Position numbers and translations under genes: made by a program
Shown: positions 1 to 64,000 of the stretch, piece by piece
Layout: the number at the start of each line of letters is the position of its first letter
How positions within the stretch are numbered: the first letter of the stretch is position 1
DNA from: a virus
Strand: one strand, 5' to 3'
Virus record (IMG/VR): IMGVR_UViG_3300027804_000049
Span: 32,001-96,000 of that record
DNA: 64,000 nucleotides
The notes under the pieces: model-generated
What the model was told of the DNA's origin: nothing
What the model saw: only the letters and a program-made list of their open reading frames with translations
The model's database searches: none

Positions 1-587
1 ATACCTAAGACAGATGCAATTGCAAGTTGAACACGTGTAAATTGAAAGAAGTCATACGCAGCTCCAAGCCACACGTCGTTCGAGCGCATGAACACAGTCA
101 TATTTAACTTATTGTCACGTATTCTAAATTGGTGAAGTATCGTGCAAGGGTAATCACGTTTCTTTGGAAGTAGATCAAGCTCAGGATTCCATATCGTAAC
201 AACTGCCTGTCTTGTGTCTGGATCCTGCCTTAGTCTTTCAATAATCTTTTCATATTGCCCTTGAGTTCTAAGACCATATGCGCCATGGAATAGTCCGTTG
301 TCCTCAGCGTAGTTCTTAAATTGTGGACCAACTGCAATGACAAGTTTTGGCGTTGATATTCCAGCGAGAAGTTGACATGCCTCAACCGCACCAATACCTG
401 GAACAGTTCCGCGTCCTACACCTAATGGTAGGGTGTTCTTTACATCATCAATACGAATTACCGCGTCCTCGATCTCACGGGTCTTCATTCCGCGCGGAGC
501 GGTTTCTCGACCGTGCTCTAAGACGTGTTTAACAAGATCAACGTACCCGTTAACTCCGTCTGGTATGTTTATTATCGCAGTATCCAC
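1..587 (-). CDS. Thymidylate synthase-family enzyme, probably dCMP-specific (hydroxy)methylase; C-terminus runs off the window
   Basis: Not in the ORF track because it is truncated. GTG at 587 follows AGGGAGAG. Translation MDTAIINIPDG...HGAYGLR...DPDTRQAVVTIWNP...DYPCTILHQF...MRSNDVWLGAAYDFFQF carries the TS motifs (PC nucleophile, RSxD). Confidence 0.9.
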   Translation of the reverse strand, partial: MDTAIINIPDGVNGYVDLVKHVLEHGRETAPRGMKTREIEDAVIRIDDVKNTLPLGVGRGTVPGIGAVEACQLLAGISTPKLVIAVGPQFKNYAEDNGLFHGAYGLRTQGQYEKIIERLRQDPDTRQAVVTIWNPELDLLPKKRDYPCTILHQFRIRDNKLNMTVFMRSNDVWLGAAYDFFQFTRVQLAIASVLG

Positions 588-1585
588 TGGCTCTCCCTGT
601 TATATCGTAGTGATTGCTTAAATATCTCGTGCCCGTAATCTAGCTTGCGCGCGTTAGAGAAACGTCGTACATATTGCGGATGAGGAAGAACAACGTATTG
701 GTGTTCCTTAAATCCATGAGCCTTTAGTCCTTTTTCTGCTAGGGTCCCAAGCGCAATTATTCTTGGTCTTTTTAATACCTGCCACAACTCGTCAACCTGT
801 GTAACGTGCTCATCATTTACATTTATAATTCCTACAGTCTTCCAAGAGTTGCCTGGAAGAGATGATAACAAGAAATCACCAGAGTTTCCATCAACAGGCA
901 TAAAGGGTAATATTGTCTCCTTGCCATAAGCTTCCTTTATATTTTGTCTATCTCCAACGAGTAGTACCTGCGCGTCATAACGTCCAATATACCAAGGAAA
1001 TTGTTTAAGACTATCTGCCTTAGTTGCCGCGTAGTGTGAATTACTTATTATTCTTTCCGCGAGCATGGGAATATCCTGTAGAGATTCGCTTGATGGGTTT
1101 AACATCTCGAACTCTGTGGCAACCTCGTCTGCCGCAAGTCGATATTGACCAAGGATCTTGTAAAGCTCATCGACAGTTACGTAATCGTCACCGCGAGATG
1201 AAAGACGACGTTGAATCACGTCTAAAGGTTGATAAAGCCAAAATTGATGAACACCGCGAGAGGCAAGAAAGAGTTCAACCCAACGCCAACCTGCAACGCC
1301 AAGTAAACCATAGCCGTCAGAGTCTGACTCAGGACGTTTTAATGGCGCATATGTGATTTCGCCCCAGTGCCAGCGATCTGCAACCGCAAGTCGTTTTGTC
1401 CAGTCAATATCCTGTATTGAGTTTACGTAATCATTTAATACCCAACGACGAGTCATCATATCTGGCTTTGATTTATGAAAAAATTCTACGTTATTGTTAG
1501 GAAACATTGACTTTAGTTGATGCTCGATCTCGGACACAAGAGTAGACTTACCAGAGGCGTCTGTACCTTCAACTACTATAAACAT
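572..1585 (-). CDS. dNMP/thymidylate kinase fused to a C-terminal uracil-DNA-glycosylase-like domain
   Basis: N-terminal P-loop VEGTDASGKST and DRW motif; C-terminal LLVGD...SGDFL...IIALG...LPHPQY pattern typical of the UDG superfamily. Confidence 0.75.
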   Translation of the reverse strand: MFIVVEGTDASGKSTLVSEIEHQLKSMFPNNNVEFFHKSKPDMMTRRWVLNDYVNSIQDIDWTKRLAVADRWHWGEITYAPLKRPESDSDGYGLLGVAGWRWVELFLASRGVHQFWLYQPLDVIQRRLSSRGDDYVTVDELYKILGQYRLAADEVATEFEMLNPSSESLQDIPMLAERIISNSHYAATKADSLKQFPWYIGRYDAQVLLVGDRQNIKEAYGKETILPFMPVDGNSGDFLLSSLPGNSWKTVGIINVNDEHVTQVDELWQVLKRPRIIALGTLAEKGLKAHGFKEHQYVVLPHPQYVRRFSNARKLDYGHEIFKQSLRYNRESQWILR

Positions 1586-1632
1586 TATGCGTCCTTTTGT
1601 CGTGAGTTAATATTATATCACTAATTTTGCGT

Positions 1633-2103
1633 TTAAGGAATAAGCTCTACCCTATAAATAGACTCGATTCCTTTATCAATATCTGAGGCGTCCTCTAGTA
1701 ATCTTTGAGCCACATTGGTTAGGTAACGGGCTCCACCTTGGTCATATTTGTATAAGGCATCTAAGACTGGAGTAGGCTCCTCAGATACCTGTGCCCAGTA
1801 GCGATGCTTTTCAGGAAATATCATAGCCACATTGCGAGTTGGAAAGCACTGCTCGCAAGGAACTGCGTCACTATCTAAGTTTAAGGAAGGCATCTCATTT
1901 AATCCATATCTTTTGACCAGTGGACACGCTGCTCCGTGGAATATTAGTGAAACTCCAACACGAGAAAGAATGTAAGATCCATTGTCAGTTTTATACAGCT
2001 TAAACTCAATCCAGCGATACGAACCTTGTCTCCATGAAGAAGACTCAGCAAGAAGCTTGCCGCTAAATTGAAGGGTGCGTGATCCGTCCTTGACCTCATG
2101 CAT
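1633..2103 (-). CDS. Hypothetical protein with a possible Zn site
   Basis: 156-aa ORF with HxxxC...CxxC; start overlaps the upstream stop (TAATG). Confidence 0.6.
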   Translation of the reverse strand: MHEVKDGSRTLQFSGKLLAESSSWRQGSYRWIEFKLYKTDNGSYILSRVGVSLIFHGAACPLVKRYGLNEMPSLNLDSDAVPCEQCFPTRNVAMIFPEKHRYWAQVSEEPTPVLDALYKYDQGGARYLTNVAQRLLEDASDIDKGIESIYRVELIP

Positions 2104-2276
2104 TATTTTTTATCCGCCAAGTCTACACTGCCATTCGCAATGTCATTTACACGAGATAAAAGTGTGATGTCGGCGCGCAATGAAGCAATTTGAGCCTCAT
2201 ACATCATCACAAGTTCGCCAATGCGCTGTTGTAGCGCTATAGCCATCAGTTCGTATTTGTCCTTTGGCTGGTCCAT
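2103..2276 (-). CDS. Small coiled-coil hypothetical protein (57 aa)
   Basis: Manual translation MDQPKDKYELMAIALQQRIGELVMMYEAQIASLRADITLL...; fills the gap between neighbours exactly. Confidence 0.6.
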   Translation of the reverse strand: MDQPKDKYELMAIALQQRIGELVMMYEAQIASLRADITLLSRVNDIANGSVDLADKK

Positions 2277-2278
2277 AG

Positions 2279-2500
2279 TTACGCGCCTAAGGCGCTAATC
2301 TCCGCCTGTAAGGCAGCGAGTTGTAAGTCGGCCTTTGCAATTACCTCGCTTGCAGACGCAACGTTAGCAGCGTCTGGAGTCTCAAGTGCATTTTCTGCAA
2401 CTAAAGATATCTGGGCATTGTACTTTGAGTACTCTACATTTTTAATGTGCGAATTTATAACCGCGATCTTTTCCTCAGTCGTTAACTCTACGGTTGACAC
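2279..2500 (-). CDS. Small helical protein, possibly tail-fibre associated
   Basis: 73 aa, AAAGGAG RBS, directly downstream of the fibre genes. Confidence 0.55.
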   Translation of the reverse strand: MSTVELTTEEKIAVINSHIKNVEYSKYNAQISLVAENALETPDAANVASASEVIAKADLQLAALQAEISALGA

Positions 2501-2563
2501 CGTTTGTCTCCTTTGTCAATTTAACGTCCCTGTGACGTTAAAATCCTATACTGTTTTTACTTT

Positions 2564-2785
2564 TTATGTCTCTTCTTGAACACTTTGCTTAAGCTGTAAA
2601 AGAGCGTTTCTTTGAGACATGCGTTCGCTAAGCTTATTTTCAAACGAGGGGCTACCTTCCTTAGGCAAGTAACCTTCATCTACGTTTTTTTGTAGACTTG
2701 CAATTGCCGAGTCAAGAACATTTATTTGCTCGTCTATCATAGAAATTTTTATACTATTATCTAAATTTATCATTTTTACGCCCAA
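2564..2785 (-). CDS. Small coiled-coil hypothetical protein (true start probably ATG 2773)
   Basis: Follows the tail fibre; helical-hairpin pattern similar to 2279..2500. Confidence 0.5.
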
Positions 2786-4461
2786 TTCGAGTAGCTAGAG
2801 TAACTTGACCAGCTGCTTCCACCATTGTTACTTGCACGTGCTCTTACCCTCCAAAACAGGTTGCTAACTCCTCCAGTTACCTTAGGTACCTTGAAGTTTT
2901 GCGCGTCTGACGTTGGGAGCGTTCCGCTCGAAGGGCGCGTTACGTTTGGCTGTCCGTTTGGAGTTGACCCGTTACTGCTTGGTTGACAGTCTAGTTGATA
3001 CACTATTGTTCCTGATCCTGAGGAGTCAGACCAGTCCGCGTCGTAATTGTAGTTGTCTAAAGTATTACCACCTGGATCATAGGTTAAAGTCGGTGTTCCT
3101 GGAGTTGAAGGCGCTGCAAGGCTTGAAAGAATAACGTTTGATCCTACCTCACTGGACGTTCCTGCCGCATTTGTTGCTGTAGCAAATGCCTTAAAATAGT
3201 AAGGAGGCGGAGACGCATCAACCGGTGTTACAGTGTACGAGACAGAGGAAGACGACGAGCTTACCTTAAGAACGTTAGATGTTGTTGGAGGATTAGACGT
3301 AGAGGCATATATTCTTAAATTGAATGACGTTGGAGAGTTTGACCAACCTGATGTTGTTGCAGTAATAGACGTATCCGCAACACCTGTTCCAGTTAAGGTA
3401 ACTGATCCGCCAGACGGAGGTGATAGTGGAGCAGCAACAGTTGCAGGATTAGAAAACGCTTGATTTGATCCTCCTGCGTTTGAGGCAGTTACACGACAAC
3501 GAATTGGGCTGTTGTAGAAAAGAGCAGAGAAAAAATTAGAAGGAGGAGAATAAGTAGAACTTGTTGCCCCTGATATACTTAGATACGTTGATCCTCCGTC
3601 GTTATACTGCCACTGATACGCAAAAGAAGTTGGTGAATTTGCCCATGTTCCAGTTGTGCACGAATACGTCGTAGTTCCGGCAGTTCCTGAAGAAGGCGTA
3701 ACAACTGGAGCATTTGCTCCACCCGTATTTACAGGTGCAGATACAGCATTAGGAGTCACAGAGTTAGAGGCAGCAGACGTGCCAGATGTGCCGTTGGCAT
3801 TTGTAGCAGACATTGTGAAAGTGTATGCTTGATTTACAACGTATGAGCCTGTAACTGTGATAGGACTTGACGTTCCACTGTAGCTAAGAGATATCGAAGG
3901 ACTCGACGTTATTGTAAGTGAAGACAGCGCTTTTCCACCAGTTGCACCTGAAAAACTTAGTGACACCTGAGTAGAGCTTGAAACGCTAGCACTTACAGTT
4001 GGAGTCTGAGGAACAGTGGTAGCAGTTGCACTAGCAGCAGACGAGGCAGTTCCTGTCCCTATTGCGTTTATTGCCGACACGCGATAATAATAAGTTTGAG
4101 CGCTTGTAAGACCTGTGTCAGTGTAAGTTGTAGATGTTGTAAAAGTATTTGCCACAAGGGTAGAGTACGTGACGCCGTTTGTCGAGCGCTCAATGAAGTA
4201 TCCTGTAATTGCAGAGCCGCCGTCACTTGGCGCAGTCCATGAAAGATCTATGCGACCGCTGTTATACGAGCGAGATGCTCCAACGTCTGTCGCGGTAAGA
4301 CCAGTAACTTGGCCTGGAGCAGTTAGTCCGCCAAAAAATGTTCTCCAGGTGCCAGACACCTTTACGTATCCGTCAGCTACATTTCTCCATGTTCCAGAAA
4401 CTTTTACATACAAATTTGTAAGAGTGTTCCATGACCCACTTGACTTAACATGCGCAGTCAT
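2776..4461 (-). CDS. Tail fibre/adhesin with fibronectin type III and Ig-like domains
   Basis: N-terminal repeats VKxSGTW; FN3 motifs [16 protein letters not shown]...[14 protein letters not shown]; very S/T rich; end of tail operon. Confidence 0.8.
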
Positions 4462-4462
4462 C

Positions 4463-5617
4463 TTATGACCACCTTAACCAGACGTCTCCGTTAACTCCGT
4501 CGCCAGAGACAGGCGCTGCAGAGGACGCAAATGTGTTTCTTAATGAGCCAGACCCACCTGAAGTGTTACCTCCACTTGATTCAAGATACGGCGCGTTAGC
4601 AAGAGTTATTGAGTTGAAGGCGCCATCTAGAATTACAGCACCTGCATAAGACATTGTTAGTGACGAGTCACCTGATGTGATAACAACGCCGCCAGCTACG
4701 GCTGCTATGCTTCCGATCTGTGATCCGCTTACGTTAAATAAAATTGAATTACCAGTACCTGTTGGAGCTAGCGCGAGCCCTGTGCCGCCTGTATAGTTAG
4801 TAGACGTAAATGAAGAACCAGTAATAGCAGCACCAGTAATAGTACTTCCGCTTTGGATGCTGCCCTTAAATATAGCAGCGCCAGAAGATGCGCTAATTGA
4901 AAATGTAGAGCCGTTATCAGAACCAGTGCTTGTTGCATCAAAACCAGCGATACCTGCAGAGTTCATAACGATACGCGCGCCGGTTGTTGCCGAGCCGCCT
5001 GAGAAAACAGTTATACCGTTTGTATTTACCGCAGTTATCTGGTTGCTAGCATTTACAATTGTGCTTGCACTTGGTTGAAGTGAGGCTATAGCTGCGTTAT
5101 ACGCTGTTGTCGCGGCAGATGACGCAGCGGCCGAGTCTTGCGCTAGCTCCCAACTGTCGCCATCCCACGAGTACAGCTTATCGTTATCATTTGTGTCAAT
5201 CCAAAGATCGCCAATTTCATGAGCAGTGCCTGCTGGCGCATCGTTTTGATAGTAGCTAGCATTTTTAGAATCTGCCGTTGCCTGTGCAGTAGGGTCTGTT
5301 ACAGGAATGTAGTCTTCAAGGTTTTCGCTGTATACTTTTTGAGCGCCTGTAGTAGGGTCAACAACAGTTGTACCTTCTTTTTCGATGTCTGGGTCTGTAG
5401 CGGAAACTACCGTAACACCAAAGGCAGCCTCGTTTGCAGTTACCGCGTCTTCTTGAATTACCTTTGTTGTTACCGCACGAAAGCCAAGCTTCTCGGTTGT
5501 TACAACGTTGGTCTTAAGACGTTTTGCACCAGGTCGTTTTTCAATACGACGAACTTTACGCTCAACGCTTGTAAGAACCTTTCCTATGCCTTTACGACGT
5601 CTTCTTCTACTCGCCAA
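4463..5617 (-). CDS. Minor tail protein
   Basis: GDLWIDT...W and GDVWL motifs common in siphophage tail tips; G/S-rich beta region; position in operon. Confidence 0.7.
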
Positions 5618-7574
5618 TCTTGTCCACCTCCGGCTCTGTCACTAGGGTAAGCTCAACTTCCTCGCCAAAACTTGGAGAGTCAGGAACAGAAACTTTATAT
5701 CCATCTATCTTTCTTATAATTACGGTGTCACGTGGTTCAAGATCTGTCTCAAGACGCATACGAACAAACTCGTCATTTACAATTATTGAGCACCAGTCTC
5801 CAGGAAGGTACTCTCCTATTCTTGGACTAAGCGAGCCATTTACACGCACACGTATATCTGAAATTGGTGGACGAGACTCGGCTAAGTATCTTTCCGCGTG
5901 CGCGTATAAGGCGTCTTCCTCAGATACCTCATTACGTGTTTCCTCCGCGTCTAAAAGTGGCCAACCATCTTGTAATAAATCAGTTGCAGTTGCAACTGCG
6001 TAAGGCTGAGATGCGTCATCTCCAAGATCTGGAATGTTTCCAACAACAAAGAAGCGTGTTGCTGCGTCCTCTGCGTTTTCGTCCATAGTTACATCAATGA
6101 TGTTTCCAGGATACTCAAAAACAATCTCGTCTGCGCCGTATCTGCTTGGAGGCGCCGCCTGTCCTTCAGCAGGAGGATTTGGGTAGTCGATAGCTATAAG
6201 AACAAATGTGCGAGTAAACACAGGAATGCCTCCTACGTACTCGAGATCACAGTCTACGCGAAACTCAAAGCCGTCTACCGTGTCTGAGTACTCGTCAAGC
6301 TCTTCTCCAACTGAACGCAACTCATATCCGCGATATGTAGTATTAGGAACATTTCTTCCACTGTAAGACTCCGTCGAGTACTCTATATCTAAATCAGAGT
6401 TTCCAGGATACGGTCCGTATGTTCCAATACTTACAGTAGGTTGAACTACAGCAGTCCCGCCTGCAACTGCTGTTTGCTCTAAATCGCTATCAGCAACATC
6501 AATGGTAAAAGTTGTAGAAGTAGGAGTTGAAAAAATGTCAAAGTATCCATCAAATGTAGAAATAAAGTCAGTAGAGGTATCTACTCCGGATAATCTAACA
6601 GTCTGCCCTACGCTAAATCCATGAGCTGCAGACGTAGTTATAGTTCCTATAAAGTCTTCTATCTTCTTAAAGGTTACAGTTCTTGTTATCGTAGATACGG
6701 ATGTAAATGATGATGAATCAATTGTAAATGTAGTAGCAGTAGGAGTAGCTACTACGTCCCATACTCCATTGAAAGTAGAGTTAACATTATAGATCTCTAC
6801 AGACTGAGTAGGAATTAGCTCGTGAGCGGAAGCTGTAGTTATAGTTGTAACTCCACCTGGAGCAGTGATAGACGTAATTTGCAGATCGTTAGTTTGTGCA
6901 GGCTCAATATCTGTGTTAGGAAACGAGATACCGCTAAAGTCAACAAGAATTTCGTCAAGAAGCTGGCGCACGTAGTCATACGTATCTACACGAACATTGA
7001 CTGTTACACCTTCATAAGTTCCATTTGGTATCGATGTTCCAGTTATCGTAAATGAGTCAGCGGTAGGAGCGCTTGCCACAGTGTAGTATCCACTATATTG
7101 AAAATCTCCAATCTCTGGAAAGGACAGGCGAACACTCGAGCCAACAGGGAACCCGTACTCAAATGCATCTAGCGTTGCAGTAACTGTTCCACTAGATACA
7201 ACAAGAGTGGCTCCAAAATCGTGAGTCCAGGTCTTCCAAATATTTCTATGATACAGATAGCTGGTAAACTCAGATGCATTAACGCTTAATATTCTGTCTA
7301 CAACGTTATATGAGCGACTCCATATGATTCCGCCCCAAATGCAAACTCCGTCACGCACTACATATAGTCCTGTCTTACCAGGCATTGTGCTGTTGTACAA
7401 GTCCATTCCAGTGTTACTTGGTAAAACTGGAATCGTGCCTGAAAAACTACCTGCTGAATTTAGCACTCGCTCAAAGGATACACCTTTGAAGGGAATCTCT
7501 GCTAGTATATCATTAGATAGAAGATTGGTTGTAAAATAGCGATAGTCAGCTGAAATCGTGTCGGTAGCTACCAT
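5607..7574 (-). CDS. Baseplate hub/Tal-like minor tail protein with three inserted FCCH-like beta modules
   Basis: Follows the Dit-like gene; FERVLNSAGSFSG and WGGIIW hub motifs; repeated TITTxxAH...G...PTxTTFT modules. Confidence 0.7.
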   Translation of the reverse strand: MVATDTISADYRYFTTNLLSNDILAEIPFKGVSFERVLNSAGSFSGTIPVLPSNTGMDLYNSTMPGKTGLYVVRDGVCIWGGIIWSRSYNVVDRILSVNASEFTSYLYHRNIWKTWTHDFGATLVVSSGTVTATLDAFEYGFPVGSSVRLSFPEIGDFQYSGYYTVASAPTADSFTITGTSIPNGTYEGVTVNVRVDTYDYVRQLLDEILVDFSGISFPNTDIEPAQTNDLQITSITAPGGVTTITTASAHELIPTQSVEIYNVNSTFNGVWDVVATPTATTFTIDSSSFTSVSTITRTVTFKKIEDFIGTITTSAAHGFSVGQTVRLSGVDTSTDFISTFDGYFDIFSTPTSTTFTIDVADSDLEQTAVAGGTAVVQPTVSIGTYGPYPGNSDLDIEYSTESYSGRNVPNTTYRGYELRSVGEELDEYSDTVDGFEFRVDCDLEYVGGIPVFTRTFVLIAIDYPNPPAEGQAAPPSRYGADEIVFEYPGNIIDVTMDENAEDAATRFFVVGNIPDLGDDASQPYAVATATDLLQDGWPLLDAEETRNEVSEEDALYAHAERYLAESRPPISDIRVRVNGSLSPRIGEYLPGDWCSIIVNDEFVRMRLETDLEPRDTVIIRKIDGYKVSVPDSPSFGEEVELTLVTEPEVDKIGE

Positions 7575-7619
7575 GTTACACCTCGCTGAGTAAATTCGTC
7601 ATTACAAAACATTTAGTAT

Positions 7620-9032
7620 CTATCCTAGCCAAGCTGAGCGATAATACACCGTAAGTACCGCCTCGCTTGTCGCATCTCCATCATCTTCAAACGATATTAC
7701 GTTATCTCCAGGCGCAAGAAGAATCCACTCTGCAAGAACATCAATTAGGTTGCGCTTACCTACCGCATCACCGTCAAGTGCTACCTCATGCTCTAAGGTA
7801 TCAATCTCTAAAATTTCACCTGCACCAATTGACTCGATGATAGTTATAGACTCATTTGTTGTCTCGTTAATTATTTCAGCAGGGCCAGTAACAGGTCCCG
7901 CAATTGAAAGAACAACTGGAGCATAGGCATTACCGGTGTTTGTTATTGTAGCCTTTCCAGTAGCTGAAGTAGATGTATTCTTTCCTGGAATTACCGTTGA
8001 GCGATAGCCAAGCTCGTTACCTGCAAACCACTCGTACTTTAAGGGGTCTGGTGCCCTTAATCCGATAGAGAACTCTGTGCGACCGCGTTCGTTTACCGTG
8101 TTTATCTCTGGGCGCCCTGAGAGTCGAACGTAGGACGCCTTAGTGGGCTCCTCATTTGTCTTTAACCAGTCACCTACGTAAACAAGATCGGTGTTTGTAA
8201 TTAACTTGTCACGCGCTATCTTTACGTAACTTGGACTTGGTGGTAAAAAGACTCCATTAAGTGTAATTTGTCTTGCCGTGTATCTTCCGCGTACATCGTA
8301 TGATCCGTCTCCCCAGCCGCGAGGAATATCCTCAATATCTGGCTCAGGATGATTCCACCAACCTTCTATATCGGTGCAGATCCAAACTACGCCGTCCTCA
8401 TCAATTGTATTAAGAACTAGTGAGCCAATACTTACATCCGCATTTAACTTTAGCCCCGTGATCTTTGGATACGGAACTGGGCGAAACGCTTGATTTACCT
8501 TTTGATTTTCCTGAGCTTGATTTGGCTCGTCTACATACTCGTTTAGATAGGTTGCCTGCTCAAAAAGAACGGCATCAACTAAAAATTTCTGCGCTGCAGT
8601 TCCAGCAACTGGTTGAACTACGCGAACTAACGCACTTAATGCGCCTACAGGCGCGGTAAATACTCCAGTAAGTCTTACCCAGTCGTCTCCTCCAATAACC
8701 TCAAGTTGAATAGAGTTTGAGGTCGATATTACTGATCCTGCAGTTGCAGAGTTATACCAAATAACGTCAGCTGATAAAGTTCCTGTTTGAGCTGCAGCAG
8801 GTATCTTTACATACGCTCCTAATGCGTAGGAAAGACCTGCTGTAACAAGAATACGGTCTGCGGTAACAACACCAGAGTTAGACGCTGCTGCCTTTGTAAC
8901 CTCAAGAGATGATGAACCGTAGAAGTACTCGTTTGTAATACGTGCGATGGCGCTTGAGCCAGTGGCGGACCAGCCTGTGGTGTTGGTCTTAAATGACGGG
9001 TTAACTATAAGGTTATTACGGTCTGCCATCAT
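7620..9032 (-). CDS. Distal tail (Dit)-like protein with an N-terminal carbohydrate-binding-like module
   Basis: Directly after the tape measure gene; NLIVNPSF...GW start; C-terminal NTGNAYAP...LAPGDNVI...YRSAW Dit pattern. Confidence 0.75.
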   Translation of the reverse strand: MMADRNNLIVNPSFKTNTTGWSATGSSAIARITNEYFYGSSSLEVTKAAASNSGVVTADRILVTAGLSYALGAYVKIPAAAQTGTLSADVIWYNSATAGSVISTSNSIQLEVIGGDDWVRLTGVFTAPVGALSALVRVVQPVAGTAAQKFLVDAVLFEQATYLNEYVDEPNQAQENQKVNQAFRPVPYPKITGLKLNADVSIGSLVLNTIDEDGVVWICTDIEGWWNHPEPDIEDIPRGWGDGSYDVRGRYTARQITLNGVFLPPSPSYVKIARDKLITNTDLVYVGDWLKTNEEPTKASYVRLSGRPEINTVNERGRTEFSIGLRAPDPLKYEWFAGNELGYRSTVIPGKNTSTSATGKATITNTGNAYAPVVLSIAGPVTGPAEIINETTNESITIIESIGAGEILEIDTLEHEVALDGDAVGKRNLIDVLAEWILLAPGDNVISFEDDGDATSEAVLTVYYRSAWLG

Positions 9033-12000
9033 GCGCCTCCGCGTCGTAGTCTAAATGCAAGGGTTCTGTCAATCATCGCCGCGAGTTCTGACTCATTCAT
9101 ACCAGCTGATGGATATACGTTTATGATGTTTGAAGGGCCGCCTCTTCCAGCAAGTTGTGCAACAATTGCTCTATCTCTACGAGATAGACCTTGCTCGTCA
9201 AGTGGCTCAATACGCTCAGGGCGACCAGCCTCGGCAACACGAACTATTGCTCCGCCTGGTTGAGGCTGAATGACTCCGCCTTCTGCGAAGCCAGGAATTG
9301 GTGGAATGGCAAAACCTTTACCGCCAAGACCTGGAACCCAGTTAGGAACTGTAAACTTTATCTTTGCAAATGTGTTATTCCACAAACGAGCAATCCATGA
9401 AAATGCTCTTTCAGCTGCGTTCATTATGGAGTTAAATATTGGAATATTACTAAGTGCTTCCTTCGCGTTGTTCCAAATTGCCTTTAAGCCATTAACAATG
9501 AACTTGCCTAACGCGCCAAAAATTGTCTTTAGCCCTTCAATAGGGTTTCCAGTGATGATCTCCCAAAGGCCTTTTACAATACGTATTGCTAGAGCTATTG
9601 CCTCTGCAAAAATATCTATCGCGTTAGTCAACACGAACTGGAATATTGGAACAATATATTTTCCTATAAAGTCACCAATTTTCTTAAAAATTTCTCCAAA
9701 TCCTTCAAATACTGGCGCTAACTCGCTTAATGCTTCTTTTACAGTATCAAAAGCTCCTTTAAGCGCACTCCCAACTGCATCAATAAGCTTTGCAACAGCT
9801 TCCCTAAATATCTCGCTTTTATTGTAGGCAATAACTATCACCGCAACGACCGCGGCTATAGCCGCTGCTATAAGGACAAGCGGTCCAACTGCAACTCCTG
9901 TTACCACGCTTAAAAATCCAAAACCGGCTTTTATAAGCGTAATCGCGCCACTTAACTTACTAAACACTCCAACAACATTTAGTATTGTTCCACTAATTAC
10001 GAAGAATCCAAATTTTACTACAGCAATTATTAGGCCTAAAGCGGAGAAGAACGCAAGAATGCGAGCTCCAGTGTCAAATAACTTCTTGATGGCAGGATCA
10101 GATAGTATGTTAACTACTACGCTAAGAGCGGTGTTAAGAGTATTAAAGAACGTCTGTATCGCACCAGAAGATAACGTCACCTCTATGAACTTCGTTAACG
10201 TGACAAGAAATTCTGCAAAGGCAGGACCTGCTGAGTTTAGTCCAGTAAGAATATTGCCAAATGAAGGAGCTGCCTGCTTTAAGGTGTCCCAGAACTTACC
10301 TACGTTTGGATCTGCTCCTGCTTTTAGAATCTCCTTGATAAAGGCGCCTATTGATGAAAGTGCCTTTGTTGCATTTATCGTAGTCTCTCTTAGCCAGTCA
10401 GCTCCCGCTGGCTTTTCAAAGAATTTCTCAAATCCAGCGGTAACTTCAGTTAGCCAATCGATTATTACGTATCCTCCGCCACCTGGAGTAAACGCTGATT
10501 TGATAACATTAACTATTCCACTTACAGCGTTTCCAAATATTCCACCAATACTCGCAGCTATATCACCGTACTTCTTAAAGAATGCATCGAGCTCGCCAGA
10601 TGCCTGCTTAGTGTCTAAAAACTTAGCAAACTCGCCTGTCTTCTTCTCGAGGAAGTCAACAAAGCGCCTTGTTTGTGAGTCTGCTCCAACAAGAAGTGAA
10701 AGAATAGAGTCGTATGTGTTTCCAAAAACCTTACCGAATCCTCTGACCACATACTCTGAGGTCTTAAATACCTTAGCCAGGTCTAGCTTATTTTCAACAT
10801 CAACTATTGAGTCAACGATACTATTAAACGCATCTGCAACAGCTTCTGCAAGTCCTTTAAACAGTGGTTCTAACTCTGGAAAAAGTTCATCTTTTAGTCT
10901 TCTTAATCCATCTTCTAATCCTGGAAAAAGCCCTGCCGCGGCTGCGTCTCGCAATTTCTTTAACGCTGGTGCAAATTCATTTACTATAAACTTTACAAAG
11001 TCCTGTGCTTCCTTAGAGAGACCGCTAAGAGAATCAGCAAAAGCGTCTGCGCCAGCTGCACCAGACCCTGCGTCCTTAGCTTCCTCTTGGGCACGTAAGG
11101 CGTCTCGCTCTGCGCGTGCCTTTGCCTTTGCTGCCTGTTGAACACTCTTAAACGCGTCTTGCGCAGTGTCTGTTGCTGAGATAAGACGGAGAAGACCTTC
11201 GTCTTGCACGTCTGGAAAAGTTGCCTTTGCTACATTAAGAAGCTCGTCACTAACGCCTTTACTTTTTTCTACAAGGTTAGTCTGCTGCTGCTGCAAGTCT
11301 TTGTTGCGATCCTTAGACTTTCTATAGTTTAGCTCTGCCTCAGCAAATGCAAGTTGCGCTTCTCTACGAGCACGAGAGTTAGGTGGTAGGTCCTGAACAC
11401 GAGCTAAAGTTTCACGTGCCTTTTCAAGCTCGATTGCTGCTTTCTTTTCACTGATTGCTGCGTCCTCTGCATCAAATCCAAGTTGCTGCAGCTCTTCGCG
11501 ACCGTCTTTAAGAGCTTCATTAAGATCTTCTTGTGCCTCAGTAAGTCTTTCATCTGCGTCTACTAGATTCTCTTGAGCAGATTCAATTCTACGTAATGCT
11601 GCAATCTTAGCGCTGGCATCCGCTTTTGCACCGGCGGATGATTTTTTAAGTCCTGCTGATATGGCATTACTTACACCTGAAAACGCAGAAGCAGTTACAA
11701 GTGCAGCCAACCCTAAGGAGGTGAATATGCCAAGAAGAGAAGTTAATGAAGGTATTAGTGCTCCCGCTGCTGCGACTAAAGATAAGAATCCGCCAGCTAA
11801 TGAACCAACAGATGACACAAGTACAGACAGGGCTGGTCCTAACGTGTATCCAGTTCTAATAAGACTTTGAAAACTTCTTCTCGCTGCTAGTGCCCTTGCA
11901 GAAAAATCAGAAAAAGATCTTATTAAATTTTTTCCCATGCCATCAGAGAAGCCATTAGAAAAATTTTGTCCGATTCTGCGTCCGTCACCATCTAAGTTTA

Positions 12001-12085
12001 TATTTTTAGCTGCGTTACGAACTTCTTTTTCAAATCCTGTTGTAATTGCACGAACAACGATGTAAGCATCACCTACTATTGCCAT
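9029..12085 (-). CDS. Tape measure protein
   Basis: 1018 aa, Ala-rich amphipathic repeats, hydrophobic segments, C-terminal FAEGG...VAEAGRPERIEPL; follows the chaperone genes. Confidence 0.9.
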   Translation of the reverse strand: MAIVGDAYIVVRAITTGFEKEVRNAAKNINLDGDGRRIGQNFSNGFSDGMGKNLIRSFSDFSARALAARRSFQSLIRTGYTLGPALSVLVSSVGSLAGGFLSLVAAAGALIPSLTSLLGIFTSLGLAALVTASAFSGVSNAISAGLKKSSAGAKADASAKIAALRRIESAQENLVDADERLTEAQEDLNEALKDGREELQQLGFDAEDAAISEKKAAIELEKARETLARVQDLPPNSRARREAQLAFAEAELNYRKSKDRNKDLQQQQTNLVEKSKGVSDELLNVAKATFPDVQDEGLLRLISATDTAQDAFKSVQQAAKAKARAERDALRAQEEAKDAGSGAAGADAFADSLSGLSKEAQDFVKFIVNEFAPALKKLRDAAAAGLFPGLEDGLRRLKDELFPELEPLFKGLAEAVADAFNSIVDSIVDVENKLDLAKVFKTSEYVVRGFGKVFGNTYDSILSLLVGADSQTRRFVDFLEKKTGEFAKFLDTKQASGELDAFFKKYGDIAASIGGIFGNAVSGIVNVIKSAFTPGGGGYVIIDWLTEVTAGFEKFFEKPAGADWLRETTINATKALSSIGAFIKEILKAGADPNVGKFWDTLKQAAPSFGNILTGLNSAGPAFAEFLVTLTKFIEVTLSSGAIQTFFNTLNTALSVVVNILSDPAIKKLFDTGARILAFFSALGLIIAVVKFGFFVISGTILNVVGVFSKLSGAITLIKAGFGFLSVVTGVAVGPLVLIAAAIAAVVAVIVIAYNKSEIFREAVAKLIDAVGSALKGAFDTVKEALSELAPVFEGFGEIFKKIGDFIGKYIVPIFQFVLTNAIDIFAEAIALAIRIVKGLWEIITGNPIEGLKTIFGALGKFIVNGLKAIWNNAKEALSNIPIFNSIMNAAERAFSWIARLWNNTFAKIKFTVPNWVPGLGGKGFAIPPIPGFAEGGVIQPQPGGAIVRVAEAGRPERIEPLDEQGLSRRDRAIVAQLAGRGGPSNIINVYPSAGMNESELAAMIDRTLAFRLRRGGA

Positions 12086-12119
12086 ATATTCACCTCCCTT
12101 CTTTTAATTTTCATTGCTG

Positions 12120-12476
12120 TTAGCCTAACGGTCCTTCTAATGCAGAGCCAAATGGTAAAGGTGATCTAGCATTAACTGGTGTTGGCGGTACGAAAGGCTT
12201 GGTTGGTTTGTTCTTTTGAAGTGGATCAAAAGGAACAATCCCCTCTTCAGCTATATCAAAATTCTTTGATGTTACTCCAGACGAGCTAGCAGAATTTGCA
12301 GTTGCAACTGCATACGCGTATTCTGACTCATAGAACTCTTGATATATCTGTTGACGTGCACGGTCACGTCCTTCCGCCTGCTCTGCAGACGAATAGAACA
12401 TGTCCTCTTCAAAGAAGTAATGAATCACATCAAGCATGTCGCGTGATTCCATCTCTGCGAGTCTGATTCCGTTCAC
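12120..12476 (-). CDS. Tail assembly chaperone, downstream (probably frameshifted) segment
   Basis: Lies between the first chaperone and TMP; its frame stays open upstream to about 12578. Confidence 0.6.
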   Translation of the reverse strand: MNGIRLAEMESRDMLDVIHYFFEEDMFYSSAEQAEGRDRARQQIYQEFYESEYAYAVATANSASSSGVTSKNFDIAEEGIVPFDPLQKNKPTKPFVPPTPVNARSPLPFGSALEGPLG

Positions 12477-12508
12477 GATAGCCTTTCCATTAACATAGGG
12501 CCAGAGAT

Positions 12509-12859
12509 CTACGCACCAGTGGAGGAGACTTCTGGCCCCTCGGTAGGGCGCGATGTATACACCTCGACAAGCCAGGCGCTAATTTGCCCAAGAGTATCAA
12601 CTGAAACGATCTTGTCTTCGTCTGTTAAAAGAGAGTCAAAGCGTGAGTAGCTTTCATCAACGAGAACATTTTTAAAGAAGTCGCTAATTGTTTTTGCTGC
12701 GTCTGCTGGATCATCTCCGCTTGAACGAGCAACTAAGTTTAAAAGTACCTTACCTTGCAACTCTGGACGACAATTAAATGTCTCTCCATAGATCATAAAC
12801 GTTACTGGTTCTTTTTCTCCAGCTTGCGTTCCCGAACCGAAGTCCTTGAACTTTGCCAT
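12509..12859 (-). CDS. Tail assembly chaperone
   Basis: 116 aa, GGAGG RBS, ends WLVEVYTSRPT...; canonical position. Confidence 0.7.
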   Translation of the reverse strand: MAKFKDFGSGTQAGEKEPVTFMIYGETFNCRPELQGKVLLNLVARSSGDDPADAAKTISDFFKNVLVDESYSRFDSLLTDEDKIVSVDTLGQISAWLVEVYTSRPTEGPEVSSTGA

Positions 12860-12917
12860 ATCTTTCTTCCTCCGTATTGTGTTAGTGTCTTTATTAAGAC
12901 GGTTGTCTCAACTCTAG

Positions 12918-13448
12918 TTATCTTATCAAGTAAAGGTTGTCTGTTAGATACTTATTAGGCTTAGTTCCAGGGTGTCTCACTACGCGAGTATAGACGATTC
13001 TACCTCTAGAAGAAAAGCGCAGTGTCTCTGCTCTTTTAGGAACAATTATGTGTGGACGTGCTCCTTCGTGATGTACTAAAGCGTACTTTAGAGGTGATCC
13101 AACTTTTACCTGCTGTCCAGGACCTCTACGACTATGCTCTATTTCAAGTGAAGCTTTTAGTTTTCCAGTTTTTACGCCTACTTGAGATCTTGCAGCTATA
13201 AGAACTCGTAATCCACGTCCGTATAGATACCTTCCTACAGGTCCAGAAGGACTATTTAAGAATTTGTCTAAGACCGGGCGACGAAAAACTATTCCTGAAA
13301 AAGATAAGCTGATACGCGTTGATCCACGGCCGCCACCGCCAAAGGCAGAGCGAAATTGCCTTGGACTATTTAATCTTCTTGCTCGACGAGCATACCTTTG
13401 TCCAAAATAGATTATAGGACTGTCATTTATTAGACCAAATAAAGGCAT
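12918..13448 (-). CDS. Neck/tail-completion protein (HK97 gp10-like)
   Basis: VGVKTGKLKASL...YALVHHEG...HPGTKPNKYL motifs; basic protein. Confidence 0.7.
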   Translation of the reverse strand: MPLFGLINDSPIIYFGQRYARRARRLNSPRQFRSAFGGGGRGSTRISLSFSGIVFRRPVLDKFLNSPSGPVGRYLYGRGLRVLIAARSQVGVKTGKLKASLEIEHSRRGPGQQVKVGSPLKYALVHHEGARPHIIVPKRAETLRFSSRGRIVYTRVVRHPGTKPNKYLTDNLYLIR

Positions 13449-13960
13449 TATGGCACCGCTATCGTAAGTTGCATGGCAGTTGTTTGAAAACCTCCATCAA
13501 AACCTGTAGAGTCAGCTGTTGCAATTACACCAAGGCCAAAGTCTCCCTCTTCTTCCTTCCATTGATCTAGCTTGTTAATAAGTTCCATAAACATCCATGC
13601 ATCAACCGCTGCGATCTCAGATGCTTCTTGAATCTTTTCCCCAGTAGGAGCTTTTCCATTTACTCCAACAACGGGAATCTCTCTTGAGATAGATATAGTT
13701 AAAACTGCAGAGCGTGGCATCTGGCATCTTTGAGGCTCACTTGCCTCGTCTCCGGGACGGCCTAGATAGACCTGAATAAACGAAACTACAAGTTGCTCGC
13801 AGTCAATTGCAGGTTCACCCATTGTCCAAAATTGTCTACTTGGCAAAGGTACGTTATACTCCTCGTAAACCTCTACAACCTTTTCAAGAACTTTATCAAG
13901 AAGTGTTTTTAGATTTAATGCCCTTAAGTCTACTGTCGATATGTCTATTAGTCTTCCCAC
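13448..13960 (-). CDS. Putative tail terminator/connector protein
   Basis: Position between adaptor and neck genes; AIDCEQLVV motif. Confidence 0.5.
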   Translation of the reverse strand: MGRLIDISTVDLRALNLKTLLDKVLEKVVEVYEEYNVPLPSRQFWTMGEPAIDCEQLVVSFIQVYLGRPGDEASEPQRCQMPRSAVLTISISREIPVVGVNGKAPTGEKIQEASEIAAVDAWMFMELINKLDQWKEEEGDFGLGVIATADSTGFDGGFQTTAMQLTIAVP

Positions 13961-13962
13961 GT

Positions 13963-15357
13963 TTATCCTCCGATATCGTAGGTAGGAGTTACTTCATTGC
14001 CGAGACGAAGCGCAAGGTTTCCTGAGGCAATATATACTGTCTCTATCTCTCCTGCGTTTAATGGATCTGGTCGTGATGCATACAGATCCCATGTCCCTGG
14101 ATCCACGAATCCTACGTGTGCATAGGCATCATCGTACGAGACAGTTAAGGTGATGCTGTCACGAGTTTCATTAGTAACTGTAGCAGTTCCAGTGTCAGCT
14201 CCGTATGCAACGTCATCATACCCTTGACGCGCATAGGTAAATGCCGTAGACGAAGGAACGCTAACTATGTAGTAGTCACCGTTAAACGTAGAGTTAATGC
14301 CTGCAACTGTAACAAAATCACCTTCTACAAATCCATGAGTGGCCGTAGTTGTTATTGTAACAATACCATCGGTAAGTTGCTTATAAGCTACGTTTCTTGT
14401 AACGTCATTAACTATCGGGTCGTTTAGTTGAACCGCTCCAGTAGAAAGTTCCTTTGTCTTTGTTCCTGTGTAATTTGCAATCTTAAGCATTGGAACCCAT
14501 GTATCATCACTTACAAGGAATCCCGCGTTGATGTAGTCAAGGTTAACGTCTAATACGCCACCATCTGATCCTGTGACATACATGTCTAAAACACTTTGTC
14601 CAAGCGGTAAAGGCTTTGGTACCATACGACGAGCACGTGGTACGTCTGGGCTAAATACACGTGCCTTAGCGCGAGCGCGATCTGGGTTTACGGACTTAAG
14701 AAATAGATCAACGACATAGAGACCAGTTCTCATCTCTTCAATGAAGTCCTGGTTATCTAATATTGTATAGTTAACACCTTGTCGTGAAACTGACGTTACA
14801 CGTTGAGGAAGAGCGCAGTCGTCATCTCCAGACCACAGCTTTATAAACTCTGTAGCTAAAACACGAGCTGCTGCCTTGCCTGACGCAGGAGGTGGAGCTC
14901 CATACGTATACGTAACCTCAATGTTGCAAGGAGCCCAGGAGGTTCCAGCCTTTGCTTGAAGTGTAGAGTGATCAACTAGGTAATAATTTGCAGGGTCAAC
15001 TATGCTTCCTTCACGATTTCTTACTGAGTGAATGCGAACAACAGGTCTGCCACGAAGGCGAAGACGCGTCGACGGAGACATGCCATCTGTAGTTATTTCT
15101 GCATAATCGTCAAACTCATCAAAGGGAATGTTATATACGTCTCCACCAACGAGCTCAGGCGTGTAATTTCGTGAAGATGCCCCGAGACGATATGCGCGAG
15201 ATGCGCAGATATAGCGCTCTGTTACAGTAGTTATTCCATTAAACTTACGACCTGACATAGACCAGAGAAGCTGAGATGCAACCTTAACGGCATCATACGC
15301 ATATTCATCGTCAGCGTAGCTATCGAGCTCATCTACTGTTACCCAAAGATTTGACAC
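13963..15357 (-). CDS. Head-to-tail adaptor with a C-terminal extension containing an FCCH-like module
   Basis: ASQLLWSMSGRKF, VTYTYGAPPP, CALPQRVTSVSRQGV and TGLYVVDLFL motifs of actinophage adaptors. Confidence 0.75.
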   Translation of the reverse strand: MSNLWVTVDELDSYADDEYAYDAVKVASQLLWSMSGRKFNGITTVTERYICASRAYRLGASSRNYTPELVGGDVYNIPFDEFDDYAEITTDGMSPSTRLRLRGRPVVRIHSVRNREGSIVDPANYYLVDHSTLQAKAGTSWAPCNIEVTYTYGAPPPASGKAAARVLATEFIKLWSGDDDCALPQRVTSVSRQGVNYTILDNQDFIEEMRTGLYVVDLFLKSVNPDRARAKARVFSPDVPRARRMVPKPLPLGQSVLDMYVTGSDGGVLDVNLDYINAGFLVSDDTWVPMLKIANYTGTKTKELSTGAVQLNDPIVNDVTRNVAYKQLTDGIVTITTTATHGFVEGDFVTVAGINSTFNGDYYIVSVPSSTAFTYARQGYDDVAYGADTGTATVTNETRDSITLTVSYDDAYAHVGFVDPGTWDLYASRPDPLNAGEIETVYIASGNLALRLGNEVTPTYDIGG

Positions 15358-15392
15358 TCGTTATCCCGTCTACTCGTCATTATTATGAAGAC

Positions 15393-15436
15393 GAGCGACA
15401 TGCCTGTGTAGGTGGTTACACGTTGGCATGTCGCTC
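15393..15436 (-). terminator. Strong hairpin after the major tail gene
   Basis: 12-bp inverted repeat GAGCGACATGCC/GGCATGTCGCTC with an inner GTGTA/TACAC stem. Confidence 0.6.
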
Positions 15437-15447
15437 TCTTATTCTTA

Positions 15448-16494
15448 TTAGGAGGTTGGATCCTCTGTTGACGCAATGATGAAGTCAGTTGCGTTATCAG
15501 CGTTGTAGTTCTCGTTACCAGGAACGTTGTAAGCTGTTGTTGAGCCTTCGCTTGCAAAGTCTGAAACTTGACGGCCATCAGCTTCGACAACTGCAGTACC
15601 GGAGTCTGCCGTTGAGGAAATGGTTCCGCTTGTCGTGGTTGTGTAGGTAAATGTTGTTGTTGTTGGAACAGACGCAATGGTGTATGTACCATTAAGCGCT
15701 GTGCTTGTAAGGCTTGCCACAACGACAGTGTCTCCTGCCTCAAAGTTATGAGCTGCTGAGGTAGTAATTGTAGCAGTTGAGCTTGTGCGAGCAACGTTGT
15801 TAATAGATGCTGAAAGATCTCCATGCCATACTAAGAAGCCCTTACGACCTGTTGGCGCCCAATAAGAGCGAGCATATGAGTATGGACGCTCTGTAGCTAC
15901 TGGGAACTCCCAGCGCTCATCTAGTCCATCGCCAAAGTTAGTGTTTCCAAGGCCGTAACCTTCGAATGTAGTTGCAAGCATTCCATTTTCAATTACGCGA
16001 TCTCCGCTTTGGCGAAGCTTTGCATATGGGAATACCCAGTGGAAGTAAGGAAGTGTTGCTGCCTTCTTTCCATCAATGATTGCGAATGACCAGCACTCGA
16101 TAGCAACACCGTTACCAGCTGGGTCATCGCCAGTTGCAGGAGAAGACCAACCGATTGACTTGCGATCTGGTGAAGCATATGTTCCGAGGTTCTTGCGAAG
16201 TAGTAAACCGCCAGAAATTAGCTGAGTAAGTTCTGGATCTGGCTCACAGATTGCAAGCTCCATTGTGATACGCTTTAGCGTATCAGGTGACTTGTAAGTA
16301 ACGCAGACTGTTCCATCTGCGCCTTTTTCTGTCATTTCATCGCCTTCTTCGTACTCAGGCGTGAATGAAAGGCGTAAAAAGCCTGATGTGGTGTAGCTGT
16401 CACCGGCCTCGTTCAGGAGGTTACCAGACGCATCAAGACGAGTTACTCGAATTGACACGCCCTGAATGCTGGCGGCGTATTCTTGAGTTGCCAT
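15448..16494 (-). CDS. Major tail protein with a C-terminal FCCH-like accessory domain
   Basis: IRVTRLDASG, EYEEGDE...GTVCV and YFHWVFP motifs; AAGGAG RBS. Confidence 0.85.
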   Translation of the reverse strand: MATQEYAASIQGVSIRVTRLDASGNLLNEAGDSYTTSGFLRLSFTPEYEEGDEMTEKGADGTVCVTYKSPDTLKRITMELAICEPDPELTQLISGGLLLRKNLGTYASPDRKSIGWSSPATGDDPAGNGVAIECWSFAIIDGKKAATLPYFHWVFPYAKLRQSGDRVIENGMLATTFEGYGLGNTNFGDGLDERWEFPVATERPYSYARSYWAPTGRKGFLVWHGDLSASINNVARTSSTATITTSAAHNFEAGDTVVVASLTSTALNGTYTIASVPTTTTFTYTTTTSGTISSTADSGTAVVEADGRQVSDFASEGSTTAYNVPGNENYNADNATDFIIASTEDPTS

Positions 16495-16539
16495 GTTTTT
16501 TATTTTCTCCTTGTTTAGAAGCGGCTATCTAGAGCTATT

Positions 16540-17406
16540 CTATGCCGTTAGATCAACTCTGACTGCGAGATGAATAGACGGATCAAAGTATACCGCAGCT
16601 GGGCGGATAGCCTTGAGACGTATATTATTCGCATTATTCGACACGTCATAGCCCTGTGCTAGATTGTCGTTTACGACATCTGGCTTGCCAAGTAGTACCT
16701 TGACAGTTCCAGTGGCGTACATCCATTTGTTTGTACCTGAGGCTGTTGCTCCTGTAGCTTCAGTTGGCCCATTTCCTGAGTAGCCGGAACCAATAATAAT
16801 TGGAGTACCTCCTACAGTCTGCAGGTGATCTGACTTTACAGTATGGTAGAAAAGACTACCGTCAGAAGCCAGAAGAGCGGCAATATCACGAGTCATGTGA
16901 ATAACGCCTTGCTCACCAGCAGGAGATACCAGCGCAATTTGATGCTCTAGAAGCGCGATAGCTCTTCTTGGAGAGAGTGCTGTTCCTGAGTTTAATGTAG
17001 TCACCGTTGAAGATACTAATGCTTTATTTTCATGAGACTCTCCAATGCGGATAGCTCCGTCCCATAGCTCAACTTCAAGTGCTTTTTGAGTAACACCTTC
17101 TAGTTGGCGAGTAATGCGAGCAATGCGATCAATTCCAGAAAAACCTAATGTTGAACGGGTTTCATCTACCTCAATAAAAAATGGTTTAATCTCGTCAAAA
17201 TAGTTGACGGTAGGAGCAGAAATCTGCTCGCTTGTGGTATCTGTATCATCATAATTTGTAATAAATTGAGGTGTAGTTTCCCATTCCTGCGAGAAACCTC
17301 GTACCCATTTGTCCTCATCAACTGAGGTATCTGGCCTTACTACTGTGAGTAGGCCAAACATCGAAGGGATAATCTTCGGCGCCTCAAAAACTCCTGTGTA
17401 AGCCAT
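16540..17406 (-). CDS. Second capsid protein (major capsid pentamer-like)
   Basis: Directly after the main capsid gene; GVIHM...GTPIIIGSGY...WMYATGTV motifs resemble actinophage pentamer proteins. Confidence 0.65.
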   Translation of the reverse strand: MAYTGVFEAPKIIPSMFGLLTVVRPDTSVDEDKWVRGFSQEWETTPQFITNYDDTDTTSEQISAPTVNYFDEIKPFFIEVDETRSTLGFSGIDRIARITRQLEGVTQKALEVELWDGAIRIGESHENKALVSSTVTTLNSGTALSPRRAIALLEHQIALVSPAGEQGVIHMTRDIAALLASDGSLFYHTVKSDHLQTVGGTPIIIGSGYSGNGPTEATGATASGTNKWMYATGTVKVLLGKPDVVNDNLAQGYDVSNNANNIRLKAIRPAAVYFDPSIHLAVRVDLTA

Positions 17407-17458
17407 TATTGCTTTCCTAATCCTAATTTAACTCTCGTTTTGATTACCTTTTCGTATC

Positions 17459-17484
17459 GGAGGCGCCCGCAAGCGAGCGCCTCC
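17459..17484 (-). terminator. Hairpin after the major capsid gene
   Basis: GGAGGCGC...GCGCCTCC inverted repeat; no clear U tract. Confidence 0.45.
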
Positions 17485-17502
17485 TCAACGAAGTATCGAA
17501 TT

Positions 17503-19500
17503 TTAGTATTCGATTGTAGCTGCTGATGCGCCACCGTTGGTGTCGCGTAGAGCTGCTGCTGTACCGTTGACTGCAATTGTTGATGCGACCTTGAGAGACT
17601 CAACGCCGACCTTTGCAACACCTTCGAAGGTTTCAACGAACATCTTGTAATCGTTGGTTCCAACAAGGGTGGAGTCACGGATAATTCCGAGATCCAAGGT
17701 ACCGCCATCGAGGAACAAGAACGTTCCTTCTGAGAACATGTACCAGGTCAAGGTGTCTCCGAACTCATTCATTGCACCTGAACCTTGTGCGCCTGTTGGC
17801 TCTTCAAGGTGGTAGCAGATGTTTACGCCGCGTGCTGCGAGGTATCCATCGATTTCACCGTATGCGTTAAGCATGTTATCGCCAGGAGCTGCAAGTACTA
17901 GATCTGCTGCCATTGCGTCCTTGATCCAATATGGAGCAATTACGCGAAGTGGAGCGTCTGCCTCTAGACGATGACGACCGCGGTAAGCGGAAGCGGCGCG
18001 TCCAACCTGAACTAAGAAGTCACGAGCAACACCAATGATTGATGATGATGTGACTGCAGTTGAAAGTGCAGTTAGACGAGTAAGGATTTGTCCTTCAGCC
18101 TCGCGAGCATGCTGAATAAGACCGAGCTCGTTGTGACGAGCGATCAATTCAGGATATGCACGAGTTAGAAGGTTACCAAACTGTAGCTGTAGTGTTACAG
18201 CGTCAGTCGCAACAGTGTTCTCAGTTGCAGCGGTAACAGTCAAGCTTAGCTTTGCAGCTGGGTCTGGTGTTTCTGCTGAATCGTTTGCAGCAGTCCAGAT
18301 ACCTACAGCGTTGCCGTAGCTAGATAGAACTGGTGGAACGATGTAGCGAATACCGCCACGATCAGCTTGGAAGCGAGGTAGGCAGTCACGTACTGGACGT
18401 GCTGTTGTTCCGATTCCGAAGATGTCGTACTTGACTTCGAATGGAGCCTGATGGCCACCAGCAGCAACAAGTGCCTCTGGGCCGACTACATTCTGGACTT
18501 TCTTCCAGTTAGATTCTGCATCTGTTGAAAGAGTGCGCTCTTCTGGGTATTGAGTTGTAATAGATGCAACGATGTGCTGTTCACCGTCTCCACCGTTTAC
18601 ACGGCGTAGACCATGAAGACGCTTGGACATTGCCTCTGCGACTTCAGACATGTTGTTGATTGTGCTGCCCGCTGTGTATCCAGGAATGTCAGCGCCAGCC
18701 GTAATAGCTACGGTAGCCGCTGAAGTCTGGAGTGATGGGCGGCGATCCGCTGGAGCTTCAATTACTTCAGTAACTGTAGCTTCAGTCTCGTTTGCGGCGG
18801 CGGTCACTGGTGCCTCCTGCTCCTTCTGCTCATTTTGAGCAACTTGGGTTGTTTCTGGGGTAGCTGAAACTTCGATTTCAGCTGATGCTGCAACAGGTTC
18901 TGTCGCAACTTCTGCAGCTGGTGCCTCTACGTTTTCAGTTGGTTCTGCTGAAAGTTCGGCTTCTGGAGTTACCTCGGCCACTGCTTCCGCAGGAGTTTCT
19001 TCTGCAACAGCAGCTTCTGCAGCTGGTGTTACTTCAGTAGCAGCAACTTCTTGAGTTGCTACAGGTGTTTCTGCTGGGGTTGAAAACTCAGATGCCTCTT
19101 CCACAGTAGTTGACGCTTCGGCCATTGGCTTATCCTCTTCTTTTTCTTCTTTCATAACTGGAGCAGCAGGAGCCTCTTCAGGCATTTCCTTCTCCTCTTT
19201 ATTACTGTCAGAATCGGTTTCGCCTTCAGGCATTTCTTCCTTCATTTCGTCACCCTTAACACGCATTGCGGCTTCAGCGGCGCGTGCAGCAAGCTCTTGA
19301 GCTTGTGCCTCACGACGAGAAATTTCACCACGTACTGTGTCAAGCATGTCTGCCAATGAGGTCATGGCGTCTACTGTCTGCGGAGATGGATCCTCCTTTT
19401 CAACCGTTTCAAATTCGCTGACGATAGCACTCTGTAACTCAACAAGCTTTTCAGCGTCGAGTTCAGAAAGCTGGTCTAGCATTTCTTTTATACGGTCCAC
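17503..19500 (-). CDS. Major capsid (hexamer-like) protein with an N-terminal scaffold/acidic linker
   Basis: Coiled-coil plus E/A/P-rich N-terminal half; ALVAAGG...RPVRDCLPRFQADRGGI and FLDGGTLDLGIIRDSTLVGTNDY..FVETFEG. Confidence 0.85.
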   Translation of the reverse strand: MDRIKEMLDQLSELDAEKLVELQSAIVSEFETVEKEDPSPQTVDAMTSLADMLDTVRGEISRREAQAQELAARAAEAAMRVKGDEMKEEMPEGETDSDSNKEEKEMPEEAPAAPVMKEEKEEDKPMAEASTTVEEASEFSTPAETPVATQEVAATEVTPAAEAAVAEETPAEAVAEVTPEAELSAEPTENVEAPAAEVATEPVAASAEIEVSATPETTQVAQNEQKEQEAPVTAAANETEATVTEVIEAPADRRPSLQTSAATVAITAGADIPGYTAGSTINNMSEVAEAMSKRLHGLRRVNGGDGEQHIVASITTQYPEERTLSTDAESNWKKVQNVVGPEALVAAGGHQAPFEVKYDIFGIGTTARPVRDCLPRFQADRGGIRYIVPPVLSSYGNAVGIWTAANDSAETPDPAAKLSLTVTAATENTVATDAVTLQLQFGNLLTRAYPELIARHNELGLIQHAREAEGQILTRLTALSTAVTSSSIIGVARDFLVQVGRAASAYRGRHRLEADAPLRVIAPYWIKDAMAADLVLAAPGDNMLNAYGEIDGYLAARGVNICYHLEEPTGAQGSGAMNEFGDTLTWYMFSEGTFLFLDGGTLDLGIIRDSTLVGTNDYKMFVETFEGVAKVGVESLKVASTIAVNGTAAALRDTNGGASAATIEY

Positions 19501-19620
19501 TGTCCCTCCTCCGGGCCAGTCATGATGAACAAGATTTGTTAGTTCATCTCGCTAATCAGTCCAAGGCCGAGGGACTCTACGCGGGTTGCGTGGAGGCACT
19601 CTACCTGGATTGAATAATAC
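19501..19620 (-). promoter_or_regulatory. Structured leader of the capsid gene with anti-SD elements
   Basis: GTCCCTC (from 19569-19575) can pair with the RBS GAGGGAC (19502-19508); inner GATGAAC/GTTCATC stem; repeat GTAGAGT(G/C)CCTC twice. Confidence 0.55.
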
Positions 19621-19628
19621 ATTATATT

Positions 19629-22600
19629 TTAAGTTAAGAGTCGGAGAAGCTTGCTCAATTCTGAGGAAATCTCAGCTTGAGAGAAATAATCTCCACCTGA
19701 CATAAACGACTTGAGTCCTGTAGTCGCCTCATCAGCCTCGTCCTTTCCTATCTTTTCTTCTACCCTTGGGATCATATCTTCGATAAGACCTTTTAAGGCC
19801 GGAGGAAGATCGCTGTAGCGGATCTTCTCCGTGTCGCTTCCAAACGGCAATGGGAGATTTGCAATGGTCTCTCCCAAGGCTCTTGCCGAGGTGCGAATAT
19901 TTTCTATTGAGTCTGGGTTAAGTGCACGGGTATCAATTCTGTCAACTATGGAGATAACGTCGCCTGCGGCTCTCGCTGCCTCCATGTAGTTTCCAGCGTT
20001 GTCAAGGTTTTCGGCCTTTTCAATTTTGTCGACTACCTTGTCAAGTCCAACGTCGCCAAGGTCCTGCTTTATACGAGCTAGAACTTGACGAAACTTACCT
20101 TTTGCATCACGCGGCTGAGTCTTGCCAGGCACGTACTTACCTGCCTGAACGTCTGTTACTTCTGCGAACTCAGCCGCTGATGCTTTTCCCAAATCGTTTT
20201 GCTCCTCGTTTGAATAAGCCATTCCAGCGGTCTCAAGAGACGCTATCATTGCGATGCGCTCGCGTAGATAGGCCACCTCTTCACCAAGTTCTTGGCTTGA
20301 TAACGATTTCCATTTATCTGGAATTAAGTCTGGACGGTCAAGTTGACGAGCGCGCTTCATGATGTGGCGTCTAACAGCCGCACGCTTGCCTGGCTTTGAT
20401 CTTCCGTAAGCTTGAATTGAATCCTTCAAGGAGTCGATGTTTGTAATGGGGTATGAACCGTCTTTAAGAGCGTAACCTTTCTTAGCAAGTTTCTGACGTC
20501 TCTCTCGGGAGATGTAGCCAAACTCGTCATCAAACTTTTGTACTCCAAAAACTCTAGAATACAAGGCATCTGCACGAGCGGAAAGCTCTGCGGCATGTGC
20601 CTCCTTAAGAGCTGTGAAGCGCTCACGAGCAACGTCCGCTTTTGATGAAAGTTCAGCTTGTTCTAACTGCTCCAGTTTTTGTATACGAGAGGTCAAATCT
20701 GCGATTGGATCTGCCTTCATGCGTGCAAGAACTCCTGCGCCAGCCGCAACAAGTGCCATAACCGCACCTGAGGCAACGCGAGCACGGGCAATAGGGAACC
20801 CTGGAACGTTTACCTGGCAAACCGCTACAAGCTCAAGTTTACCGTTAATTGGACGCCAATCACCAGAAGGTGCAGACGCACGAACTGCGCGAACCTGCTC
20901 CGGTGTAGTTCCTGGACGTAAAGCTCCTGATACCCAGATACCAAAGGCATCTTCTCCAGTATGAACGTCCGCAAAGGCAGACGCGGTGTCATCGTAGTGA
21001 CGCACCGCCTCATGAGCGGAAGCCTCAAGTGAGGCATGTCCGCCTGCTAGAGTTAGTTGTCCAACAGGAACGTCTGTTCCGTCGTCTGTGCGAACTACAC
21101 CTGTATGAAAATACGCGTAGTTGCTTCTTGAACGTGGTGGCTTTGTGCCAAATGACATTCCGATATGATCTACATGCCACGCTGCAATATGACCAAATAC
21201 ACGACCTTCGTCGTCAACGGTCAATGGAGTTGGCTTGTCGAGTTGCGGATTGTCAAACCACGAACGCGGTGGTACGACTGGGATTGATCCTGCCACTAAG
21301 CCACAAGCGACAAGCGCTGAAGCCTCTACAGGATCCATCTCGTCGACATATACGCCGTCCGGGATCACTGTTTCCTCCTGATTCTCGTCTTCGACGAGGT
21401 AGATTTGGCACTCTTGGAATGCCGGTTTTGGTACGAGTGTCACTGCCATAACTCGCGCATGCGTAATCACAAGTTTGTCAGCTCCAATCTTACCACTGTC
21501 TTTTTCAGCCAGTTCAGGCACTTCTTGACTTGCCTCGAACTGGTCGAGATCCGCAGAAACTCCACGGATAAAACCATTACTTATTAAACGCTCTGCTTCC
21601 TTACCATATTCTCCAGAGTCAAATACGCCGTGCGCGTTTCCAATTCCACCTTCTACACGTTCCATGTGATCAATACGTCCAATTACAACTGATCCATTGT
21701 GTCCTTCGCCAGTTTCAATTTGCCACATCAATGGCAAAGGTAATTCACGAATTTCTATTGCACCTTTCTTAAAGGTACGTCCATCGCCAGTTTCAATCTC
21801 CTCTGGAATTACAAGAGGAATCTTAAACTTTGCACCTTCTGCTGTTGTCGTCTCTTCTTCAAGATGCCCTGCTGCAGTAAGAACTCGTCTACGAGCATCT
21901 GCCGCTCGAGCAGAAAGAATAGATGATTGAAGAATCTCATCTACAGAAAGTAGTCCGCGCTTCTTTTTACCAATGTTGTTTTTGCTTCCTGGCCAGGTAC
22001 CTGTCATCTCCTTGTGACGAAGAGCGCAGTAGCCTTTCGCGCGAGGACCCATGTACTTCTTAAGGTTGCGATAACAACGCGTCCAATCACCTGGAGTATT
22101 CCAACGAATCTTTATAACTCCGCCTTTACCGATTGTCCAGTAGCGACGTAAGTTTTCTGCATTTCCTCTATTGCGATCTAAGCCACCAGCTGCGGTTAGG
22201 AACATTCCATTTTTACCATTCCAAAGGACTGTAATAAACTCAAAATCCTTTACAGATGCAGTTACTGGAGCTATTCCATCAACTTGCTCAATGACTGTTT
22301 TAAGAGATGCACCATCAAGAGGAACTACAGGAGGCGGAGTTGCAGACTTCATATCAGCAAGTATTCGCTCGTCACGCACCCATTTTTTATCCTTGCGAAT
22401 ATAAGTCATCGCATCAGTTGAGGTAGAGCTAGCTGGGACTAATGACACTAGCTCATAAACAGCGCTAGGGTCCGTATCTGAAACAACTGCAAAAAACACA
22501 GGTTGTACGTCAGATGTTTCAGGTGATATCTCCTTAGACTCACCTGGAGAAACGGCGCTTGTGATGGGTTGATAATACATTTTGTTTGGGTAGTAATATT

Positions 22601-24254
22601 CGCCGTCTGAACCTTTAACCTTCTTGTTTAAGAAACTTGCAAGAGCTGGGTGTTTATATGGATCAAGCTTAAGCTTAACTCCAGTTAATTTCTCTAGCTC
22701 TTTAAGATAAGGACTCTTTGAAACTTTTTCTATCTGATTTTTTCCAGTAATAACCTTTGGGCCAGATCCGTCCGAGCGAGACTCAAACCCTTCTGTCTTA
22801 TTTGCATCAAATGCGTCACGTTGAGATTTTACCCAGCCTGGCCAATCACCAAGTACTTTTCCCATATCTTCAGAAGTCATTGCTGGAAGAGTTCCAGGAA
22901 TCTTAGCTCCGGGACGATCGATAGGAACGCGAGGTTCACCAAGAATACCTGACGTGTTAAGGGGAGTTATATCTACAGGCGCAGTTTTTTGAGCGCTAAC
23001 TGAAGACTCTGGTTCTGTTGCAGTCGCAGGAACATCTACTACATCTCCTGAATCAAGTTGTACTCTAACACTTTGCTTTTCAGGATCAATTGCTACTATG
23101 TTACCAGATCCGCGTTCGGCGTCTCCACCAACAACTACACGTGATCCTTGCTTTGAAAATCTTCCGGTTTTATCGCGTACTTGTTTTGCAGCTTTTTCAG
23201 ACCTTTCCTCGGGAGTGTAGTCTCCGTCTCCTTCGGTTTCGCCTTCAGCGGCAGCTATAAGCGAGTCAATAAATTCTAAGTCTAACTCGTTAGCTGCAGC
23301 TGCAAATAACTCGGCTTCCTCTTCATCAATGTCAAAAACTGAAACTGGTCTAAATGGATCTTCTTGGAAGCAGGCGCTTAAAAAGAACGCAGACTCTGCA
23401 TCAATTTCAATGTGAACCTTTTCTACTGAAAGACTCTCTTCGTCGTCTAGCGCCATGTCATAGCTAGCAAGGTCTTGGTTTACATCATCTAATGTGTTCC
23501 AAGTTCCTCCGTCCCAGACTTTAACGTCGTAGTTCTCATCAATCTTGTATAGGCGATCAATTCCAGAGCCGTCCATACGCATACGAGCAATAAACTCAAC
23601 TGCTTCTAAATTATGCTCAAACGCGCCTAAGTCCGTAGGGTATCGGGTGTTAACTGCATAATCAAACTCGTCCTCTTGGTATGAGCTGTCTGCGTATCCA
23701 TCTGCGCTTAATGACTTTTTGTTTTCTCTTTCAACGATGGCACGCGCCCATCTCCACGCGGTGTCGCCACCCCAGAGAGCCCACGCAATACGCCCATTTG
23801 ACGGAAAACCGTCTTCTCCTGGCGAGTAACCTTTTGCCTTCTTATCAATCTCATGACGAGGGAAATACTTTGCAATATGACGGACCTTTTCAATTCCAAT
23901 TTGTCCTCCTCTTGAAAGAGTGCGGGCTGTGTTAAGACCTACTGGAGTTCCTCCGCGCTTGTGCTCCTTGCGCCACTCAAGAGCTTTATTTGCCTCCTCT
24001 TGAGCGCCTTTAGGAATTGTGTATAAACGACGAGCGCCACCCAATATACTTACGTCTAATGTAGTAAGTGCGGCACTAGCTAATTCAAGTTGGGAGTCAG
24101 TAATATCTAGATCTTCATCGCTCCATGTAGCAGAGGCAGTTAATGAAGATAAAGCTCCTTGATTAACAACTAAGTTTTCCTCAGAGTTAATCACAACACC
24201 TTGGGTGTCGTTTGAAAAAAGAACAAGAGGTCCGCTTTTTCCTACTACATTCAT
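19629..24254 (-). CDS. Capsid maturation protease-containing multidomain head protein (1541 aa)
   Basis: ETGDGR...LPLMWQ...GH.GSV.IG...GVSADLD...VTLVPKPAF prohead-protease pattern; GRVFGHIAAW domain; additional modules (PSNGRIAWALWGG, IRWNTPGDWTRC, ALKDGSYPI). Confidence 0.75.
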   Translation of the reverse strand: MNVVGKSGPLVLFSNDTQGVVINSEENLVVNQGALSSLTASATWSDEDLDITDSQLELASAALTTLDVSILGGARRLYTIPKGAQEEANKALEWRKEHKRGGTPVGLNTARTLSRGGQIGIEKVRHIAKYFPRHEIDKKAKGYSPGEDGFPSNGRIAWALWGGDTAWRWARAIVERENKKSLSADGYADSSYQEDEFDYAVNTRYPTDLGAFEHNLEAVEFIARMRMDGSGIDRLYKIDENYDVKVWDGGTWNTLDDVNQDLASYDMALDDEESLSVEKVHIEIDAESAFFLSACFQEDPFRPVSVFDIDEEEAELFAAAANELDLEFIDSLIAAAEGETEGDGDYTPEERSEKAAKQVRDKTGRFSKQGSRVVVGGDAERGSGNIVAIDPEKQSVRVQLDSGDVVDVPATATEPESSVSAQKTAPVDITPLNTSGILGEPRVPIDRPGAKIPGTLPAMTSEDMGKVLGDWPGWVKSQRDAFDANKTEGFESRSDGSGPKVITGKNQIEKVSKSPYLKELEKLTGVKLKLDPYKHPALASFLNKKVKGSDGEYYYPNKMYYQPITSAVSPGESKEISPETSDVQPVFFAVVSDTDPSAVYELVSLVPASSTSTDAMTYIRKDKKWVRDERILADMKSATPPPVVPLDGASLKTVIEQVDGIAPVTASVKDFEFITVLWNGKNGMFLTAAGGLDRNRGNAENLRRYWTIGKGGVIKIRWNTPGDWTRCYRNLKKYMGPRAKGYCALRHKEMTGTWPGSKNNIGKKKRGLLSVDEILQSSILSARAADARRRVLTAAGHLEEETTTAEGAKFKIPLVIPEEIETGDGRTFKKGAIEIRELPLPLMWQIETGEGHNGSVVIGRIDHMERVEGGIGNAHGVFDSGEYGKEAERLISNGFIRGVSADLDQFEASQEVPELAEKDSGKIGADKLVITHARVMAVTLVPKPAFQECQIYLVEDENQEETVIPDGVYVDEMDPVEASALVACGLVAGSIPVVPPRSWFDNPQLDKPTPLTVDDEGRVFGHIAAWHVDHIGMSFGTKPPRSRSNYAYFHTGVVRTDDGTDVPVGQLTLAGGHASLEASAHEAVRHYDDTASAFADVHTGEDAFGIWVSGALRPGTTPEQVRAVRASAPSGDWRPINGKLELVAVCQVNVPGFPIARARVASGAVMALVAAGAGVLARMKADPIADLTSRIQKLEQLEQAELSSKADVARERFTALKEAHAAELSARADALYSRVFGVQKFDDEFGYISRERRQKLAKKGYALKDGSYPITNIDSLKDSIQAYGRSKPGKRAAVRRHIMKRARQLDRPDLIPDKWKSLSSQELGEEVAYLRERIAMIASLETAGMAYSNEEQNDLGKASAAEFAEVTDVQAGKYVPGKTQPRDAKGKFRQVLARIKQDLGDVGLDKVVDKIEKAENLDNAGNYMEAARAAGDVISIVDRIDTRALNPDSIENIRTSARALGETIANLPLPFGSDTEKIRYSDLPPALKGLIEDMIPRVEEKIGKDEADEATTGLKSFMSGGDYFSQAEISSELSKLLRLLT

Positions 24255-25201
24255 GCCTGCTCTTTTCCTGTCTCATCAGTGACTGGTCCGCCCGCAATCC
24301 ATGCATCGCATGTGCGCGAGGCGGCACACTTAAAGTCAAGGGCCTCGCAATATCCTAATTCGCCTTGAACCACCACGTCATAGGAATCTTCAACGTTTCC
24401 GCCGCCTTGCTGTAGGCCTTGGGCAATACAGTCCTTCATCTTAGAGGTAATAATAAACGCAGCACAGTTACCACATCTGCTTGTTTTAGCATCTTCAATA
24501 GAAACGCTCCAACGAGTTGCCTTTTTCTGCCAAAACTCGTCGTTAGGCTCCTGTGGATTTAATGGGCCATAACCAATGTTGTCAATTGCGTTTTGGCGGT
24601 TTTTAAGATTTAGTTGAATATCCTGAGTTGCAGGAGGGCAGGCGTCTCCCTCTGCTGCCGCAACAACTGGCTCTTCAGACTTTTCTCCATCGAGGTACTT
24701 AACAAGATAATCATAAGGTCCGTTTGGATCAACTGACCCTAGCGTTGCAAACATGAGCTCAGTCATGCCATCAGCTGTAATTTTTTGGTCAGGGTCCTCG
24801 CTTGAAAGTTGATCATACAAATCTGGATAATCTGCAAACACCTGATCAATTTCATCGTAGGTTTTAACGTCCATTTGTTGGCGACTATCACTATAACTTG
24901 CCTCTCGTACTCTTTTAAGTTGTACCTTTTCAGAGTCTGTGGCAAGTTTTAAGCTCGACTCTTCAAAGGGTTTTGAGAATCTAAAATTTCTTAAGTTGAA
25001 TGTGGCAATGTCAAGAAGATACTCAATGTCTAGATCTTGTCCTTCCTTGACCTTACTCATAACAAGGTTTACTCTTTTTACTGGGTCAAAGATTTGACGT
25101 TCCTTATCTTCAAAGACATAGACAAATTTTTTGCTATCTGCAGCTATAGAAAACACATGAGTGCCATCACTCAAATCGTAAGCTCTAATTACCTTTACCA
25201 T
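24251..25201 (-). CDS. Head-module protein with a C-terminal Cys-rich domain
   Basis: CPPAT...YGPLNP...CGNCAAF...GYCEALDFKCAASRTCDAW. Confidence 0.6.
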   Translation of the reverse strand: MVKVIRAYDLSDGTHVFSIAADSKKFVYVFEDKERQIFDPVKRVNLVMSKVKEGQDLDIEYLLDIATFNLRNFRFSKPFEESSLKLATDSEKVQLKRVREASYSDSRQQMDVKTYDEIDQVFADYPDLYDQLSSEDPDQKITADGMTELMFATLGSVDPNGPYDYLVKYLDGEKSEEPVVAAAEGDACPPATQDIQLNLKNRQNAIDNIGYGPLNPQEPNDEFWQKKATRWSVSIEDAKTSRCGNCAAFIITSKMKDCIAQGLQQGGGNVEDSYDVVVQGELGYCEALDFKCAASRTCDAWIAGGPVTDETGKEQA

Positions 25202-25212
25202 AGTGTCTCTCC

Positions 25213-28200
25213 TTAGTCCCAGTACTCTAGATCCATTACGTTTTCAAGTGCCTTGTATTCGTTGGTGCCTTTAGTTGTAAGAGATTTTAAGCGCGCAGTC
25301 ATAGCGTCCTTAAAGGCATCATAAGTTCCCCACTTTTCAATGATCTTATCCATTTCAAAACCTTTAGGTTGATATAAGGGGTTATTAAGATTTCTTACAA
25401 TCTTGTCTGTTTCATTCTTATAAATCTTTATCATACCTTCTTGCCCAATGCGACGTAGCATCACTGGAATGTGCTCAAGGTACACATCTGCTTCTTGTAT
25501 TGTTCCACCTTGGAAATATTCCTCTATAGAAGTAGTGTCTTTCTTAAGCTCACCAACTGTGTTATCAACTGGGAATATGCGAAGCTTATTGGTTACTTGA
25601 TCAAATGCTACCATCCAGTTTCCATCATGTCTATCTTGGTTGTTTCCAAGCATATCAAGTATTGACATTCTAATTAAGTCTTCCGGTGCATCAAGAGAAG
25701 TTACAAACGTAACTGGATTAGAAACGTTTACATCTTCACCTCTTGCGTTTTTTACTCCCTTACGAAACGCTGTTGATGCGTTGACTGCTTCATTTACTAA
25801 TGGAATCACAGATCCTGCACGGCTCATCACAACCATGTTGCGGTCATTTCTTCCTACTCGCACATCGTGGATACCTTGCATCCCTGCTGCCTTTAGTAGT
25901 ATTGATGCCTCAAGCTCAGTTACTCCTGCATCTGTGTCTGAAAAATTAGAAACAAAGTTATCATTTTTCACGTAAAAGACTTGCCCGCTTGCGATATGTG
26001 TTACTTCAAATGTAGCATTTACTCCAGACTCGACACCACTGAGCTGGCGAGCGCTAAATCCAGAGTCTTTTAGCTTTGTGCCACTGCCGCCTACGTCATC
26101 AAAAAAGTCTTGTACTCTCAGTTGAGAAAGCACCTCTGCAGAGTTAAACGGATCTGAGTATCCATGGTCAGCTATGTATTCGTTCGTAAGACCTTCACGT
26201 AAGCGAAAAACATCATCTAATGGCATACTTCTGTCTTTGTCTAAAATCTGTTGACTTATATAGTCATTAAGAGCATTTTTTGCACTTGGAGACAAAGTAG
26301 CAAGTGATCTATTGTTTCTTATAACGTCGCGTATTTGGCTGTAGTAAGGGGAAACTTGTGGGCTATTTCTAAAGGCGTCTGACTCAATTACAGCAATGCC
26401 ATCTGAGGAAACATTGGGTATGTTTTGCTTAGACTTAACACGTTTTTCAGCATTTCCTATTTGACTATTGTTTGCTGCTTGAACTTGTTCTTTAGCAGTA
26501 GGCTCTAGGTTTTTAGTTCCGTTCCAGCTTTCACTTATCAGTACTCTTTTACCTAGCCAGTCATTAGCGCCTGGACGCCAACCTACGCGTGCAAATTCCA
26601 TAGGAGTTGGCACCCTAGACATATCATATTCACCATTTGGCAATTTAGCTGCTTTAAGTTTTTCAACTAAAATTTCAACGTCACTTTCTTCTTCTTTATT
26701 TCTTACTTGTCTTCTAAAGTCTGACATGTTTATAATTTCTGCACTATTTTTCCAGTTAAATCCACTTAGTGCCCAGACAAATCCGCCTTGGTATTCTCTT
26801 CCACCTGCAGCGTAGACTTCTACTTTTTTAATCCCGTTTGCAATGTACCAATTTTCTGTGTAACGATTAAACGCAGTTGCAAATCCTGTCTTTTTACGAC
26901 CAACTCTGAGATACTGATTTTTAGCGTATGAGTCTGCTATTACAACGTTTCCATTTTCATCTACCTTTTTCTTTACTACCAGGTAGCGCTGTATCTCACC
27001 TACGGCTGTACCAGACACATCTCTTACTACCATACTTGTATTTATTGTGTAATCAAATCTTCCATTTGCTATCTCTTCTTCAGTAGCTCCTGAAAGTGGC
27101 GTAACATTAGTACTTAAATTGTTAATTGATAATGAAAATAATTCTCCGCCAAATGTGACACCTTCGCGAACTCCGTATATGTCGCCAACTATCTCTGTTA
27201 GACGATCTTTTGCCTCACGAGATGCAGCAGCGTCACCTTCATTAAGTATACGTGAAAAAGTGGAGACTTGTTCTTCCAAACTTTTTAGTGATATGCGCTC
27301 ATTAGCAGCTTTTGCAATTTCTGCATCCCGTGAGCCCCAGGCTGAAAAATCAGATTGAACTGCATCTTTATTTGTGCGGTCTTTGATGTAGTCAGGAATG
27401 GTGCTATCATCATTAACTCCAGCAGTCTCGCCTGAGCGAGCTATGCGCGGAGGCGCTGCTACAGGCGCATCAAGGCGTTCTTGAACATCTCTTGCAGACG
27501 GCTGTGATTCTGCTTCTACTACTGTAGGAGCTTTTCCACTTGCATCTGAAATTGCAAGCACCTTTGACGCAGAACGCACCGCGGTGCTTCCATCATCAAA
27601 TCTAATACGTAAGTACTCTGGATCGTTTTGTACTGCTACAACAGTTCCAACTTGTCCGTCCTTTAATGCTTTAACGCGCGCGCCTTTACCAACCACAGCA
27701 CCATCGCGATCTCTAGTGGTGTTGTTTGGAGAGTACCCTGGTTCTTTAGGTCCTGGGTACACGTACTGTGGAGCTGCAGGAGCTGCAGGAGCTGCAGGAG
27801 CTTCAGGTTCAGGAGTTGCAGGAGTTTCTTCTTCTTTTTCTTCCGCATCAACGTTTGTTTGATAGATGCTTTCACGCTCTTGAGGAGTAAGATCTCTCCA
27901 GCCAGCTTGGCCAGCTCCTCTTGGATCTGAGAACCAGTCTTGTGAAACTGTAAGCTTTGTAATCGAACCATCGCGTGCAATATAAAGGTCTTCCCATGGA
28001 TCAACGTATGCAAGTGATCCGTCAGAAGGTAGATACGAAATTACGTTAATTCCGCTTGGAAATAAGTCGTTTCCAATGTCATAAAAATCTTTTATTGCAT
28101 CAATGTTATCATTAAACATATTTGCTACTTGAGGTGACTCAGGTACTTGAGCTGGCTCGGGTGCTTCTTCAAAGTCATTTGATTCTCTGCTAATTCGCTC

Positions 28201-30402
28201 TAATACATCATTTGTATTGATGCCTTGTAATTGAAGTGCGTCACGAATTCCTTCGACTGGAACTTCGTATGTTCCTGTGTCGAGATTATCTGGATTATAG
28301 ATTAAAAATACAGATCCTGATCCGTCTGTAATTGCAATCTCAAATTGCTCAAGCAAATCTGCTGTAATAAACTCTCGCGCGATGTACTCTGGATTGTCAG
28401 AGTATCCATTTTCATCCAAGTCCGCAACGCTTGGCTCATACGGATTAGGATCAATAGCATAGTAGTCAGTGTTACCACCAAAATCATTTGGAATATTGTA
28501 AATTAACTCACCTGGAAGAGGGCTTTGCTCGCCTGCGCTGTCATCTCTCTCTAGAGGGTTTGCTGCCTTTTGCTCTATCTCTTCTGGTGTTGATGATTCC
28601 TTAATTTGAGAGATTTCTTCAAATATGTCATCAATTAACGCTTGTTCATCTGGGTCTGGTTTTCCGCCCGCTGCGTCATGTAACTTGTTTAGGTTGTTGC
28701 GATTCCCATTAACTGCGTCATAAGCATTTGCAATAACGCGATTAGGATCTCCACCTGCTAAAAATATTGCGTTATATAAAGCTTCAGCTGGAACAAATTC
28801 GTCACCTTTATTAAATTCTAGCTGTCCTGCCCCGCTACCATTTGCGCGTCCTGCAGCAGGGGCAGGAGAGTCGACAACATCATCAACTTCTTCAAGTTCT
28901 AGTAACTCACCGTCATCGCCAATGCTTGACTCAATAATTTCGTTAAAAATCGCATCGTCTCTGTCGCCAATTAACGCTTGAGTAAGCGCGACACTGAGTT
29001 GAGGAAGTGTGTACTTCACCGCTAGACGGTCTGGGTCGTCTGTAAAGTCTGTTGATTCTTCGTCAACGCGACCATCAGGCTCAAAGTCAACTGTGCGTAA
29101 TTGAAATGCGCCGCTAGGAACATCAAACTCATTGAAAAGTGCAGGAGCATTAGGTGCGCTAAGATTTTGTGGAATTACAGCTTTAGGCTCTCCATCTTGA
29201 GCTTTAACACTTTCCTTAAACTTGTCATAGTCAGGCGAGTCCTTCTCTGCAAGAGATTGTGCCTCTGCCCATGATTCAACATCTCCAACCTTGTCACCAG
29301 TATTTCCGTCCTTATCAAGACGATGAAGTGCAAAGCCAGACTCATTTGGAATTAGCTTATAATCATCATCAGATGTGAAAGACCCATCGTCCTGTTTTGT
29401 CCATCCTGTAGGCGCATCAACCTTTGTCTTAAGTAGGTCGTCAAGAGTTGGAATATCTTTAGAGGAAGCTTCCTTTGCGGTTGGCTTACGGGTTGATGGC
29501 TCTCTACTTATCTTTTCTCTCTTTAAAGTTTCTTTTGATATACGCGCCTTAACTGGAGTGGCATTAGCGCTTTCAATCGAGTAAATTCCGTCTGGTATCG
29601 TGTTATCTCCACGAACTTCAATATAACCTGCATTAACTATTTCCTTACCTTCAAATATTGAATATCCACTATTAGCATTTATACCAACAAAATTTCCTGC
29701 CGCATTTCCAATATCTCCATTAGGAAGTCTAAAGTTAAAGTTAAGTCCTCGACCCATTTCGACCCAACGTCCATAACGGTCACGCCACTGCAATGCAACA
29801 CGCGCACGACGGGCCACACTTGAGTTTCCACTTGAAAAACCAAATGCAGCTACTAAAGTTTTAATTGGACTATCATCAATCTTAAAGAATGAAGAAACCG
29901 CTCCTGCCAGTGTAACGCGTAAGCGAGCAAATGCGTGGCGACGTTGAATTGATCCTGGCTCAAGCGAGTGAGCGGTTGCAATTAAAGGACGAACTGAGTT
30001 ATCAATAGACGGATCTGACGAAAGCCATTGAGCGTATCTTTCTTGAGCAATATCACTTGATGCAGTTACATTTAATAAGGACCTAGGGTGGCCAATTGGT
30101 AGTAGGTCAATATTAGATGAATACTCGTATGCCTTAAACGTATCTTGATGTGCTGTAATAAACTTTGCAACCTCGCGAAGTACGCCAAGCTCGCGTGACT
30201 TATCTGACAACGATGAAAGACTGGCATTTGCGCGATTCATAACTGTAAGCGCATTGCGAGGAATAACTCGACGCTCAATTGGAGTGTTCTTATTTGCCTC
30301 TGCTACAAGAGATAAAACCTTTTTACGAAGAGATAAAGGTTTATATCCCTTTGGGTAGATTGCCTTACGATCTACCATCTTACTTATTAACTCTTCGTAC
30401 AT
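25213..30402 (-). CDS. Large multidomain head-module protein with SH3-like, GNAT-like acetyltransferase and C-terminal PI3/4-kinase/HipA-like kinase domains
   Basis: GFATAF...E.WY...GIKKVEVYA...GGFVWALSGFNW (GNAT-like); FYVK...ELEAS...DMLGNNQDRHDGNWMV...IFPVDN (kinase catalytic loop DRHxxN). Confidence 0.65.
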   Translation of the reverse strand: MYEELISKMVDRKAIYPKGYKPLSLRKKVLSLVAEANKNTPIERRVIPRNALTVMNRANASLSSLSDKSRELGVLREVAKFITAHQDTFKAYEYSSNIDLLPIGHPRSLLNVTASSDIAQERYAQWLSSDPSIDNSVRPLIATAHSLEPGSIQRRHAFARLRVTLAGAVSSFFKIDDSPIKTLVAAFGFSSGNSSVARRARVALQWRDRYGRWVEMGRGLNFNFRLPNGDIGNAAGNFVGINANSGYSIFEGKEIVNAGYIEVRGDNTIPDGIYSIESANATPVKARISKETLKREKISREPSTRKPTAKEASSKDIPTLDDLLKTKVDAPTGWTKQDDGSFTSDDDYKLIPNESGFALHRLDKDGNTGDKVGDVESWAEAQSLAEKDSPDYDKFKESVKAQDGEPKAVIPQNLSAPNAPALFNEFDVPSGAFQLRTVDFEPDGRVDEESTDFTDDPDRLAVKYTLPQLSVALTQALIGDRDDAIFNEIIESSIGDDGELLELEEVDDVVDSPAPAAGRANGSGAGQLEFNKGDEFVPAEALYNAIFLAGGDPNRVIANAYDAVNGNRNNLNKLHDAAGGKPDPDEQALIDDIFEEISQIKESSTPEEIEQKAANPLERDDSAGEQSPLPGELIYNIPNDFGGNTDYYAIDPNPYEPSVADLDENGYSDNPEYIAREFITADLLEQFEIAITDGSGSVFLIYNPDNLDTGTYEVPVEGIRDALQLQGINTNDVLERISRESNDFEEAPEPAQVPESPQVANMFNDNIDAIKDFYDIGNDLFPSGINVISYLPSDGSLAYVDPWEDLYIARDGSITKLTVSQDWFSDPRGAGQAGWRDLTPQERESIYQTNVDAEEKEEETPATPEPEAPAAPAAPAAPQYVYPGPKEPGYSPNNTTRDRDGAVVGKGARVKALKDGQVGTVVAVQNDPEYLRIRFDDGSTAVRSASKVLAISDASGKAPTVVEAESQPSARDVQERLDAPVAAPPRIARSGETAGVNDDSTIPDYIKDRTNKDAVQSDFSAWGSRDAEIAKAANERISLKSLEEQVSTFSRILNEGDAAASREAKDRLTEIVGDIYGVREGVTFGGELFSLSINNLSTNVTPLSGATEEEIANGRFDYTINTSMVVRDVSGTAVGEIQRYLVVKKKVDENGNVVIADSYAKNQYLRVGRKKTGFATAFNRYTENWYIANGIKKVEVYAAGGREYQGGFVWALSGFNWKNSAEIINMSDFRRQVRNKEEESDVEILVEKLKAAKLPNGEYDMSRVPTPMEFARVGWRPGANDWLGKRVLISESWNGTKNLEPTAKEQVQAANNSQIGNAEKRVKSKQNIPNVSSDGIAVIESDAFRNSPQVSPYYSQIRDVIRNNRSLATLSPSAKNALNDYISQQILDKDRSMPLDDVFRLREGLTNEYIADHGYSDPFNSAEVLSQLRVQDFFDDVGGSGTKLKDSGFSARQLSGVESGVNATFEVTHIASGQVFYVKNDNFVSNFSDTDAGVTELEASILLKAAGMQGIHDVRVGRNDRNMVVMSRAGSVIPLVNEAVNASTAFRKGVKNARGEDVNVSNPVTFVTSLDAPEDLIRMSILDMLGNNQDRHDGNWMVAFDQVTNKLRIFPVDNTVGELKKDTTSIEEYFQGGTIQEADVYLEHIPVMLRRIGQEGMIKIYKNETDKIVRNLNNPLYQPKGFEMDKIIEKWGTYDAFKDAMTARLKSLTTKGTNEYKALENVMDLEYWD

Positions 30403-31811
30403 TAGCTATATTTTTTCTTTGGAAGCAGATCTGCATCTTGCGAGTCATAAAGATCTGTTGCAAGTTCATATGCTCTACTAAATGGAACGTCTCCGTCACG
30501 AACACCGCGTAGCCATGCACCGCGCAACGCAGGAATTATCTCGTAGCCAAGACCGGAGTACTCTGCCATCGAGTAAATTGCATGCTCTGGAGAACCGTAT
30601 TCATCAAGTGACTTTAATGCAACCTGCATAAGCTCATGCTGCATCATTGAAGCCTCTGCCCTTGAGGACTTTGGATGTGCCTTTGGTAAAAGATCATTGT
30701 CCTGCTTGTAATTTGGATTTGCAGGAGACCCTGAGCGTAAAAGTTTTAGAAACGCGTTAACGCGAGCCATGGCCCAGCCGTCGCGAGTCATGCCTGGTCT
30801 ATGGCTAGATGAAAATGCGCCTGACCCTCTGCGATACACTGCCTTTAACATTGGTAACGTTGCCTTACGTCCTGGCTTTGCGTTCTTGTTGTGCTCTACT
30901 ATCTTTTTACGAAGTGAATTTTCTGTTTTTTGTGAGAATACAATTTTCTTTCCACCTGAGGCTGATCCCTTTGGATTTTTCTTTGATCCGTAGATGCGGT
31001 CTTTTTTAGGAGCGCGGCGCGATGCTGCAAGTGAGCTGTCCGCTGCATCAACAGGAACACAGTTTGGAACCATGTTTCCGTTCTTGCCCTTCTTCATTCC
31101 GACTTGCTTGTATCCGTCCCAACAAGGGCTCTTTCCAGCTGCAATTAAGGCGTTGTACTCTTCGTATGAGCTTAGATCATCAAATGCCTCATTAAAGGCA
31201 TCAACGCTTGCCGTATCTTTACTGCCTGCGGTAACAACTCCGTCAGGAATCAACGCGAAGCGGCAGTAGCCTTCTGGCTCAACCTCGGCGGCAATAATCT
31301 TACACTCGCTGCCGCCAACATATAAAATACAGTTGGCGCACTTAACGCCAATCTCCTTGTTTTCATTATTAGCGGCAGATTCATATCCTGCCCAAACACC
31401 TGTGTCATCAGAGTTAAACTTTCCATATTTTTGAGTAATTTCAATAAGCGCGTCGGCAAGATCTTGCTCCTCAGGAACAACAATTCCTGCAGCTAATAAA
31501 GCGTCCTCCTGCTCAATCTTAAATGTTTCATACATCTCGTCGCGAGCGTGATCGTCGTAGTCTTCGCTATACACGTTTATCGACTTCATACGCATTGGAC
31601 ACATACATGTAATTGGGCAAGGGCATTGACCTGACGGACAATTTTCGCATGAACAGTCGTTTTCATCGCAGTAAAGGCAGTCATCAACAGCTGCCTGTTC
31701 GTCCATATCAGACGAGTCTTCATTTATCTTTGAATAAAGATCTGCCATACGTAGCAAAAGCTCAGCTGCTTCTTGCTTGGTGTTATCGTCATGCATTTGG
31801 AGGTACCTCAT
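30402..31811 (-). CDS. Modular head-module protein with a metallothionein-like Cys tract, a HiPIP-like domain and further small modules
   Basis: CLYCDENDCSCENCPSGQCPCPITCMC; CANCILY...C...GYCRF; PCWDGYKQVGMK...PNCVP; LKAVYRRGSGAF...WAMARVNAFL. Confidence 0.6.
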   Translation of the reverse strand: MRYLQMHDDNTKQEAAELLLRMADLYSKINEDSSDMDEQAAVDDCLYCDENDCSCENCPSGQCPCPITCMCPMRMKSINVYSEDYDDHARDEMYETFKIEQEDALLAAGIVVPEEQDLADALIEITQKYGKFNSDDTGVWAGYESAANNENKEIGVKCANCILYVGGSECKIIAAEVEPEGYCRFALIPDGVVTAGSKDTASVDAFNEAFDDLSSYEEYNALIAAGKSPCWDGYKQVGMKKGKNGNMVPNCVPVDAADSSLAASRRAPKKDRIYGSKKNPKGSASGGKKIVFSQKTENSLRKKIVEHNKNAKPGRKATLPMLKAVYRRGSGAFSSSHRPGMTRDGWAMARVNAFLKLLRSGSPANPNYKQDNDLLPKAHPKSSRAEASMMQHELMQVALKSLDEYGSPEHAIYSMAEYSGLGYEIIPALRGAWLRGVRDGDVPFSRAYELATDLYDSQDADLLPKKKYS

Positions 31812-33480
31812 TTGGGGGAGTTGCTTGCTCTGGTGTTGCTGGTGTTGCTGGTGTTTGTTGTGCTGCCTGCTCTAAGATTTGTTCAATCTCTGGTGGAACT
31901 GGCGCTATGGATTGTGCCTGTTGAACTTCGCGAAGCTTATTCATAAGTTCAGGTGATACTGCACTTATCATCTGCTCGGTAAGCTCTGGTGATATTGAAC
32001 CCTTTTCTATCAAAAGACGAAGTGCTAGTTCCTTTGACTCTGGAGCATCAGAGCTTGCAAAACCGTGAGCGCGTCTCCAGGCATCAAATGAAACTGCCAT
32101 GCGATCAAACCCGGAGTCTGCGTCTGCAGCTCTATCATTACGTGTTGCAACTTGAGATGGGTCATACCAGAGACAGACGCGCTTAACGTCTTCCTCTCTA
32201 AAACCTGCAGAGATGAGCGCGGGACGAAGATACATAACTGTCAACGCGTCAACAATGATAAGCATCATTGGCTCAATGTGCGCCTTATATAGTGCCTCAT
32301 CAATTTGTAAGGCATTGGAGTATTTAACGTTGGCTAAACCTGTAACAACATCCTTTGGCACGTCTAGACCTTGAAGGATACGCTCTAACACACGGTCAGC
32401 GCGTTGCGCAAGTGATGGGTCAAACGATCTTTCAAACTTAAACTGCTTGATTCTGTCACCAAGCTCTGCAGGACCGCGAATGATAAGAGGAACAACTGCG
32501 GATGCAGAATCCTCGTCACGAATTGGAGTAGTCATTGCATCAATGAGTTGATCTTCAAACTCGTCAGCTGCCTCCTCGGCAGTCATGCCAGGACTTAACT
32601 CGTTCTCATCATCATAAGGATAATCTGGGTCTGGACTTGCTGCAACTGAAAGTCCATCTGGCAAATAAAGAGCGCCAGCGTTAAGTCGTGAGCGTGCGGT
32701 TGCTCTAAAGGTACGATTTAGAAGTAGAAGCTCTGCGCAAAGATCGAGTAGACCGCGCATGCTCGAATCTGCTTCCTCGGAGTAACGTGGGTGAGCTCTC
32801 CAAATGCGTCCAACAAAACTTGTATTTGGAAGCTTTAATGCGGCAGCTGCGTTTTTGCCGCCTGATGTAACAACGTCACGACGTGGAATTATTAGATATT
32901 GATTACGTGCATCAACTTGAAGCTCGTCTGTTGAGCGAATATCCCAGCTTTCAGGAACACCCGTTCCTTTACGTGCAGGGAATTGAACAAGATAGCACTC
33001 ACCTGAAACCGATAGGTTTAGGGCTGCATCTCGTAATAGTCCAGCCTGTCCGCCGTATGCAGAGTCTAATCGCGCTAACGCGCGCTCTGCAGCAGCAGCT
33101 AATCTCTGATCAACAACATCACTGTTGTTTACAGGGACAGGCGACTCCGCGGGATTATCAACCGCGGCTGCATAAAGACGAATACGTGAAACAACTGATG
33201 CAACAAGGTTAAATGCATACTTAACTTCGCCAATGGCGTCATAGTACTCCCAGGCTTCACTCTGCCAATCAGAGGATCCGCCTGTTCTACGTTGCTTAAA
33301 TCTTTCAACCTCGCCCTTATCATTTATGGCGATTTGTACTGCCGCTGCAGTTATAGGTCGCGGAGCAGAGTATGGTAATGATTGCGCGTATGACATATCA
33401 GAAATGACAACGGGAGTTGTTACATTACGTTGTGGTCTTTGATTACGAGGAGGAAATTCCTCGCGACGAAAAATTGCCAC
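31789..33480 (-). CDS. Portal protein
   Basis: WQSEAWEYYDAIGEV, NLSVSGECYL, RIWRAHPR...ADS and SASAVVPLII motifs of actinophage portals; position after terminase. Confidence 0.85.
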   Translation of the reverse strand: MAIFRREEFPPRNQRPQRNVTTPVVISDMSYAQSLPYSAPRPITAAAVQIAINDKGEVERFKQRRTGGSSDWQSEAWEYYDAIGEVKYAFNLVASVVSRIRLYAAAVDNPAESPVPVNNSDVVDQRLAAAAERALARLDSAYGGQAGLLRDAALNLSVSGECYLVQFPARKGTGVPESWDIRSTDELQVDARNQYLIIPRRDVVTSGGKNAAAALKLPNTSFVGRIWRAHPRYSEEADSSMRGLLDLCAELLLLNRTFRATARSRLNAGALYLPDGLSVAASPDPDYPYDDENELSPGMTAEEAADEFEDQLIDAMTTPIRDEDSASAVVPLIIRGPAELGDRIKQFKFERSFDPSLAQRADRVLERILQGLDVPKDVVTGLANVKYSNALQIDEALYKAHIEPMMLIIVDALTVMYLRPALISAGFREEDVKRVCLWYDPSQVATRNDRAADADSGFDRMAVSFDAWRRAHGFASSDAPESKELALRLLIEKGSISPELTEQMISAVSPELMNKLREVQQAQSIAPVPPEIEQILEQAAQQTPATPATPEQATPPNEVPPNA

Positions 33481-33521
33481 TTATAAAACTCCTGTCATTA
33501 AGATAACGGAACGCATTAACA

Positions 33522-33833
33522 TTACCTGTCAAGTCGTGCGGTTATTAAGCCTGCTAGCGCAGACAGGGCAAATATACACCCTATTAGGAATACCGTACTT
33601 GGAAAAAACGCGTAAAAAACCATAGTTGGAAGTGCGATCCAAAGGGATATACACCACTCACAGGTAAACAGGTATCCGATTGAGCTTGAGTGCGCAGGTT
33701 TCTTACTAAAGACCCAGTCACGCACGGGTTCGAATATTGTGTCAATTATTACCAGGCGCGTTAGGCGATAAACCAAGAGCGCAAGCACGACGAAGTGAAG
33801 GGCTGACATATTTTCTATTTCATATAGGTTCAT
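33522..33833 (-). CDS. Membrane protein (DUF1360-like)
   Basis: YRLTRLV..DTIF.P.R and LFTCEWCISLW motifs; hydrophobic helices. Confidence 0.65.
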   Translation of the reverse strand: MNLYEIENMSALHFVVLALLVYRLTRLVIIDTIFEPVRDWVFSKKPAHSSSIGYLFTCEWCISLWIALPTMVFYAFFPSTVFLIGCIFALSALAGLITARLDR

Positions 33834-34213
33834 GATGTTGGGTCCTTTATTGAGTCCATTGTTTTATAAGGGCTAAATGACCGTAGGCGACTGCCACAGG
33901 TACATCCTTGCACGTGCTTAAATGCAACTATCTTCCCAGATACGGTAAGCGCCTGGGAGTCAAGTTTTTTATCTCCGGACCAGTTTAGATCCGCGAGTCG
34001 TTCTGAGAATATAAGGCGAGGTCCTCCTGAGGCGTCTGCCGCAACAACAAGGACCATGCTTGAATCATCCTGCATAACTATCGTTCTTACTCTCTCAAGA
34101 TAGCGGCCTCCGTTTGGAACCTTACTTGAGGTTGTTGCTTCCTTAAAATCTTCCATTACGTTTGCGGGGATTGCAACTATCGTGGATGGAAAGAAGTCAT
34201 GGATAATCTTCAT
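33830..34213 (-). CDS. Hypothetical protein
   Basis: 127 aa with C-terminal GCTCGSRLRSF; ATGA overlaps with neighbours. Confidence 0.55.
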   Translation of the reverse strand: MKIIHDFFPSTIVAIPANVMEDFKEATTSSKVPNGGRYLERVRTIVMQDDSSMVLVVAADASGGPRLIFSERLADLNWSGDKKLDSQALTVSGKIVAFKHVQGCTCGSRLRSFSPYKTMDSIKDPTS

Positions 34214-34698
34214 ACTGTAAGCGCCCGATCTACTCTACGTTTCATTGCTCGATAGGTAACGCCTGAGACGCGGGCGAGCTCTGAGACCGTGACTCCCTTT
34301 AGGTATAGGTTCTTGGCGAGACTTGAAAGTTCGTGATTGGCATTAAATGAGGCTGAGGCTGGTGACGTGCGGGAACGATAACGTCTTGCCAGCGGTGATA
34401 ATCTTGCGATGCGTAACTGCTCATCAATTGGGATTCCTGGACTCTTAGGACGAATACGTCTTATACGTGGCGCCTTAAGAGGCACGTGGGGAATAGGTGA
34501 GATTGAGGTTTGATTCTTTACGTTGCGAACTGCCCAGGAACGTATAGTTGATCGCGTCTTTATGGGAGTAAAGGCATTTGCAATTGATTGATATGACCAG
34601 CCTACTGCAACAAGCTCTTGAACTCTAAAACACAAGGCGTCCTTTGTAAGTGTTATGAGCAGATCTCTCTCGCTTTTAGGCAGTAGCGGTGCGGCCAT
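34210..34698 (-). CDS. Double helix-turn-helix DNA-binding protein
   Basis: GWSYQSIANA and GVTVSELARVSGVTYRAMKRRV; resembles 43397..44056. Confidence 0.65.
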   Translation of the reverse strand: MAAPLLPKSERDLLITLTKDALCFRVQELVAVGWSYQSIANAFTPIKTRSTIRSWAVRNVKNQTSISPIPHVPLKAPRIRRIRPKSPGIPIDEQLRIARLSPLARRYRSRTSPASASFNANHELSSLAKNLYLKGVTVSELARVSGVTYRAMKRRVDRALTV

Positions 34699-34756
34699 GG
34701 AGTTACCTTAACACGCGCTCGTCAAAGCGTGTACAAACTGCTCGGTGTTTTGTACT

Positions 34757-36163
34757 TTATCGTACACGAAACCCACCTTTTCCTCCGCGAAAGGAAGGAA
34801 GCTTTCTTGAGGCAAGAGACTTTGCAGTTATATGTCCGCCAAGGAATCCTGCAGGAGGCTTAATAAGAAGCGCGGTTAATGCGTGAACAAGTGCATCAAC
34901 TCGATCTGGAGATCTTGATGTTTCACCAGGGATCCAGGTTGTCATCTGACTCTCAAGCTCTGGAAGATAGTTAATATGGTGAACACGATTTTGCTCGTAG
35001 GCAAGAGTCACTGGCTCTGCACGTAGTGCCTTGCCATACTTTGAGTGAACCTCTAATACCTTTACGTTTGGGTCAATGGTATTTATTGCATTACGAACTA
35101 AGGCGCCACCTTGATTTACTTCCGCTACAACGGGGCAACCCCACTTGCGTGCCATTTGCACAACCTTGTTTGCCCAAACATCAGGAGATCCGTGAACTGT
35201 TGCGTCCTCAAGGATCCAGGAGTTACGCTTGTATAAATCGCGCTCGCCTGTTGATGCGCAAACAACAATTCCGCACTCATCGCGCGGATTCTCTGCAACC
35301 GATGGGTCAACGCCAATTACGCGTAGTGGAGCTCCAATTGGAAGTTGCGTCTCACGACCGCGATCTATAAGTTCAATTGTCCAAAGAGCTCCTTCAATAT
35401 CTGAAAGCATCTCTCCGTAGAGTTCCTGTTGCGCAAGACGTGTTCCTTCATATACACCCATAATTGCACTTATATATGACTCAGATAGGTTTCCACGGTT
35501 ATCCATGGTTGAGCCTTTGGTAACGATTACCTTGTCTGGCTGCTTCTTACTTTCATTTATAAGTTGATATAGAAGTGGAACGCGCTTAGGTGTCGTCGTG
35601 ATTAAGATCTTTGGCTTTAACCCAAGACGTGTACCAACGCGTAAGTTATCAAACGCAGTCATACCTGCCGCGTCGGGAGTTTGACGCCAGGCGGCAACCT
35701 CATCACCCCAGGCATGCGTGAATTGAGGACCGCGAAGCGAGTCAGGCTCGTCTGCTGTGAAGAGCGTTGCGGTGTTTCCATTAGGCCAAGTAAGACGACG
35801 CTTTGAAGGTTCGTAGTGCGGGCGCTCGCTTGGTGGCGTGATATTTATGATTCCTGATTCGCCTTCTACGATAACGTCACGAACGTCTGCGGCGGTACGC
35901 GCAACGAGCGCGAAGCGAAGTTGTCCTTTATTCGTATACCTTGCCTGCTCTCTTACCCACTCTGCTGCAAGGCGCGTCTTACCAAAACCGCGACCTGCAA
36001 GTACAAGCCAGATGTTCCAGTCATCACCTACGGGAGACTGCTGCTCAGGACGACCCCAAAACGACCAGTCCCAAGGAAGGGTCTCTTGATCAAGTCCACT
36101 TAATATCGCATCACGTTCCTCCTCGGAAAGTATTGCGATCTGCTCGGCTATGCTTTTGCCCAT
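34757..36163 (-). CDS. terL: Terminase large subunit
   Basis: Walker A AGRGFGKT, Walker B WGDE, TTTP coupling motif, RNase H-like GVDP and SPDRVDA; probable leaderless ATG at 36163. Confidence 0.95.
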   Translation of the reverse strand: MGKSIAEQIAILSEEERDAILSGLDQETLPWDWSFWGRPEQQSPVGDDWNIWLVLAGRGFGKTRLAAEWVREQARYTNKGQLRFALVARTAADVRDVIVEGESGIINITPPSERPHYEPSKRRLTWPNGNTATLFTADEPDSLRGPQFTHAWGDEVAAWRQTPDAAGMTAFDNLRVGTRLGLKPKILITTTPKRVPLLYQLINESKKQPDKVIVTKGSTMDNRGNLSESYISAIMGVYEGTRLAQQELYGEMLSDIEGALWTIELIDRGRETQLPIGAPLRVIGVDPSVAENPRDECGIVVCASTGERDLYKRNSWILEDATVHGSPDVWANKVVQMARKWGCPVVAEVNQGGALVRNAINTIDPNVKVLEVHSKYGKALRAEPVTLAYEQNRVHHINYLPELESQMTTWIPGETSRSPDRVDALVHALTALLIKPPAGFLGGHITAKSLASRKLPSFRGGKGGFRVR

Positions 36164-36428
36164 GTACAAATAGTACAATAAGATGCGCTTATTGATTTGT
36201 GTACAAAAACGCAGATTCAGTACCTTAAGGTTAAGTGCCTTGGACGTGAGAAAGCGCCCTGCATTACGGGAGCGCTTTGCGAAAACGTCTCCAACATTTT
36301 TTACAATTTTTCATATTTTTCTGTTTTCTGTCAAGAGCATAAGGCATTGCCTCTACAAAAAATTGTTTTGTAGATTGTTCCAAAGGTATAGTTGCTTGCT
36401 TATTAGTTGCTTTGTCTTAGAAATACTT

Positions 36429-36459
36429 CAGGCTAGCACCTTTGTAAGATGCTAGCCTG
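36429..36459 (-). terminator. Intrinsic terminator-like hairpin
   Basis: CAGGCTAGCA/TGCTAGCCTG 10-bp stem after 36477..36992. Confidence 0.6.
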
Positions 36460-36476
36460 TGACTAGTAGATGTATG

Positions 36477-36992
36477 TTAGTTCAAGTTAATCTCTACGTT
36501 GTTGTCACCTTCAAACAACTTGGTGAATGTGTCAGCGTCAACGTTGCCAGTTGCATTAAGTCCTTTGTCAACCTGGAACTTAGTGACTGCTAGTTTTGTA
36601 AGATCACCTAGCCAGCCATCACGATCTGCGTACGCTTCGTTGTAGCCAAGCTCAACAAGGCGACGTTGTACGTGATGAACGGTTAAGCTCTTACGTGCAA
36701 ACTTGTTCTTGTAGACACAGTTGCTGAGAAACACTGAGTCCTTTTCACCAGAGGAAACAACGTGGTGTGAACTTGCCTTAGGCTTATTAACCTTTGGCTG
36801 TTCAACAACTTCTACCGCAACCGCAGGTTCAGGTTCAGGTTCAGGTTCAGGTTCAGGTTCAGGAACTACAACTACAACAGGTTCAGGTTCAGGTTCAGGT
36901 ACTACTTCTACTGAAGTTGGTTCTACCTCAACAGGAGCTGGTGCCGCAGCATCAACTTCTAGCTCAGTAGGTTGAATGTTTTCTTCGCTCAT
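36477..36992 (-). CDS. Peptidoglycan-binding domain protein with a (PE)n linker
   Basis: VQRRLVELGY...DGWLGDLTKLAVTKFQ...GLNATGNVD (PG_binding_1 pattern); (GGTTCA)n repeats at about 36826-36900. Confidence 0.75.
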   Translation of the reverse strand: MSEENIQPTELEVDAAAPAPVEVEPTSVEVVPEPEPEPVVVVVPEPEPEPEPEPEPAVAVEVVEQPKVNKPKASSHHVVSSGEKDSVFLSNCVYKNKFARKSLTVHHVQRRLVELGYNEAYADRDGWLGDLTKLAVTKFQVDKGLNATGNVDADTFTKLFEGDNNVEINLN

Positions 36993-37018
36993 GGATTTAA
37001 TATAATCCTATCTCGTGA

Positions 37019-37582
37019 TTATGACTTAGGGAACAGCGGCAGCCACTTGGTTATTGAAGGCTCCTCCGCACTACCGTCATAGGCATTTGGTCCTAGTCCC
37101 CATGAGCCCCAGTCAGTTCCACCTTTTGTCATGTGGAATGTAACCTTTGCATTAGTTACTGGGTCAAACAGGTCTGTGTTAGCCGCAAGGTTAAACTTCT
37201 CACGACGATCTACACCAAGGCTTCCAATCATGTTGACCTGGAATATGCCGTATGAATTGTCGCCTGTTCTCACATTGTCATTGTGAGCTATAGGTCGACC
37301 ATTACTCTCCCGCATGGCAACTGCCCATGCTAGCTTTAGGGCTTGGCCCTTGAAGCCTACCGCACGAAGTAGCTCTATAAGCTCGTCCTGCGTTAGCTTC
37401 CTTACGCCCTCTAATCTTTCAAGAGGGTTTCCCTTTACAAGCTCGTACTTATGAGCTGGTATTGGTGTTTGTGCGTATTGTACCGTCGCATTTGATGACA
37501 AGGCTGTCACCGCAAAGATACCGATTGTTAGTGCTGTTATATAGGCTACGGACGTCATTGCTAGTCCACGTAAAGTGAGCAA
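37019..37582 (-). CDS. Secreted/membrane-anchored lysozyme-like transglycosylase
   Basis: N-terminal hydrophobic segment; AVAMRESNG (catalytic Glu), SYGIFQVN, NAKV...W.SW; AAGGAGG RBS. Confidence 0.8.
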   Translation of the reverse strand: MLTLRGLAMTSVAYITALTIGIFAVTALSSNATVQYAQTPIPAHKYELVKGNPLERLEGVRKLTQDELIELLRAVGFKGQALKLAWAVAMRESNGRPIAHNDNVRTGDNSYGIFQVNMIGSLGVDRREKFNLAANTDLFDPVTNAKVTFHMTKGGTDWGSWGLGPNAYDGSAEEPSITKWLPLFPKS

Positions 37583-37594
37583 CGCTAGTTCGCC

Positions 37595-37765
37595 TCCTTC
37601 TTAGGTTAGGGATGGGATAACTCAATGCAGCCACCGCATTAAGCTTCTTGCTACCCTGCAGCTTCTCAGATTTGTGTCTGTCCTCTACCACTTGCACAGG
37701 GTTGGAGATATTAAGGTGCGTTAATAAAATAAACGTGCCTCCGTCTCTCCGTATTGAACTTACTG
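37595..37765 (-). promoter_or_regulatory. Long structured 5' leader of the transglycosylase gene (candidate cis-regulatory RNA)
   Basis: About 180 nt non-coding with stems GGAGA/TCTCC, ACCCTG/CAGGGT, CAGA/TCTG and AGCTTAATGCGG/CTGCATTGAGTT. Confidence 0.45.
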
Positions 37766-37813
37766 GTAAACTATACCATAATGAAAGTAAAACTTGACCC
37801 AAAGTAGGCAGTT

Positions 37814-38104
37814 TTACTTATTTTTCTTCTTGGCCTTTTCTTCCTCTGCCTTTAGCATTTGAGCTTCAATTTTAAGAAGAAGAGGAGTAAATAGCCTCGC
37901 TAGGGATTCAACATCACCTTGGACTTTTGCCTCATTCCGTTTCATGCGGCGAACACCTTTTTGTGCCGCGGTAATGAGTGGGCTGTCATGTACTACACCG
38001 TATAGTGGCACTATGACCACCTCCTCTCGTTCTGATGGGTTAATTATATCATCAGAAGGGGGGTCTTGTAAACCCCCCTCGAGAGGAGGCTGGTACCAAC
38101 TCAT
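37814..38104 (-). CDS. Hypothetical protein
   Basis: 96-aa ORF in the gene-dense minus-strand block. Confidence 0.5.
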   Translation of the reverse strand: MSWYQPPLEGGLQDPPSDDIINPSEREEVVIVPLYGVVHDSPLITAAQKGVRRMKRNEAKVQGDVESLARLFTPLLLKIEAQMLKAEEEKAKKKNK

Positions 38105-38117
38105 AGGTAAACCTACC

Positions 38118-38270
38118 TTAGTCCCTTTGAGACAGGCAGGCCATTGCGACCGAGGTTAACCCTAGGGCTAGGACCAACGTGCCTTTAGAAGGGTCCAGAA
38201 GGGCGATAAGAACCGCTAGAATAGAGCTGGCGGCTGATACCACGGCTGGCCACACAATGTTACGTAACAC
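38118..38270 (-). CDS. Small two-TM membrane protein (50 aa)
   Basis: Manual translation MLRNIVWPAVVSAASSILAVLIALLDPSKGTLVLALGLTSVAMACLSQRD. Confidence 0.5.
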   Translation of the reverse strand: MLRNIVWPAVVSAASSILAVLIALLDPSKGTLVLALGLTSVAMACLSQRD

Positions 38271-38282
38271 GGGGTCTAGACC

Positions 38283-38462
38283 TTACTTGCTCTTTCGGGT
38301 CTTACCCTTAAGGCGATCTGAGGTGTTACGGATTGGTGTGCCTGAGTCTGAGATGAGCTTACGAGCCTTGCCGTATGTAATGCCAAGCTCCTGGGCTACC
38401 TCAACTACGGACTTGCCAGCTGTATAAAGTGCAGCTGCCTGTTGTGATGACGCTGTTGTCAT
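38283..38462 (-). CDS. Small helix-turn-helix protein
   Basis: LYTAGKSVVEVAQELGITYGKARKLI...GTPIR; AAAGGA RBS before ATG 38462 (the ORF track starts further upstream at 38576). Confidence 0.7.
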   Translation of the reverse strand: MTTASSQQAAALYTAGKSVVEVAQELGITYGKARKLISDSGTPIRNTSDRLKGKTRKSK

Positions 38463-38572
38463 TTGTTTTCCTTTTCTCGTTTTTTCCTGTTTATTTTTAT
38501 TACCTTCGAGTGATAGTAATAAGACTCGCGACCGATCGATCAGATCGCGTGCCTCGTTGAGCAGACTACTGC

Positions 38573-39025
38573 TCAAGATTTATTTTTCTTTTCCGGTTTT
38601 GGAGGAACCTTCCCATGCTTGTTGCATAGCATCTTTCCTCCCCATGCGCTACGAGGTTTGACGTTTAGATCACAGTCAGTTCCATATCCTGCCGCATAGC
38701 AACGAACTCTGTCCTTGACAAGAATTGAATTGTTAATGGCAGCAATTGCGCGTTTGACAACTGAGTTGCTAATGGCAAATCCATTAGCCTCATGACAGGT
38801 CCAACACAGGTATTCATTTCTTCGATGTGCTGGATCTCTAAGTGCATTAGGTGCACCGCAGTTATCACAGTGTTGAATGTTCTTTCGAGTAAATACGATG
38901 TTTCGATAATCTGATGCACAAATCAACTTGTCATCAAGTTCATAGACGAGTACGTTTGTGTCACCGCACAAGGAACAGGTGTCATAAACATAGATCTGTT
39001 CTCGTTGAACAGTACCTCTTGTCAT
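38573..39025 (-). CDS. Multi-zinc-finger protein
   Basis: CSLC, CDNC, CWTC and C...C...CNKH motifs; GGAGG RBS. Confidence 0.6.
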   Translation of the reverse strand: MTRGTVQREQIYVYDTCSLCGDTNVLVYELDDKLICASDYRNIVFTRKNIQHCDNCGAPNALRDPAHRRNEYLCWTCHEANGFAISNSVVKRAIAAINNSILVKDRVRCYAAGYGTDCDLNVKPRSAWGGKMLCNKHGKVPPKPEKKNKS

Positions 39026-39082
39026 TGATCCTCCGTAATCGTCCTTAGGAAAAACTATAATCCTTTTTCCTACGTTTGTAAA

Positions 39083-39358
39083 CTATTGAATCGGGTGAAC
39101 TACGCCAAGGAGCGTTTGGTTCGCGGCAGATGCCTTGTTGAACTCTTTTTCCGCCATGTGGTCATAGGTTGCCGCGATAAGAATAGCAGGAAGACAGAAG
39201 GCTATTAGCCCAGTCATTGATGCAAGGAAGTGAATCCAAGATCCACCTACCGCAAGCACTACCATCGCAATTGCCCATAATCCTGACATTACCTTAAGTG
39301 AGAACGAGATACGACGGAATTGAAATCCGCGTCTACGAAGTTCCTTTGCTGTTTTCAT
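39083..39358 (-). CDS. Two-TM membrane protein
   Basis: Two hydrophobic helices; AAGGAG RBS. Confidence 0.6.
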   Translation of the reverse strand: MKTAKELRRRGFQFRRISFSLKVMSGLWAIAMVVLAVGGSWIHFLASMTGLIAFCLPAILIAATYDHMAEKEFNKASAANQTLLGVVHPIQ

Positions 39359-39368
39359 TTTTATCTCC

Positions 39369-39530
39369 TTAGTTTAGAGTTGCGATTCCAATAATTGTGC
39401 AAAGAACAACTGCAAGAAGTGCAGGCCATGGGCCGCTTGCTAGATTCTCATCTGCCGAGTCTTTAATGTTACCTAAAAAATCTGAAACTTCATCCATGCA
39501 ATTACCGAAGAAATCTGATACTGAGTTCAT
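39369..39530 (-). CDS. Small membrane protein (53 aa) with an internal VSDF(F/L)GN repeat
   Basis: Manual translation; promoter motif at 39561 and GAAAGGGG RBS. Confidence 0.55.
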   Translation of the reverse strand: MNSVSDFFGNCMDEVSDFLGNIKDSADENLASGPWPALLAVVLCTIIGIATLN

Positions 39531-39610
39531 TTTGAGCCCCTTTCGTGAGCTTGTCGTTGGTACTATTATATCAGGAAGATCCCGGATATTGGCTATATCC
39601 GACTAATATT

Positions 39611-39679
39611 TTAGAATTTACAGCCAGGACAATCAGAGCGTAGGCAGTCACCGCATATTACTTTATTGTCTTTTTCCAT
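39611..39679 (-). CDS. 22-aa Cys4 microprotein
   Basis: MEKDNKVICGDCLRSDCPGCKF; own promoter (39703) and GAAAGGGA RBS. Confidence 0.55.
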   Translation of the reverse strand: MEKDNKVICGDCLRSDCPGCKF

Positions 39680-39726
39680 TTTAGTCCCTTTCCTGAGCTT
39701 GGTACTATTATATCAGGTAGGTCAGG

Positions 39727-39853
39727 AAAATAAAGGAAGCCAGGTGGGAATGGGACCACCTGGCTCCTTGGAAAGGGTGTCTACAACTTGAACGAATTGG
39801 AGGTACGTCCAAGGAGACCCTTGGCATAAGGTATGAACGGACCTTTGCCAAGT
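39727..39853 (-). ncRNA. Putative three-hairpin small RNA with C-rich loops
   Basis: TGATATAAT promoter at 39860-39868; hairpins CTTGGCA/TGCCAAG and CTTGGACG/CGTTCAAG; terminator AGCCAGGTGG/CCACCTGGCT followed by TTTATTTT; no ORF. Confidence 0.6.
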
Positions 39854-39865
39854 AGGATAATTATA

Positions 39866-40798
39866 TCATACCCACGAGAATAAACGAACCTCTTCATAGA
39901 CCGTACCTACAACCTCGCTCCAAATTTGCGGTGTGTGGTCAAAAGGTTGATACCCACCAGCTCCTCCGATGAGGACTCGGCCTTGAGCATATGTGTTGGC
40001 AATTTGACCTACGACCTTAGCCGCATACTTGTATCCAGGGTAATCGAAGTTAAGGGTTGACAACGGATCTGAAATGTGAGCATCAGCTCCAGTAGCCAAC
40101 AACACAACATCTGGTTGGATCTTGTGTGATAGCTCAGCAACTTGATCTACCGCATCGCGAAATGCATCATCACCGGAGCCTGGATCTAACGCCCAGTTAT
40201 AAATACCGAACGAAGGCTTATGTCCATCAAGACCTGTACCTGGAAAAATCACAGAGTCGTGAATCGAGCATGTAACAATATCTCTTGAGCTGGCAAGTAG
40301 ATTCTCAACGCCATCACCATGATGCGCATCCCAGTCGATATACATAACCTTCATGCCATTACGATGAAATTCCTTTGCAGCCCAAGCCATGTCGTTAAAC
40401 ACGCAAAATCCTGAGCTGTGATTACGTTGAGCATGGTGCTTAGCTCCCTGAGGATTAAAGCCAACCTTTAAGTCACCCGCAAGCATTTTTTCTGTAAGAC
40501 GAACTGTTCCGGCAAACATGTGTAATGCGACCTTACCCTTGTGGGTATCGTCTGGTCTCCATTCACCGCAATGCCCAAGGTCAAGAACCTTTGAAACATA
40601 TTCCTTATCGTGAATGGACTCTACGTGAGCTCTATCCGTATCAAGGATGTCTGGTTTTATAATGACGACGTCGTGGTTTTCCTGCAACATCTGTGTTGCA
40701 TACTTTGCACGAACCGGATTTGTTGGATGCTCGAAATCTGAGCTACCAAGTTTCCAATCAAGATACACATCGTCGTATGAGATATGTAGCTTAGTCAT
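39866..40798 (-). CDS. Histone deacetylase/AcuC-family Zn-dependent deacetylase
   Basis: HPTNPVR, GAKHHA, GFCVFND, IDWDAHHGDGVE, SIH...FPGTG, GADAH..DPL, GGAGGY. Confidence 0.92.
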   Translation of the reverse strand: MTKLHISYDDVYLDWKLGSSDFEHPTNPVRAKYATQMLQENHDVVIIKPDILDTDRAHVESIHDKEYVSKVLDLGHCGEWRPDDTHKGKVALHMFAGTVRLTEKMLAGDLKVGFNPQGAKHHAQRNHSSGFCVFNDMAWAAKEFHRNGMKVMYIDWDAHHGDGVENLLASSRDIVTCSIHDSVIFPGTGLDGHKPSFGIYNWALDPGSGDDAFRDAVDQVAELSHKIQPDVVLLATGADAHISDPLSTLNFDYPGYKYAAKVVGQIANTYAQGRVLIGGAGGYQPFDHTPQIWSEVVGTVYEEVRLFSWV

Positions 40799-41309
40799 TT
40801 AACTTCAACTCCCTTAGATATTTCTCAAAGCTTTGATTTATCAAGACAGCGCTTGAACGCTTTGTCCGCATTAGCTCAATAGCTTGCTCAGCTGTATAGC
40901 CTTCAAGCATGAGAACAATTCCCATAGTTAAGCCAGATCTATTGATTCCAGCTTGACATCTAACAAGAACATTCTTGCCAGACTTCCACTGTTCGTGTGC
41001 ATATTTAGCCGCACGCATTAGTGTAGCCTCATCAAAGCTGGAGTTGTCATCGTAAAATCCGTAACGAACTTCCTCGACAAACCAGTCAACTGGTCGTGCC
41101 CATGCATAGAGCGTGACGACTACCTCGAAATCGTTTTTTGTTATTGCACGAGGACCTAATGTGTTGGCCTCGTAATCAATCGTGTCAAAATCATCTGTTC
41201 CACCAAGCCAAAGCCCTGAAAGGATCTCGCTCCATAGAGGAAAGTTCCAGTCAATTTCGTGCTGCGGTGCAGCACCAAGTTCCTCTGTACTGTAAGTTGC
41301 CATTGTCAT
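40791..41309 (-). CDS. Dual-specificity/tyrosine protein phosphatase
   Basis: VLVRCQAGINRS (CX5R), SEILSGLWLGG; true start ATG 41309 after GAAAGGA, because the ORF-track extension runs through the tRNA. Confidence 0.88.
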   Translation of the reverse strand: MTMATYSTEELGAAPQHEIDWNFPLWSEILSGLWLGGTDDFDTIDYEANTLGPRAITKNDFEVVVTLYAWARPVDWFVEEVRYGFYDDNSSFDEATLMRAAKYAHEQWKSGKNVLVRCQAGINRSGLTMGIVLMLEGYTAEQAIELMRTKRSSAVLINQSFEKYLRELKLND

Positions 41310-41381
41310 GCGTCCTTTCGAATCGGTGGGACAGGGTCCCCATAGGTCTATTATATCAGGTTTGTAAACAACTCTAAAACA

Positions 41382-41457
41382 TGGAGCGGACGACGGGGGT
41401 CGAACCCGCGACCTGAACCTTGGCAAGGTTCCGCGCTACCAACTGCGCTACGTCCGC
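41382..41457 (-). tRNA. tRNA-Gly (GCC) with encoded CCA
   Basis: GCGGACGTAGCGCAGTTGGTAGCGCGGAACCTTGCCAAGGTTCAGGTCGCGGGTTCGACCCCCGTCGTCCGCTCCA; full cloverleaf, U73 discriminator. Confidence 0.96.
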
Positions 41458-42020
41458 TAGAACTTCTGGGACTTTATAACGATAGGTTCAGCTGAGTAAA
41501 TATCCCACTTGATTGCAGCAGCTATCGCTTTTTTAATATTCTCTTCTGCTTGTTTCAGTGTCTTTGCTGGACCTAGAATCTCTAGAGCTCCAAGCACAAC
41601 GTCTCCTCCTGAACCACCGTAATAAACATTACGAACATCTCTGTCCCAAGAGTAGTCTTCGAAAATCGGATATATGACACCACGCACTGCAACTAAAAAC
41701 ATTGAGTCATGAGCTGCCGCATCTCCGTCCTCCTTCATGTCATAACCAGCTTCAATAAAAGCTCGCCGCATCTCTGGAACAAACTTTTTAGTCATAAAGG
41801 AATCTAAGTTTTCTGCGCTGTTCGGTGGTTTTGGTGGAGTCCAGCCAAACTGAAGAATGTTAGATCCACGACTTGCACCAGCTCCAGCAATTAGGTATGG
41901 TCCGTTTTCGATGACCTTATGAGTTGCCATAGTTGTGTATCGACCTGACTCTTCAGAAGCTCTAGAGTCGCATCCAATAACACACCAACCATTGCCTTGA
42001 ATCGCGGCAAGCGTAGTCAT
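41457..42020 (-). CDS. Proteasome-beta/HslV-like Ntn-hydrolase protease
   Basis: N-terminal MTT nucleophile, GCDSR...K, GGSGG, A..WDIYS pattern. Confidence 0.8.
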   Translation of the reverse strand: MTTLAAIQGNGWCVIGCDSRASEESGRYTTMATHKVIENGPYLIAGAGASRGSNILQFGWTPPKPPNSAENLDSFMTKKFVPEMRRAFIEAGYDMKEDGDAAAHDSMFLVAVRGVIYPIFEDYSWDRDVRNVYYGGSGGDVVLGALEILGPAKTLKQAEENIKKAIAAAIKWDIYSAEPIVIKSQKF

Positions 42021-42091
42021 ATTTCTCCCCCAGGGTAGTGGCCTTACGCCTGGGCAAATGTATACCAGGCGCTTGGGCTACGTCTAAAATA

Positions 42092-42424
42092 TTATGCTGG
42101 GTCGATTATACCGAGTGGCACAGTCACATTTGATGACTGAACCTCGCCATTAGGAAGATATCTTGCGAATCTTCCCATAGGTGTCTCGAGTCTTACCACT
42201 ACTTTTGTGCGGTTTTTCGAGATTACAGTTGCATACTGCCCAACCATGTACCGCGTACCTGTAAGTTCATTAAACTTAACTCTATCACCAACGCCAAAGT
42301 CGGCAATGGTACGAACATTCCTTACTGTCTTACGGCGGTCTTCAATAGCCTTTGCGATACTTTCGAGGTCAGCATCAAACTGCCCTTCGGCAATACTCGC
42401 AAGTAGGGTTGTCTTTGTTTCCAT
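42092..42424 (-). CDS. Hypothetical protein with an SH3/KOW-like C-terminus
   Basis: FGVGDRVKF...G..ATVISKNRTKVVV; promoter at 42450 and AGGAGGGG RBS. Confidence 0.6.
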   Translation of the reverse strand: METKTTLLASIAEGQFDADLESIAKAIEDRRKTVRNVRTIADFGVGDRVKFNELTGTRYMVGQYATVISKNRTKVVVRLETPMGRFARYLPNGEVQSSNVTVPLGIIDPA

Positions 42425-42459
42425 ATTGTTCCCCTCCTTTTGGGTAGGGTACTATTATA

Positions 42460-42642
42460 TCATACTTTTGACAGGAATGTAACATCTCCGGGGTAGAATC
42501 TTTTCCCGTGAAGGTCATCAACCAGCTTTAAGGCAAGAGCTACCGCTGCTGTCTCACTGGAACTGATGACCTCGAGTTCACGAGTATCGTCACTTGTGTT
42601 TCTAGCGTTAAGCCTTACCTTGTATCGGTAAGCTTTTGGCAT
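42460..42642 (-). CDS. Hypothetical protein
   Basis: TAATG-coupled; stop codon lies inside a promoter motif. Confidence 0.5.
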   Translation of the reverse strand: MPKAYRYKVRLNARNTSDDTRELEVISSSETAAVALALKLVDDLHGKRFYPGDVTFLSKV

Positions 42643-42887
42643 TAGGCATCAACCTCAGCTTTGAGGTATTGAATCCCTTCAGACTTTTGTGCCTCGTCTT
42701 GTTCCCACGGCAAACGTGTTCTATCAATATCAAGTAAGCTGTTGGTAAACATTACCGCAGTCTTCTTTGCAGCGCCCAATGTTGTATGGGCAGCATAACG
42801 TTCCTCGCCTGATGCGAGATCCTTTACCTTTACGAGCCACGCGGATTGCGGAGCTTTATTTTTGAGTAGAGTTGCTACTACACTCAT
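42642..42887 (-). CDS. Hypothetical protein
   Basis: Promoter at 42922 and GAGGA RBS. Confidence 0.6.
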   Translation of the reverse strand: MSVVATLLKNKAPQSAWLVKVKDLASGEERYAAHTTLGAAKKTAVMFTNSLLDIDRTRLPWEQDEAQKSEGIQYLKAEVDA

Positions 42888-42924
42888 CGTTTCCTCTTTT
42901 CTTTGTCTTTGTGTTATAAACCTA

Positions 42925-43242
42925 TTATATCAGGTCTTCGTCATCATCCGAATTAGAGCGAGATCGTACCTCTTCCTGTTGGTCCCACATCTCTTGGCGA
43001 AGAGCACGTTCGTACTCATCACCGCGATACGAGTTAGAACCAAAGGAGATGTCCTCATCTTGATGAAGCTTATCTAAGCTAAGAACCGCGGTGTGTCCTG
43101 AAGCTGCAAACATGATTACGAGCTTTACGTCACCTTCGTTTGCATCATCAACTAAAGCTACCGCAAAGGGAAGTCCTGCGACACCATTGCGATGATAAGC
43201 TAGATCAAGTATTTGTAATCTATCTGGGTCAACTCTTGTCAC
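42925..43242 (-). CDS. Hypothetical protein
   Basis: YHRNGVAG.PF motif; stop TAA lies inside TATAAT of the next promoter. Confidence 0.6.
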   Translation of the reverse strand: MTRVDPDRLQILDLAYHRNGVAGLPFAVALVDDANEGDVKLVIMFAASGHTAVLSLDKLHQDEDISFGSNSYRGDEYERALRQEMWDQQEEVRSRSNSDDDEDLI

Positions 43243-43400
43243 GAGGCTTTCCTTTCAGCAGTACTTGGTCTTTTCTTTGTAATCGTGCAACCTTCAAGCT
43301 TTTGTCTTGCTATCCAGTCCTTAGCTGTTTTCTCATCAGAGAACTGACCTAGCCACTTGTCTCCTTGAAAGACGTTAACGAGTTTGTATAGATTACTCAT
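43239..43400 (-). CDS. Small hypothetical protein (53 aa)
   Basis: Manual translation MSNLYKLVNVFQGDKWLGQFSDEKTAKDWI...; ATGA/GTGA overlaps on both sides. Confidence 0.55.
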   Translation of the reverse strand: MSNLYKLVNVFQGDKWLGQFSDEKTAKDWIARQKLEGCTITKKRPSTAERKAS

Positions 43401-44056
43401 ATCGCAGCTCGATTCTTTTTAATGATTGGTTTGTAAGACTTACTACTCGCACCAAGAGCTGGAGTCATGTATCCGTATCTTACAAGACGGAAGCGTAGTG
43501 CTCCATGAGTGACGCCAAGCTTCTTAGCAAGATGATAAAGCGTAACCTTTTCCTGGCTATGAACTTTCCAAAGAAGAGCCGCATACTCTTCAGCCTCTTT
43601 GCGATATTTCGGAGAATGACTACGAACAAGTTGCGCAAAGGGTTGAAGCTCAAGTAAGCGAGCTAGACTCTGTGCATCTGGCTCGTAGGGTTCGTATTTG
43701 TACTTGATGATAGTCTCTGTTGGGAGAGCTGGAATTGGAAATTCCTCAGGGAACATCTTGATTTGCTCAATTAAGTCCTGGCCAATGCTGACGTCGATTT
43801 GTCGAATTCGTTCTCTAGTCAAGTCTGTTGCATCCGCGATTGACTGTAAAGTCCAGCCCGCATGTCGTAGTGCAGCAATGTAGGAATTTCTCACCAAAGC
43901 ATCACTCTCTTTCTCTCTGTGAAGAGAGGTGCCAAATGACTTAAGGATAAGTCTAACGTTTTCAGGTAAAACCTGATTGTTTAGTATCGCATGAGTTTCC
44001 TCAATGGAAACGAGCTTGCTGAAGTCTTTTCGTGTTAGTCTCTGTGTTTGTGTCAT
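43397..44056 (-). CDS. Double-HTH regulator (sigma region 4-like first HTH)
   Basis: WTLQSIADATDLTRERIRQI and VTLYHLAKKLGVTHGALRFRL; leaderless start 6 nt after TATAAT. Confidence 0.7.
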   Translation of the reverse strand: MTQTQRLTRKDFSKLVSIEETHAILNNQVLPENVRLILKSFGTSLHREKESDALVRNSYIAALRHAGWTLQSIADATDLTRERIRQIDVSIGQDLIEQIKMFPEEFPIPALPTETIIKYKYEPYEPDAQSLARLLELQPFAQLVRSHSPKYRKEAEEYAALLWKVHSQEKVTLYHLAKKLGVTHGALRFRLVRYGYMTPALGASSKSYKPIIKKNRAAI

Positions 44057-44095
44057 GGATATATTATATCATACTTTCTTTAGAAAGTAAAATGA

Positions 44096-44123
44096 AGCTG
44101 GGCCACTTCTCCTTAGCCCAGCT
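44096..44123 (-). terminator. Terminator hairpin
   Basis: AGCTGGGC/GCCCAGCT followed by TCATTTT on the minus strand. Confidence 0.55.
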
Positions 44124-44133
44124 CCAAGTGGTA

Positions 44134-44409
44134 CTACTTCTTAGGGAACTTCTTTTGTCCGCGTCTGATTGCAGACATGGTCGTTGAAGCTTCCTTTGTA
44201 GTGTTTACCTGAATCTTCTCACCTGTGGAGGTATTGAAGATCAGATAGTGTGAGCTATCCACCGCACGTAAAACCGCAAGGGTCTTACGCTTACGGAAGT
44301 AAGCTGGCTTGTAACCATTTGGAAGTTTGACTCCGCGAGCCAAGGGAGGAAGCTGCTCTATGCGAGTTCCAGGCTTGGCACGAGCTGGAGATTTGATCTT
44401 CGCAGTCAT
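44134..44409 (-). CDS. Small basic protein
   Basis: K/R rich; GACGAAAGGA RBS. Confidence 0.6.
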   Translation of the reverse strand: MTAKIKSPARAKPGTRIEQLPPLARGVKLPNGYKPAYFRKRKTLAVLRAVDSSHYLIFNTSTGEKIQVNTTKEASTTMSAIRRGQKKFPKK

Positions 44410-44490
44410 GGTGTCCTTTCGTCTTTTATGAGCGCCTTGCTCATACTTGCTTATCTATTATATACAGATAAGGCAAATCTGTAAAATCAG

Positions 44491-44691
44491 TTAGGACAGG
44501 GCGAGTGGGTTACACTCGGGTAGAACGTGAGTTCTCCATTCACGGATAATCCTGTCAAAGGTACCCGTATACCCAAACTCCTTAGCTCGAAGGAGAATGG
44601 CGTAGTCCGCAAGGGACTCAGCCCAAACCTCTTCATGGTCCTTTGAGTTTTGAGCGGAGCAGCTTACGCAGAAATCTTGTTTTGTTTCCAC
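44491..44691 (-). CDS. Hypothetical protein (CxxC...HxxxxC)
   Basis: ORF track; AAGGA RBS. Confidence 0.5.
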   Translation of the reverse strand: METKQDFCVSCSAQNSKDHEEVWAESLADYAILLRAKEFGYTGTFDRIIREWRTHVLPECNPLALS

Positions 44692-44798
44692 GATTGGTCC
44701 TTGATCTTTTGTTGTAGCTCGCGATTTGGCACGAGCGCCAGAAGAACGAGACCGAGCTCTTCCTCGGTAAGTTTAATTGTGTACTCAACATTACTCAC
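44664..44798 (-). CDS. Small hypothetical protein (44 aa)
   Basis: Manual translation MSNVEYTIKLTEEELGLVLLALVPN...; GGAGG RBS. Confidence 0.45.
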   Translation of the reverse strand: MSNVEYTIKLTEEELGLVLLALVPNRELQQKIKDQSWKQNKISA

Positions 44799-44973
44799 TT
44801 TGAGCCTCCTCTAATTCCTTAAGGAATACTTCAATGTCCTTCTTGATGAAGTAGAAAGCATTACCGCATGAGTAGCAATACGCCTCAGTCATAGGGATCT
44901 CTCGGCAAAATGCGTCGATACCCGAGTGAATCAGGTCGGTGTTTTCGCAACCTTGCACTTGGCATTTTTTCAT
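44791..44973 (-). CDS. Small Zn-ribbon protein
   Basis: CQVQGC...CYSC; consensus RBS. Confidence 0.6.
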   Translation of the reverse strand: MKKCQVQGCENTDLIHSGIDAFCREIPMTEAYCYSCGNAFYFIKKDIEVFLKELEEAQSE

Positions 44974-45082
44974 TTTCGTCCTTTCGTCGTTTGATTTGGC
45001 AGCTCAGAGGACCTACCGCAGACGACCGCTGTAGTGAGCGATGTTCCGCGTGCCCCTGAACTGTTAGTACTATTATATCAGG

Positions 45083-45295
45083 TTATGGAGTAAACTCTAA
45101 TACTTTCTTTGCCCAGCTTGCGAGCTTTGGTTCAAACTTGTTTTTGTGGTGGCCGCATAGGTATAGGTCGCCGGAGTCGCCGGAGATCTTCCAAAGGGCA
45201 CGGGCAACGCGGCACGCGTCACATTGGACATACTCAGAGAAGGTCGTTGGCTCCAAAGGAGCCTGAGCTTCAAGCACCGCACCTGTCTCACTCAT
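45083..45295 (-). CDS. Small Zn-finger protein
   Basis: CDAC...LYLCGHH. Confidence 0.6.
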   Translation of the reverse strand: MSETGAVLEAQAPLEPTTFSEYVQCDACRVARALWKISGDSGDLYLCGHHKNKFEPKLASWAKKVLEFTP

Positions 45296-45299
45296 GAGA

Positions 45300-45623
45300 T
45301 TACTTTATCACGTGAGAGAGATGGTTAAGAGTTTCAGTCACGAGACTTATTGCCTCGAAACTGTTTCCTCCGATATGCCACTCATAAAGCTCACTTAGTC
45401 CAGGTCTTCCGAACTCGTATCGCTTCCAATCGTAGATGGTTGCGATTTCTCCGGAGTCAAATTGGATTATCCACTCTGTGGTGACTTTATCACCCATTGA
45501 GAATAACTGTGGATCTCCGAAAACCTCGGTAAGTTTTTCACGAGTCGTTTGCACGTATCCCTGCAGTGAAGTTCCACTGGCATTGATTTCTGAATCTGCG
45601 AAAAAATTATCTCCGAACTTCAT
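45300..45623 (-). CDS. Conserved phage hypothetical protein
   Basis: GTSLQG...L.EVFG.P...KV..EW...ATIYDWK...WHIGG; start ATG 45623 after AGGAGG. Confidence 0.65.
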   Translation of the reverse strand: MKFGDNFFADSEINASGTSLQGYVQTTREKLTEVFGDPQLFSMGDKVTTEWIIQFDSGEIATIYDWKRYEFGRPGLSELYEWHIGGNSFEAISLVTETLNHLSHVIK

Positions 45624-45633
45624 TTCATCCTCC

Positions 45634-45873
45634 TTAAGCTGAGAAAGCAAGAACGTAACCTTTATCCTGCTTTTCCCAAATTCTTTTGTTAGCGGCAAAG
45701 AGTGCTGCTTGCTCGTTTGAGAAGAGCTCAGTCTTCATTTGGCGATTGCGCTTTTCAGCCATTCCCCAAGATACAGTCATACGATTTTTAATGACTTCGA
45801 TTTCATACATCTTCTTCTTACCAATGAGTCCGCGATTTCCATCGCTCTCTTTTATTAGGCACCAGCGTTTCAT
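45634..45873 (-). CDS. WGR-like small protein
   Basis: YEI...VSWG...F...A......K..KGY pattern. Confidence 0.55.
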   Translation of the reverse strand: MKRWCLIKESDGNRGLIGKKKMYEIEVIKNRMTVSWGMAEKRNRQMKTELFSNEQAALFAANKRIWEKQDKGYVLAFSA

Positions 45874-45985
45874 TTTATGTCCTTTCGTCGTTTGCGGTGG
45901 GTGTTCCGCGTTAGTACTATTATATCAGGTTTAGAGCGAACTCGTAAACTTTTGTAAGATAAAGGCGCCTTTCGGCGCCCATATC

Positions 45986-46165
45986 TTAAGAATTGCGACT
46001 ATTTACAAAGTTAGCAATAACGTCTGTTATCGCATCTTGTAGCGATTCTGTAAGCTCATCAATTTCAGTTTCATTAAGATCAACAGGATTTTCTTCCATA
46101 TAATCAACCATGTCCTGAAGCGCTTCAACTGTTATCGCGTGAACAACTATTTTGCTAGAGTCCAT
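45986..46165 (-). CDS. Small acidic protein (59 aa)
   Basis: Manual translation MDSSKIVVHAITVEALQDMVDYMEENPVDLNETEIDELTESLQDAITDVIANFVNSRNS; own promoter, consensus RBS and a GGCGCC-GAAA-GGCGCC terminator at about 45964-45979. Confidence 0.65.
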   Translation of the reverse strand: MDSSKIVVHAITVEALQDMVDYMEENPVDLNETEIDELTESLQDAITDVIANFVNSRNS

Positions 46166-46224
46166 TTCCGTTCCTTTCGTCGTTGTAGTACTATTATATC
46201 ATAATTCTATTATAAAGTAAACAA

Positions 46225-46490
46225 GAAATAAAGAAGCTGGCTACGCGGATCGGAGTACACGTAGCCAGCTTTAAAATTACTGGACGAGACAGTTTGCTCA
46301 CAAAGGGCCTGATTCGCGCTTCACTTTTTGCGCAATACCACATGTCGATGAAGCTATGCGGTTTTAATCCTAACTTCCCTAAGTTAGTATTGCTCTGTCT
46401 TTTTCCTAGATCCGGCTCGTCACCGTCAGCTTATCGGGAGTAGTTTCCCCATGGGATACCCTTATGCTCTAAGACCTAGTTAGTCCATTG
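46225..46490 (-). ncRNA. Unrecognised highly structured ncRNA (about 260 nt including terminator)
   Basis: Promoter motif at 46492; no ORF; nested stems TGGAC/GTCCA, CTAGGTC/GATCTAG, AGACAG/CTGTCT, GCAATAC/GTATTGC, CTAACTT/AAGTTAG, CCGCAT/ATGTGG; terminator 46234-46271. Confidence 0.7.
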
Positions 46491-46549
46491 GTACTATTAT
46501 ATCATGCCCGTCAGGCTTTTAACATCATTTTCCTACAGGCTGGGTTAAA

Positions 46550-46747
46550 TTATTGTTTTGGAGTCTCTTCCCAGTCCGTCAGGTAGCGAGCCTCAAAGTC
46601 AGAGGCTGGCCTTTTGAGTCCAAGCTCCGCCATCTTTAGATAGCGGTCAACGTCTGCTCGCTTGCGGGCTCTGAACTTTGAGATTCTTTCGCCCGTCTTG
46701 ACATCTATAATTTCCCACACGCCTGCTGCAACATTGCGATTACGCAT
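46550..46747 (-). CDS. Hypothetical protein
   Basis: Probable start ATG 46747, overlapping the upstream stop region. Confidence 0.5.
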   Translation of the reverse strand: MRNRNVAAGVWEIIDVKTGERISKFRARKRADVDRYLKMAELGLKRPASDFEARYLTDWEETPKQ

Positions 46748-47090
46748 ACACTTGCCGTCTAACTTTTTCGGCAAACTCCTGGAGCTGCACAACCCAAGCG
46801 TGAGAAAGCTCGATGGTCTCGCCTTCTTCGTCCGTGCCGCCTGTAAATACACAATCGCCTACAATGATATCGGTTTGACCAAATGAGCGTTCCCACATGT
46901 GCGTGCTGATGATATTCACCGGTAAGCCCATGAGCTTGCCTTCGTCATTACACCAAAGTGTAAGATCTGGCTTCAAGCTTACCGCTTGAATTAGTCCACC
47001 TACCGTGCCTGAAAGCTGATTGTACTCGTCGGTGGAAAGATCAAGTACCTCAGTTGTTAAGTCTGTATTTACCCGTAGCCCTGTTTTCAT
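46740..47090 (-). CDS. DUF3846-like protein
   Basis: L...VGGLIQAV...LWCNDEGKL.GLPVN...D.IVGD.V.TG. Confidence 0.7.
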   Translation of the reverse strand: MKTGLRVNTDLTTEVLDLSTDEYNQLSGTVGGLIQAVSLKPDLTLWCNDEGKLMGLPVNIISTHMWERSFGQTDIIVGDCVFTGGTDEEGETIELSHAWVVQLQEFAEKVRRQVYA

Positions 47091-47269
47091 TTAGCTAACT
47101 CCACTTCTGGAAACCACTTCAATAAAGTTTGAAGTAGGTGGTCGTAGTCGCCTGCAGTCATTTCCGCAGTGAACGCGGAAACCTCGTCGCGTCGTCCTTG
47201 CTTTTCTAGTTCACGGCGTCCTGCGCCAATTATAGCGAAGGCGTTGCCATCTGTAATGCTAATTGCCAT
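47087..47269 (-). CDS. Small conserved phage protein
   Basis: DGNAFAIIG...L...G......F..E...GDYDHLL; start ATG 47269 after consensus RBS. Confidence 0.65.
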   Translation of the reverse strand: MAISITDGNAFAIIGAGRRELEKQGRRDEVSAFTAEMTAGDYDHLLQTLLKWFPEVELAK

Positions 47270-47289
47270 TGGGTGTCCTTTCGTAGATT

Positions 47290-47427
47290 CTAACCCTTGT
47301 GCCAACAGGTGCAGCCGCAAGGAAAAGAGGAGCCATTATTTCTTGGGCAGTAGTCGTGTTCGTCCTCTGTGCAAGAACCGCACTTAGGATGCACTACTGT
47401 CTTGCCTTCAAGTTTAGTTATTTTCAT
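47290..47427 (-). CDS. Leaderless Cys/His-rich microprotein (45 aa)
   Basis: ATG 7 nt after TATAAT; CGSC...H..C...CGCTC. Confidence 0.55.
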   Translation of the reverse strand: MKITKLEGKTVVHPKCGSCTEDEHDYCPRNNGSSFPCGCTCWHKG

Positions 47428-47440
47428 AGGTACTATTATA

Positions 47441-47692
47441 TCAGGAAGAGCTTGGATATTGCAGACCTCGTGAAGCAAGTCTTTCGCCAGCTTCGTTTAG
47501 TGACGTGATAATTTCAAACACGTCCATTCCGGTGTCCCAACTATCAAACATAGAGACTGCTACGTCCCAGTGTTCGTTTGTGTATTCCTCGCCGGTGTTG
47601 CTTTCAACGTCTTCTTTTGTGAACCATTGAATCATAATCTCTGAGTTTGGGTCCTCCTGTTGGAGAGCCGCAAGTACTGTTGATACTTTCAT
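47441..47692 (-). CDS. Small acidic hypothetical protein
   Basis: Own promoter and RBS; stop TGA is the TGA of the next promoter. Confidence 0.6.
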   Translation of the reverse strand: MKVSTVLAALQQEDPNSEIMIQWFTKEDVESNTGEEYTNEHWDVAVSMFDSWDTGMDVFEIITSLNEAGERLASRGLQYPSSS

Positions 47693-47742
47693 TGGGTGTC
47701 CTTTCGTTGTCGTTAATAGTCGTTAATACTATTATATCAGGA

Positions 47743-47925
47743 TTATCCTACTTGGAGTAGCTCATTGCACAATCCGCACCAATACGAGTCTCCGAGTGTG
47801 CTTGACTCGTCATACTCATGAAGTATTTCTTCAGTAGGGTGTTTGCAATTTTCAGTAGAGATATGAAGGCAGATACGCTCGCCTCTTATGGCGCATGTCG
47901 AACAGACTATAAGCATAGTTTCCAC
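47743..47925 (-). CDS. Small Zn-finger protein
   Basis: CSTC...C.H...CGLC; promoter at 47940. Confidence 0.55.
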   Translation of the reverse strand: METMLIVCSTCAIRGERICLHISTENCKHPTEEILHEYDESSTLGDSYWCGLCNELLQVG

Positions 47926-47949
47926 CCTTCCGTCGTTGGTACTATTATA

Positions 47950-48150
47950 TCAGGAATCGAGTACACTCGCAAGATCTTCGTAAAGATCTTCAATGACAGT
48001 TCCATGCTCCATGATGACCTTTTCAAACTTGTCATCCATATCGGAAACCTCATCAGGGAGAATCTTGTTTGATGGCATCACATAGATGACATCTCCTGGA
48101 GAAAGAATCCACCAGTCACCGTTCTCGTTGGCTACATATAAACTATTCAT
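47950..48150 (-). CDS. Small acidic hypothetical protein
   Basis: AGGAG RBS; stop lies inside a promoter motif. Confidence 0.55.
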   Translation of the reverse strand: MNSLYVANENGDWWILSPGDVIYVMPSNKILPDEVSDMDDKFEKVIMEHGTVIEDLYEDLASVLDS

Positions 48151-48316
48151 TGTCGTCTCCTAGTGGATACAGATAGTTGCCAAGGTCAATACCGCAACCA
48201 GTTTTGATGATAATCTCACCGGAGTCGTCTATGACTACAGTCGAGCCGTTGAGTCTTTCATCGACCCATTTCTTGAGATGCTCTAGGGTTTGGATGTCTT
48301 CTACCTTGAGTTCCAT
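48143..48316 (-). CDS. Small hypothetical protein (57 aa)
   Basis: Manual translation MELKVEDIQTLEHLKKWVDERL...; promoter 48337 and consensus RBS. Confidence 0.6.
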   Translation of the reverse strand: MELKVEDIQTLEHLKKWVDERLNGSTVVIDDSGEIIIKTGCGIDLGNYLYPLGDDNE

Positions 48317-48346
48317 GTTTGTCCTTTCGTCGTTGGTACTATTATA

Positions 48347-49252
48347 TCAGGAATTGGAGACTAGATACAGCTTGTCCACGACCTCTTTGAGCGAGATATA
48401 CGCCTTCCCAAGGGTTTGGGTCAGGCTGGACACGGTCCCGCCTTGTGAGAGGGACTGAGTGGCCTTCGTTGCCACCGCCACAGCTGAGTTGCTGGTGCCA
48501 AGTGTTATGAGCTTGCGCCCCGTCAAATCCTGGGTCGTCCAGCGCCCGTGAGCATACAGGTCAAGGTCTTGCCCGCCGTTGCTTGATGGCATCACCGGAG
48601 TGACCCAACCGGCCACGCCGCGCATGCTATAACGAACGTCCGTCGCACCTACTGATATAACCTCAGGGGTACAGGCTGGGTAATCGACCTTTACCTTGTT
48701 CCCGCCGTTGCCTGCGGAGGCAACTACCGCGACGCCTGTGCCCGTCAACTTCTTAACTGTTGCCTGGAAGCTAGCCTCGATGGGGCATCCCACATCTGAG
48801 TAAGACCGTCCAACGGAAAGTGATACCGCACCGACGTTGAGTCGGGCCGCATTCGCATCTACCCAGTCCATTGCCTGTTGAACTGATCTCATCGTGTAGC
48901 TATTGGCAAAGCCTTTGGCGGACATGCCGACGATACGTATGAACACAATGCGAACCGTAGGATCAACCTGAACGGCAACCGAATACATCTGAGAACCGTG
49001 ATGCATAGCTCTATCCTTCACGTCCTGGTATCTAACGTGAGCTGCACCTGGCCCGTTCATAAACTTTTGTCCATTAGGGCATGTGCCATACTCGATGATA
49101 CACACTTCCTCAACGAGAGTTGACTTGACCCAGTCAAGCTCGGTGTTAATTCCAGAGTCGATAATCACCAACGTCTTTTGTGCGTTGGCGCTCGCTGGTG
49201 AAATTACAAGTGCGGCAAGCGATACTACAAGTAGTGCTACTATCTTTTTCAT
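48347..49252 (-). CDS. Secreted subtilisin-like (S8) serine protease
   Basis: Signal peptide ending ANA; triad IIDSG / HGSQM / GTS; SAGN oxyanion motif. Confidence 0.85.
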   Translation of the reverse strand: MKKIVALLVVSLAALVISPASANAQKTLVIIDSGINTELDWVKSTLVEEVCIIEYGTCPNGQKFMNGPGAAHVRYQDVKDRAMHHGSQMYSVAVQVDPTVRIVFIRIVGMSAKGFANSYTMRSVQQAMDWVDANAARLNVGAVSLSVGRSYSDVGCPIEASFQATVKKLTGTGVAVVASAGNGGNKVKVDYPACTPEVISVGATDVRYSMRGVAGWVTPVMPSSNGGQDLDLYAHGRWTTQDLTGRKLITLGTSNSAVAVATKATQSLSQGGTVSSLTQTLGKAYISLKEVVDKLYLVSNS

Positions 49253-49278
49253 GATGTCCTTTCGTAGTTAGGTTTAGC

Positions 49279-49320
49279 TCCGGAGTAGACGCCTTTGACG
49301 GAAGGACTGTCTACTCCGGA
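49279..49320 (-). promoter_or_regulatory. Intercistronic hairpin with a loop complementary to the VWA gene RBS
   Basis: 12-bp stem TCCGGAGTAGAC/GTCTACTCCGGA; loop 49296-49307 is the exact reverse complement of 51134-51145. Confidence 0.65.
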
Positions 49321-49325
49321 AGTTG

Positions 49326-51128
49326 TTAGGCAGCGTTCTTGCTGCCAATCTTTGTAAGTGCGTTTGCCGCAGCAGTACCAATTCTGATTGCCGCGTCTGC
49401 AGGATCCATAACGTCGGAAAGTAGAACTGCGTTTGTGCCTCGTGTAAGGTCCATTGCGTCATGCAGATATGGACTCTTACAAAATGGTAACCACAGAACT
49501 GCAACACCTTTGTCATCGCATTCCTTAAGCCAATGCTTAGCGTGTTCAGTCTCAACGGAAGTGTAGCGCGCGTCACTTACTACTACGAGCAAGCGTGCAC
49601 CATTTCCATAGAGTAAGTTTAAAGAACCATCAAGTGCCTTAAACGCCTTATCGAACTTCTCAGTTGAATCAGGCGCAGTGTACACATTGATTTGATCAAG
49701 ATGTTGTCCTGGCTTTAGAGTAGGAAATACATCCTGCCCAAAGTAAACCATTGCCGCACGAGCTTGAACTCGACGTGCTGCCTCTGACATTGCCCAGGCA
49801 GTGACTGCCATAGGGTTCATAGCACTGCCCATTGAACCTGAGATATCAACCATGACGCCAACAGTAAGTGTTGGGTCATCAGTGTGCTTGCGCACAGTGC
49901 GACGCCATGGATTGGCTGCCTGCATTGAACCTTGAGCTTTATACGCAGCATTTTGTACAATGGCACGAGTGCGTAAACGTCCAGGTGGAAGTATGGACTG
50001 AATCTCGTGTTCATCACGCTCACGATACTTTGCCTTCTCAAGCATCTGTGCAATCTTGACTGCGGCAGCTCTTTCCTTTGCCTCAGGTTTACGAATCTTC
50101 TCAAGACGAGAGTTGCTGCCATTAGTGTTGCCTGCCTCAGAAGTATCCTTGAATATCTCATCTGCGACCTTCTTGTGCTCACGATCTTGGCGGGCAGCCT
50201 TTGTGCGAACTTCAACTTCTTCTTTCCACTCTTCAGACTGCTGTTGATCCTGAGCGTCATCTGCTACAGCAATGGCAATCGTGTCAATTGCATCTTCGAT
50301 TTCCTTGATGATCTCTGAAAGTACTGCGATAATCATTTTTACATCTGCTTTTGAAGGAGCGTCAAGTTCCTCGCCGCGTTCCTTTGCAAGGTCACGTAGA
50401 ATCTGATCCCACTCACGAGCAAGATCATATAAAGGTAGAGGGTTAAGCGCATTTTCAATACCTTGAAAGCGACGCCATACACTTTGCAACTTTTCAAATG
50501 TATCCGCACCTAGAAAGTCAATGACAACTGTGTTGATGCCAACGACATCATCTGCGTCAAGTGAACCTGCGTCAACGCGGGCGCTGATAAGAGCAGAGAT
50601 AAGGGCAATAGATCTAATAGTGTCTGCCTTCTCGATATTTTCACTTATGTCGTGAAGTACAAGATCAAGCACCATAGAGCGAATGAAAATTCTATTCATT
50701 GGAAAGTTAGTGACGCCAAGGCGCTCAATGCGAGATTCCTCGAGAGACATGAAGGCATTAAACTCATGAGGAGTTAATTCCTTACTCGCCATTGACAAGT
50801 CCATCTTTGAGTAGCGAGCGTGCAGTGCCTCATGAAAGATAGCACCTGCTGCCTTTGGCCAATCAAAGAGTGAATCGCGATCTGAAAGATCACCTATCAT
50901 TGAAGGGATAACACCCTTACCAAATGCTAAGTCAACATTAACCTCGACTTCAGCTAAAGCTGGATTGTAGCATGCAGGGGCTGGACCTCCAGCGCCTGGG
51001 CCTACGTATGCCACAACGTCAGAGCGTCCTGCCCATGTGTTTACCAAGGAGCCAATCTGAGCTCCAAGGGGTAGCCACTCTGGTGGCGTTTGTTTCGCGC
51101 GGGTCGCGGATACCTTTATGTGTCCCAT
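49326..51128 (-). CDS. CobT-like VWA-domain protein with an N-terminal HExxH motif
   Basis: FHEALHA, LEESRIE, MIDAS VDISGSM, VVVSDA; adjacent to the AAA gene. Confidence 0.8.
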   Translation of the reverse strand: MGHIKVSATRAKQTPPEWLPLGAQIGSLVNTWAGRSDVVAYVGPGAGGPAPACYNPALAEVEVNVDLAFGKGVIPSMIGDLSDRDSLFDWPKAAGAIFHEALHARYSKMDLSMASKELTPHEFNAFMSLEESRIERLGVTNFPMNRIFIRSMVLDLVLHDISENIEKADTIRSIALISALISARVDAGSLDADDVVGINTVVIDFLGADTFEKLQSVWRRFQGIENALNPLPLYDLAREWDQILRDLAKERGEELDAPSKADVKMIIAVLSEIIKEIEDAIDTIAIAVADDAQDQQQSEEWKEEVEVRTKAARQDREHKKVADEIFKDTSEAGNTNGSNSRLEKIRKPEAKERAAAVKIAQMLEKAKYRERDEHEIQSILPPGRLRTRAIVQNAAYKAQGSMQAANPWRRTVRKHTDDPTLTVGVMVDISGSMGSAMNPMAVTAWAMSEAARRVQARAAMVYFGQDVFPTLKPGQHLDQINVYTAPDSTEKFDKAFKALDGSLNLLYGNGARLLVVVSDARYTSVETEHAKHWLKECDDKGVAVLWLPFCKSPYLHDAMDLTRGTNAVLLSDVMDPADAAIRIGTAAANALTKIGSKNAA

Positions 51129-51173
51129 AGTTTGTCCTTCCGTCAGTAGGTACTATTATATCAGGAAATGGAG

Positions 51174-51203
51174 GAGGTCCCTGACACCCATGACAGGGAC
51201 CTC
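51174..51203 (-). terminator. Hairpin ending the 52701-AAA operon; loop UCAUGGGUGU
   Basis: GAGGTCCCTG/CAGGGACCTC 10-bp stem between the AAA stop and the next promoter. Confidence 0.6.
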
Positions 51204-51222
51204 ACTCTTCACGCCAAGGGGA

Positions 51223-52218
51223 TTAGATCTTGGCTGGTCGGCACTCTTCACCGAACACCCTGGTGAACACATCCGCAACGACGGGGCGGTCGAGTTCAGG
51301 TGCTGCAGCGATGATGTTCGCAATAGCGAACTTAGTGCCGAAGGTTTTTGAGATATCGCGGAACGCGAGTAGCTCACGCATTTGTGGTGCCCAACCACAT
51401 TCACCAGATTGTTGGCGACGTGATAGGTTTTGAGCAACTACAACTATCTGTTGTGGCGCTCCAAGCTTTTTAGCAAGCATGAAGTCAGTTGACATCTCAA
51501 CTTGAAGTACGAAGCGAGATAGTAAAGCTTCTGAAAGTCTTACTCCAGGAGCATTTGGATTTGTAGCAGCGATGACATAGAAGCCTTCCTTGGCTTTGAT
51601 GGTACCGCGCTCTGGATTGGCAGTGATAGTTAACTCATTAGTTCCATCCATAAGTGAATAGACACCGGAGAGAACCTTTGGATCAATGAGACCAATCTCA
51701 TCAATGAACAGTGGGCGACCTTCCTCGGCAGCTTTGACAAGTGGACCATCGACCCACTCGAATCCACCTGAAGGAGTTTGGACGTATCCACCAATGAAGT
51801 CTGCAAGTTCAGCATCACCTGTACCAAGTACAGAGATTACATTTGAAAACGCTGCTTGCACAAGTGCAGTCTTACCACAACCTGGAGCACCATAAAGCAA
51901 GACGAATTGCATCTCTTGATGCGCCTTACGTAGAACTTGCACGTCATCGTGCTCACCCCACTTGCGGGCATGATACTTCTCGCCATTAGGGCGAATGTAT
52001 GTCTCGTCACCGACGAGTGCATCTGCTGACACTACAGGGACCACTTTCTTGGCTGCCGCACGAACGATAACCTTACCCTGAGGTGCAACCATTGATTTAA
52101 GTTCAGAGGACAGATCCTCATGGAGATTCTGACCTGCTGCCTTTAAGAATAAATCGCTAAGTTTAGGTGACGCGCCTGGCGCCATCGAATCTAGCTTATC
52201 TAATACTATTGTTGACAT
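51223..52218 (-). CDS. MoxR/CobS/CbbQ-type AAA+ ATPase
   Basis: GAPGCGKT, WVDGPL, LFIDEI, AATNP, LSEALLSRF. Confidence 0.9.
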   Translation of the reverse strand: MSTIVLDKLDSMAPGASPKLSDLFLKAAGQNLHEDLSSELKSMVAPQGKVIVRAAAKKVVPVVSADALVGDETYIRPNGEKYHARKWGEHDDVQVLRKAHQEMQFVLLYGAPGCGKTALVQAAFSNVISVLGTGDAELADFIGGYVQTPSGGFEWVDGPLVKAAEEGRPLFIDEIGLIDPKVLSGVYSLMDGTNELTITANPERGTIKAKEGFYVIAATNPNAPGVRLSEALLSRFVLQVEMSTDFMLAKKLGAPQQIVVVAQNLSRRQQSGECGWAPQMRELLAFRDISKTFGTKFAIANIIAAAPELDRPVVADVFTRVFGEECRPAKI

Positions 52219-52245
52219 GTGGGTGTTTTCCTTTCGTCGTTGTTG

Positions 52246-52701
52246 TTAAGCGAATAACTTATCGCCGAAGCCTAAGGCTTTGCGAACACGGGTGATGCGA
52301 CCTAGAACCTTGTAAGGGGTTCTTGAGTTGCGGATGTCTTCAAGATCTGCCAGTGATACCTCAACCACAAGTGGCTGCTTGAACAGCTTATAACTGTGAC
52401 TATCAAGACGTGAGACTATAGTCTCAAGAAATGCTAGGCGAGATTCTGTAACTGATTTAGTATCCTCAAGAGAATACTTTTTGAAGTTTCCAAATTCATC
52501 CTTTGCAAGAACTGGAAGCGCATATGTCTTCCACCCCCTACGCGGGTGAAGGCTGGAAATTTGGCGGCGATACATCGTAGCGGGTACGTTGCGACCATCG
52601 CTGGTAAGCCCATCTGGAGTTAGAAGCATTTGGTACGTTTGAACACCAAGGCGAAACTCCATGTATAAGGCACTACCTATAACCTTGTCTTTATCCAACA
52701 T
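52246..52701 (-). CDS. Hypothetical protein
   Basis: Promoter 52727 and consensus RBS; first gene of the AAA operon. Confidence 0.65.
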   Translation of the reverse strand: MLDKDKVIGSALYMEFRLGVQTYQMLLTPDGLTSDGRNVPATMYRRQISSLHPRRGWKTYALPVLAKDEFGNFKKYSLEDTKSVTESRLAFLETIVSRLDSHSYKLFKQPLVVEVSLADLEDIRNSRTPYKVLGRITRVRKALGFGDKLFA

Positions 52702-52749
52702 GGGTGTATCCTTTCGTCGTTTGAAGTACTATTATATCAGGTAAATCTT

Positions 52750-52835
52750 TAGAGATACGCAGGGGACCGGAATTGTTTCCGACCCTCTAGAGTCTTAAGT
52801 CGTTCAGGTGACCACCGGGTCGACCCTGCGTATAG
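52750..52835 (-). ncRNA. Putative ~80-nt stem-loop RNA between two promoter motifs
   Basis: Promoter 52836; ATACGCAGGG/CCCTGCGTAT closing stem with inner stems; no RBS or ORF. Confidence 0.45.
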
Positions 52836-52945
52836 TACTATTATATCAGGCTAGAGTGCGCTCGTTTACCATACTACCTGATATAATAGTATTACGGGAA
52901 ACCAACCGGCCAACCGAAGACACAGAGACGAAGGGTAGGGACCAA

Positions 52946-53278
52946 ATGTCCAGCACCGCAATTCGTACCACAGTGACCGAGGTCACTGTTACAAAGACAG
53001 TGCGCCACCTTAATAAGAGCGTGGATGCAACTGTCAAGGCGTTTGCCAAAACCAAAGAGGACTTGAAAGTTCTCGAGGCACAGAAGAAAGCTCTTGAAGA
53101 GCAGATTCGCAATTTGATGGACGGCGCTTCAGTCGGATACATTGATGGAGTAAAGCGTGTTGAGATTCTTGACCGCAAGCTCACCAAGGTCGACCGCAAG
53201 AAGCTTCAGGAAGCTTATCCAGAAGCATACGAGGCGACTCTTAAAACAACTGAATATACAATTGTTGACGCTGAATAA
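52946..53278 (+). CDS. Coiled-coil phage protein (YqaJ C-terminal/Gp157-like pattern)
   Basis: Inverted promoter 52877; start ATG 52946; LEAQKKALEEQIRNLM...VDRKKLQEAYPEAY. Confidence 0.55.
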   Translation: MSSTAIRTTVTEVTVTKTVRHLNKSVDATVKAFAKTKEDLKVLEAQKKALEEQIRNLMDGASVGYIDGVKRVEILDRKLTKVDRKKLQEAYPEAYEATLKTTEYTIVDAE

Positions 53279-53296
53279 TCTCAGCTAAAACTAAGA

Positions 53297-53328
53297 GACC
53301 CCTGGCGAAAGCCAGGGGTTTTCTTTTT
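53297..53328. terminator. Bidirectional terminator between convergent genes
   Basis: ACCCCTGGC-GAAA-GCCAGGGGT followed by a T tract. Confidence 0.8.
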
Positions 53329-53333
53329 ACTTC

Positions 53334-53558
53334 TTACTCTCCGGGGTTTATAACACCTGACGCGCAATCAAGACAGACAAGCCAAACGTCTTCTTCGTCT
53401 TCAATGCAGATAACGCAGGGAAAGAACTTTCGCATTTCAAACCCAACCGCAACATCACAATTAGCGCACTGCGCATCAATTAGAAACTCTGACAATCCTT
53501 CAGAGCCAGTTGCACGCACTGCATCTGGAGTCTCCGCTACGTATAGCTCAATTGCCAT
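53334..53558 (-). CDS. Zn-ribbon protein
   Basis: CANC...CLDC. Confidence 0.55.
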   Translation of the reverse strand: MAIELYVAETPDAVRATGSEGLSEFLIDAQCANCDVAVGFEMRKFFPCVICIEDEEDVWLVCLDCASGVINPGE

Positions 53559-53577
53559 ACGTCAAACCGTAATTGGT

Positions 53578-54270
53578 TTATACGTCTCCAACTAGGTTAC
53601 GGATCTTCCTTTGCAGGAGATTAAGCTCGGCCTTGGTTGCTGCAAGCTCTTCCTGTAGGGAAGATGTTCGCTCTGCAACGAGCTTTTCAATTAGGTAATC
53701 AATCACGGGGCTTTTTGATAGTTCCTCGTTGGATTGAGTAATCTCTTGCTTAATGATCTTCCTGTTTTTAGAGTTTCGAACTCCAGGCTTACGTCCACTT
53801 GTGTCTGTAAGTATGATTCCTGGGACTGCTTCAGTAATGGTTCTCTCTGGAACCTCACCTGCAGGAGCCCACCAAAGGACTGCCTGTAAGGCTCTAACCT
53901 TTAAGCCATTGGCTCTAACAACGCGTTCCTGTTGCGTTTCAGCTCGATTAGAAATTCTACCTTGCTTATTAAGTTCTAGTAAGTAAAGTCGAACTTGATT
54001 TACATCGAGTGATTTGCCAAGCTTAGTTTCAATAAGCTTAGCTATTTCTATAGTGGTAAGTGGTTGAGCACTTTCCTCAAGAATTATAGCTATCAAATCA
54101 AGAAGCAAAACCTTATCGCTCTTAGCTTGCTCGATATGCCTCCTGAGCTTTTCAGGAAGTGATCTGCGAATCGGAGTTGTCTCCTGTTCATTGGTAGCCT
54201 GCAATATTGGTTGACTCGATGAGAGTTCAACCGGAGTAGTGAATCTTGCTATGTGTTTTATTTTTGGCAT
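53578..54270 (-). CDS. Putative winged-helix DNA-binding protein with a C-terminal coiled coil
   Basis: IILEESAQPLTTIEIAKLI...QVRLYLLELNKQGRI; probable leaderless ATG 54270. Confidence 0.5.
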   Translation of the reverse strand: MPKIKHIARFTTPVELSSSQPILQATNEQETTPIRRSLPEKLRRHIEQAKSDKVLLLDLIAIILEESAQPLTTIEIAKLIETKLGKSLDVNQVRLYLLELNKQGRISNRAETQQERVVRANGLKVRALQAVLWWAPAGEVPERTITEAVPGIILTDTSGRKPGVRNSKNRKIIKQEITQSNEELSKSPVIDYLIEKLVAERTSSLQEELAATKAELNLLQRKIRNLVGDV

Positions 54271-54453
54271 GAGATCAATTATAACAGGAAAGGTGCTCAA
54301 AACTCGGCAAGGCTAAAAGATGTTTTAGGGGTTTTGGAGGCTTTAGCCCGGAGACTTCTTAATTCTTACACAGAAGTAAATTTTTGCAACTTGCAAAAAT
54401 TCTACAGGCCATTTTGACAAAAGTACAATTACGGAACAAAACGGACACTGCAG

Positions 54454-55248
54454 CTAAGCATCAAGCTGGAACTTCCGTGTACGTTCGCCAAGAAGTTGTA
54501 AGCTAGCTCGATCGGGAATTCCGCTTGCGTCAGCTCCAACCCGTCCGGTGATTCGTTGCCAGCGTGCATAGGCGCTCTTAGTTTGTCCGTCGAACATGTC
54601 AGGAGTTTCCCCTATGAGACCCGTCACCTGTTTTAGGGCAAGCTGTACCAGACCGATGTCCTTGTTACGTCGTCCAGACGTTACCCGTCTCACGTCCAGT
54701 ATAGGGGCAGGCTGACCCGTCTCTTGTTTTATTGTTGGGGCAGGCTGCACTCTCGCAAACGCGAGAATCTCATGCCCGTCACGTATCCGTCTAAATACAC
54801 CCCGCAGGCTGGGGTCCGATTTGGCAAGCCCGCTTGACACATCACCTTCGATGGTTCCGACCAGGCCTGCGGTCTCCCACTCCCTAACGTCAGCTACCAG
54901 GCCAACATGCATAACCTGAAAAGGCGAGCCCGTTGCAAACGTAAAGAACACGATGTCACCAGGCTGGGGTTTTTCTACGACCCGTCTGGTCTTTATAAAC
55001 TCAGCAAGCCCGCTGGCTGGGTATGTCACACTTGGAATGATTAAGCCTGCATCATGAAACACGCAGTCAATAAACGCACCCGCCCATGTTACTCCTGAGT
55101 AACCGACGCGCTCGGAGAACTCTACCCGTCCTCCTTGAGAGAGCTGGCCTAACCAGGCTGTTGCCGTCTCTAGTTGTTTAGGCGGCTCAGGCTGCGTAGT
55201 GCGTAAGAAGAACTTTTTCCAATTGGTTAACAAGTGTCTCTGCCTCAT
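54454..55248 (-). CDS. CHAP-like amidase plus peptidoglycan-binding domain, catalytic Cys replaced by Ala
   Basis: WAGAFI (canonical WCxxFV), PQPGDIVFF, HVGLV, TIEGD; C-terminal T.SAYARWQ...DASGIP...SL..L. Confidence 0.7.
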   Translation of the reverse strand: MRQRHLLTNWKKFFLRTTQPEPPKQLETATAWLGQLSQGGRVEFSERVGYSGVTWAGAFIDCVFHDAGLIIPSVTYPASGLAEFIKTRRVVEKPQPGDIVFFTFATGSPFQVMHVGLVADVREWETAGLVGTIEGDVSSGLAKSDPSLRGVFRRIRDGHEILAFARVQPAPTIKQETGQPAPILDVRRVTSGRRNKDIGLVQLALKQVTGLIGETPDMFDGQTKSAYARWQRITGRVGADASGIPDRASLQLLGERTRKFQLDA

Positions 55249-55369
55249 TTGCTCTAGCCGTTAGGCGAATATGCTCTTCACGAGTTGCAGCAAGCTCAAC
55301 GTCATTGATAAGTTTAGCCGCATGTTCACGCATTAAGAACAGGGTCTCCTCAAGCTGGGTTACTGTCAT
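55187..55369 (-). CDS. Small helical hypothetical protein
   Basis: ORF track; operon context. Confidence 0.55.
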   Translation of the reverse strand: MTVTQLEETLFLMREHAAKLINDVELAATREEHIRLTARANEAETLVNQLEKVLLTHYAA

Positions 55370-56276
55370 CGCCTGTGATCTCCTGTGCGTCTTCTATATT
55401 TGAGTTGTCACTTGCCGTCACTGGGTCTAACGCTCGATCAACGATCTCTCCTGCAACGATAAGAGCGCCCGCCTTCAATCGCTCGAGTCTCTCGGCGATG
55501 ATTACAGACGCTGGCCTGTCGTTAGTTAAAACCGTCGCGTCTAACTCTATACCGCCACGGACTCCCGCGCGATCTAGAATCTCCGTAGAGGCTTTTAATC
55601 TTACTGGCTCACTAGTTGCGTATTGCATTAACTCCTCGAGAGCATCAACTGCATATGGAGCGGATTGAACTAACTTCTTACGAGCACGCTCAATCTCGTC
55701 GGACGGTCTCTTGGCAACATGGCGGAGATGAACACGACACATTCCGGAGTCCTTAGGGCGGCCCGAGGTCCAGAGCATACAGCGAATGCCGTCATCTTTA
55801 ATATACGTGCAGCGAGTTGGAAGCGCGGTTGGTCTTCTCTTCTCGGTGGCAATTGGATTATCTTGCTCAGCCATCCACATCTTGGTGGCACCAAGGACCC
55901 AGGTAGGAACTAGGTTGTCCGAGGCAGGCTCTGCAATTAGGTCCATGCCTGAAAGGTAGTCTGAGTTGATGTTGCCTGGATCAACCATGATCGGTTTCTT
56001 CTCCGCAAGAGACAGGAGCCGTCTCTGCTTGACCATGTCCTTTGAGCGGGCCATGATGAGACCCGTCGGTACACCGTTTGAAGCGTAGACCGTGTCCCAG
56101 CCAAGTTGGTTGGATCTTAGGATGGATCTGTTTTCAAAGGTATCCTCACAGACACCGCGCTCTGACTCGATGATTCCAAGTGAGCCGAGGTCCGGGCGAA
56201 GGTTTACACCTTCCTCAAGAATTAAAAAATCAGGAGCGTCTTCGCTATCCTGTGATGCAAGTTCTTTGCTGCTCAT
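55350..56276 (-). CDS. Possible terminase small subunit-like DNA-binding protein
   Basis: C...DG.RC...G.C.VH followed by ARKKL...A...L......SE.VRLKAS.EILDRAG, a pattern seen in actinophage TerS-like proteins. Confidence 0.45.
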   Translation of the reverse strand: MSSKELASQDSEDAPDFLILEEGVNLRPDLGSLGIIESERGVCEDTFENRSILRSNQLGWDTVYASNGVPTGLIMARSKDMVKQRRLLSLAEKKPIMVDPGNINSDYLSGMDLIAEPASDNLVPTWVLGATKMWMAEQDNPIATEKRRPTALPTRCTYIKDDGIRCMLWTSGRPKDSGMCRVHLRHVAKRPSDEIERARKKLVQSAPYAVDALEELMQYATSEPVRLKASTEILDRAGVRGGIELDATVLTNDRPASVIIAERLERLKAGALIVAGEIVDRALDPVTASDNSNIEDAQEITGDDSNPA

Positions 56277-56308
56277 AGTTCAATTGTACACAGGGGAAGA
56301 AAAAGAGA

Positions 56309-56348
56309 CAGTCTCCAACTCGGGGGAGAGGATTAGAGCTGGAGACTG
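56309..56348 (-). terminator. Intrinsic terminator with an anti-SD-like loop
   Basis: 13-bp stem followed by UCUCUUUUU on the minus strand; loop UAAUCCUCUCCCCC. Confidence 0.7.
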
Positions 56349-56367
56349 CCTGTTCTAGTTTTGGGGC

Positions 56368-56553
56368 TTAAGCTTTCTTTCCGAAAGCGGTATCGCTTGG
56401 GTTTAGGTAGCGAAGAATTACTGGAAGGATAGCCGCGAGGCCAGCCTTAGCAATGTCCGCTGGATCGGTAACACCAGCCATGTATACTGCAATTCCTGCG
56501 GCAAGAAATGAACGTGCCCAGGATGCTGCCATAGCTTTTAGTTCTTTTGACAT
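56368..56553 (-). CDS. Putative holin
   Basis: 61 aa, two TM helices, SWARSFLAA...LRYLNPSD.AFG pattern. Confidence 0.6.
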   Translation of the reverse strand: MSKELKAMAASWARSFLAAGIAVYMAGVTDPADIAKAGLAAILPVILRYLNPSDTAFGKKA

Positions 56554-56680
56554 GTAGTCTCCTTTTGAGTCAAGGGGTTGACTCGAGGAAATTCTACACG
56601 GGTGTTGGAAAGTTTATTTGGGAAGTCGAATCAGAAACCCGCGCTTTTAAGGCATGTAGAAACAGTACTAGTAAACTGCT

Positions 56681-56953
56681 TCAAACACTTGCGGGAAGTA
56701 TGGGATCCTCTCCGTTTATCACGTCAATGGCTCTGCGCAATCCCAGGGTATAAAGCGAGTCATCATTGGGCACTTCCGTCTCCCAGGTATCCATCATTTT
56801 TGATAACTCAGCAGAGAGATACTCTTGCCACTTATCAAAGGCAGTGAATATCACAAGCTCAAGTTCGCCGGGGTGGACTGGTGGATCATTTAGTTGTTTA
56901 GAGATTTGAGAGTAAAGCTCAAGAGCAATTACGTCTTTCTTCTTTGGTGTCAT
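56681..56953 (-). CDS. Hypothetical protein
   Basis: LYTLGLRRAID motif; AAGGAG RBS. Confidence 0.55.
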   Translation of the reverse strand: MTPKKKDVIALELYSQISKQLNDPPVHPGELELVIFTAFDKWQEYLSAELSKMMDTWETEVPNDDSLYTLGLRRAIDVINGEDPILPASV

Positions 56954-57162
56954 TTTTTCTCCTTATTTTTAGTAGCGGTCACATCCTTGGGCTTCCATGA
57001 CTTATTACATGAACACCCACATATCCATAACTTATCAAACCACGCGATTTCATGAGCGCAGTTATTGTGAATTCCCTCCTGGCAAAAACCACAGGGCTTT
57101 TCTCGGTGGATAATCTCTCGAGTGCCAAACCACTCGTTGTGATTATTAGGTTCCTTACTCAA
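56950..57162 (-). CDS. Small Cys/His-rich protein
   Basis: CGFC..G.H..C...CGCSC. Confidence 0.55.
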   Translation of the reverse strand: MSKEPNNHNEWFGTREIIHREKPCGFCQEGIHNNCAHEIAWFDKLWICGCSCNKSWKPKDVTATKNKEKK

Positions 57163-57868
57163 CGCGCAACACCGTCCCCTTGTGATGAAGAAGCTTTACC
57201 TGAGGATCCAGCATTATCTTAAATCCGGCCTCCTTGGCATTTTCACACCAGGCATAGTCCTCACCCATGTTTACCTCGAAACCAATTTCCTCCTGCCAAA
57301 GTATGTGACGAATCTTGAACCAGGGGCGAGGTATCTTTTCAAAGACACCTTGCTTCATTGCAACAAAACCAAAACCAACGCCGCCAACCTCAATGGGATC
57401 CCAGTCCAGCAGTAGATCCTTCTTGTTAGTTTTTTGAGGTCGCCCGTCCTTATCTGGAAAGTTCACCGCGATGGTTCCGTTAGGGTGAGTCTGGTAGACG
57501 CCAGAGATGATTTCATGCTCTGACTCATAGATCTTCATAAACTGTTCAGGCGTCCACTCAATATCTGAGTCGATCCAAAAGATCTTCCTGTAGGTGTATT
57601 TTCCACCGCCAATGTCTCTAGTCTTCCAGTTATGTCCATAAGAATCGGTTGCAACCATCTCACGAGTACTGGGGATAAATGATCCGGACTTATGAAGCAG
57701 GTGGTATGAGATCCCCCTCTCATTAAGAACGCGGGTAGTCGCAACTAAGCTCGTCACATACTCAGGCACAAACGAAAACGCAGGTGTCGCAATCAGGACG
57801 TCATAGTGAACTACATCCGCCTTGACCATGGGAAGCTCGTTTATGTGACTCACACCGCGACTCTGCAA
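57155..57868 (-). CDS. GT-A fold glycosyltransferase
   Basis: LIATP, FWIDSDI (DxD), GFGFV, GEDYAWC...GF.I..DP...L.H. Confidence 0.8.
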   Translation of the reverse strand: MQSRGVSHINELPMVKADVVHYDVLIATPAFSFVPEYVTSLVATTRVLNERGISYHLLHKSGSFIPSTREMVATDSYGHNWKTRDIGGGKYTYRKIFWIDSDIEWTPEQFMKIYESEHEIISGVYQTHPNGTIAVNFPDKDGRPQKTNKKDLLLDWDPIEVGGVGFGFVAMKQGVFEKIPRPWFKIRHILWQEEIGFEVNMGEDYAWCENAKEAGFKIMLDPQVKLLHHKGTVLRVE

Positions 57869-58314
57869 TCATCACAAAGCAACGCATCAAACCCAGTCGC
57901 ATAATCTGCGCTATACCCATTTTGAGTCACAGGCACGGGAGTAACCCGTTTATCAGAGGAACCGCAACGTGCACACTGTAATGAAACAATCCACTCAACC
58001 TGACGCCCAGCTTCAAGGCAGGCAGAGATTCCACGGGTTAATGCATGCATCGGTCCTGCGCCCTCAGTCTTACGTAGGAACATTCTTGTGTCCTCTGCCT
58101 CAAGGACAGGAGTGATCTTCTTGCAAGGGCACATCATGGCACTGGGCTTACACACAAGTATTCCGTTGTAGGTTGTGTGCTTACTTACCGCATGACCACA
58201 GACGCAAACCCGTCTATCCCTCTTGGTCTTACTCTTGCGTGTAAGTTTTTTATCTACCTCTCGAGCTTCCTCGACAGATATTCCCATAGCCTCAAGGGCA
58301 TTTTCACTAGACAC
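57850..58314 (-). CDS. Zn-finger protein
   Basis: CVCGH...H...C...CPC and CARC...CDDC; probable start GTG 58314. Confidence 0.55.
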   Translation of the reverse strand: MSSENALEAMGISVEEAREVDKKLTRKSKTKRDRRVCVCGHAVSKHTTYNGILVCKPSAMMCPCKKITPVLEAEDTRMFLRKTEGAGPMHALTRGISACLEAGRQVEWIVSLQCARCGSSDKRVTPVPVTQNGYSADYATGFDALLCDDCRVAV

Positions 58315-58486
58315 TAAACCACATCCAGCCAAACGAAACCCAGCAATACGAAAGCATAGCCGCGATGGCATAAAGCATTCTACTCATCATTTTGTTCTCG
58401 TTCTTCACTGGCCAAGCATAGAAAAACAGAATCCCAGCCGCGATAGTTCCTAGTATCAAAGCAATCAAAACTCCAGTATCTCTCAT
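58307..58486 (-). CDS. Small two-TM membrane protein (59 aa), first gene of the leftward arm
   Basis: Manual translation MRDTGVLIALILGTIAAGILFFYAW...; GAGAGGA RBS and TATAAT upstream. Confidence 0.55.
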   Translation of the reverse strand: MRDTGVLIALILGTIAAGILFFYAWPVKNENKMMSRMLYAIAAMLSYCWVSFGWMWFSV

Positions 58487-58555
58487 GTAAAATTCCTCTC
58501 TGTGTACTCGGGTTAAACCTTCCTGTAATTATATAACTATTTCTACTGAAAAGTA

Positions 58556-58920
58556 CAACCATACTCAACCATAGTTCAACTATAATTCATAATTCTTTAA
58601 TACTCAACTATATTTATCGTCGCCCCTAGGAGAAACTCCTTACACGTATACTAAATATAGTAGAGTATTAAAGAATTAAGATATACAGAATATTATAAAT
58701 ATGGGGCTTACTAGGTCGTTTTGAACTTTTTGAATTACTTTTTTGACCTAGTATGTCTCCAATAGCCTACTAGGTCTCTTTGACGTTTTCGAACTACTTT
58801 TCTTACCTAGTATGTCAAGAAGGTGCCGTCTCCTTCGTCACCTAATAATAAACCCCGAGATCTTCGTTTATATAATAGCAATATAGTTGAGCGTGGTTGA
58901 CTATTATAAGTGGTTGAGCA
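58556..58920. repeat. AT-rich repeat/palindrome region between divergent arms (candidate origin or packaging site)
   Basis: 27-bp inverted repeat 58590-58616/58652-58678 (1 mismatch); two 49-bp direct repeats 58709-58757 and 58768-58816; CAAC(C/T)A repeats in opposing orientations. Confidence 0.75.
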
Positions 58921-59013
58921 TTATAAATATACAAACAATTATATCTTTTTTCGCCCTAAAATCACCGCTTTCAAAGCCTCATCGCGCTCCCATTTACAGG
59001 TTAAGATTTCATC

Positions 59014-59271
59014 ATGTTATCTCGTGGAGCGTCAGGAGTACCAAACTACTCGCCACATGCTCAGGCGATGTTGCGCCTTACAGCTTGCTCTACTACTCTG
59101 CGCTCTCTAATTCTTAACCTTGAGGATCCTCAGGAGGAAGATCTTCGCGTTAATCTTCTCATATCCTGTGACGAGGTAATAAATCAAGCAAATCAGCTCT
59201 ACCTTCAAATCTCAGAGATGACTTGGAAAGAACTTGATAGACGTAATCACCCCTCATCTGATAACGCATAA
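59014..59271 (+). CDS. Hypothetical protein (start uncertain)
   Basis: ORF track; helical C-terminal part. Confidence 0.35.
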   Translation: MLSRGASGVPNYSPHAQAMLRLTACSTTLRSLILNLEDPQEEDLRVNLLISCDEVINQANQLYLQISEMTWKELDRRNHPSSDNA

Positions 59272-59309
59272 CCTTAATCATTTTCCCAATAGCAAGATAG
59301 AATAGCAAC

Positions 59310-59894
59310 ATGGCTCGCATACTAGGAACAATCGCCAGCTCTATCTTCGAAGACCTTGGCGACTTTGAGTCTATTGCTACTGTAAGCGTTGGTAGCGGTG
59401 GCACTTCAACTATCACTTTTAGTTCTATACCTGCCACTTTTACGCATTTGCAGATTAGAGCATTTGTGCAAACAGACCGTGGTACTTTTGGAGTTGACGG
59501 TATGGGGTTGCAAATTAATGGAAGTGCAGGAACGAATTACGCCTATCATTATTTAAGAGGCAGTGGCTCTGCCGTTGCTGCTGCTGCTGTTACATCAGCA
59601 AGTTCAATTGCTGAACTTAGCACAGTCGGCTGTGGAACAACCACTGGTGGAACTTTTGGTATTAGCATTATAGATATTTTAGATTATGCAAACACCGACA
59701 AATACAAAACAATACGTAACTTAAACGGTGCTGATGTTAATGGATTAGTAGGAGGCGTTGGTGGATTTATTTCTTTAGTATCTGGTCTATGGATGCAAAC
59801 AAATGCAATTACTTCTTTAGTTTTTAATCCTAACTCTGGAACGAATTTCACTCAATACTCCTACTTCGCCCTCTACGGAATACGGAGCGCATAA
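59310..59894 (+). CDS. Putative virion-associated beta-rich protein, paralog 1
   Basis: IATV.V...ITFSSIP.T.T.LQI...IDILDYANT.K.KT...ALYGI; leaderless start. Confidence 0.6.
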   Translation: MARILGTIASSIFEDLGDFESIATVSVGSGGTSTITFSSIPATFTHLQIRAFVQTDRGTFGVDGMGLQINGSAGTNYAYHYLRGSGSAVAAAAVTSASSIAELSTVGCGTTTGGTFGISIIDILDYANTDKYKTIRNLNGADVNGLVGGVGGFISLVSGLWMQTNAITSLVFNPNSGTNFTQYSYFALYGIRSA

Positions 59895-60385
59895 TGCCTA
59901 TAACTTATGAACCGATAGCAACAGCAACTGCTTCAGGTAGCCAATCAGAAATTCTTTTTACTAATATTAGTCAGTCTTATACTGACCTTGTAGTGGTTGT
60001 GCAAGCAACCGAAAGCGGCTCAGATGGAATGGATATGAGAGTCGGTAATGGCTCAATAGATTCAGGAAATAATTACTCTTTCACAGTATTAAGAGGTCAG
60101 AGTGGTTCTGCTTCTTCATACAGAGTGACCAATTATTCAGCGATGGAAATAGGGCAAGTAAATACAACTCAAAGCATACACATAGCACACATTCTGAATT
60201 ATTCAAACACAACTACCTACAAAACTTTTTTAGCAAGAGAAAATAATGTAGATGTCAGAGTGGCGGGAAGAGTTGGTCTATGGCGTAGCACTTCCGCTAT
60301 AAATCAAATTAATTTTAAGAATGGCAGCAATGTTAATCACACGGCTGGCTCAACCTTCACCCTCTACGGAATAAAAAGTGCGTGA
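59894..60385 (+). CDS. Putative virion-associated beta-rich protein, paralog 2
   Basis: YEPIAT...F.NI.Q.YTDL...NYSNTTTYKT...TLYGI. Confidence 0.6.
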   Translation: MPITYEPIATATASGSQSEILFTNISQSYTDLVVVVQATESGSDGMDMRVGNGSIDSGNNYSFTVLRGQSGSASSYRVTNYSAMEIGQVNTTQSIHIAHILNYSNTTTYKTFLARENNVDVRVAGRVGLWRSTSAINQINFKNGSNVNHTAGSTFTLYGIKSA

Positions 60386-60418
60386 CCTTATGACAACTAA
60401 TTTTAGAAAGGCGGCATA

Positions 60419-60928
60419 ATGGCTAACACATATACGGCAATAGCCACTGTAACTGTGGATAGTGGTGGGGCTGCAACAATGGCTTTTAGTTCTATACCTG
60501 CAACTTATACTGACCTAAACATTGTGGCCTCTCTTAGAACAACTGCAAATGATGGCTACCAATCTGTAACTGTAAATTTCAATGGCAGTCCTACGTATTC
60601 ATTGAGGCGTTTATACAACACAGGTTCTGACTCTGCTAATGCTGACTACTGGGCTATTGCCCCCGCTGATAGCGCATCCCTTATGACTGCTAGTACATAT
60701 GGCAGTCTATCTATTTATTTACCCAACTACACAAGTTCAGCAAATAAATCAGCAAGCGTTGATGTTGTAGTGGAAAACAATGTTTCAGGTGGTGTGTCTT
60801 GGCAGGGACTGAATGCTGGATTAGCAACACTTACAAGCGCAATTACTACTATTACACTTGCGCCATATGGCGGAAATAATTTCAAGCAATACTCCACCGC
60901 CACCCTATACGGAATCAAAAACTCATAA
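60419..60928 (+). CDS. Putative virion-associated beta-rich protein, paralog 3
   Basis: IATVTV...FSSIPATYTDL...IYLPNY...TLYGI. Confidence 0.6.
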   Translation: MANTYTAIATVTVDSGGAATMAFSSIPATYTDLNIVASLRTTANDGYQSVTVNFNGSPTYSLRRLYNTGSDSANADYWAIAPADSASLMTASTYGSLSIYLPNYTSSANKSASVDVVVENNVSGGVSWQGLNAGLATLTSAITTITLAPYGGNNFKQYSTATLYGIKNS

Positions 60929-60940
60929 GAAAGGAAAACA

Positions 60941-61168
60941 ATGCCAACCAAACTAATCGTAGATTGCTCAACTGGAGTGACCACAGAGGTAGAACTAACT
61001 GCCGAAGAGATTGCCCAGCGCGAGGCAGATGCAGCAGCCTACGCTGTAGCAGAAGCAGAACGTCTTGCAGCGGCTGAGTCACTTGCTGCGCTCAAAGCTT
61101 CAGCCAAGGCCAAGTTAATTGCAGGCCAGCCCTTAACGGCTGAGGAAGCAGACACGCTCGTTATTTAA
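60941..61168 (+). CDS. Small chaperone-like protein accompanying the paralog triplet
   Basis: VDCSTG...ELTAEEIAQRE...SAKAKL..G.PLT.EEA; GAAAGGA RBS. Confidence 0.55.
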   Translation: MPTKLIVDCSTGVTTEVELTAEEIAQREADAAAYAVAEAERLAAAESLAALKASAKAKLIAGQPLTAEEADTLVI

Positions 61169-61256
61169 TACTTTCTTGCATTTGTCTTGCATTTGATTGT
61201 CATTTACAGGAAGATAGTATAGAATAGCACACGGGGAGATTCCATAAGGAGTCTAG

Positions 61257-64000
61257 TTGTCGTCTCGTCATCGCGCTCGTAAACTTGCGCTCGCTACTTT
61301 TCTTGCCGCGGGCTCTAGCCTTTCTTTTTTAACACCTTCTCTTGCGACGGAGTCAACTTCTCAACCTTCGCCTTCGCCCTCTGCAGATCCAACTCCGCAG
61401 CCATCTTCAGAGCCGTCTCCCACTTCAACCTCGTCTCCAACTCCAACACCCTCCGCTTCAACGGAGCCGACGCCCACACCCACCCCAGAACAATCCCAGA
61501 CCCAAGCGAGTACAACGCAAACAACATCTCCAGAGTCGTCATCTTCTACTCCCCCAAGTCCTCAAGAAAGTCCGTCTCCTCAAACATCTTCGTCAAGCTC
61601 GACAGAATCAAATAGCTCGCAGCAAGGGCCGTCAACACAAGACCAAACACAAACAAGCTCAACTTCTTCATCCTCAGATTCTATTACGCCTGTCCCGGTA
61701 ACGACCCCTACAACTCCTCCACCTCCTCCTACAAACCAGGATCTCGTCAACCAAGCACAGACAACTCTTACCGCCCAAAGTGTAATACTCACCGAGGTTT
61801 CTAACACCTCTGCCTCCCTTCCCGCCCCTGCTCCCTCTACAACAACTGCGGCGATTACTACTGCTCAAACGGCTATTCAAGATGCTCAAACGGCTACCAC
61901 CGAGGCACAAACTGCTATTACTACCCAAACTACCGCCGAGGCAGCAGTTACCACCGCTCAAACAAATTTGACCCAATCACAGGAAAATACAGCTACTGCC
62001 GAAACAAATTTAACTCAAGCTCAAACAACTCTCACCGCCGCTCAAGCAGCGGTCACAACTCAAACACAGGTTGTTACGCAGGTAACTGAAACATTGACCC
62101 AGGCGCAGACAACTCTCACTGAGGCAACGACTGCGGTCACAACTCAAACAGCAGTTGTAACTCAGGCAACCACCGAGGCGCAACAGGCACAGGCAGCTGC
62201 GGATGCAGCAAACACAAGTACAAGCGTTACTCACACCGAGACATTTGCAAATAATACGATTAACAACTCGTCTGGAACTGGCGCGGTCGCAATCACGGTT
62301 GGAACATCTCCCGTATCAACTACATCTCAAAATGGAGTATCGATCGGCGGAAACTGGACTACAGGCAATTCAAACGCAGTCTCCGGATCCGCGCTTATTC
62401 TTATGAGTCCTTCCGCTGAAACTACAATTCAATTTCTTAATACATCAAATACAACCGTCTCCCAGGTTGAGTTTGGCGTCTACGCAAAGAACGGTGATGG
62501 CACTGCTACAACTAAATATACGGACGGAACAACATCAACGTTTACTATTGAAAATAACGTAGGAACTCAAAACGGTCAGTCAAATACAACGTACACTCAT
62601 ACCGAGACCGTTGTAGCTCCACAGGGCAAGAAGATTCACGAGATTGTAATTGCGCCTGACTGGGATTACTACGTTATTGACAACATAAAGGTAACGACAA
62701 CCACACAAACATCTGATCCTTCATTGATTGCCACGGCTCAACAAGCGCAGGCAGTTGTTGCTTCCGAGACCCAAACTCTAACAACTCTTCAAACCCAAGA
62801 GGCAACCGCCCAAACTGCGGTAACTCAGGCGCAAACAGTTGTAACCAATGAGACCCAAACATTAACAACTCTTCAGGCAGTTGAAACTCAAAAGGCCAAT
62901 GACGTTTCCACCGCACAAACTGCGGTGACGCAAGCACAAACCCAGGAGGCTCAGGCAGCCGTTACGGTAGTTCAAGCACAGGAGACTCTCGCCTCCGCAG
63001 AGCAGGCAGCAACAACTGCAATCACACAGATGCAGGAAAAGGTAGAAATTGCAACGCAGGCGGTCACCGTTGCGGACGTTCACGTTGACCTTGATGTTGC
63101 GCAAAAAAATATTAACACCCAAACTCAAACTGCAACTGCAAACAACACTCTAACGCAGGCAGCTCCAATTATTCAGGACGCGCAGGCAGCGGTTGATACC
63201 GCCCGCGTAATTGCGGTTGCGGCATCACAGGCAGTTACAGACGCGATGACTCAAAATGCAACTGCACCAACTGTCACGCAAGCACAAGCTCAAGTTACGA
63301 CATCAACAACAGCAGTTGCCTCTGCACAGGAAAACGTTACGTCCGCTCAAGCAACTGTCTCGATTGAGCAAACTCAGGTTGCTAGTGCACAAACTGCGCT
63401 CGCGACTGCGCAAACGGTAGTTGATTCACAAACAACTCCAGGTGTTGATGCGACCGTCTATAACAACCTTGGATATAACAACGTACCGCCGCTTCCTGCA
63501 GATGATCGCATCATCGCAGAGACCACGGTTAACAACATTCAATTTAACTGGGGATCAGGCGCTGTCTTAGGAACCTTATCCGAGGACGTTGCGGTTAAGT
63601 TTACCGCGCAACTAACTGCACCCGTCACAGGCACCATTCAATTTTATGCGCCTGCAGATGACGGAACGATACTGCAGCTTGATGGAAATACCGTTATCAA
63701 TGATTGGTATGACAAGGGTGGCGGTGGCACTATTCACTCCTACACGGTCAATGCCAATGATCCGATGGATATGACCTTTTGGTTTTATGAAAACGGCGGT
63801 GGCGCAAACGTAACCCTGATGTGGAACCTTAATAATGGTCAAGGCTGGGTTGCGGTTCCTGCAAGTGCATTTACACAAACCGCCGCGTCCTTAGAGCAAA
63901 TACAAGCATTGTCAGATGCAAATAACACATTGACCCTAGAGCTTCAACAACTTGCGGTTGCGCAAACAAACTTAACGAGTGCGCAGTCAACTCTTACAAG
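61257..64000 (+). CDS. Large secreted protein with S/T/P linker, T/Q/A coiled coils and a PA14 domain; runs off the window
   Basis: Absent from the ORF track because there is no stop in the window. TTG 61257 after AAGGAG; signal peptide MSSRHRARKLALATFLAAGSSLSFLTPSLA; PA14 motifs IQFNWGSG...ADDG...INDWYDKG...FYENGGGA at about 63435-63880. Confidence 0.8.
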   Translation, partial: MSSRHRARKLALATFLAAGSSLSFLTPSLATESTSQPSPSPSADPTPQPSSEPSPTSTSSPTPTPSASTEPTPTPTPEQSQTQASTTQTTSPESSSSTPPSPQESPSPQTSSSSSTESNSSQQGPSTQDQTQTSSTSSSSDSITPVPVTTPTTPPPPPTNQDLVNQAQTTLTAQSVILTEVSNTSASLPAPAPSTTTAAITTAQTAIQDAQTATTEAQTAITTQTTAEAAVTTAQTNLTQSQENTATAETNLTQAQTTLTAAQAAVTTQTQVVTQVTETLTQAQTTLTEATTAVTTQTAVVTQATTEAQQAQAAADAANTSTSVTHTETFANNTINNSSGTGAVAITVGTSPVSTTSQNGVSIGGNWTTGNSNAVSGSALILMSPSAETTIQFLNTSNTTVSQVEFGVYAKNGDGTATTKYTDGTTSTFTIENNVGTQNGQSNTTYTHTETVVAPQGKKIHEIVIAPDWDYYVIDNIKVTTTTQTSDPSLIATAQQAQAVVASETQTLTTLQTQEATAQTAVTQAQTVVTNETQTLTTLQAVETQKANDVSTAQTAVTQAQTQEAQAAVTVVQAQETLASAEQAATTAITQMQEKVEIATQAVTVADVHVDLDVAQKNINTQTQTATANNTLTQAAPIIQDAQAAVDTARVIAVAASQAVTDAMTQNATAPTVTQAQAQVTTSTTAVASAQENVTSAQATVSIEQTQVASAQTALATAQTVVDSQTTPGVDATVYNNLGYNNVPPLPADDRIIAETTVNNIQFNWGSGAVLGTLSEDVAVKFTAQLTAPVTGTIQFYAPADDGTILQLDGNTVINDWYDKGGGGTIHSYTVNANDPMDMTFWFYENGGGANVTLMWNLNNGQGWVAVPASAFTQTAASLEQIQALSDANNTLTLELQQLAVAQTNLTSAQSTLT

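Follow-up and report, generated by a model that had tools for sequence, protein, structure and literature searches.

The virus-derived stretch analysed here (the window, 64,000 nt, positions 32,001 to 96,000 of IMG/VR record IMGVR_UViG_3300027804_000049) carries among its head genes a giant protein with an acetyltransferase-like and a kinase-like domain, and, elsewhere, a two-gene operon for a deacetylase and a phosphatase. An earlier note on the sequence proposed that these form a matched set, in which injected 'writers' would modify host proteins and newly expressed 'erasers' would reverse the marks. The locus raises the question of whether all four activities are encoded, and whether each writer belongs with its opposite eraser. 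The features are listed in Table 1. Judging from its relatives, the source phage, which is large and uncultured, probably infects an actinobacterium.

Table 1. Features of the head-module gene and of the phosphatase-deacetylase operon (window coordinates).
Feature	Position	Strand	Evidence
Giant head-module (polyvalent) protein, 1729 aa	25213..30402	(-)	ORF and translation
N-terminal conserved domain, aa 1-400	29203..30402	(-)	Identity to relatives
GNAT-fold acetyltransferase-like domain, aa 1081-1320	26443..27162	(-)	Predicted structure, motif A
Atypical protein-kinase-like domain (PI3/4K, HipA, CotH type), aa 1441-1729	25216..26082	(-)	Structure and catalytic residues
CX5R dual-specificity / tyrosine phosphatase (DSP), 172 aa	40791..41309	(-)	PF00782, P-loop
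HDAC-family zinc deacetylase, 310 aa	39866..40798	(-)	PF00850, active-site residues
Sigma-70-type promoter, extended -10, TTTAGA-17-TGATATAAT	41350..41378	(-)	Sequence match
Intrinsic terminator-like hairpin closing the two-gene operon	39736..39767	(-)	12-bp stem, 8 GC pairs, T-rich tail

The giant protein and its two enzyme domains

In the head module, TerL and portal are followed in order by genes of 469, 1729 (the giant protein), 316 and 1541 aa and then by that of the major capsid protein; the protease-like and portal-like PHROG matches both lie in the 1541-aa gene. The giant gene had been placed between portal and protease; its site within the head module stands, but it does not flank either directly, as the 469-aa and 316-aa genes intervene. 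The protein starts with a conserved domain; a site of variable insertion comes near aa 400-420, then a middle domain and a low-complexity linker. Towards the C-terminus these are followed by a C1 region, the GNAT domain, a helical linker and the kinase domain. Homologues with the full architecture (n = 55) are 1194-2620 aa long. The N-terminal domain is common to every clade, including relatives that lack both enzyme domains (27-49% identity in G001-G006, G019 and G020; 30% in DSL-LC01), and is possibly the part incorporated into the head. Family searches with this domain gave no match, packaging and MuF domains included, and its designation as a packaging domain is unsupported, since an ESM Atlas query with these 400 aa returned no usable match. 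At the nucleotide level, neither the giant gene nor the operon had a match in the phage collection, and a PDB sequence search with the C-terminal 679 aa found no meaningful match. The giant proteins of relatives carry a further enzyme domain, an RNase_T exonuclease, and kinase domains of similar structure are present in phage proteins whose annotation is that of a head-morphogenesis (MuF) fusion, both of which are consistent with virion-delivered polyvalent proteins (PMC5512222).

The GNAT domain was modelled with a pLDDT of 90.6, and the model has the GNAT alpha/beta fold with its beta4-alpha3-beta5-alpha4 core. In a VIA comparison, all 50 of the 50 best matches to the model were GNAT enzymes (105-157 residues aligned), at Z scores of 6.8-7.8, which are middling (<8). 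The best Foldseek matches (RimJ-like, KKT23, GmvT, TacT and AtaT) were likewise all of GNAT fold, with probabilities of 0.96-1.0. Motif A reads K1170-K-T-G1173-F-A1175 and is followed by a conserved helix; it fits the canonical Q/R-x-x-G-x-G/A pattern, with lysine in place of the usual Arg or Gln. In 29 sequences of the motif-A core, G1173 and F1174 do not vary, and most have A, S or G at position +5. No Pfam match was found for the domain, even at an E-value of 5, and a PDB search with its sequence profile gave nothing meaningful; the sequence is too divergent for profile methods. The domain is a predicted acetyltransferase and may carry out acyl-CoA-dependent transfer.

The kinase domain was modelled as a bilobal, protein-kinase-like fold. 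Its VIA matches were CotH (Z 12.7, 253 residues aligned, rmsd 4.7), PI4KIIalpha (Z 12.3) and HipA (Z 11.0), and Foldseek matched PI3Kgamma (E-value 9e-6, probability 1.0). The beta3 lysine, alphaC glutamate, D-x-H-x-x-N catalytic loop and metal-binding aspartate are all present, and the set K1479, E1496, D1590, R1591, H1592, N1595 and D1613 is invariant in 25 sequences, a divergent clade included. Pfam PF00454 matches weakly (15.9 bits, cut-off 27.1) and over the catalytic loop only, as it also does weakly in the relatives. Both writer domains had been recognised in the earlier note from short stretches, and these proved well chosen: 26750-26925 (aa 1159-1217) coincides with the conserved core of motif A, within the domain whose model matched GNAT folds exclusively, and 25480-26050 (aa 1451-1641) contains K1479, E1496, D1590-R-H-D-G-N1595 and D1613. 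The predicted structures agree with both proposed folds, and the catalytic residues are conserved.

The phosphatase-deacetylase operon

The operon is organised as had been described, with one promoter upstream and two overlapping genes. The overlap, between the start of the HDAC gene and the stop of the DSP gene, is 8 nt, and a terminator-like hairpin stands at the operon's end. The DSP gene begins at an ATG (41309) just preceded by a GAAAGGA ribosome-binding site; a longer ORF with a TTG start (to 41426) overlaps a tRNA-Gly. The promoter belongs to a type with about 18 co-oriented copies between 38 and 53 kb (19 matches against 1.5 expected), and this type suggests that the operon is transcribed early.

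Coordinates, families and active sites of the two enzymes were all borne out. The DSP scores 40.6 bits against PF00782 (cut-off 33.5), matches phrog_10650 (E-value 4e-18), and has Tk-PTP and DUSP22 as PDB matches. Its active site is intact, with the C118-x5-R124 P-loop and the general acid D87 invariant in 13 sequences. The HDAC matches PF00850 with an E-value of 3e-54 (184.6 bits, cut-off 27.9) and retains the tandem H121/H122, the zinc ligands D157, H159 and D239 and the catalytic Y283, all invariant in 10 sequences, as expected of the HDAC / arginase-deacetylase family. HDAC6, bacterial HDAH and a lysine deacylase are its closest solved relatives in the PDB.

Co-inheritance of writers and erasers

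Both loci could be scored in 28 relatives; the uninformative fragments G013, G026-G029, G033 and G034 were left out. All four features occur together in 14 of these, kinase and phosphatase only in seven, and none of the four in six, among them the complete DSL-LC01 and G023 (153.7 kb, with direct terminal repeats). The one remaining genome, that of the unrelated, cultured Microbacterium phage Magritte, has the acetyl pair only, with the GNAT in the head module. The prediction that HDAC would track GNAT and phosphatase would track kinase is matched exactly, with no discordant genome among the 28. Two apparent exceptions were rejected. In G003, seemingly with a phosphatase and no kinase, a broader kinase profile located the domain at aa 3863-4094 of a 4130-aa protein (E-value 4.5e-11), and in G020, seemingly with erasers and no writers, the giant ORF is truncated at the contig end. 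In clade B, which has only kinase and phosphatase, the HDAC slot behind the phosphatase is empty while the flanking gene order is retained.

As a control, the phyletic patterns of 127 ORFs of G000 were compared. Only two share the GNAT pattern, one of which is the HDAC, and only two share the kinase pattern, one of which is the phosphatase; the others are two small, neighbouring early ORFs, for which a Pfam search found no match. In a portal tree, clade A (all four features) is nested among lineages with none, and clade C (all four features) is sister to clade B, so that at least two coincident GNAT/HDAC changes are needed. Independent evolutionary events are few, about 2-3 for GNAT/HDAC and 1-2 for kinase/phosphatase. 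Across these relatives, the writer and eraser of each pair come and go jointly. This points to reversible modification of the host, and because the pairs behave as units the erasers most likely act on writer-made marks or on their consequences.

The Magritte GNAT matches the GNAT domain described here weakly (E-value 9.5e-4, hhalign probability 41%), and as an hhalign comparison of the GNAT profile with the part of Magritte gp17 that Pfam assigns to GNAT detected no relationship, it represents a different subfamily; a tBLASTn search with gp17 found no relatives of it. DSP homologues (30-36% identity) are present in five cultured actinophages, in which a kinase search, run without a positive control, gave no match, and members of the phosphatase family need not accompany the giant-protein kinase.

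A proposed reversible modification system and its alternatives

We favour the reading in which the giant protein delivers the GNAT and kinase writers with the DNA and the operon supplies their cognate erasers, and give it about an even chance (0.5). The matched writer/eraser interpretation of the earlier note is partly supported: two of the outcomes that it listed as refuting, wrong folds and independent assortment of writer and eraser genes, were checked and neither was observed, and the folds, catalytic residues, operon structure and co-inheritance are demonstrated. From these we infer packaging and injection, protein substrates, timing, the direction of antagonism and the reversal of marks. 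The virion would carry the giant polyvalent protein with two active writers, a GNAT acyltransferase and a PI3/4K-, HipA- or CotH-like kinase, and both would enter the cell together with the phage DNA. At entry they would modify host proteins, either for takeover or for counter-defence. Host RNA polymerase would then transcribe the phosphatase-HDAC operon from its strong extended -10 promoter, and the fresh erasers would limit or reset the modification, allowing phage gene expression to proceed.

The same genes could have independent functions, with the erasers directed against host-made marks (kinase or acetyltransferase defence or regulation), the giant-protein domains unrelated to them, and the co-occurrence a product of common ancestry and of loose linkage within about 16 kb. 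The small number of events on the portal tree favours this, as do the DSP homologues in phages with no detected kinase match, and the two small early ORFs with the same patterns indicate that local co-inheritance does occur. We nevertheless consider it unlikely, as the patterns are rare (2/127 each) and shared by exactly the functionally opposite genes, core genes separate the two loci, the core-gene tree does not unite clades A and C, and the GNAT/HDAC pairing recurs on the unrelated backbone of Magritte. The erasers might instead provide immunity or self-protection, against the writers of superinfecting relatives or against the phage's own unpackaged giant protein, with no timed reset. Immunity by an enzymatic eraser is known elsewhere (Tre1-Tri1, DarT-DarG), and the co-inheritance supports this reading equally and does not discriminate it from a timed reset; however, the erasers lie in an array of host-type, presumably early promoters and not beside the late giant gene, and such a role seems rather improbable.

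The erasers might instead act on substrates other than protein that have nothing to do with the giant protein. The phosphatase would then work in the metabolism of RNA ends or nucleotides, and the HDAC-like enzyme would deacetylate polyamines or intermediates of sugar or DNA modification. The HDAC family does include polyamine amidohydrolases and deacetylases, and the DSP homologue of Mycobacterium phage Rey adjoins an RtcB RNA ligase and that of NiceHouse is near a tRNA nucleotidyltransferase. This would leave unexplained why the erasers follow the GNAT and kinase domains so strictly, however, and the solved proteins nearest to the HDAC are those named above; we regard it as quite improbable.

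Among known systems, the delivery half of the favoured reading resembles the polyvalent proteins of phages and conjugative elements, in which GNATs and kinases are recurrent domains (Iyer, Burroughs, Anand, de Souza and Aravind 2017, PMC5512222). The likeness lies in the very large size, the location of the gene among those for the virion, and the combination of several protein-modifying domains, with a content that varies between relatives; with GNAT and kinase on one polypeptide encoded in the portal-to-major-capsid interval, the giant protein has the two or more effector-type domains typical of the class. The kinase of that study lacks a C-terminal lobe and comes from Verrucomicrobia/Bacteroidetes phages, whereas the kinase here has both lobes and is of the PI3/4K, HipA or CotH type. 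In a term search, neither 'deacetylase' nor 'phosphatase' occurred in the article, and the present system reads as the polyvalent virion protein theme, the novelty being erasers that are dedicated and early. The Pf prophage KKP kinase-kinase-phosphatase module (PMC11341870) provides a phage kinase and phosphatase as an antagonistic pair, but its Ser/Thr kinases and phosphatase are of other families, and it is a single regulatory module of a filamentous prophage, neither virion-borne nor known to have an acetylation arm. For a GNAT in host takeover there is a precedent in phiKMV Rac, a member of the family that inactivates host transcription (PMC7552054). Rac, however, is small, stand-alone and early, and is not known to have a deacetylase partner.

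Known head-borne and eraser-linked enzymes differ in their chemistries. T4 Alt and P1 DarB are packaged in the head, injected with the DNA and act before phage gene expression, by ADP-ribosylation and by methylation/helicase activity, respectively, whereas the giant protein, which would be packaged likewise, carries GNAT and kinase domains; we know of no dedicated phage-encoded eraser for either. Writers with separately encoded erasers include Legionella DrrA-SidD and AnkX-Lem3, T6SS Tre1-Tri1 and DarT-DarG. These share the combination of a modifier and a mark remover, co-inherited and sometimes in temporal order, but are bacterial, use other chemistries and are usually specified by adjacent genes, unlike the present case, where a late structural protein contains the writers as domains and a presumably early operon, at a distance of about 10-15 kb, encodes the erasers.

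Our literature search found no described phage pair of a virion GNAT and an early HDAC, and no report of a phage encoding dedicated enzymes that undo the action of its own virion enzymes, which points to reversible modification of the host by virion writers and early erasers being previously undescribed in phages. Should the coupling prove real, takeover of the host through post-translational modification would be deliberately transient, and two orthogonal, genetically separable writer/eraser pairs would be available for study. The coupling is directly testable, because natural 'knock-outs' exist in clade B (no acetyl pair), the DSL-like phages (neither pair) and the cultured Magritte (acetyl pair only). 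The catalogue of virion cargo domains would also be extended by two families, a GNAT family of divergent sequence and a kinase family of the PI3/4K, HipA or CotH type.

The substrates of the two writer/eraser pairs may be other than protein, as the HDAC family has polyamine deacetylases and the fold class of the kinase domain has lipid and sugar kinases among its members. For the kinase/phosphatase arm the substrate might be lipid. PI4KII, Vps34 and MavQ, a lipid kinase of Legionella, are among the structural neighbours of the kinase domain; the CX5R phosphatases include phosphoinositide phosphatases, and the membranes of many Actinobacteria contain phosphatidylinositol. On this reading, which is a long shot, the virion would bring in a phosphoinositide kinase to put a transient mark on the host membrane at entry, and the early phosphatase would erase it. 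With the acetyl-lysine switch as an independent second channel, the capsid would then, if this is true, carry a takeover programme that limits itself.

Giant head-module protein and its enzyme-like domains

The window (G+C ~45%) is bases 32001–96000 of a single 114,610 bp viral record, and almost all genes between 1 and about 58 kb lie on the minus strand. The closest named relative is the freshwater metagenome-assembled 'Actinomycetia phage DSL-LC01' (PMC10611076), which has the same gene order and a portal 72% identical; large Microbacterium phages are more distant. The head module encodes two giant proteins. The 1541-aa protein is kept in all clades (48–69% identity), and its central part hits PHROGs annotated as portal, as head maturation protease and as virion structural protein. 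The architecture of the 1729-aa protein is common to 55 homologues (1194–2620 aa): an N-terminal stretch of 400 aa is followed by a variable insert and then a middle domain, and a linker leads on to a ~870-aa C-terminal part.

Features of the window (head-module rows in direction of transcription)
Feature	Position	Strand	Remarks
Large terminase	34757–36178		first in module; small genes, then portal
Portal	31789–33480		phrog_776, E 2e-107
469-aa gene			DUF5824
Giant-protein gene, 1729 aa	25213–30402	–	
316-aa gene			
Second giant protein, 1541 aa	19629–24254	–	
Major capsid protein	17503–19500		then major tail protein
Hairpin, 12 bp	39767–39736	–	terminator-like, T-rich tail; 3' of HDAC
HDAC	39866–40798	–	
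Phosphatase (DSP)	40791–41309	–	
Operon promoter	41378–41350	–	TTTAGA-17-TGATATAAT
tRNA-Gly(GCC)	41382–41457	–	
HslV/proteasome-like peptidase	41457–42020	–	
105-aa ORF	42925–43242	–	no family match
219-aa ORF	43397–44056		Sigma70_r4, 24.5 bits
132-aa ORF	45300–45698	–	no family match

The earlier note had read a kinase and a GNAT-like acetyltransferase in the 1729-aa protein, and both folds were borne out by structure prediction. Pfam gave one sub-threshold match, to PI3_PI4_kinase (aa 1578–1614). In an AlphaFold model of aa 1081–1729 (31-sequence input, mean pLDDT 86.7), the kinase part (model residues 336–649) resembled CotH (Z 12.7), PI4KIIalpha (12.3) and HipA (11.0), as well as Fam20C, Vps34, MavQ, actin-fragmin kinase and CtkA, and Foldseek matched it to PI3Kgamma (E 9e-6). 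Across 25 sequences, among them those of a clade only ~25% identical, K1479, E1496, D1590-R-H-x-x-N1595 and D1613 do not vary. This fold class also includes lipid and sugar kinases. When aa 1081–1320 were modelled separately (pLDDT 90.6), all of the 50 best VIA matches were GNAT-fold enzymes (Z 6.8–7.8), and Foldseek likewise returned GNAT folds only (RimJ-like, KKT23, GmvT, TacT, AtaT, Gcn5, Naa60 and p300). The invariant core runs from motif A (K-K-T-G-F-A) through a helix and a strand to a motif-B-like G-G-F-V-W-A-L-x-G-F. No Pfam or PDB sequence profile matches this region and the Z scores are middling, so on the model it is labelled a divergent GNAT-fold domain, with putative acetyltransferase activity.

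We infer that the giant protein is virion cargo because its gene sits within the head module, because the N-terminal and middle domains are kept in every relative as the enzyme domains vary, because giant proteins of relatives (2088–4119 aa) carry an additional RNase_T exonuclease, and because phage proteins annotated as head-morphogenesis (MuF) fusions hold structurally similar kinase domains. The exonuclease is of the DEDD type and occurs in the homologues of viral records G003 (L106:398–12757 (–), 4119 aa; E 1e-16) and G006 (L108:323–9733 (+), 3136 aa; E 3e-14); the window protein lacks it. The MuF-annotated proteins come from uncultured phages, and a similar kinase domain is found in a Mycobacterium phage ADP-ribosyltransferase fusion. 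The variable insert of several homologues shows a weak, sub-threshold Sigma70_r4 helix-turn-helix (P0007 aa 431–457; P0019 aa 428–458; L107 protein aa 1027–1053), and the 219-aa ORF of the window matches Sigma70_r4 barely above the cut-off.

Operon of the candidate erasers

The deacetylase, phosphatase and overlapping two-gene operon described previously were all recovered. PF00850 aligns along the full 310 aa of the HDAC (E 3e-54), whose tandem histidines, D-x-H...D zinc ligands and catalytic tyrosine are kept in 10/10 aligned relatives; its closest solved structures are HDAC6, a bacterial HDAC-like amidohydrolase and a lysine deacylase. Polyamines are also possible substrates of HDAC-family enzymes. 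The 172-aa phosphatase scores above the DSPc cut-off, also matches phrog_10650, is similar to Tk-PTP and DUSP22, and has an invariant C118-x5-R124 and D87. Its real start codon is ATG 41309, preceded by a GAAAGGA ribosome-binding site; a longer TTG ORF (40791–41426) runs into the tRNA-Gly gene. The phosphatase and HDAC genes share 8 nt, with the promoter and 3' hairpin located on either side.

A strong extended –10 promoter, TGATATAATAG(T/A)(A/C), stands at the head of many small gene cassettes: 19 near-identical copies (1.5 expected by chance) all lie within 38039–52891, 18 of them in the same, minus-strand orientation. The extended –10 of the operon promoter belongs to this set. The array fits a host-polymerase promoter class that is presumably early. 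Directly upstream of the phosphatase promoter is the sole tRNA found in 36–60 kb, and just upstream of the phosphatase is the HslV-like peptidase, which matches phrog_1040 (E 6e-20) and, weakly, Pfam Proteasome, and which is kept in clades A, B and C.

Five phages (NiceHouse, Wildcat, Rey, Yvonnetastic and Bongo) have phosphatase homologues at 30–36% identity, and a search of them, run without a positive control, gave no match to the window kinase. In Mycobacterium phage Rey (L214 229–1950) an RtcB-like RNA ligase immediately precedes the homologue, so the wider family has other roles; with a tRNA nucleotidyltransferase near the homologue of Rhodococcus phage NiceHouse, this hints at RNA repair in that branch.

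Co-inheritance of the paired genes

Records were collected from four independent starts (giant protein, HDAC, portal and DSP), and whole records were searched with profiles for GNAT (A2), kinase (A4), HDAC (PF00850 and A3) and DSP (PF00782 and A6), supplemented by unfiltered hmmsearch over six-frame ORFs of eight fully fetched relatives (G001–G006, DSL-LC01 and G023). Counting only records with both loci on the contig, all four features are present in 14 (G000–G003, G008–G012, G015, G017–G019, G032), kinase and DSP alone in seven (G004–G006, G014, G016, G030, G031), none in six (complete circular DSL-LC01; the 153.7-kb G023, with direct terminal repeats; G021, G022, G024, G025), and GNAT and HDAC alone in Microbacterium phage Magritte. 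HDAC thus tracks GNAT and phosphatase tracks kinase, with no discordant record in this set. Two apparent exceptions were rejected: a broader profile detected the G003 kinase, and the contig end cuts the giant ORF of G020. Magritte head genes do not match the portal, capsid or terminase of the window family (BLASTP, E 1e-5), and profile searches found neither kinase nor DSP there. In its head-module gp17 (1991 aa), Pfam detects a GNAT (25.5 bits for the segment alone), and gp17 also shows a weak match to the window GNAT profile. The Magritte HDAC is 43% identical to that of the window.

On the 20-taxon portal tree, clade A (all four features) forms a polytomy with several lineages having none, DSL-LC01 among them, and clade C, which likewise has all four, pairs as sister with clade B, which has kinase and DSP alone. 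Gene order at the operon is unchanged in clade B, from the HslV-like peptidase through the DSP to the downstream genes, except that only small ORFs occupy the HDAC slot. Under any root, GNAT and HDAC changed jointly at least twice and kinase and DSP at least once, and Magritte is a further GNAT/HDAC pairing, unrelated to the window family. When 127 non-overlapping G000 ORFs were profiled over eight genomes, the GNAT pattern (clades A and C only) was shared by only two, one being HDAC, and the kinase pattern (present in clades A, B and C; absent from DSL-LC01 and G023) by two, one being DSP. Despite the small event count, chance coincidence of both patterns is unlikely, because the pairs were predicted from chemistry and not from phyletic patterns. 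Functionally coupled pairs, in which the virion carries the writers and the erasers are expressed early, are favoured at a probability of about 0.5. Mere co-ancestry of writer and eraser genes we consider improbable, and the remaining weight goes to the variants in which the erasers give immunity or self-protection or act on non-protein substrates.

The observation as a whole is confirmed, the erasers as enzymes by family and the writers as folds. The writer/eraser interpretation withstood the fold and co-inheritance tests proposed with it; its mechanistic core, namely injection, targets and reversal, is added by inference. The antagonism could be a timed reset, a means of self-protection or a way to exclude superinfecting relatives. 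Literature searches turned up no phage described as carrying writers in its virion and expressing erasers early. Among known systems the nearest comparisons are polyvalent proteins, T4 Alt and P1 Dar, pairs of bacterial effectors with their erasers, and the Pf KKP module. GNATs and kinases are recurrent domains of polyvalent proteins (PMC5512222), a pattern that the giant protein follows. The second ORFs with each pattern, of 132 aa (GNAT/HDAC) and 105 aa (kinase/phosphatase), may be extra components or early-region hitch-hikers.

Follow-up and report, generated by a model that had tools for sequence, protein, structure and literature searches.

In dozens of related phages, the loop of a hairpin directly behind the stop codon of a VWA gene and the ribosome-binding site (RBS) of the same gene have changed together, so that the message most likely folds back and limits its own translation. 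The tail of the VWA mRNA probably pairs over a long range with its own RBS and would in this way block initiation. Pairing in vivo, translational repression and action in cis are what we infer from this pattern.

The VWA locus and its anti-RBS loop

The window, i.e. the whole 64,000-nt stretch of DNA that was analysed, belongs to a 114.6-kb record of a phage whose host is uncultured. The features relevant here are the following:

51223–52218, minus strand: AAA_5 (CobS/MoxR-like) ATPase gene, partner of the VWA gene and located upstream of it
51155–51165, minus strand: predicted VWA promoter CCTGATATAAT with an extended −10 box (TGnTATAAT)
51134–51145, minus strand: target UGACGGAAGGAC at the VWA RBS, 5 nt before the ATG, exact complement of GUCCUUCCGUCA
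49326–51128, minus strand: CobT-like VWA gene (P0001), 600 aa, with a MIDAS-type DISGS motif
49278–49321, minus strand: hairpin with a 12-bp stem plus one U-G pair (U49321–G49278) and an 18-nt loop
49296–49307, minus strand: anti-RBS 12-mer GUCCUUCCGUCA in the loop, with CCGUCA apical in the local fold
49256–49266, minus strand: subtilase RBS, 9/10 fit to the VWA loop, with an A-C mismatch
48347–49252, minus strand: CDS of a secreted subtilase downstream of VWA (Peptidase_S8 match, E = 6e-13)

The VWA reading frame starts with the ATG at 51128 and ends with the stop codon TAA at 49326–49328. Its putative VWA/CobT-like label rests on the DISGS motif, on Atlas look-alikes of the protein, which carry the domains VWA, CobT_C or VWA_CoxE, and on a homologue in phage DSL-LC01 annotated as a cobalamin biosynthesis protein; sequence searches of the protein against Pfam, PHROGs, NCBIfam and PDB returned no significant match. 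The VWA promoter, the transcription start and the 3′ end are predictions. Transcription would start about 7 nt downstream of the promoter motif, giving a leader of roughly 20 nt. With at most one mismatch, the motif was found in 17 copies (1.0 expected), of which 14 are co-oriented at 39.5–52.9 kb, and it is kept in front of VWA in many relatives. No promoter motif was found between the VWA promoter and the hairpin, and the RBS target and the hairpin presumably lie on the same VWA transcript. Since a promoter is likewise lacking between the hairpin and the subtilase gene in the window, the element may be intercistronic and not part of a true 3′ UTR.

A preliminary description of this DNA had placed a 12-nt perfect antisense copy of the VWA RBS in a hairpin 5 nt past the stop codon, and these coordinates were confirmed. 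The stem is formed by 49309–49320 and 49279–49290 and the loop by 49291–49308. The target combines the Shine-Dalgarno (SD) sequence GGAAGGA with a gene-specific 5′ part, UGAC. Local folding of the hairpin gave −34.7 kcal/mol (z = −5.1 against shuffles), with an inner CCUU/AAGG helix that closes the loop in part, so that CCGUCA remains apical. The duplex between the loop and its own RBS was calculated at −23.6 kcal/mol, against a cost of +5.3 for freeing all 12 loop nucleotides; a 12-bp helix within an 18-nt loop is topologically strained. In nested minimum free energy folds of full-length transcripts, the leader closed on the tail for the window sequence and for 4 of 10 relatives, whereas the remaining 6 showed no such closure; folding of this kind cannot represent loop–leader pairing with the stem intact. 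The sole match in an Rfam 15 scan of 48.0–52.5 kb was at chance level (E = 0.83; bit score 15.8, gathering score 300).

Searched with at most one mismatch, the 12-mer occurred only at the two VWA sites, in the window as well as in the whole record. When the leaders of the 70 window ORFs of at least 100 aa were each compared with their own 3′ flank, the longest complement was 12 nt for VWA and 4–8 nt for all others. The RBS motif GACGAAAGGAC is shared by 11 other starts on the minus strand of the window. That the VWA RBS deviates from this phage consensus, and that the loop matches the deviation, had been noted before and holds in detail: G replaces A, a U precedes, and the loop complements both. 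In a comparison across sites, the loop duplex reached −25.2 kcal/mol at its own RBS versus −11.7 to −16.5 kcal/mol at the 11 other motif sites, a preference of 9–13 kcal/mol.

The fit of the loop to the subtilase RBS (9/10), also pointed out earlier, is real, whereas the pseudoknot proposed on its basis would be weak (−13.4 versus −25.2 kcal/mol for the own RBS). A toggle of the loop between VWA and subtilase translation was therefore considered and dropped, the fit being weak and the arrangement unconserved. Two relatives with 92% identity (L001 and L002) keep the loop core, with a different and shorter stem, while another gene with another RBS follows downstream.

Recurrence and covariation in related phages

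The comparison set consisted of 57 distinct related phage loci from lake phages, with 43–94% protein identity. In 32 of these, where about one was expected, the VWA leader is complementary over 9–15 nt to the loop of a hairpin directly behind the VWA stop. The best complement of the 3′ region within the locus of approximately 7.8 kb fell inside the 53-nt VWA start window in 30/57 (about 0.4 expected). Paired sequences differ by lineage and comprise TGACGGAAGG(AC/AT), TAAAGGACAA, GACGAAAGGAC, ACAAGAAAGGT and CAACGAAAGGACGAA, further CTTTTAGAAAGGG, GAGAGGAA and the two-part GTTTGGACACG...TGGAAGGA. After shuffling of partners among clade representatives (clustered at 80, 70 or 60% identity), none of 20,000 shuffles reached the true loop/leader pairing. 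The check for loop/RBS covariation suggested in the preliminary description thus turned out positive, which supports the central proposal made there, a 3′ loop directed at the RBS of its own gene.

Wherever the match reached 7 nt or more (49 loci), the antisense segment was without exception enclosed by a stem of 6–22 bp and mostly unpaired, the stem usually starting 0–12 nt past the stop. In the remaining 8/57 loci any match was shorter than 7 nt, and the hairpin is missing altogether in some. In 15 relatives, the stem showed compensatory changes at 8 of 11 pairs, including sense-strand G-U pairs; of the loop columns, 9 were invariant. In nearly all lineages, the SD itself lies within the duplex.

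An ordinary terminator or stabiliser hairpin, with a loop that is anti-SD-like by chance or through pyrimidine bias, is already disfavoured and scarcely credible as an explanation. Hairpins behind stop codons are common and short SD/anti-SD-like matches arise easily, 7-mers being expected in about one quarter of such comparisons. Chance is excluded, however, by the uniqueness of the 12/12 match in the record, by its outlier position among the window genes and by its recurrence in relatives (at least 9 nt in 32/57 loci), where loop and RBS covary. Moreover, aSD-like sequences are normally depleted from genes and their mRNAs (PMC12697547). The hairpin is followed by GAGCUAAACC with no T-run, and therefore is not a canonical intrinsic terminator; it is also absent from the terminator scan listing. 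In distant lineages, a separate canonical terminator follows the anti-RBS hairpin, which argues that the latter is not just a terminator.

It is very unlikely that the two 12-bp copies act as an inverted repeat at the DNA level, i.e. as sites recognised by a DNA-binding regulator or by a recombinase, for instance one inverting the VWA segment. They are perfect DNA complements, and the non-Watson-Crick positions flanking the duplex showed G-U in 6/63 cases, no excess over other mismatches, so that the duplex itself carries no RNA-specific signature. The 3′ copy, however, always lies in a hairpin loop on a stem that covaries with sense-strand G-U pairs, which marks it as an RNA feature, and the 5′ copy is always transcribed leader/SD. 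The copies are always inverted and never direct. An invertible segment was rejected, as AAA lies upstream of VWA and co-oriented with it in 75/75 related loci holding both genes, and the inverted arrangement was seen in none.

Self-specificity of the loop also bears on a further alternative, in which the hairpin would be a stable 3′-derived small RNA whose loop titrates early-gene RBSs in trans and shuts off early translation. Its targets would share (A)CGACG[A/G]AAGGA, with the VWA RBS merely the best of many. Such a trans regulator appears unlikely, even though the loop is antisense to the motif at the 11 further starts of the window and though in several relatives (L025, L013, L075 and L040) the loop is matched equally well by VWA and by several other genes of the locus. 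These equal fits follow from the use of one extended RBS motif by the phage, and they make self-specificity a tendency, not an absolute. The other window sites have a central A-C mismatch and bind 9–13 kcal/mol more weakly. Across the relatives, the VWA site is usually a better partner for the loop than the remaining RBSs of the locus. The VWA site was strictly the best match in 16/57 distinct loci, and the 15 listed of these lead over the next-best site by 1–4 nt and comprise no fewer than seven different paired sequences. A separate loop/leader pair, with another sequence, belongs to the AAA gene (see below), and nothing similar was found in the other 12 promoter units of the window, one of which merely has a 10-nt 5′/3′ closing stem of a small RNA. 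A phage-wide rule, by which each promoter unit ends in a loop against its own leader, was discarded, since no unit beyond the VWA gene and the AAA operon complied.

Proposed mechanism and comparison with known systems

For fold-back of the VWA message onto its own RBS, the following course of events is proposed. The VWA hairpin would be an RNA element displaying the complement of its own leader and SD region. Once the transcript of roughly 1.9 kb is complete, or a stable 3′ fragment accumulates, the loop could pair with the short leader, probably nucleating between the apical CCGUCA and the gene-specific UGACGG and then zipping over the SD. With the RBS hidden, binding of the 30S subunit would be blocked, and mRNA decay would probably be altered as well. 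As pairing hides the RBS, translation of the VWA message would be confined mostly to the time of its synthesis, which makes the nascent-only translation of the preliminary description a plausible consequence, and the yield of VWA protein per transcript would be capped. Terminating ribosomes might reopen the hairpin, since its stem starts inside the ribosome footprint.

The short predicted leader (about 20 nt), with the target beginning a few nucleotides from the presumed 5′ end, would also suit a stabiliser, in which the 3′ loop sits on the extreme 5′ end and shields the mRNA from RNase J or E, with positive or neutral effect on output. The 5′/3′-UTR interaction of B. subtilis hbs is a precedent (PMC5737220). 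This reading is given a small probability, since coverage of the SD in almost every lineage should block initiation, and since RBS-pairing aSD-like sequences lowered both translation and stability in a B. subtilis screen (PMC12697547).

The closest known counterpart of the proposed repression is icaR of Staphylococcus aureus, in which a 3′-UTR anti-SD pairs with the mRNA's own SD, blocks the initiation complex and makes an RNase III substrate (Ruiz de los Mozos et al. 2013, PMC3868564). In both cases, an anti-SD past the stop complements the SD region of the same mRNA; here, the match is 12/12 with both parts on the minus strand and on a presumed common transcript. The icaR element is a 7-nt UCCCCUG motif in a 3′ UTR of more than 100 nt of a bacterial regulator gene. 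Unlike it, the VWA element lies in a hairpin loop a few nucleotides past the stop, spans 10–15 nt and has a gene-specific part outside the SD. It is found in phages, on two adjacent genes, and covaries across a wide family. It would be set apart from icaR by loop display, gene specificity and conservation.

In B. subtilis, initiation is inhibited and decay promoted when aSD-like 8-mers placed hundreds of nucleotides downstream base-pair with the RBS (Gill et al. 2025, preprint, PMC12697547). The likeness lies in a distant downstream pyrimidine-rich anti-SD that pairs with the RBS, and the effects observed there show that an interaction of the proposed kind can physically take place in vivo. 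Those sequences were synthetic substitutions at up to several hundred nucleotides, whereas the phage copy is natural, 1.8 kb away and conserved, which implies selection for the interaction.

In hok (fbi/tac) and in aapA1 of H. pylori, the full-length toxin mRNA stays translationally inert because its 5′ end is paired with its 3′ end. These mRNAs are short, encode small toxic peptides, are activated by 3′ trimming and are controlled by an antisense RNA. The analogy to hok and aapA drawn in the preliminary description stands at the level of concept, in that end pairing makes timing depend on the state of the transcript, and icaR is closer. In contrast to the toxin systems, the product is a 600-aa VWA/CobT-like protein and no small hydrophobic toxin ORF, the loop pairs directly with the SD, and an antisense RNA is not evident: a consensus scan for an opposite-strand promoter near the leader gave nothing convincing, with only 9/12 matches at chance frequency.

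Control of a phage gene by downstream or distant RNA structure is also established for lambda sib/int, for T7 gene 1.2 with RNase III and for the MS2 maturation gene, which is translated from nascent RNA only. Here too, a downstream or distant RNA sequence would control a phage gene, with translation restricted to nascent or processed RNA. The architectures in those cases are RNase III sites or local 5′ structures, unlike the loop described here, and to our knowledge no description of them includes an anti-RBS that is displayed in a loop, specific for one gene and conserved throughout a phage family. The C-rich loops of RsaE/RoxS and the CcsR 'cuckoo' RNAs likewise display pyrimidine-rich anti-SD sequences that pair with RBSs. 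Each of these is a transcript in its own right that reaches many targets through short C-rich seeds, whereas here the loop lies on the mRNA of its own target and matches that target best.

A search of the literature found no earlier account of the element. For natural long-range pairings of a tail with its own RBS in bacterial mRNAs, only three reported cases are cited by PMC12697547. The phage pairing draws its support from dozens of diverged phage genomes and from two adjacent genes with different sequences, and could therefore become a model of an mRNA that meters its own translation. We know of no tail/own-RBS pairing with covariation support across a family. A search rule for phage metagenomes can be derived, namely that the first hairpin past a stop has a loop which complements the leader of the same gene, and the compact design is a potential synthetic output limiter.

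A second element behind the AAA gene

The hairpin behind the AAA gene is of the same design as the VWA element, with a different sequence; the neighbouring AAA ATPase mRNA would thereby carry its own version.

51174–51203, minus strand: hairpin after the AAA gene, 10-bp stem, loop UCAUGGGUGU at 51184–51193

Tentatively, the AAA and VWA messages can be regarded as 'self-addressed' mRNAs, whose finished transcripts would close themselves and which would be translated in the nascent phase only, as a per-transcript limiter or timer of the dose of the partner proteins. If true, phage mRNAs would be regulated by a principle that differs from the single bacterial case, icaR, and each gene would have an address code of its own, evolving through covariation.

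The loop UCAUGGGUGU is complementary both to ACACCCA, located in the AAA leader (52220–52226), and to ACACCCAUG at the start of the first gene of the operon (52699–52707). In relatives, AAA loop and leader covary, for example as ACCCACACCC, CACCCAATG, AAATCCACA and CAACCTAC, and the true pairing was reached in 0 of 5000 partner shuffles.

Hairpin behind the VWA gene

Behind the stop codon (TAA) of the VWA gene, after 5 nt, lies a stem of 12 bp (13 with one U-G pair) around an 18-nt loop on the minus strand, which carries all genes relevant here. The features concerned are:

51155-51165, minus strand: predicted VWA promoter, a CCTGATATAAT copy, directly preceding the 600-aa gene at 49326-51128
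51134-51145, minus strand: target UGACGGAAGGAC at the VWA ribosome-binding site (RBS), perfect complement of GUCCUUCCGUCA, ending 5 nt before the ATG
49296-49307, minus strand: anti-RBS segment GUCCUUCCGUCA, within the 18-nt loop

The source of the window is a 114.6-kb record of an uncultured virus, for which the nearest relative with a publication is Actinomycetia phage DSL-LC01, from a lake metagenome. The promoter-like motif CCTGATATAAT (extended -10 box) occurs in 14 co-oriented copies on the minus strand at 39.5-52.9 kb (window 39565-52850). Each copy heads a short gene cassette, and many then show the shared RBS motif ACGACGAAAGGA; one early unit ends with a tRNA-Gly(GCC) (41382-41457, minus strand). 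As the copy at 51155-51165 stands immediately before the VWA gene, its leader is predicted to be only ~20 nt long; promoter, transcription start and 3' end of the VWA transcript are all predictions. The VWA gene product contains a MIDAS-type DISGS motif, its Atlas look-alikes bear VWA/CobT_C domains, and it was not recognised by curated family libraries. Its gene is flanked by an AAA_5 ATPase gene upstream and a secreted subtilase gene downstream; with no promoter ahead of the latter, the window's hairpin may be intercistronic.

The hairpin (-34.7 kcal/mol, z = -5.1) was far more stable than shuffled sequence. The 12-nt antisense copy of the gene's own RBS, reported in a preliminary description, was confirmed with its coordinates as a perfect complement and, allowing ≤1 mismatch, the 12-mer was found at these two sites only in the whole phage record. 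When the leaders of 70 ORFs in the window were compared with their own 3' flanks, the longest complement was 4-8 nt, with the VWA gene (12 nt) as the sole exception. The shared RBS motif GACGAAAGGAC is present at 11 other starts on the minus strand, and its only antisense copy is the post-VWA loop. The VWA site departs from this consensus at two positions, both of which are matched by the loop, as had been described. Loop binding was predicted at -25.2 kcal/mol for the own site and at -11.7 to -16.5 kcal/mol for the other RBS-motif sites. Opening of the loop costs 5.3 kcal/mol and the duplex is worth -23.6 kcal/mol, a 12-bp helix within an 18-nt loop being strained. Nested MFE folding gave leader-tail closure in the window and in only 4/10 relatives.

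Other identities were considered for the hairpin. A canonical terminator was rejected for want of a T-run; in distant lineages the anti-RBS hairpin precedes a classical terminator of its own standing. No Rfam family was matched. DNA inversion between the repeats left no sign, the AAA and VWA genes being co-oriented in 75/75 loci. A toggle between the VWA and subtilase RBSs, also proposed in the preliminary description, was abandoned: the loop fits the subtilase site weakly, and this fit is absent as a conserved feature in relatives.

Recurrence and covariation in related phages

VWA homologues (43-94% identity) were recovered on 78 viral contigs by a protein-guided search; counting the window as well, leader and 3' region occurred in 57 distinct combinations. 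In 32/57 loci the VWA start region and the stretch just past the VWA stop are perfectly complementary over 9-15 nt. When the 3' region in full was searched against its entire ~7.8-kb locus, the top complement lay in the 53-nt segment at the VWA start in 30/57 loci (~0.4 expected) and was strictly the best in 16. Matches of at least 7 nt were present in 49 loci; in every one of these the antisense segment lay inside a stem of 6-22 bp and was mostly unpaired, stem onset usually being 0-12 nt past the stop. The remaining 8/57 had no such match. In relatives at 92% identity the stem is different and shorter and the downstream gene is different, with the loop core retained.

The paired sequence itself varies between lineages.

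Leader-side paired sequence in the window's clade and in related loci (L numbers)
Window's clade: TGACGGAAGG(AC/AT)
L023: TAAAGGACAA
L025: GACGAAAGGAC
L056: ACAAGAAAGGT
L059: CAACGAAAGGACGAA (15 nt)
L063: CTTTTAGAAAGGG (13 nt)
L047: GAGAGGAA
L024: GTTTGGACACG + TGGAAGGA, two parts in the order required by an antiparallel duplex
Published DSL-LC01 genome: 13-nt pair AGGACAAGTAAAC

Covariation of loop and RBS, the check suggested beforehand, was assessed with one representative per protein cluster at 80, 70 or 60% identity: in none of 20,000 random re-pairings did the summed match reach that of the true partners. Duplex energies agreed, at -20.3 kcal/mol for the own loop, -16.5 for loops of other loci and -13.3 after shuffling. 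Within the window's clade, compensatory substitutions were seen in 8/11 stem pairs, along with sense-strand G-U pairs, and 9 loop positions are invariant while the stem changes freely. No G-U excess was found among mismatches flanking the leader/loop duplex.

Own gene, shared motif and a second element at the AAA gene

Because the extended RBS motif is used on many genes, part of the covariation is that of the loop with a phage-wide motif, and in four loci (L025, L013, L075, L040) several genes match the loop equally well. For 15 of the 16 strictly best loci the VWA site leads the next-best site by 1-4 nt, with at least seven different paired sequences among these 15, and in the window the preference for the own site amounts to 9-13 kcal/mol. 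A second element was located behind the adjacent AAA gene:

51174-51203, minus strand: AAA-terminal hairpin with loop UCAUGGGUGU
52220-52226 and 52699-52707, minus strand: targets of this loop, ACACCCA(UG) in the operon's own leaders, to which it is antisense

ACACCCA is the complementary stretch in the AAA leader. Loop and leader covary in relatives (e.g. ACCCACACCC, CACCCAATG, AAATCCACA, CAACCTAC, GAAAGGAAG), and 0/5000 shuffles reached the true pairing. This gives independent support: two different 'addresses' on two adjacent genes argue for self-targeting. No similar element was found in the other 12 promoter units of the window.

Further RNA features were noted nearby. The AAA stop codon lies within a small hairpin, GCCAAGAUCUAAUCCCCUUGGC (51213-51234, minus strand), and the GCCAAGATCTAA...CTTGGC arrangement there recurs in many relatives. 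In L011, L042 and L073 a sequence with a predicted cloverleaf fold stands directly ahead of the VWA promoter, in the position of the AAA-terminal hairpin. A 109-nt unit without ORF lies between two promoter motifs (52741-52850, minus strand). The 10 nt at one end are complementary to the 10 nt at the other (AUACGCAGGG / CCCUGCGUAU), which makes a small structured RNA the probable product. In a distant clade (L055, L065, L066) the post-VWA loop UUUCCGUCC matches the VWA RBS less well than it does the RBSs of the AAA gene and of another gene lying further upstream (9-11 nt); which gene is addressed may differ between lineages.

Proposed mechanism

We propose that, within one mRNA, the loop at the tail base-pairs with the leader and Shine-Dalgarno (SD) sequence; this would hide the RBS and probably make the transcript more prone to decay. 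Six nt, CCGUCA, are apical in the local fold and stand opposite the gene-specific UGACGG, a plausible nucleation site from which the helix could extend across the SD. As the RBS is made ~1.8 kb ahead of the loop, ribosomes can load during transcription, and closure would cap the output per transcript. Action might be in cis, in trans via a stable 3' fragment, or both.

A 3'-UTR anti-SD motif is used in this way in icaR (PMC3868564), and in B. subtilis anti-SD-like 8-mers hundreds of nt downstream, otherwise depleted from its genes, bind the RBS, preventing initiation and hastening mRNA decay (PMC12697547). These published cases make the mechanism credible. As proposed, the element belongs to a known type, long-range anti-SD pairing inside an mRNA. 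It is unusual in that it is loop-displayed and gene-specific, occurs on both members of a functional gene pair and covaries family-wide.

The VWA leaders of L023, L027 and L082 (DSL-LC01) carry SD-like repeats (AGGACAA), two or three in tandem. The 3' loop is able to pair either with the true SD or with the repeat nearest the 5' end, so the latter may serve as a decoy or standby site.
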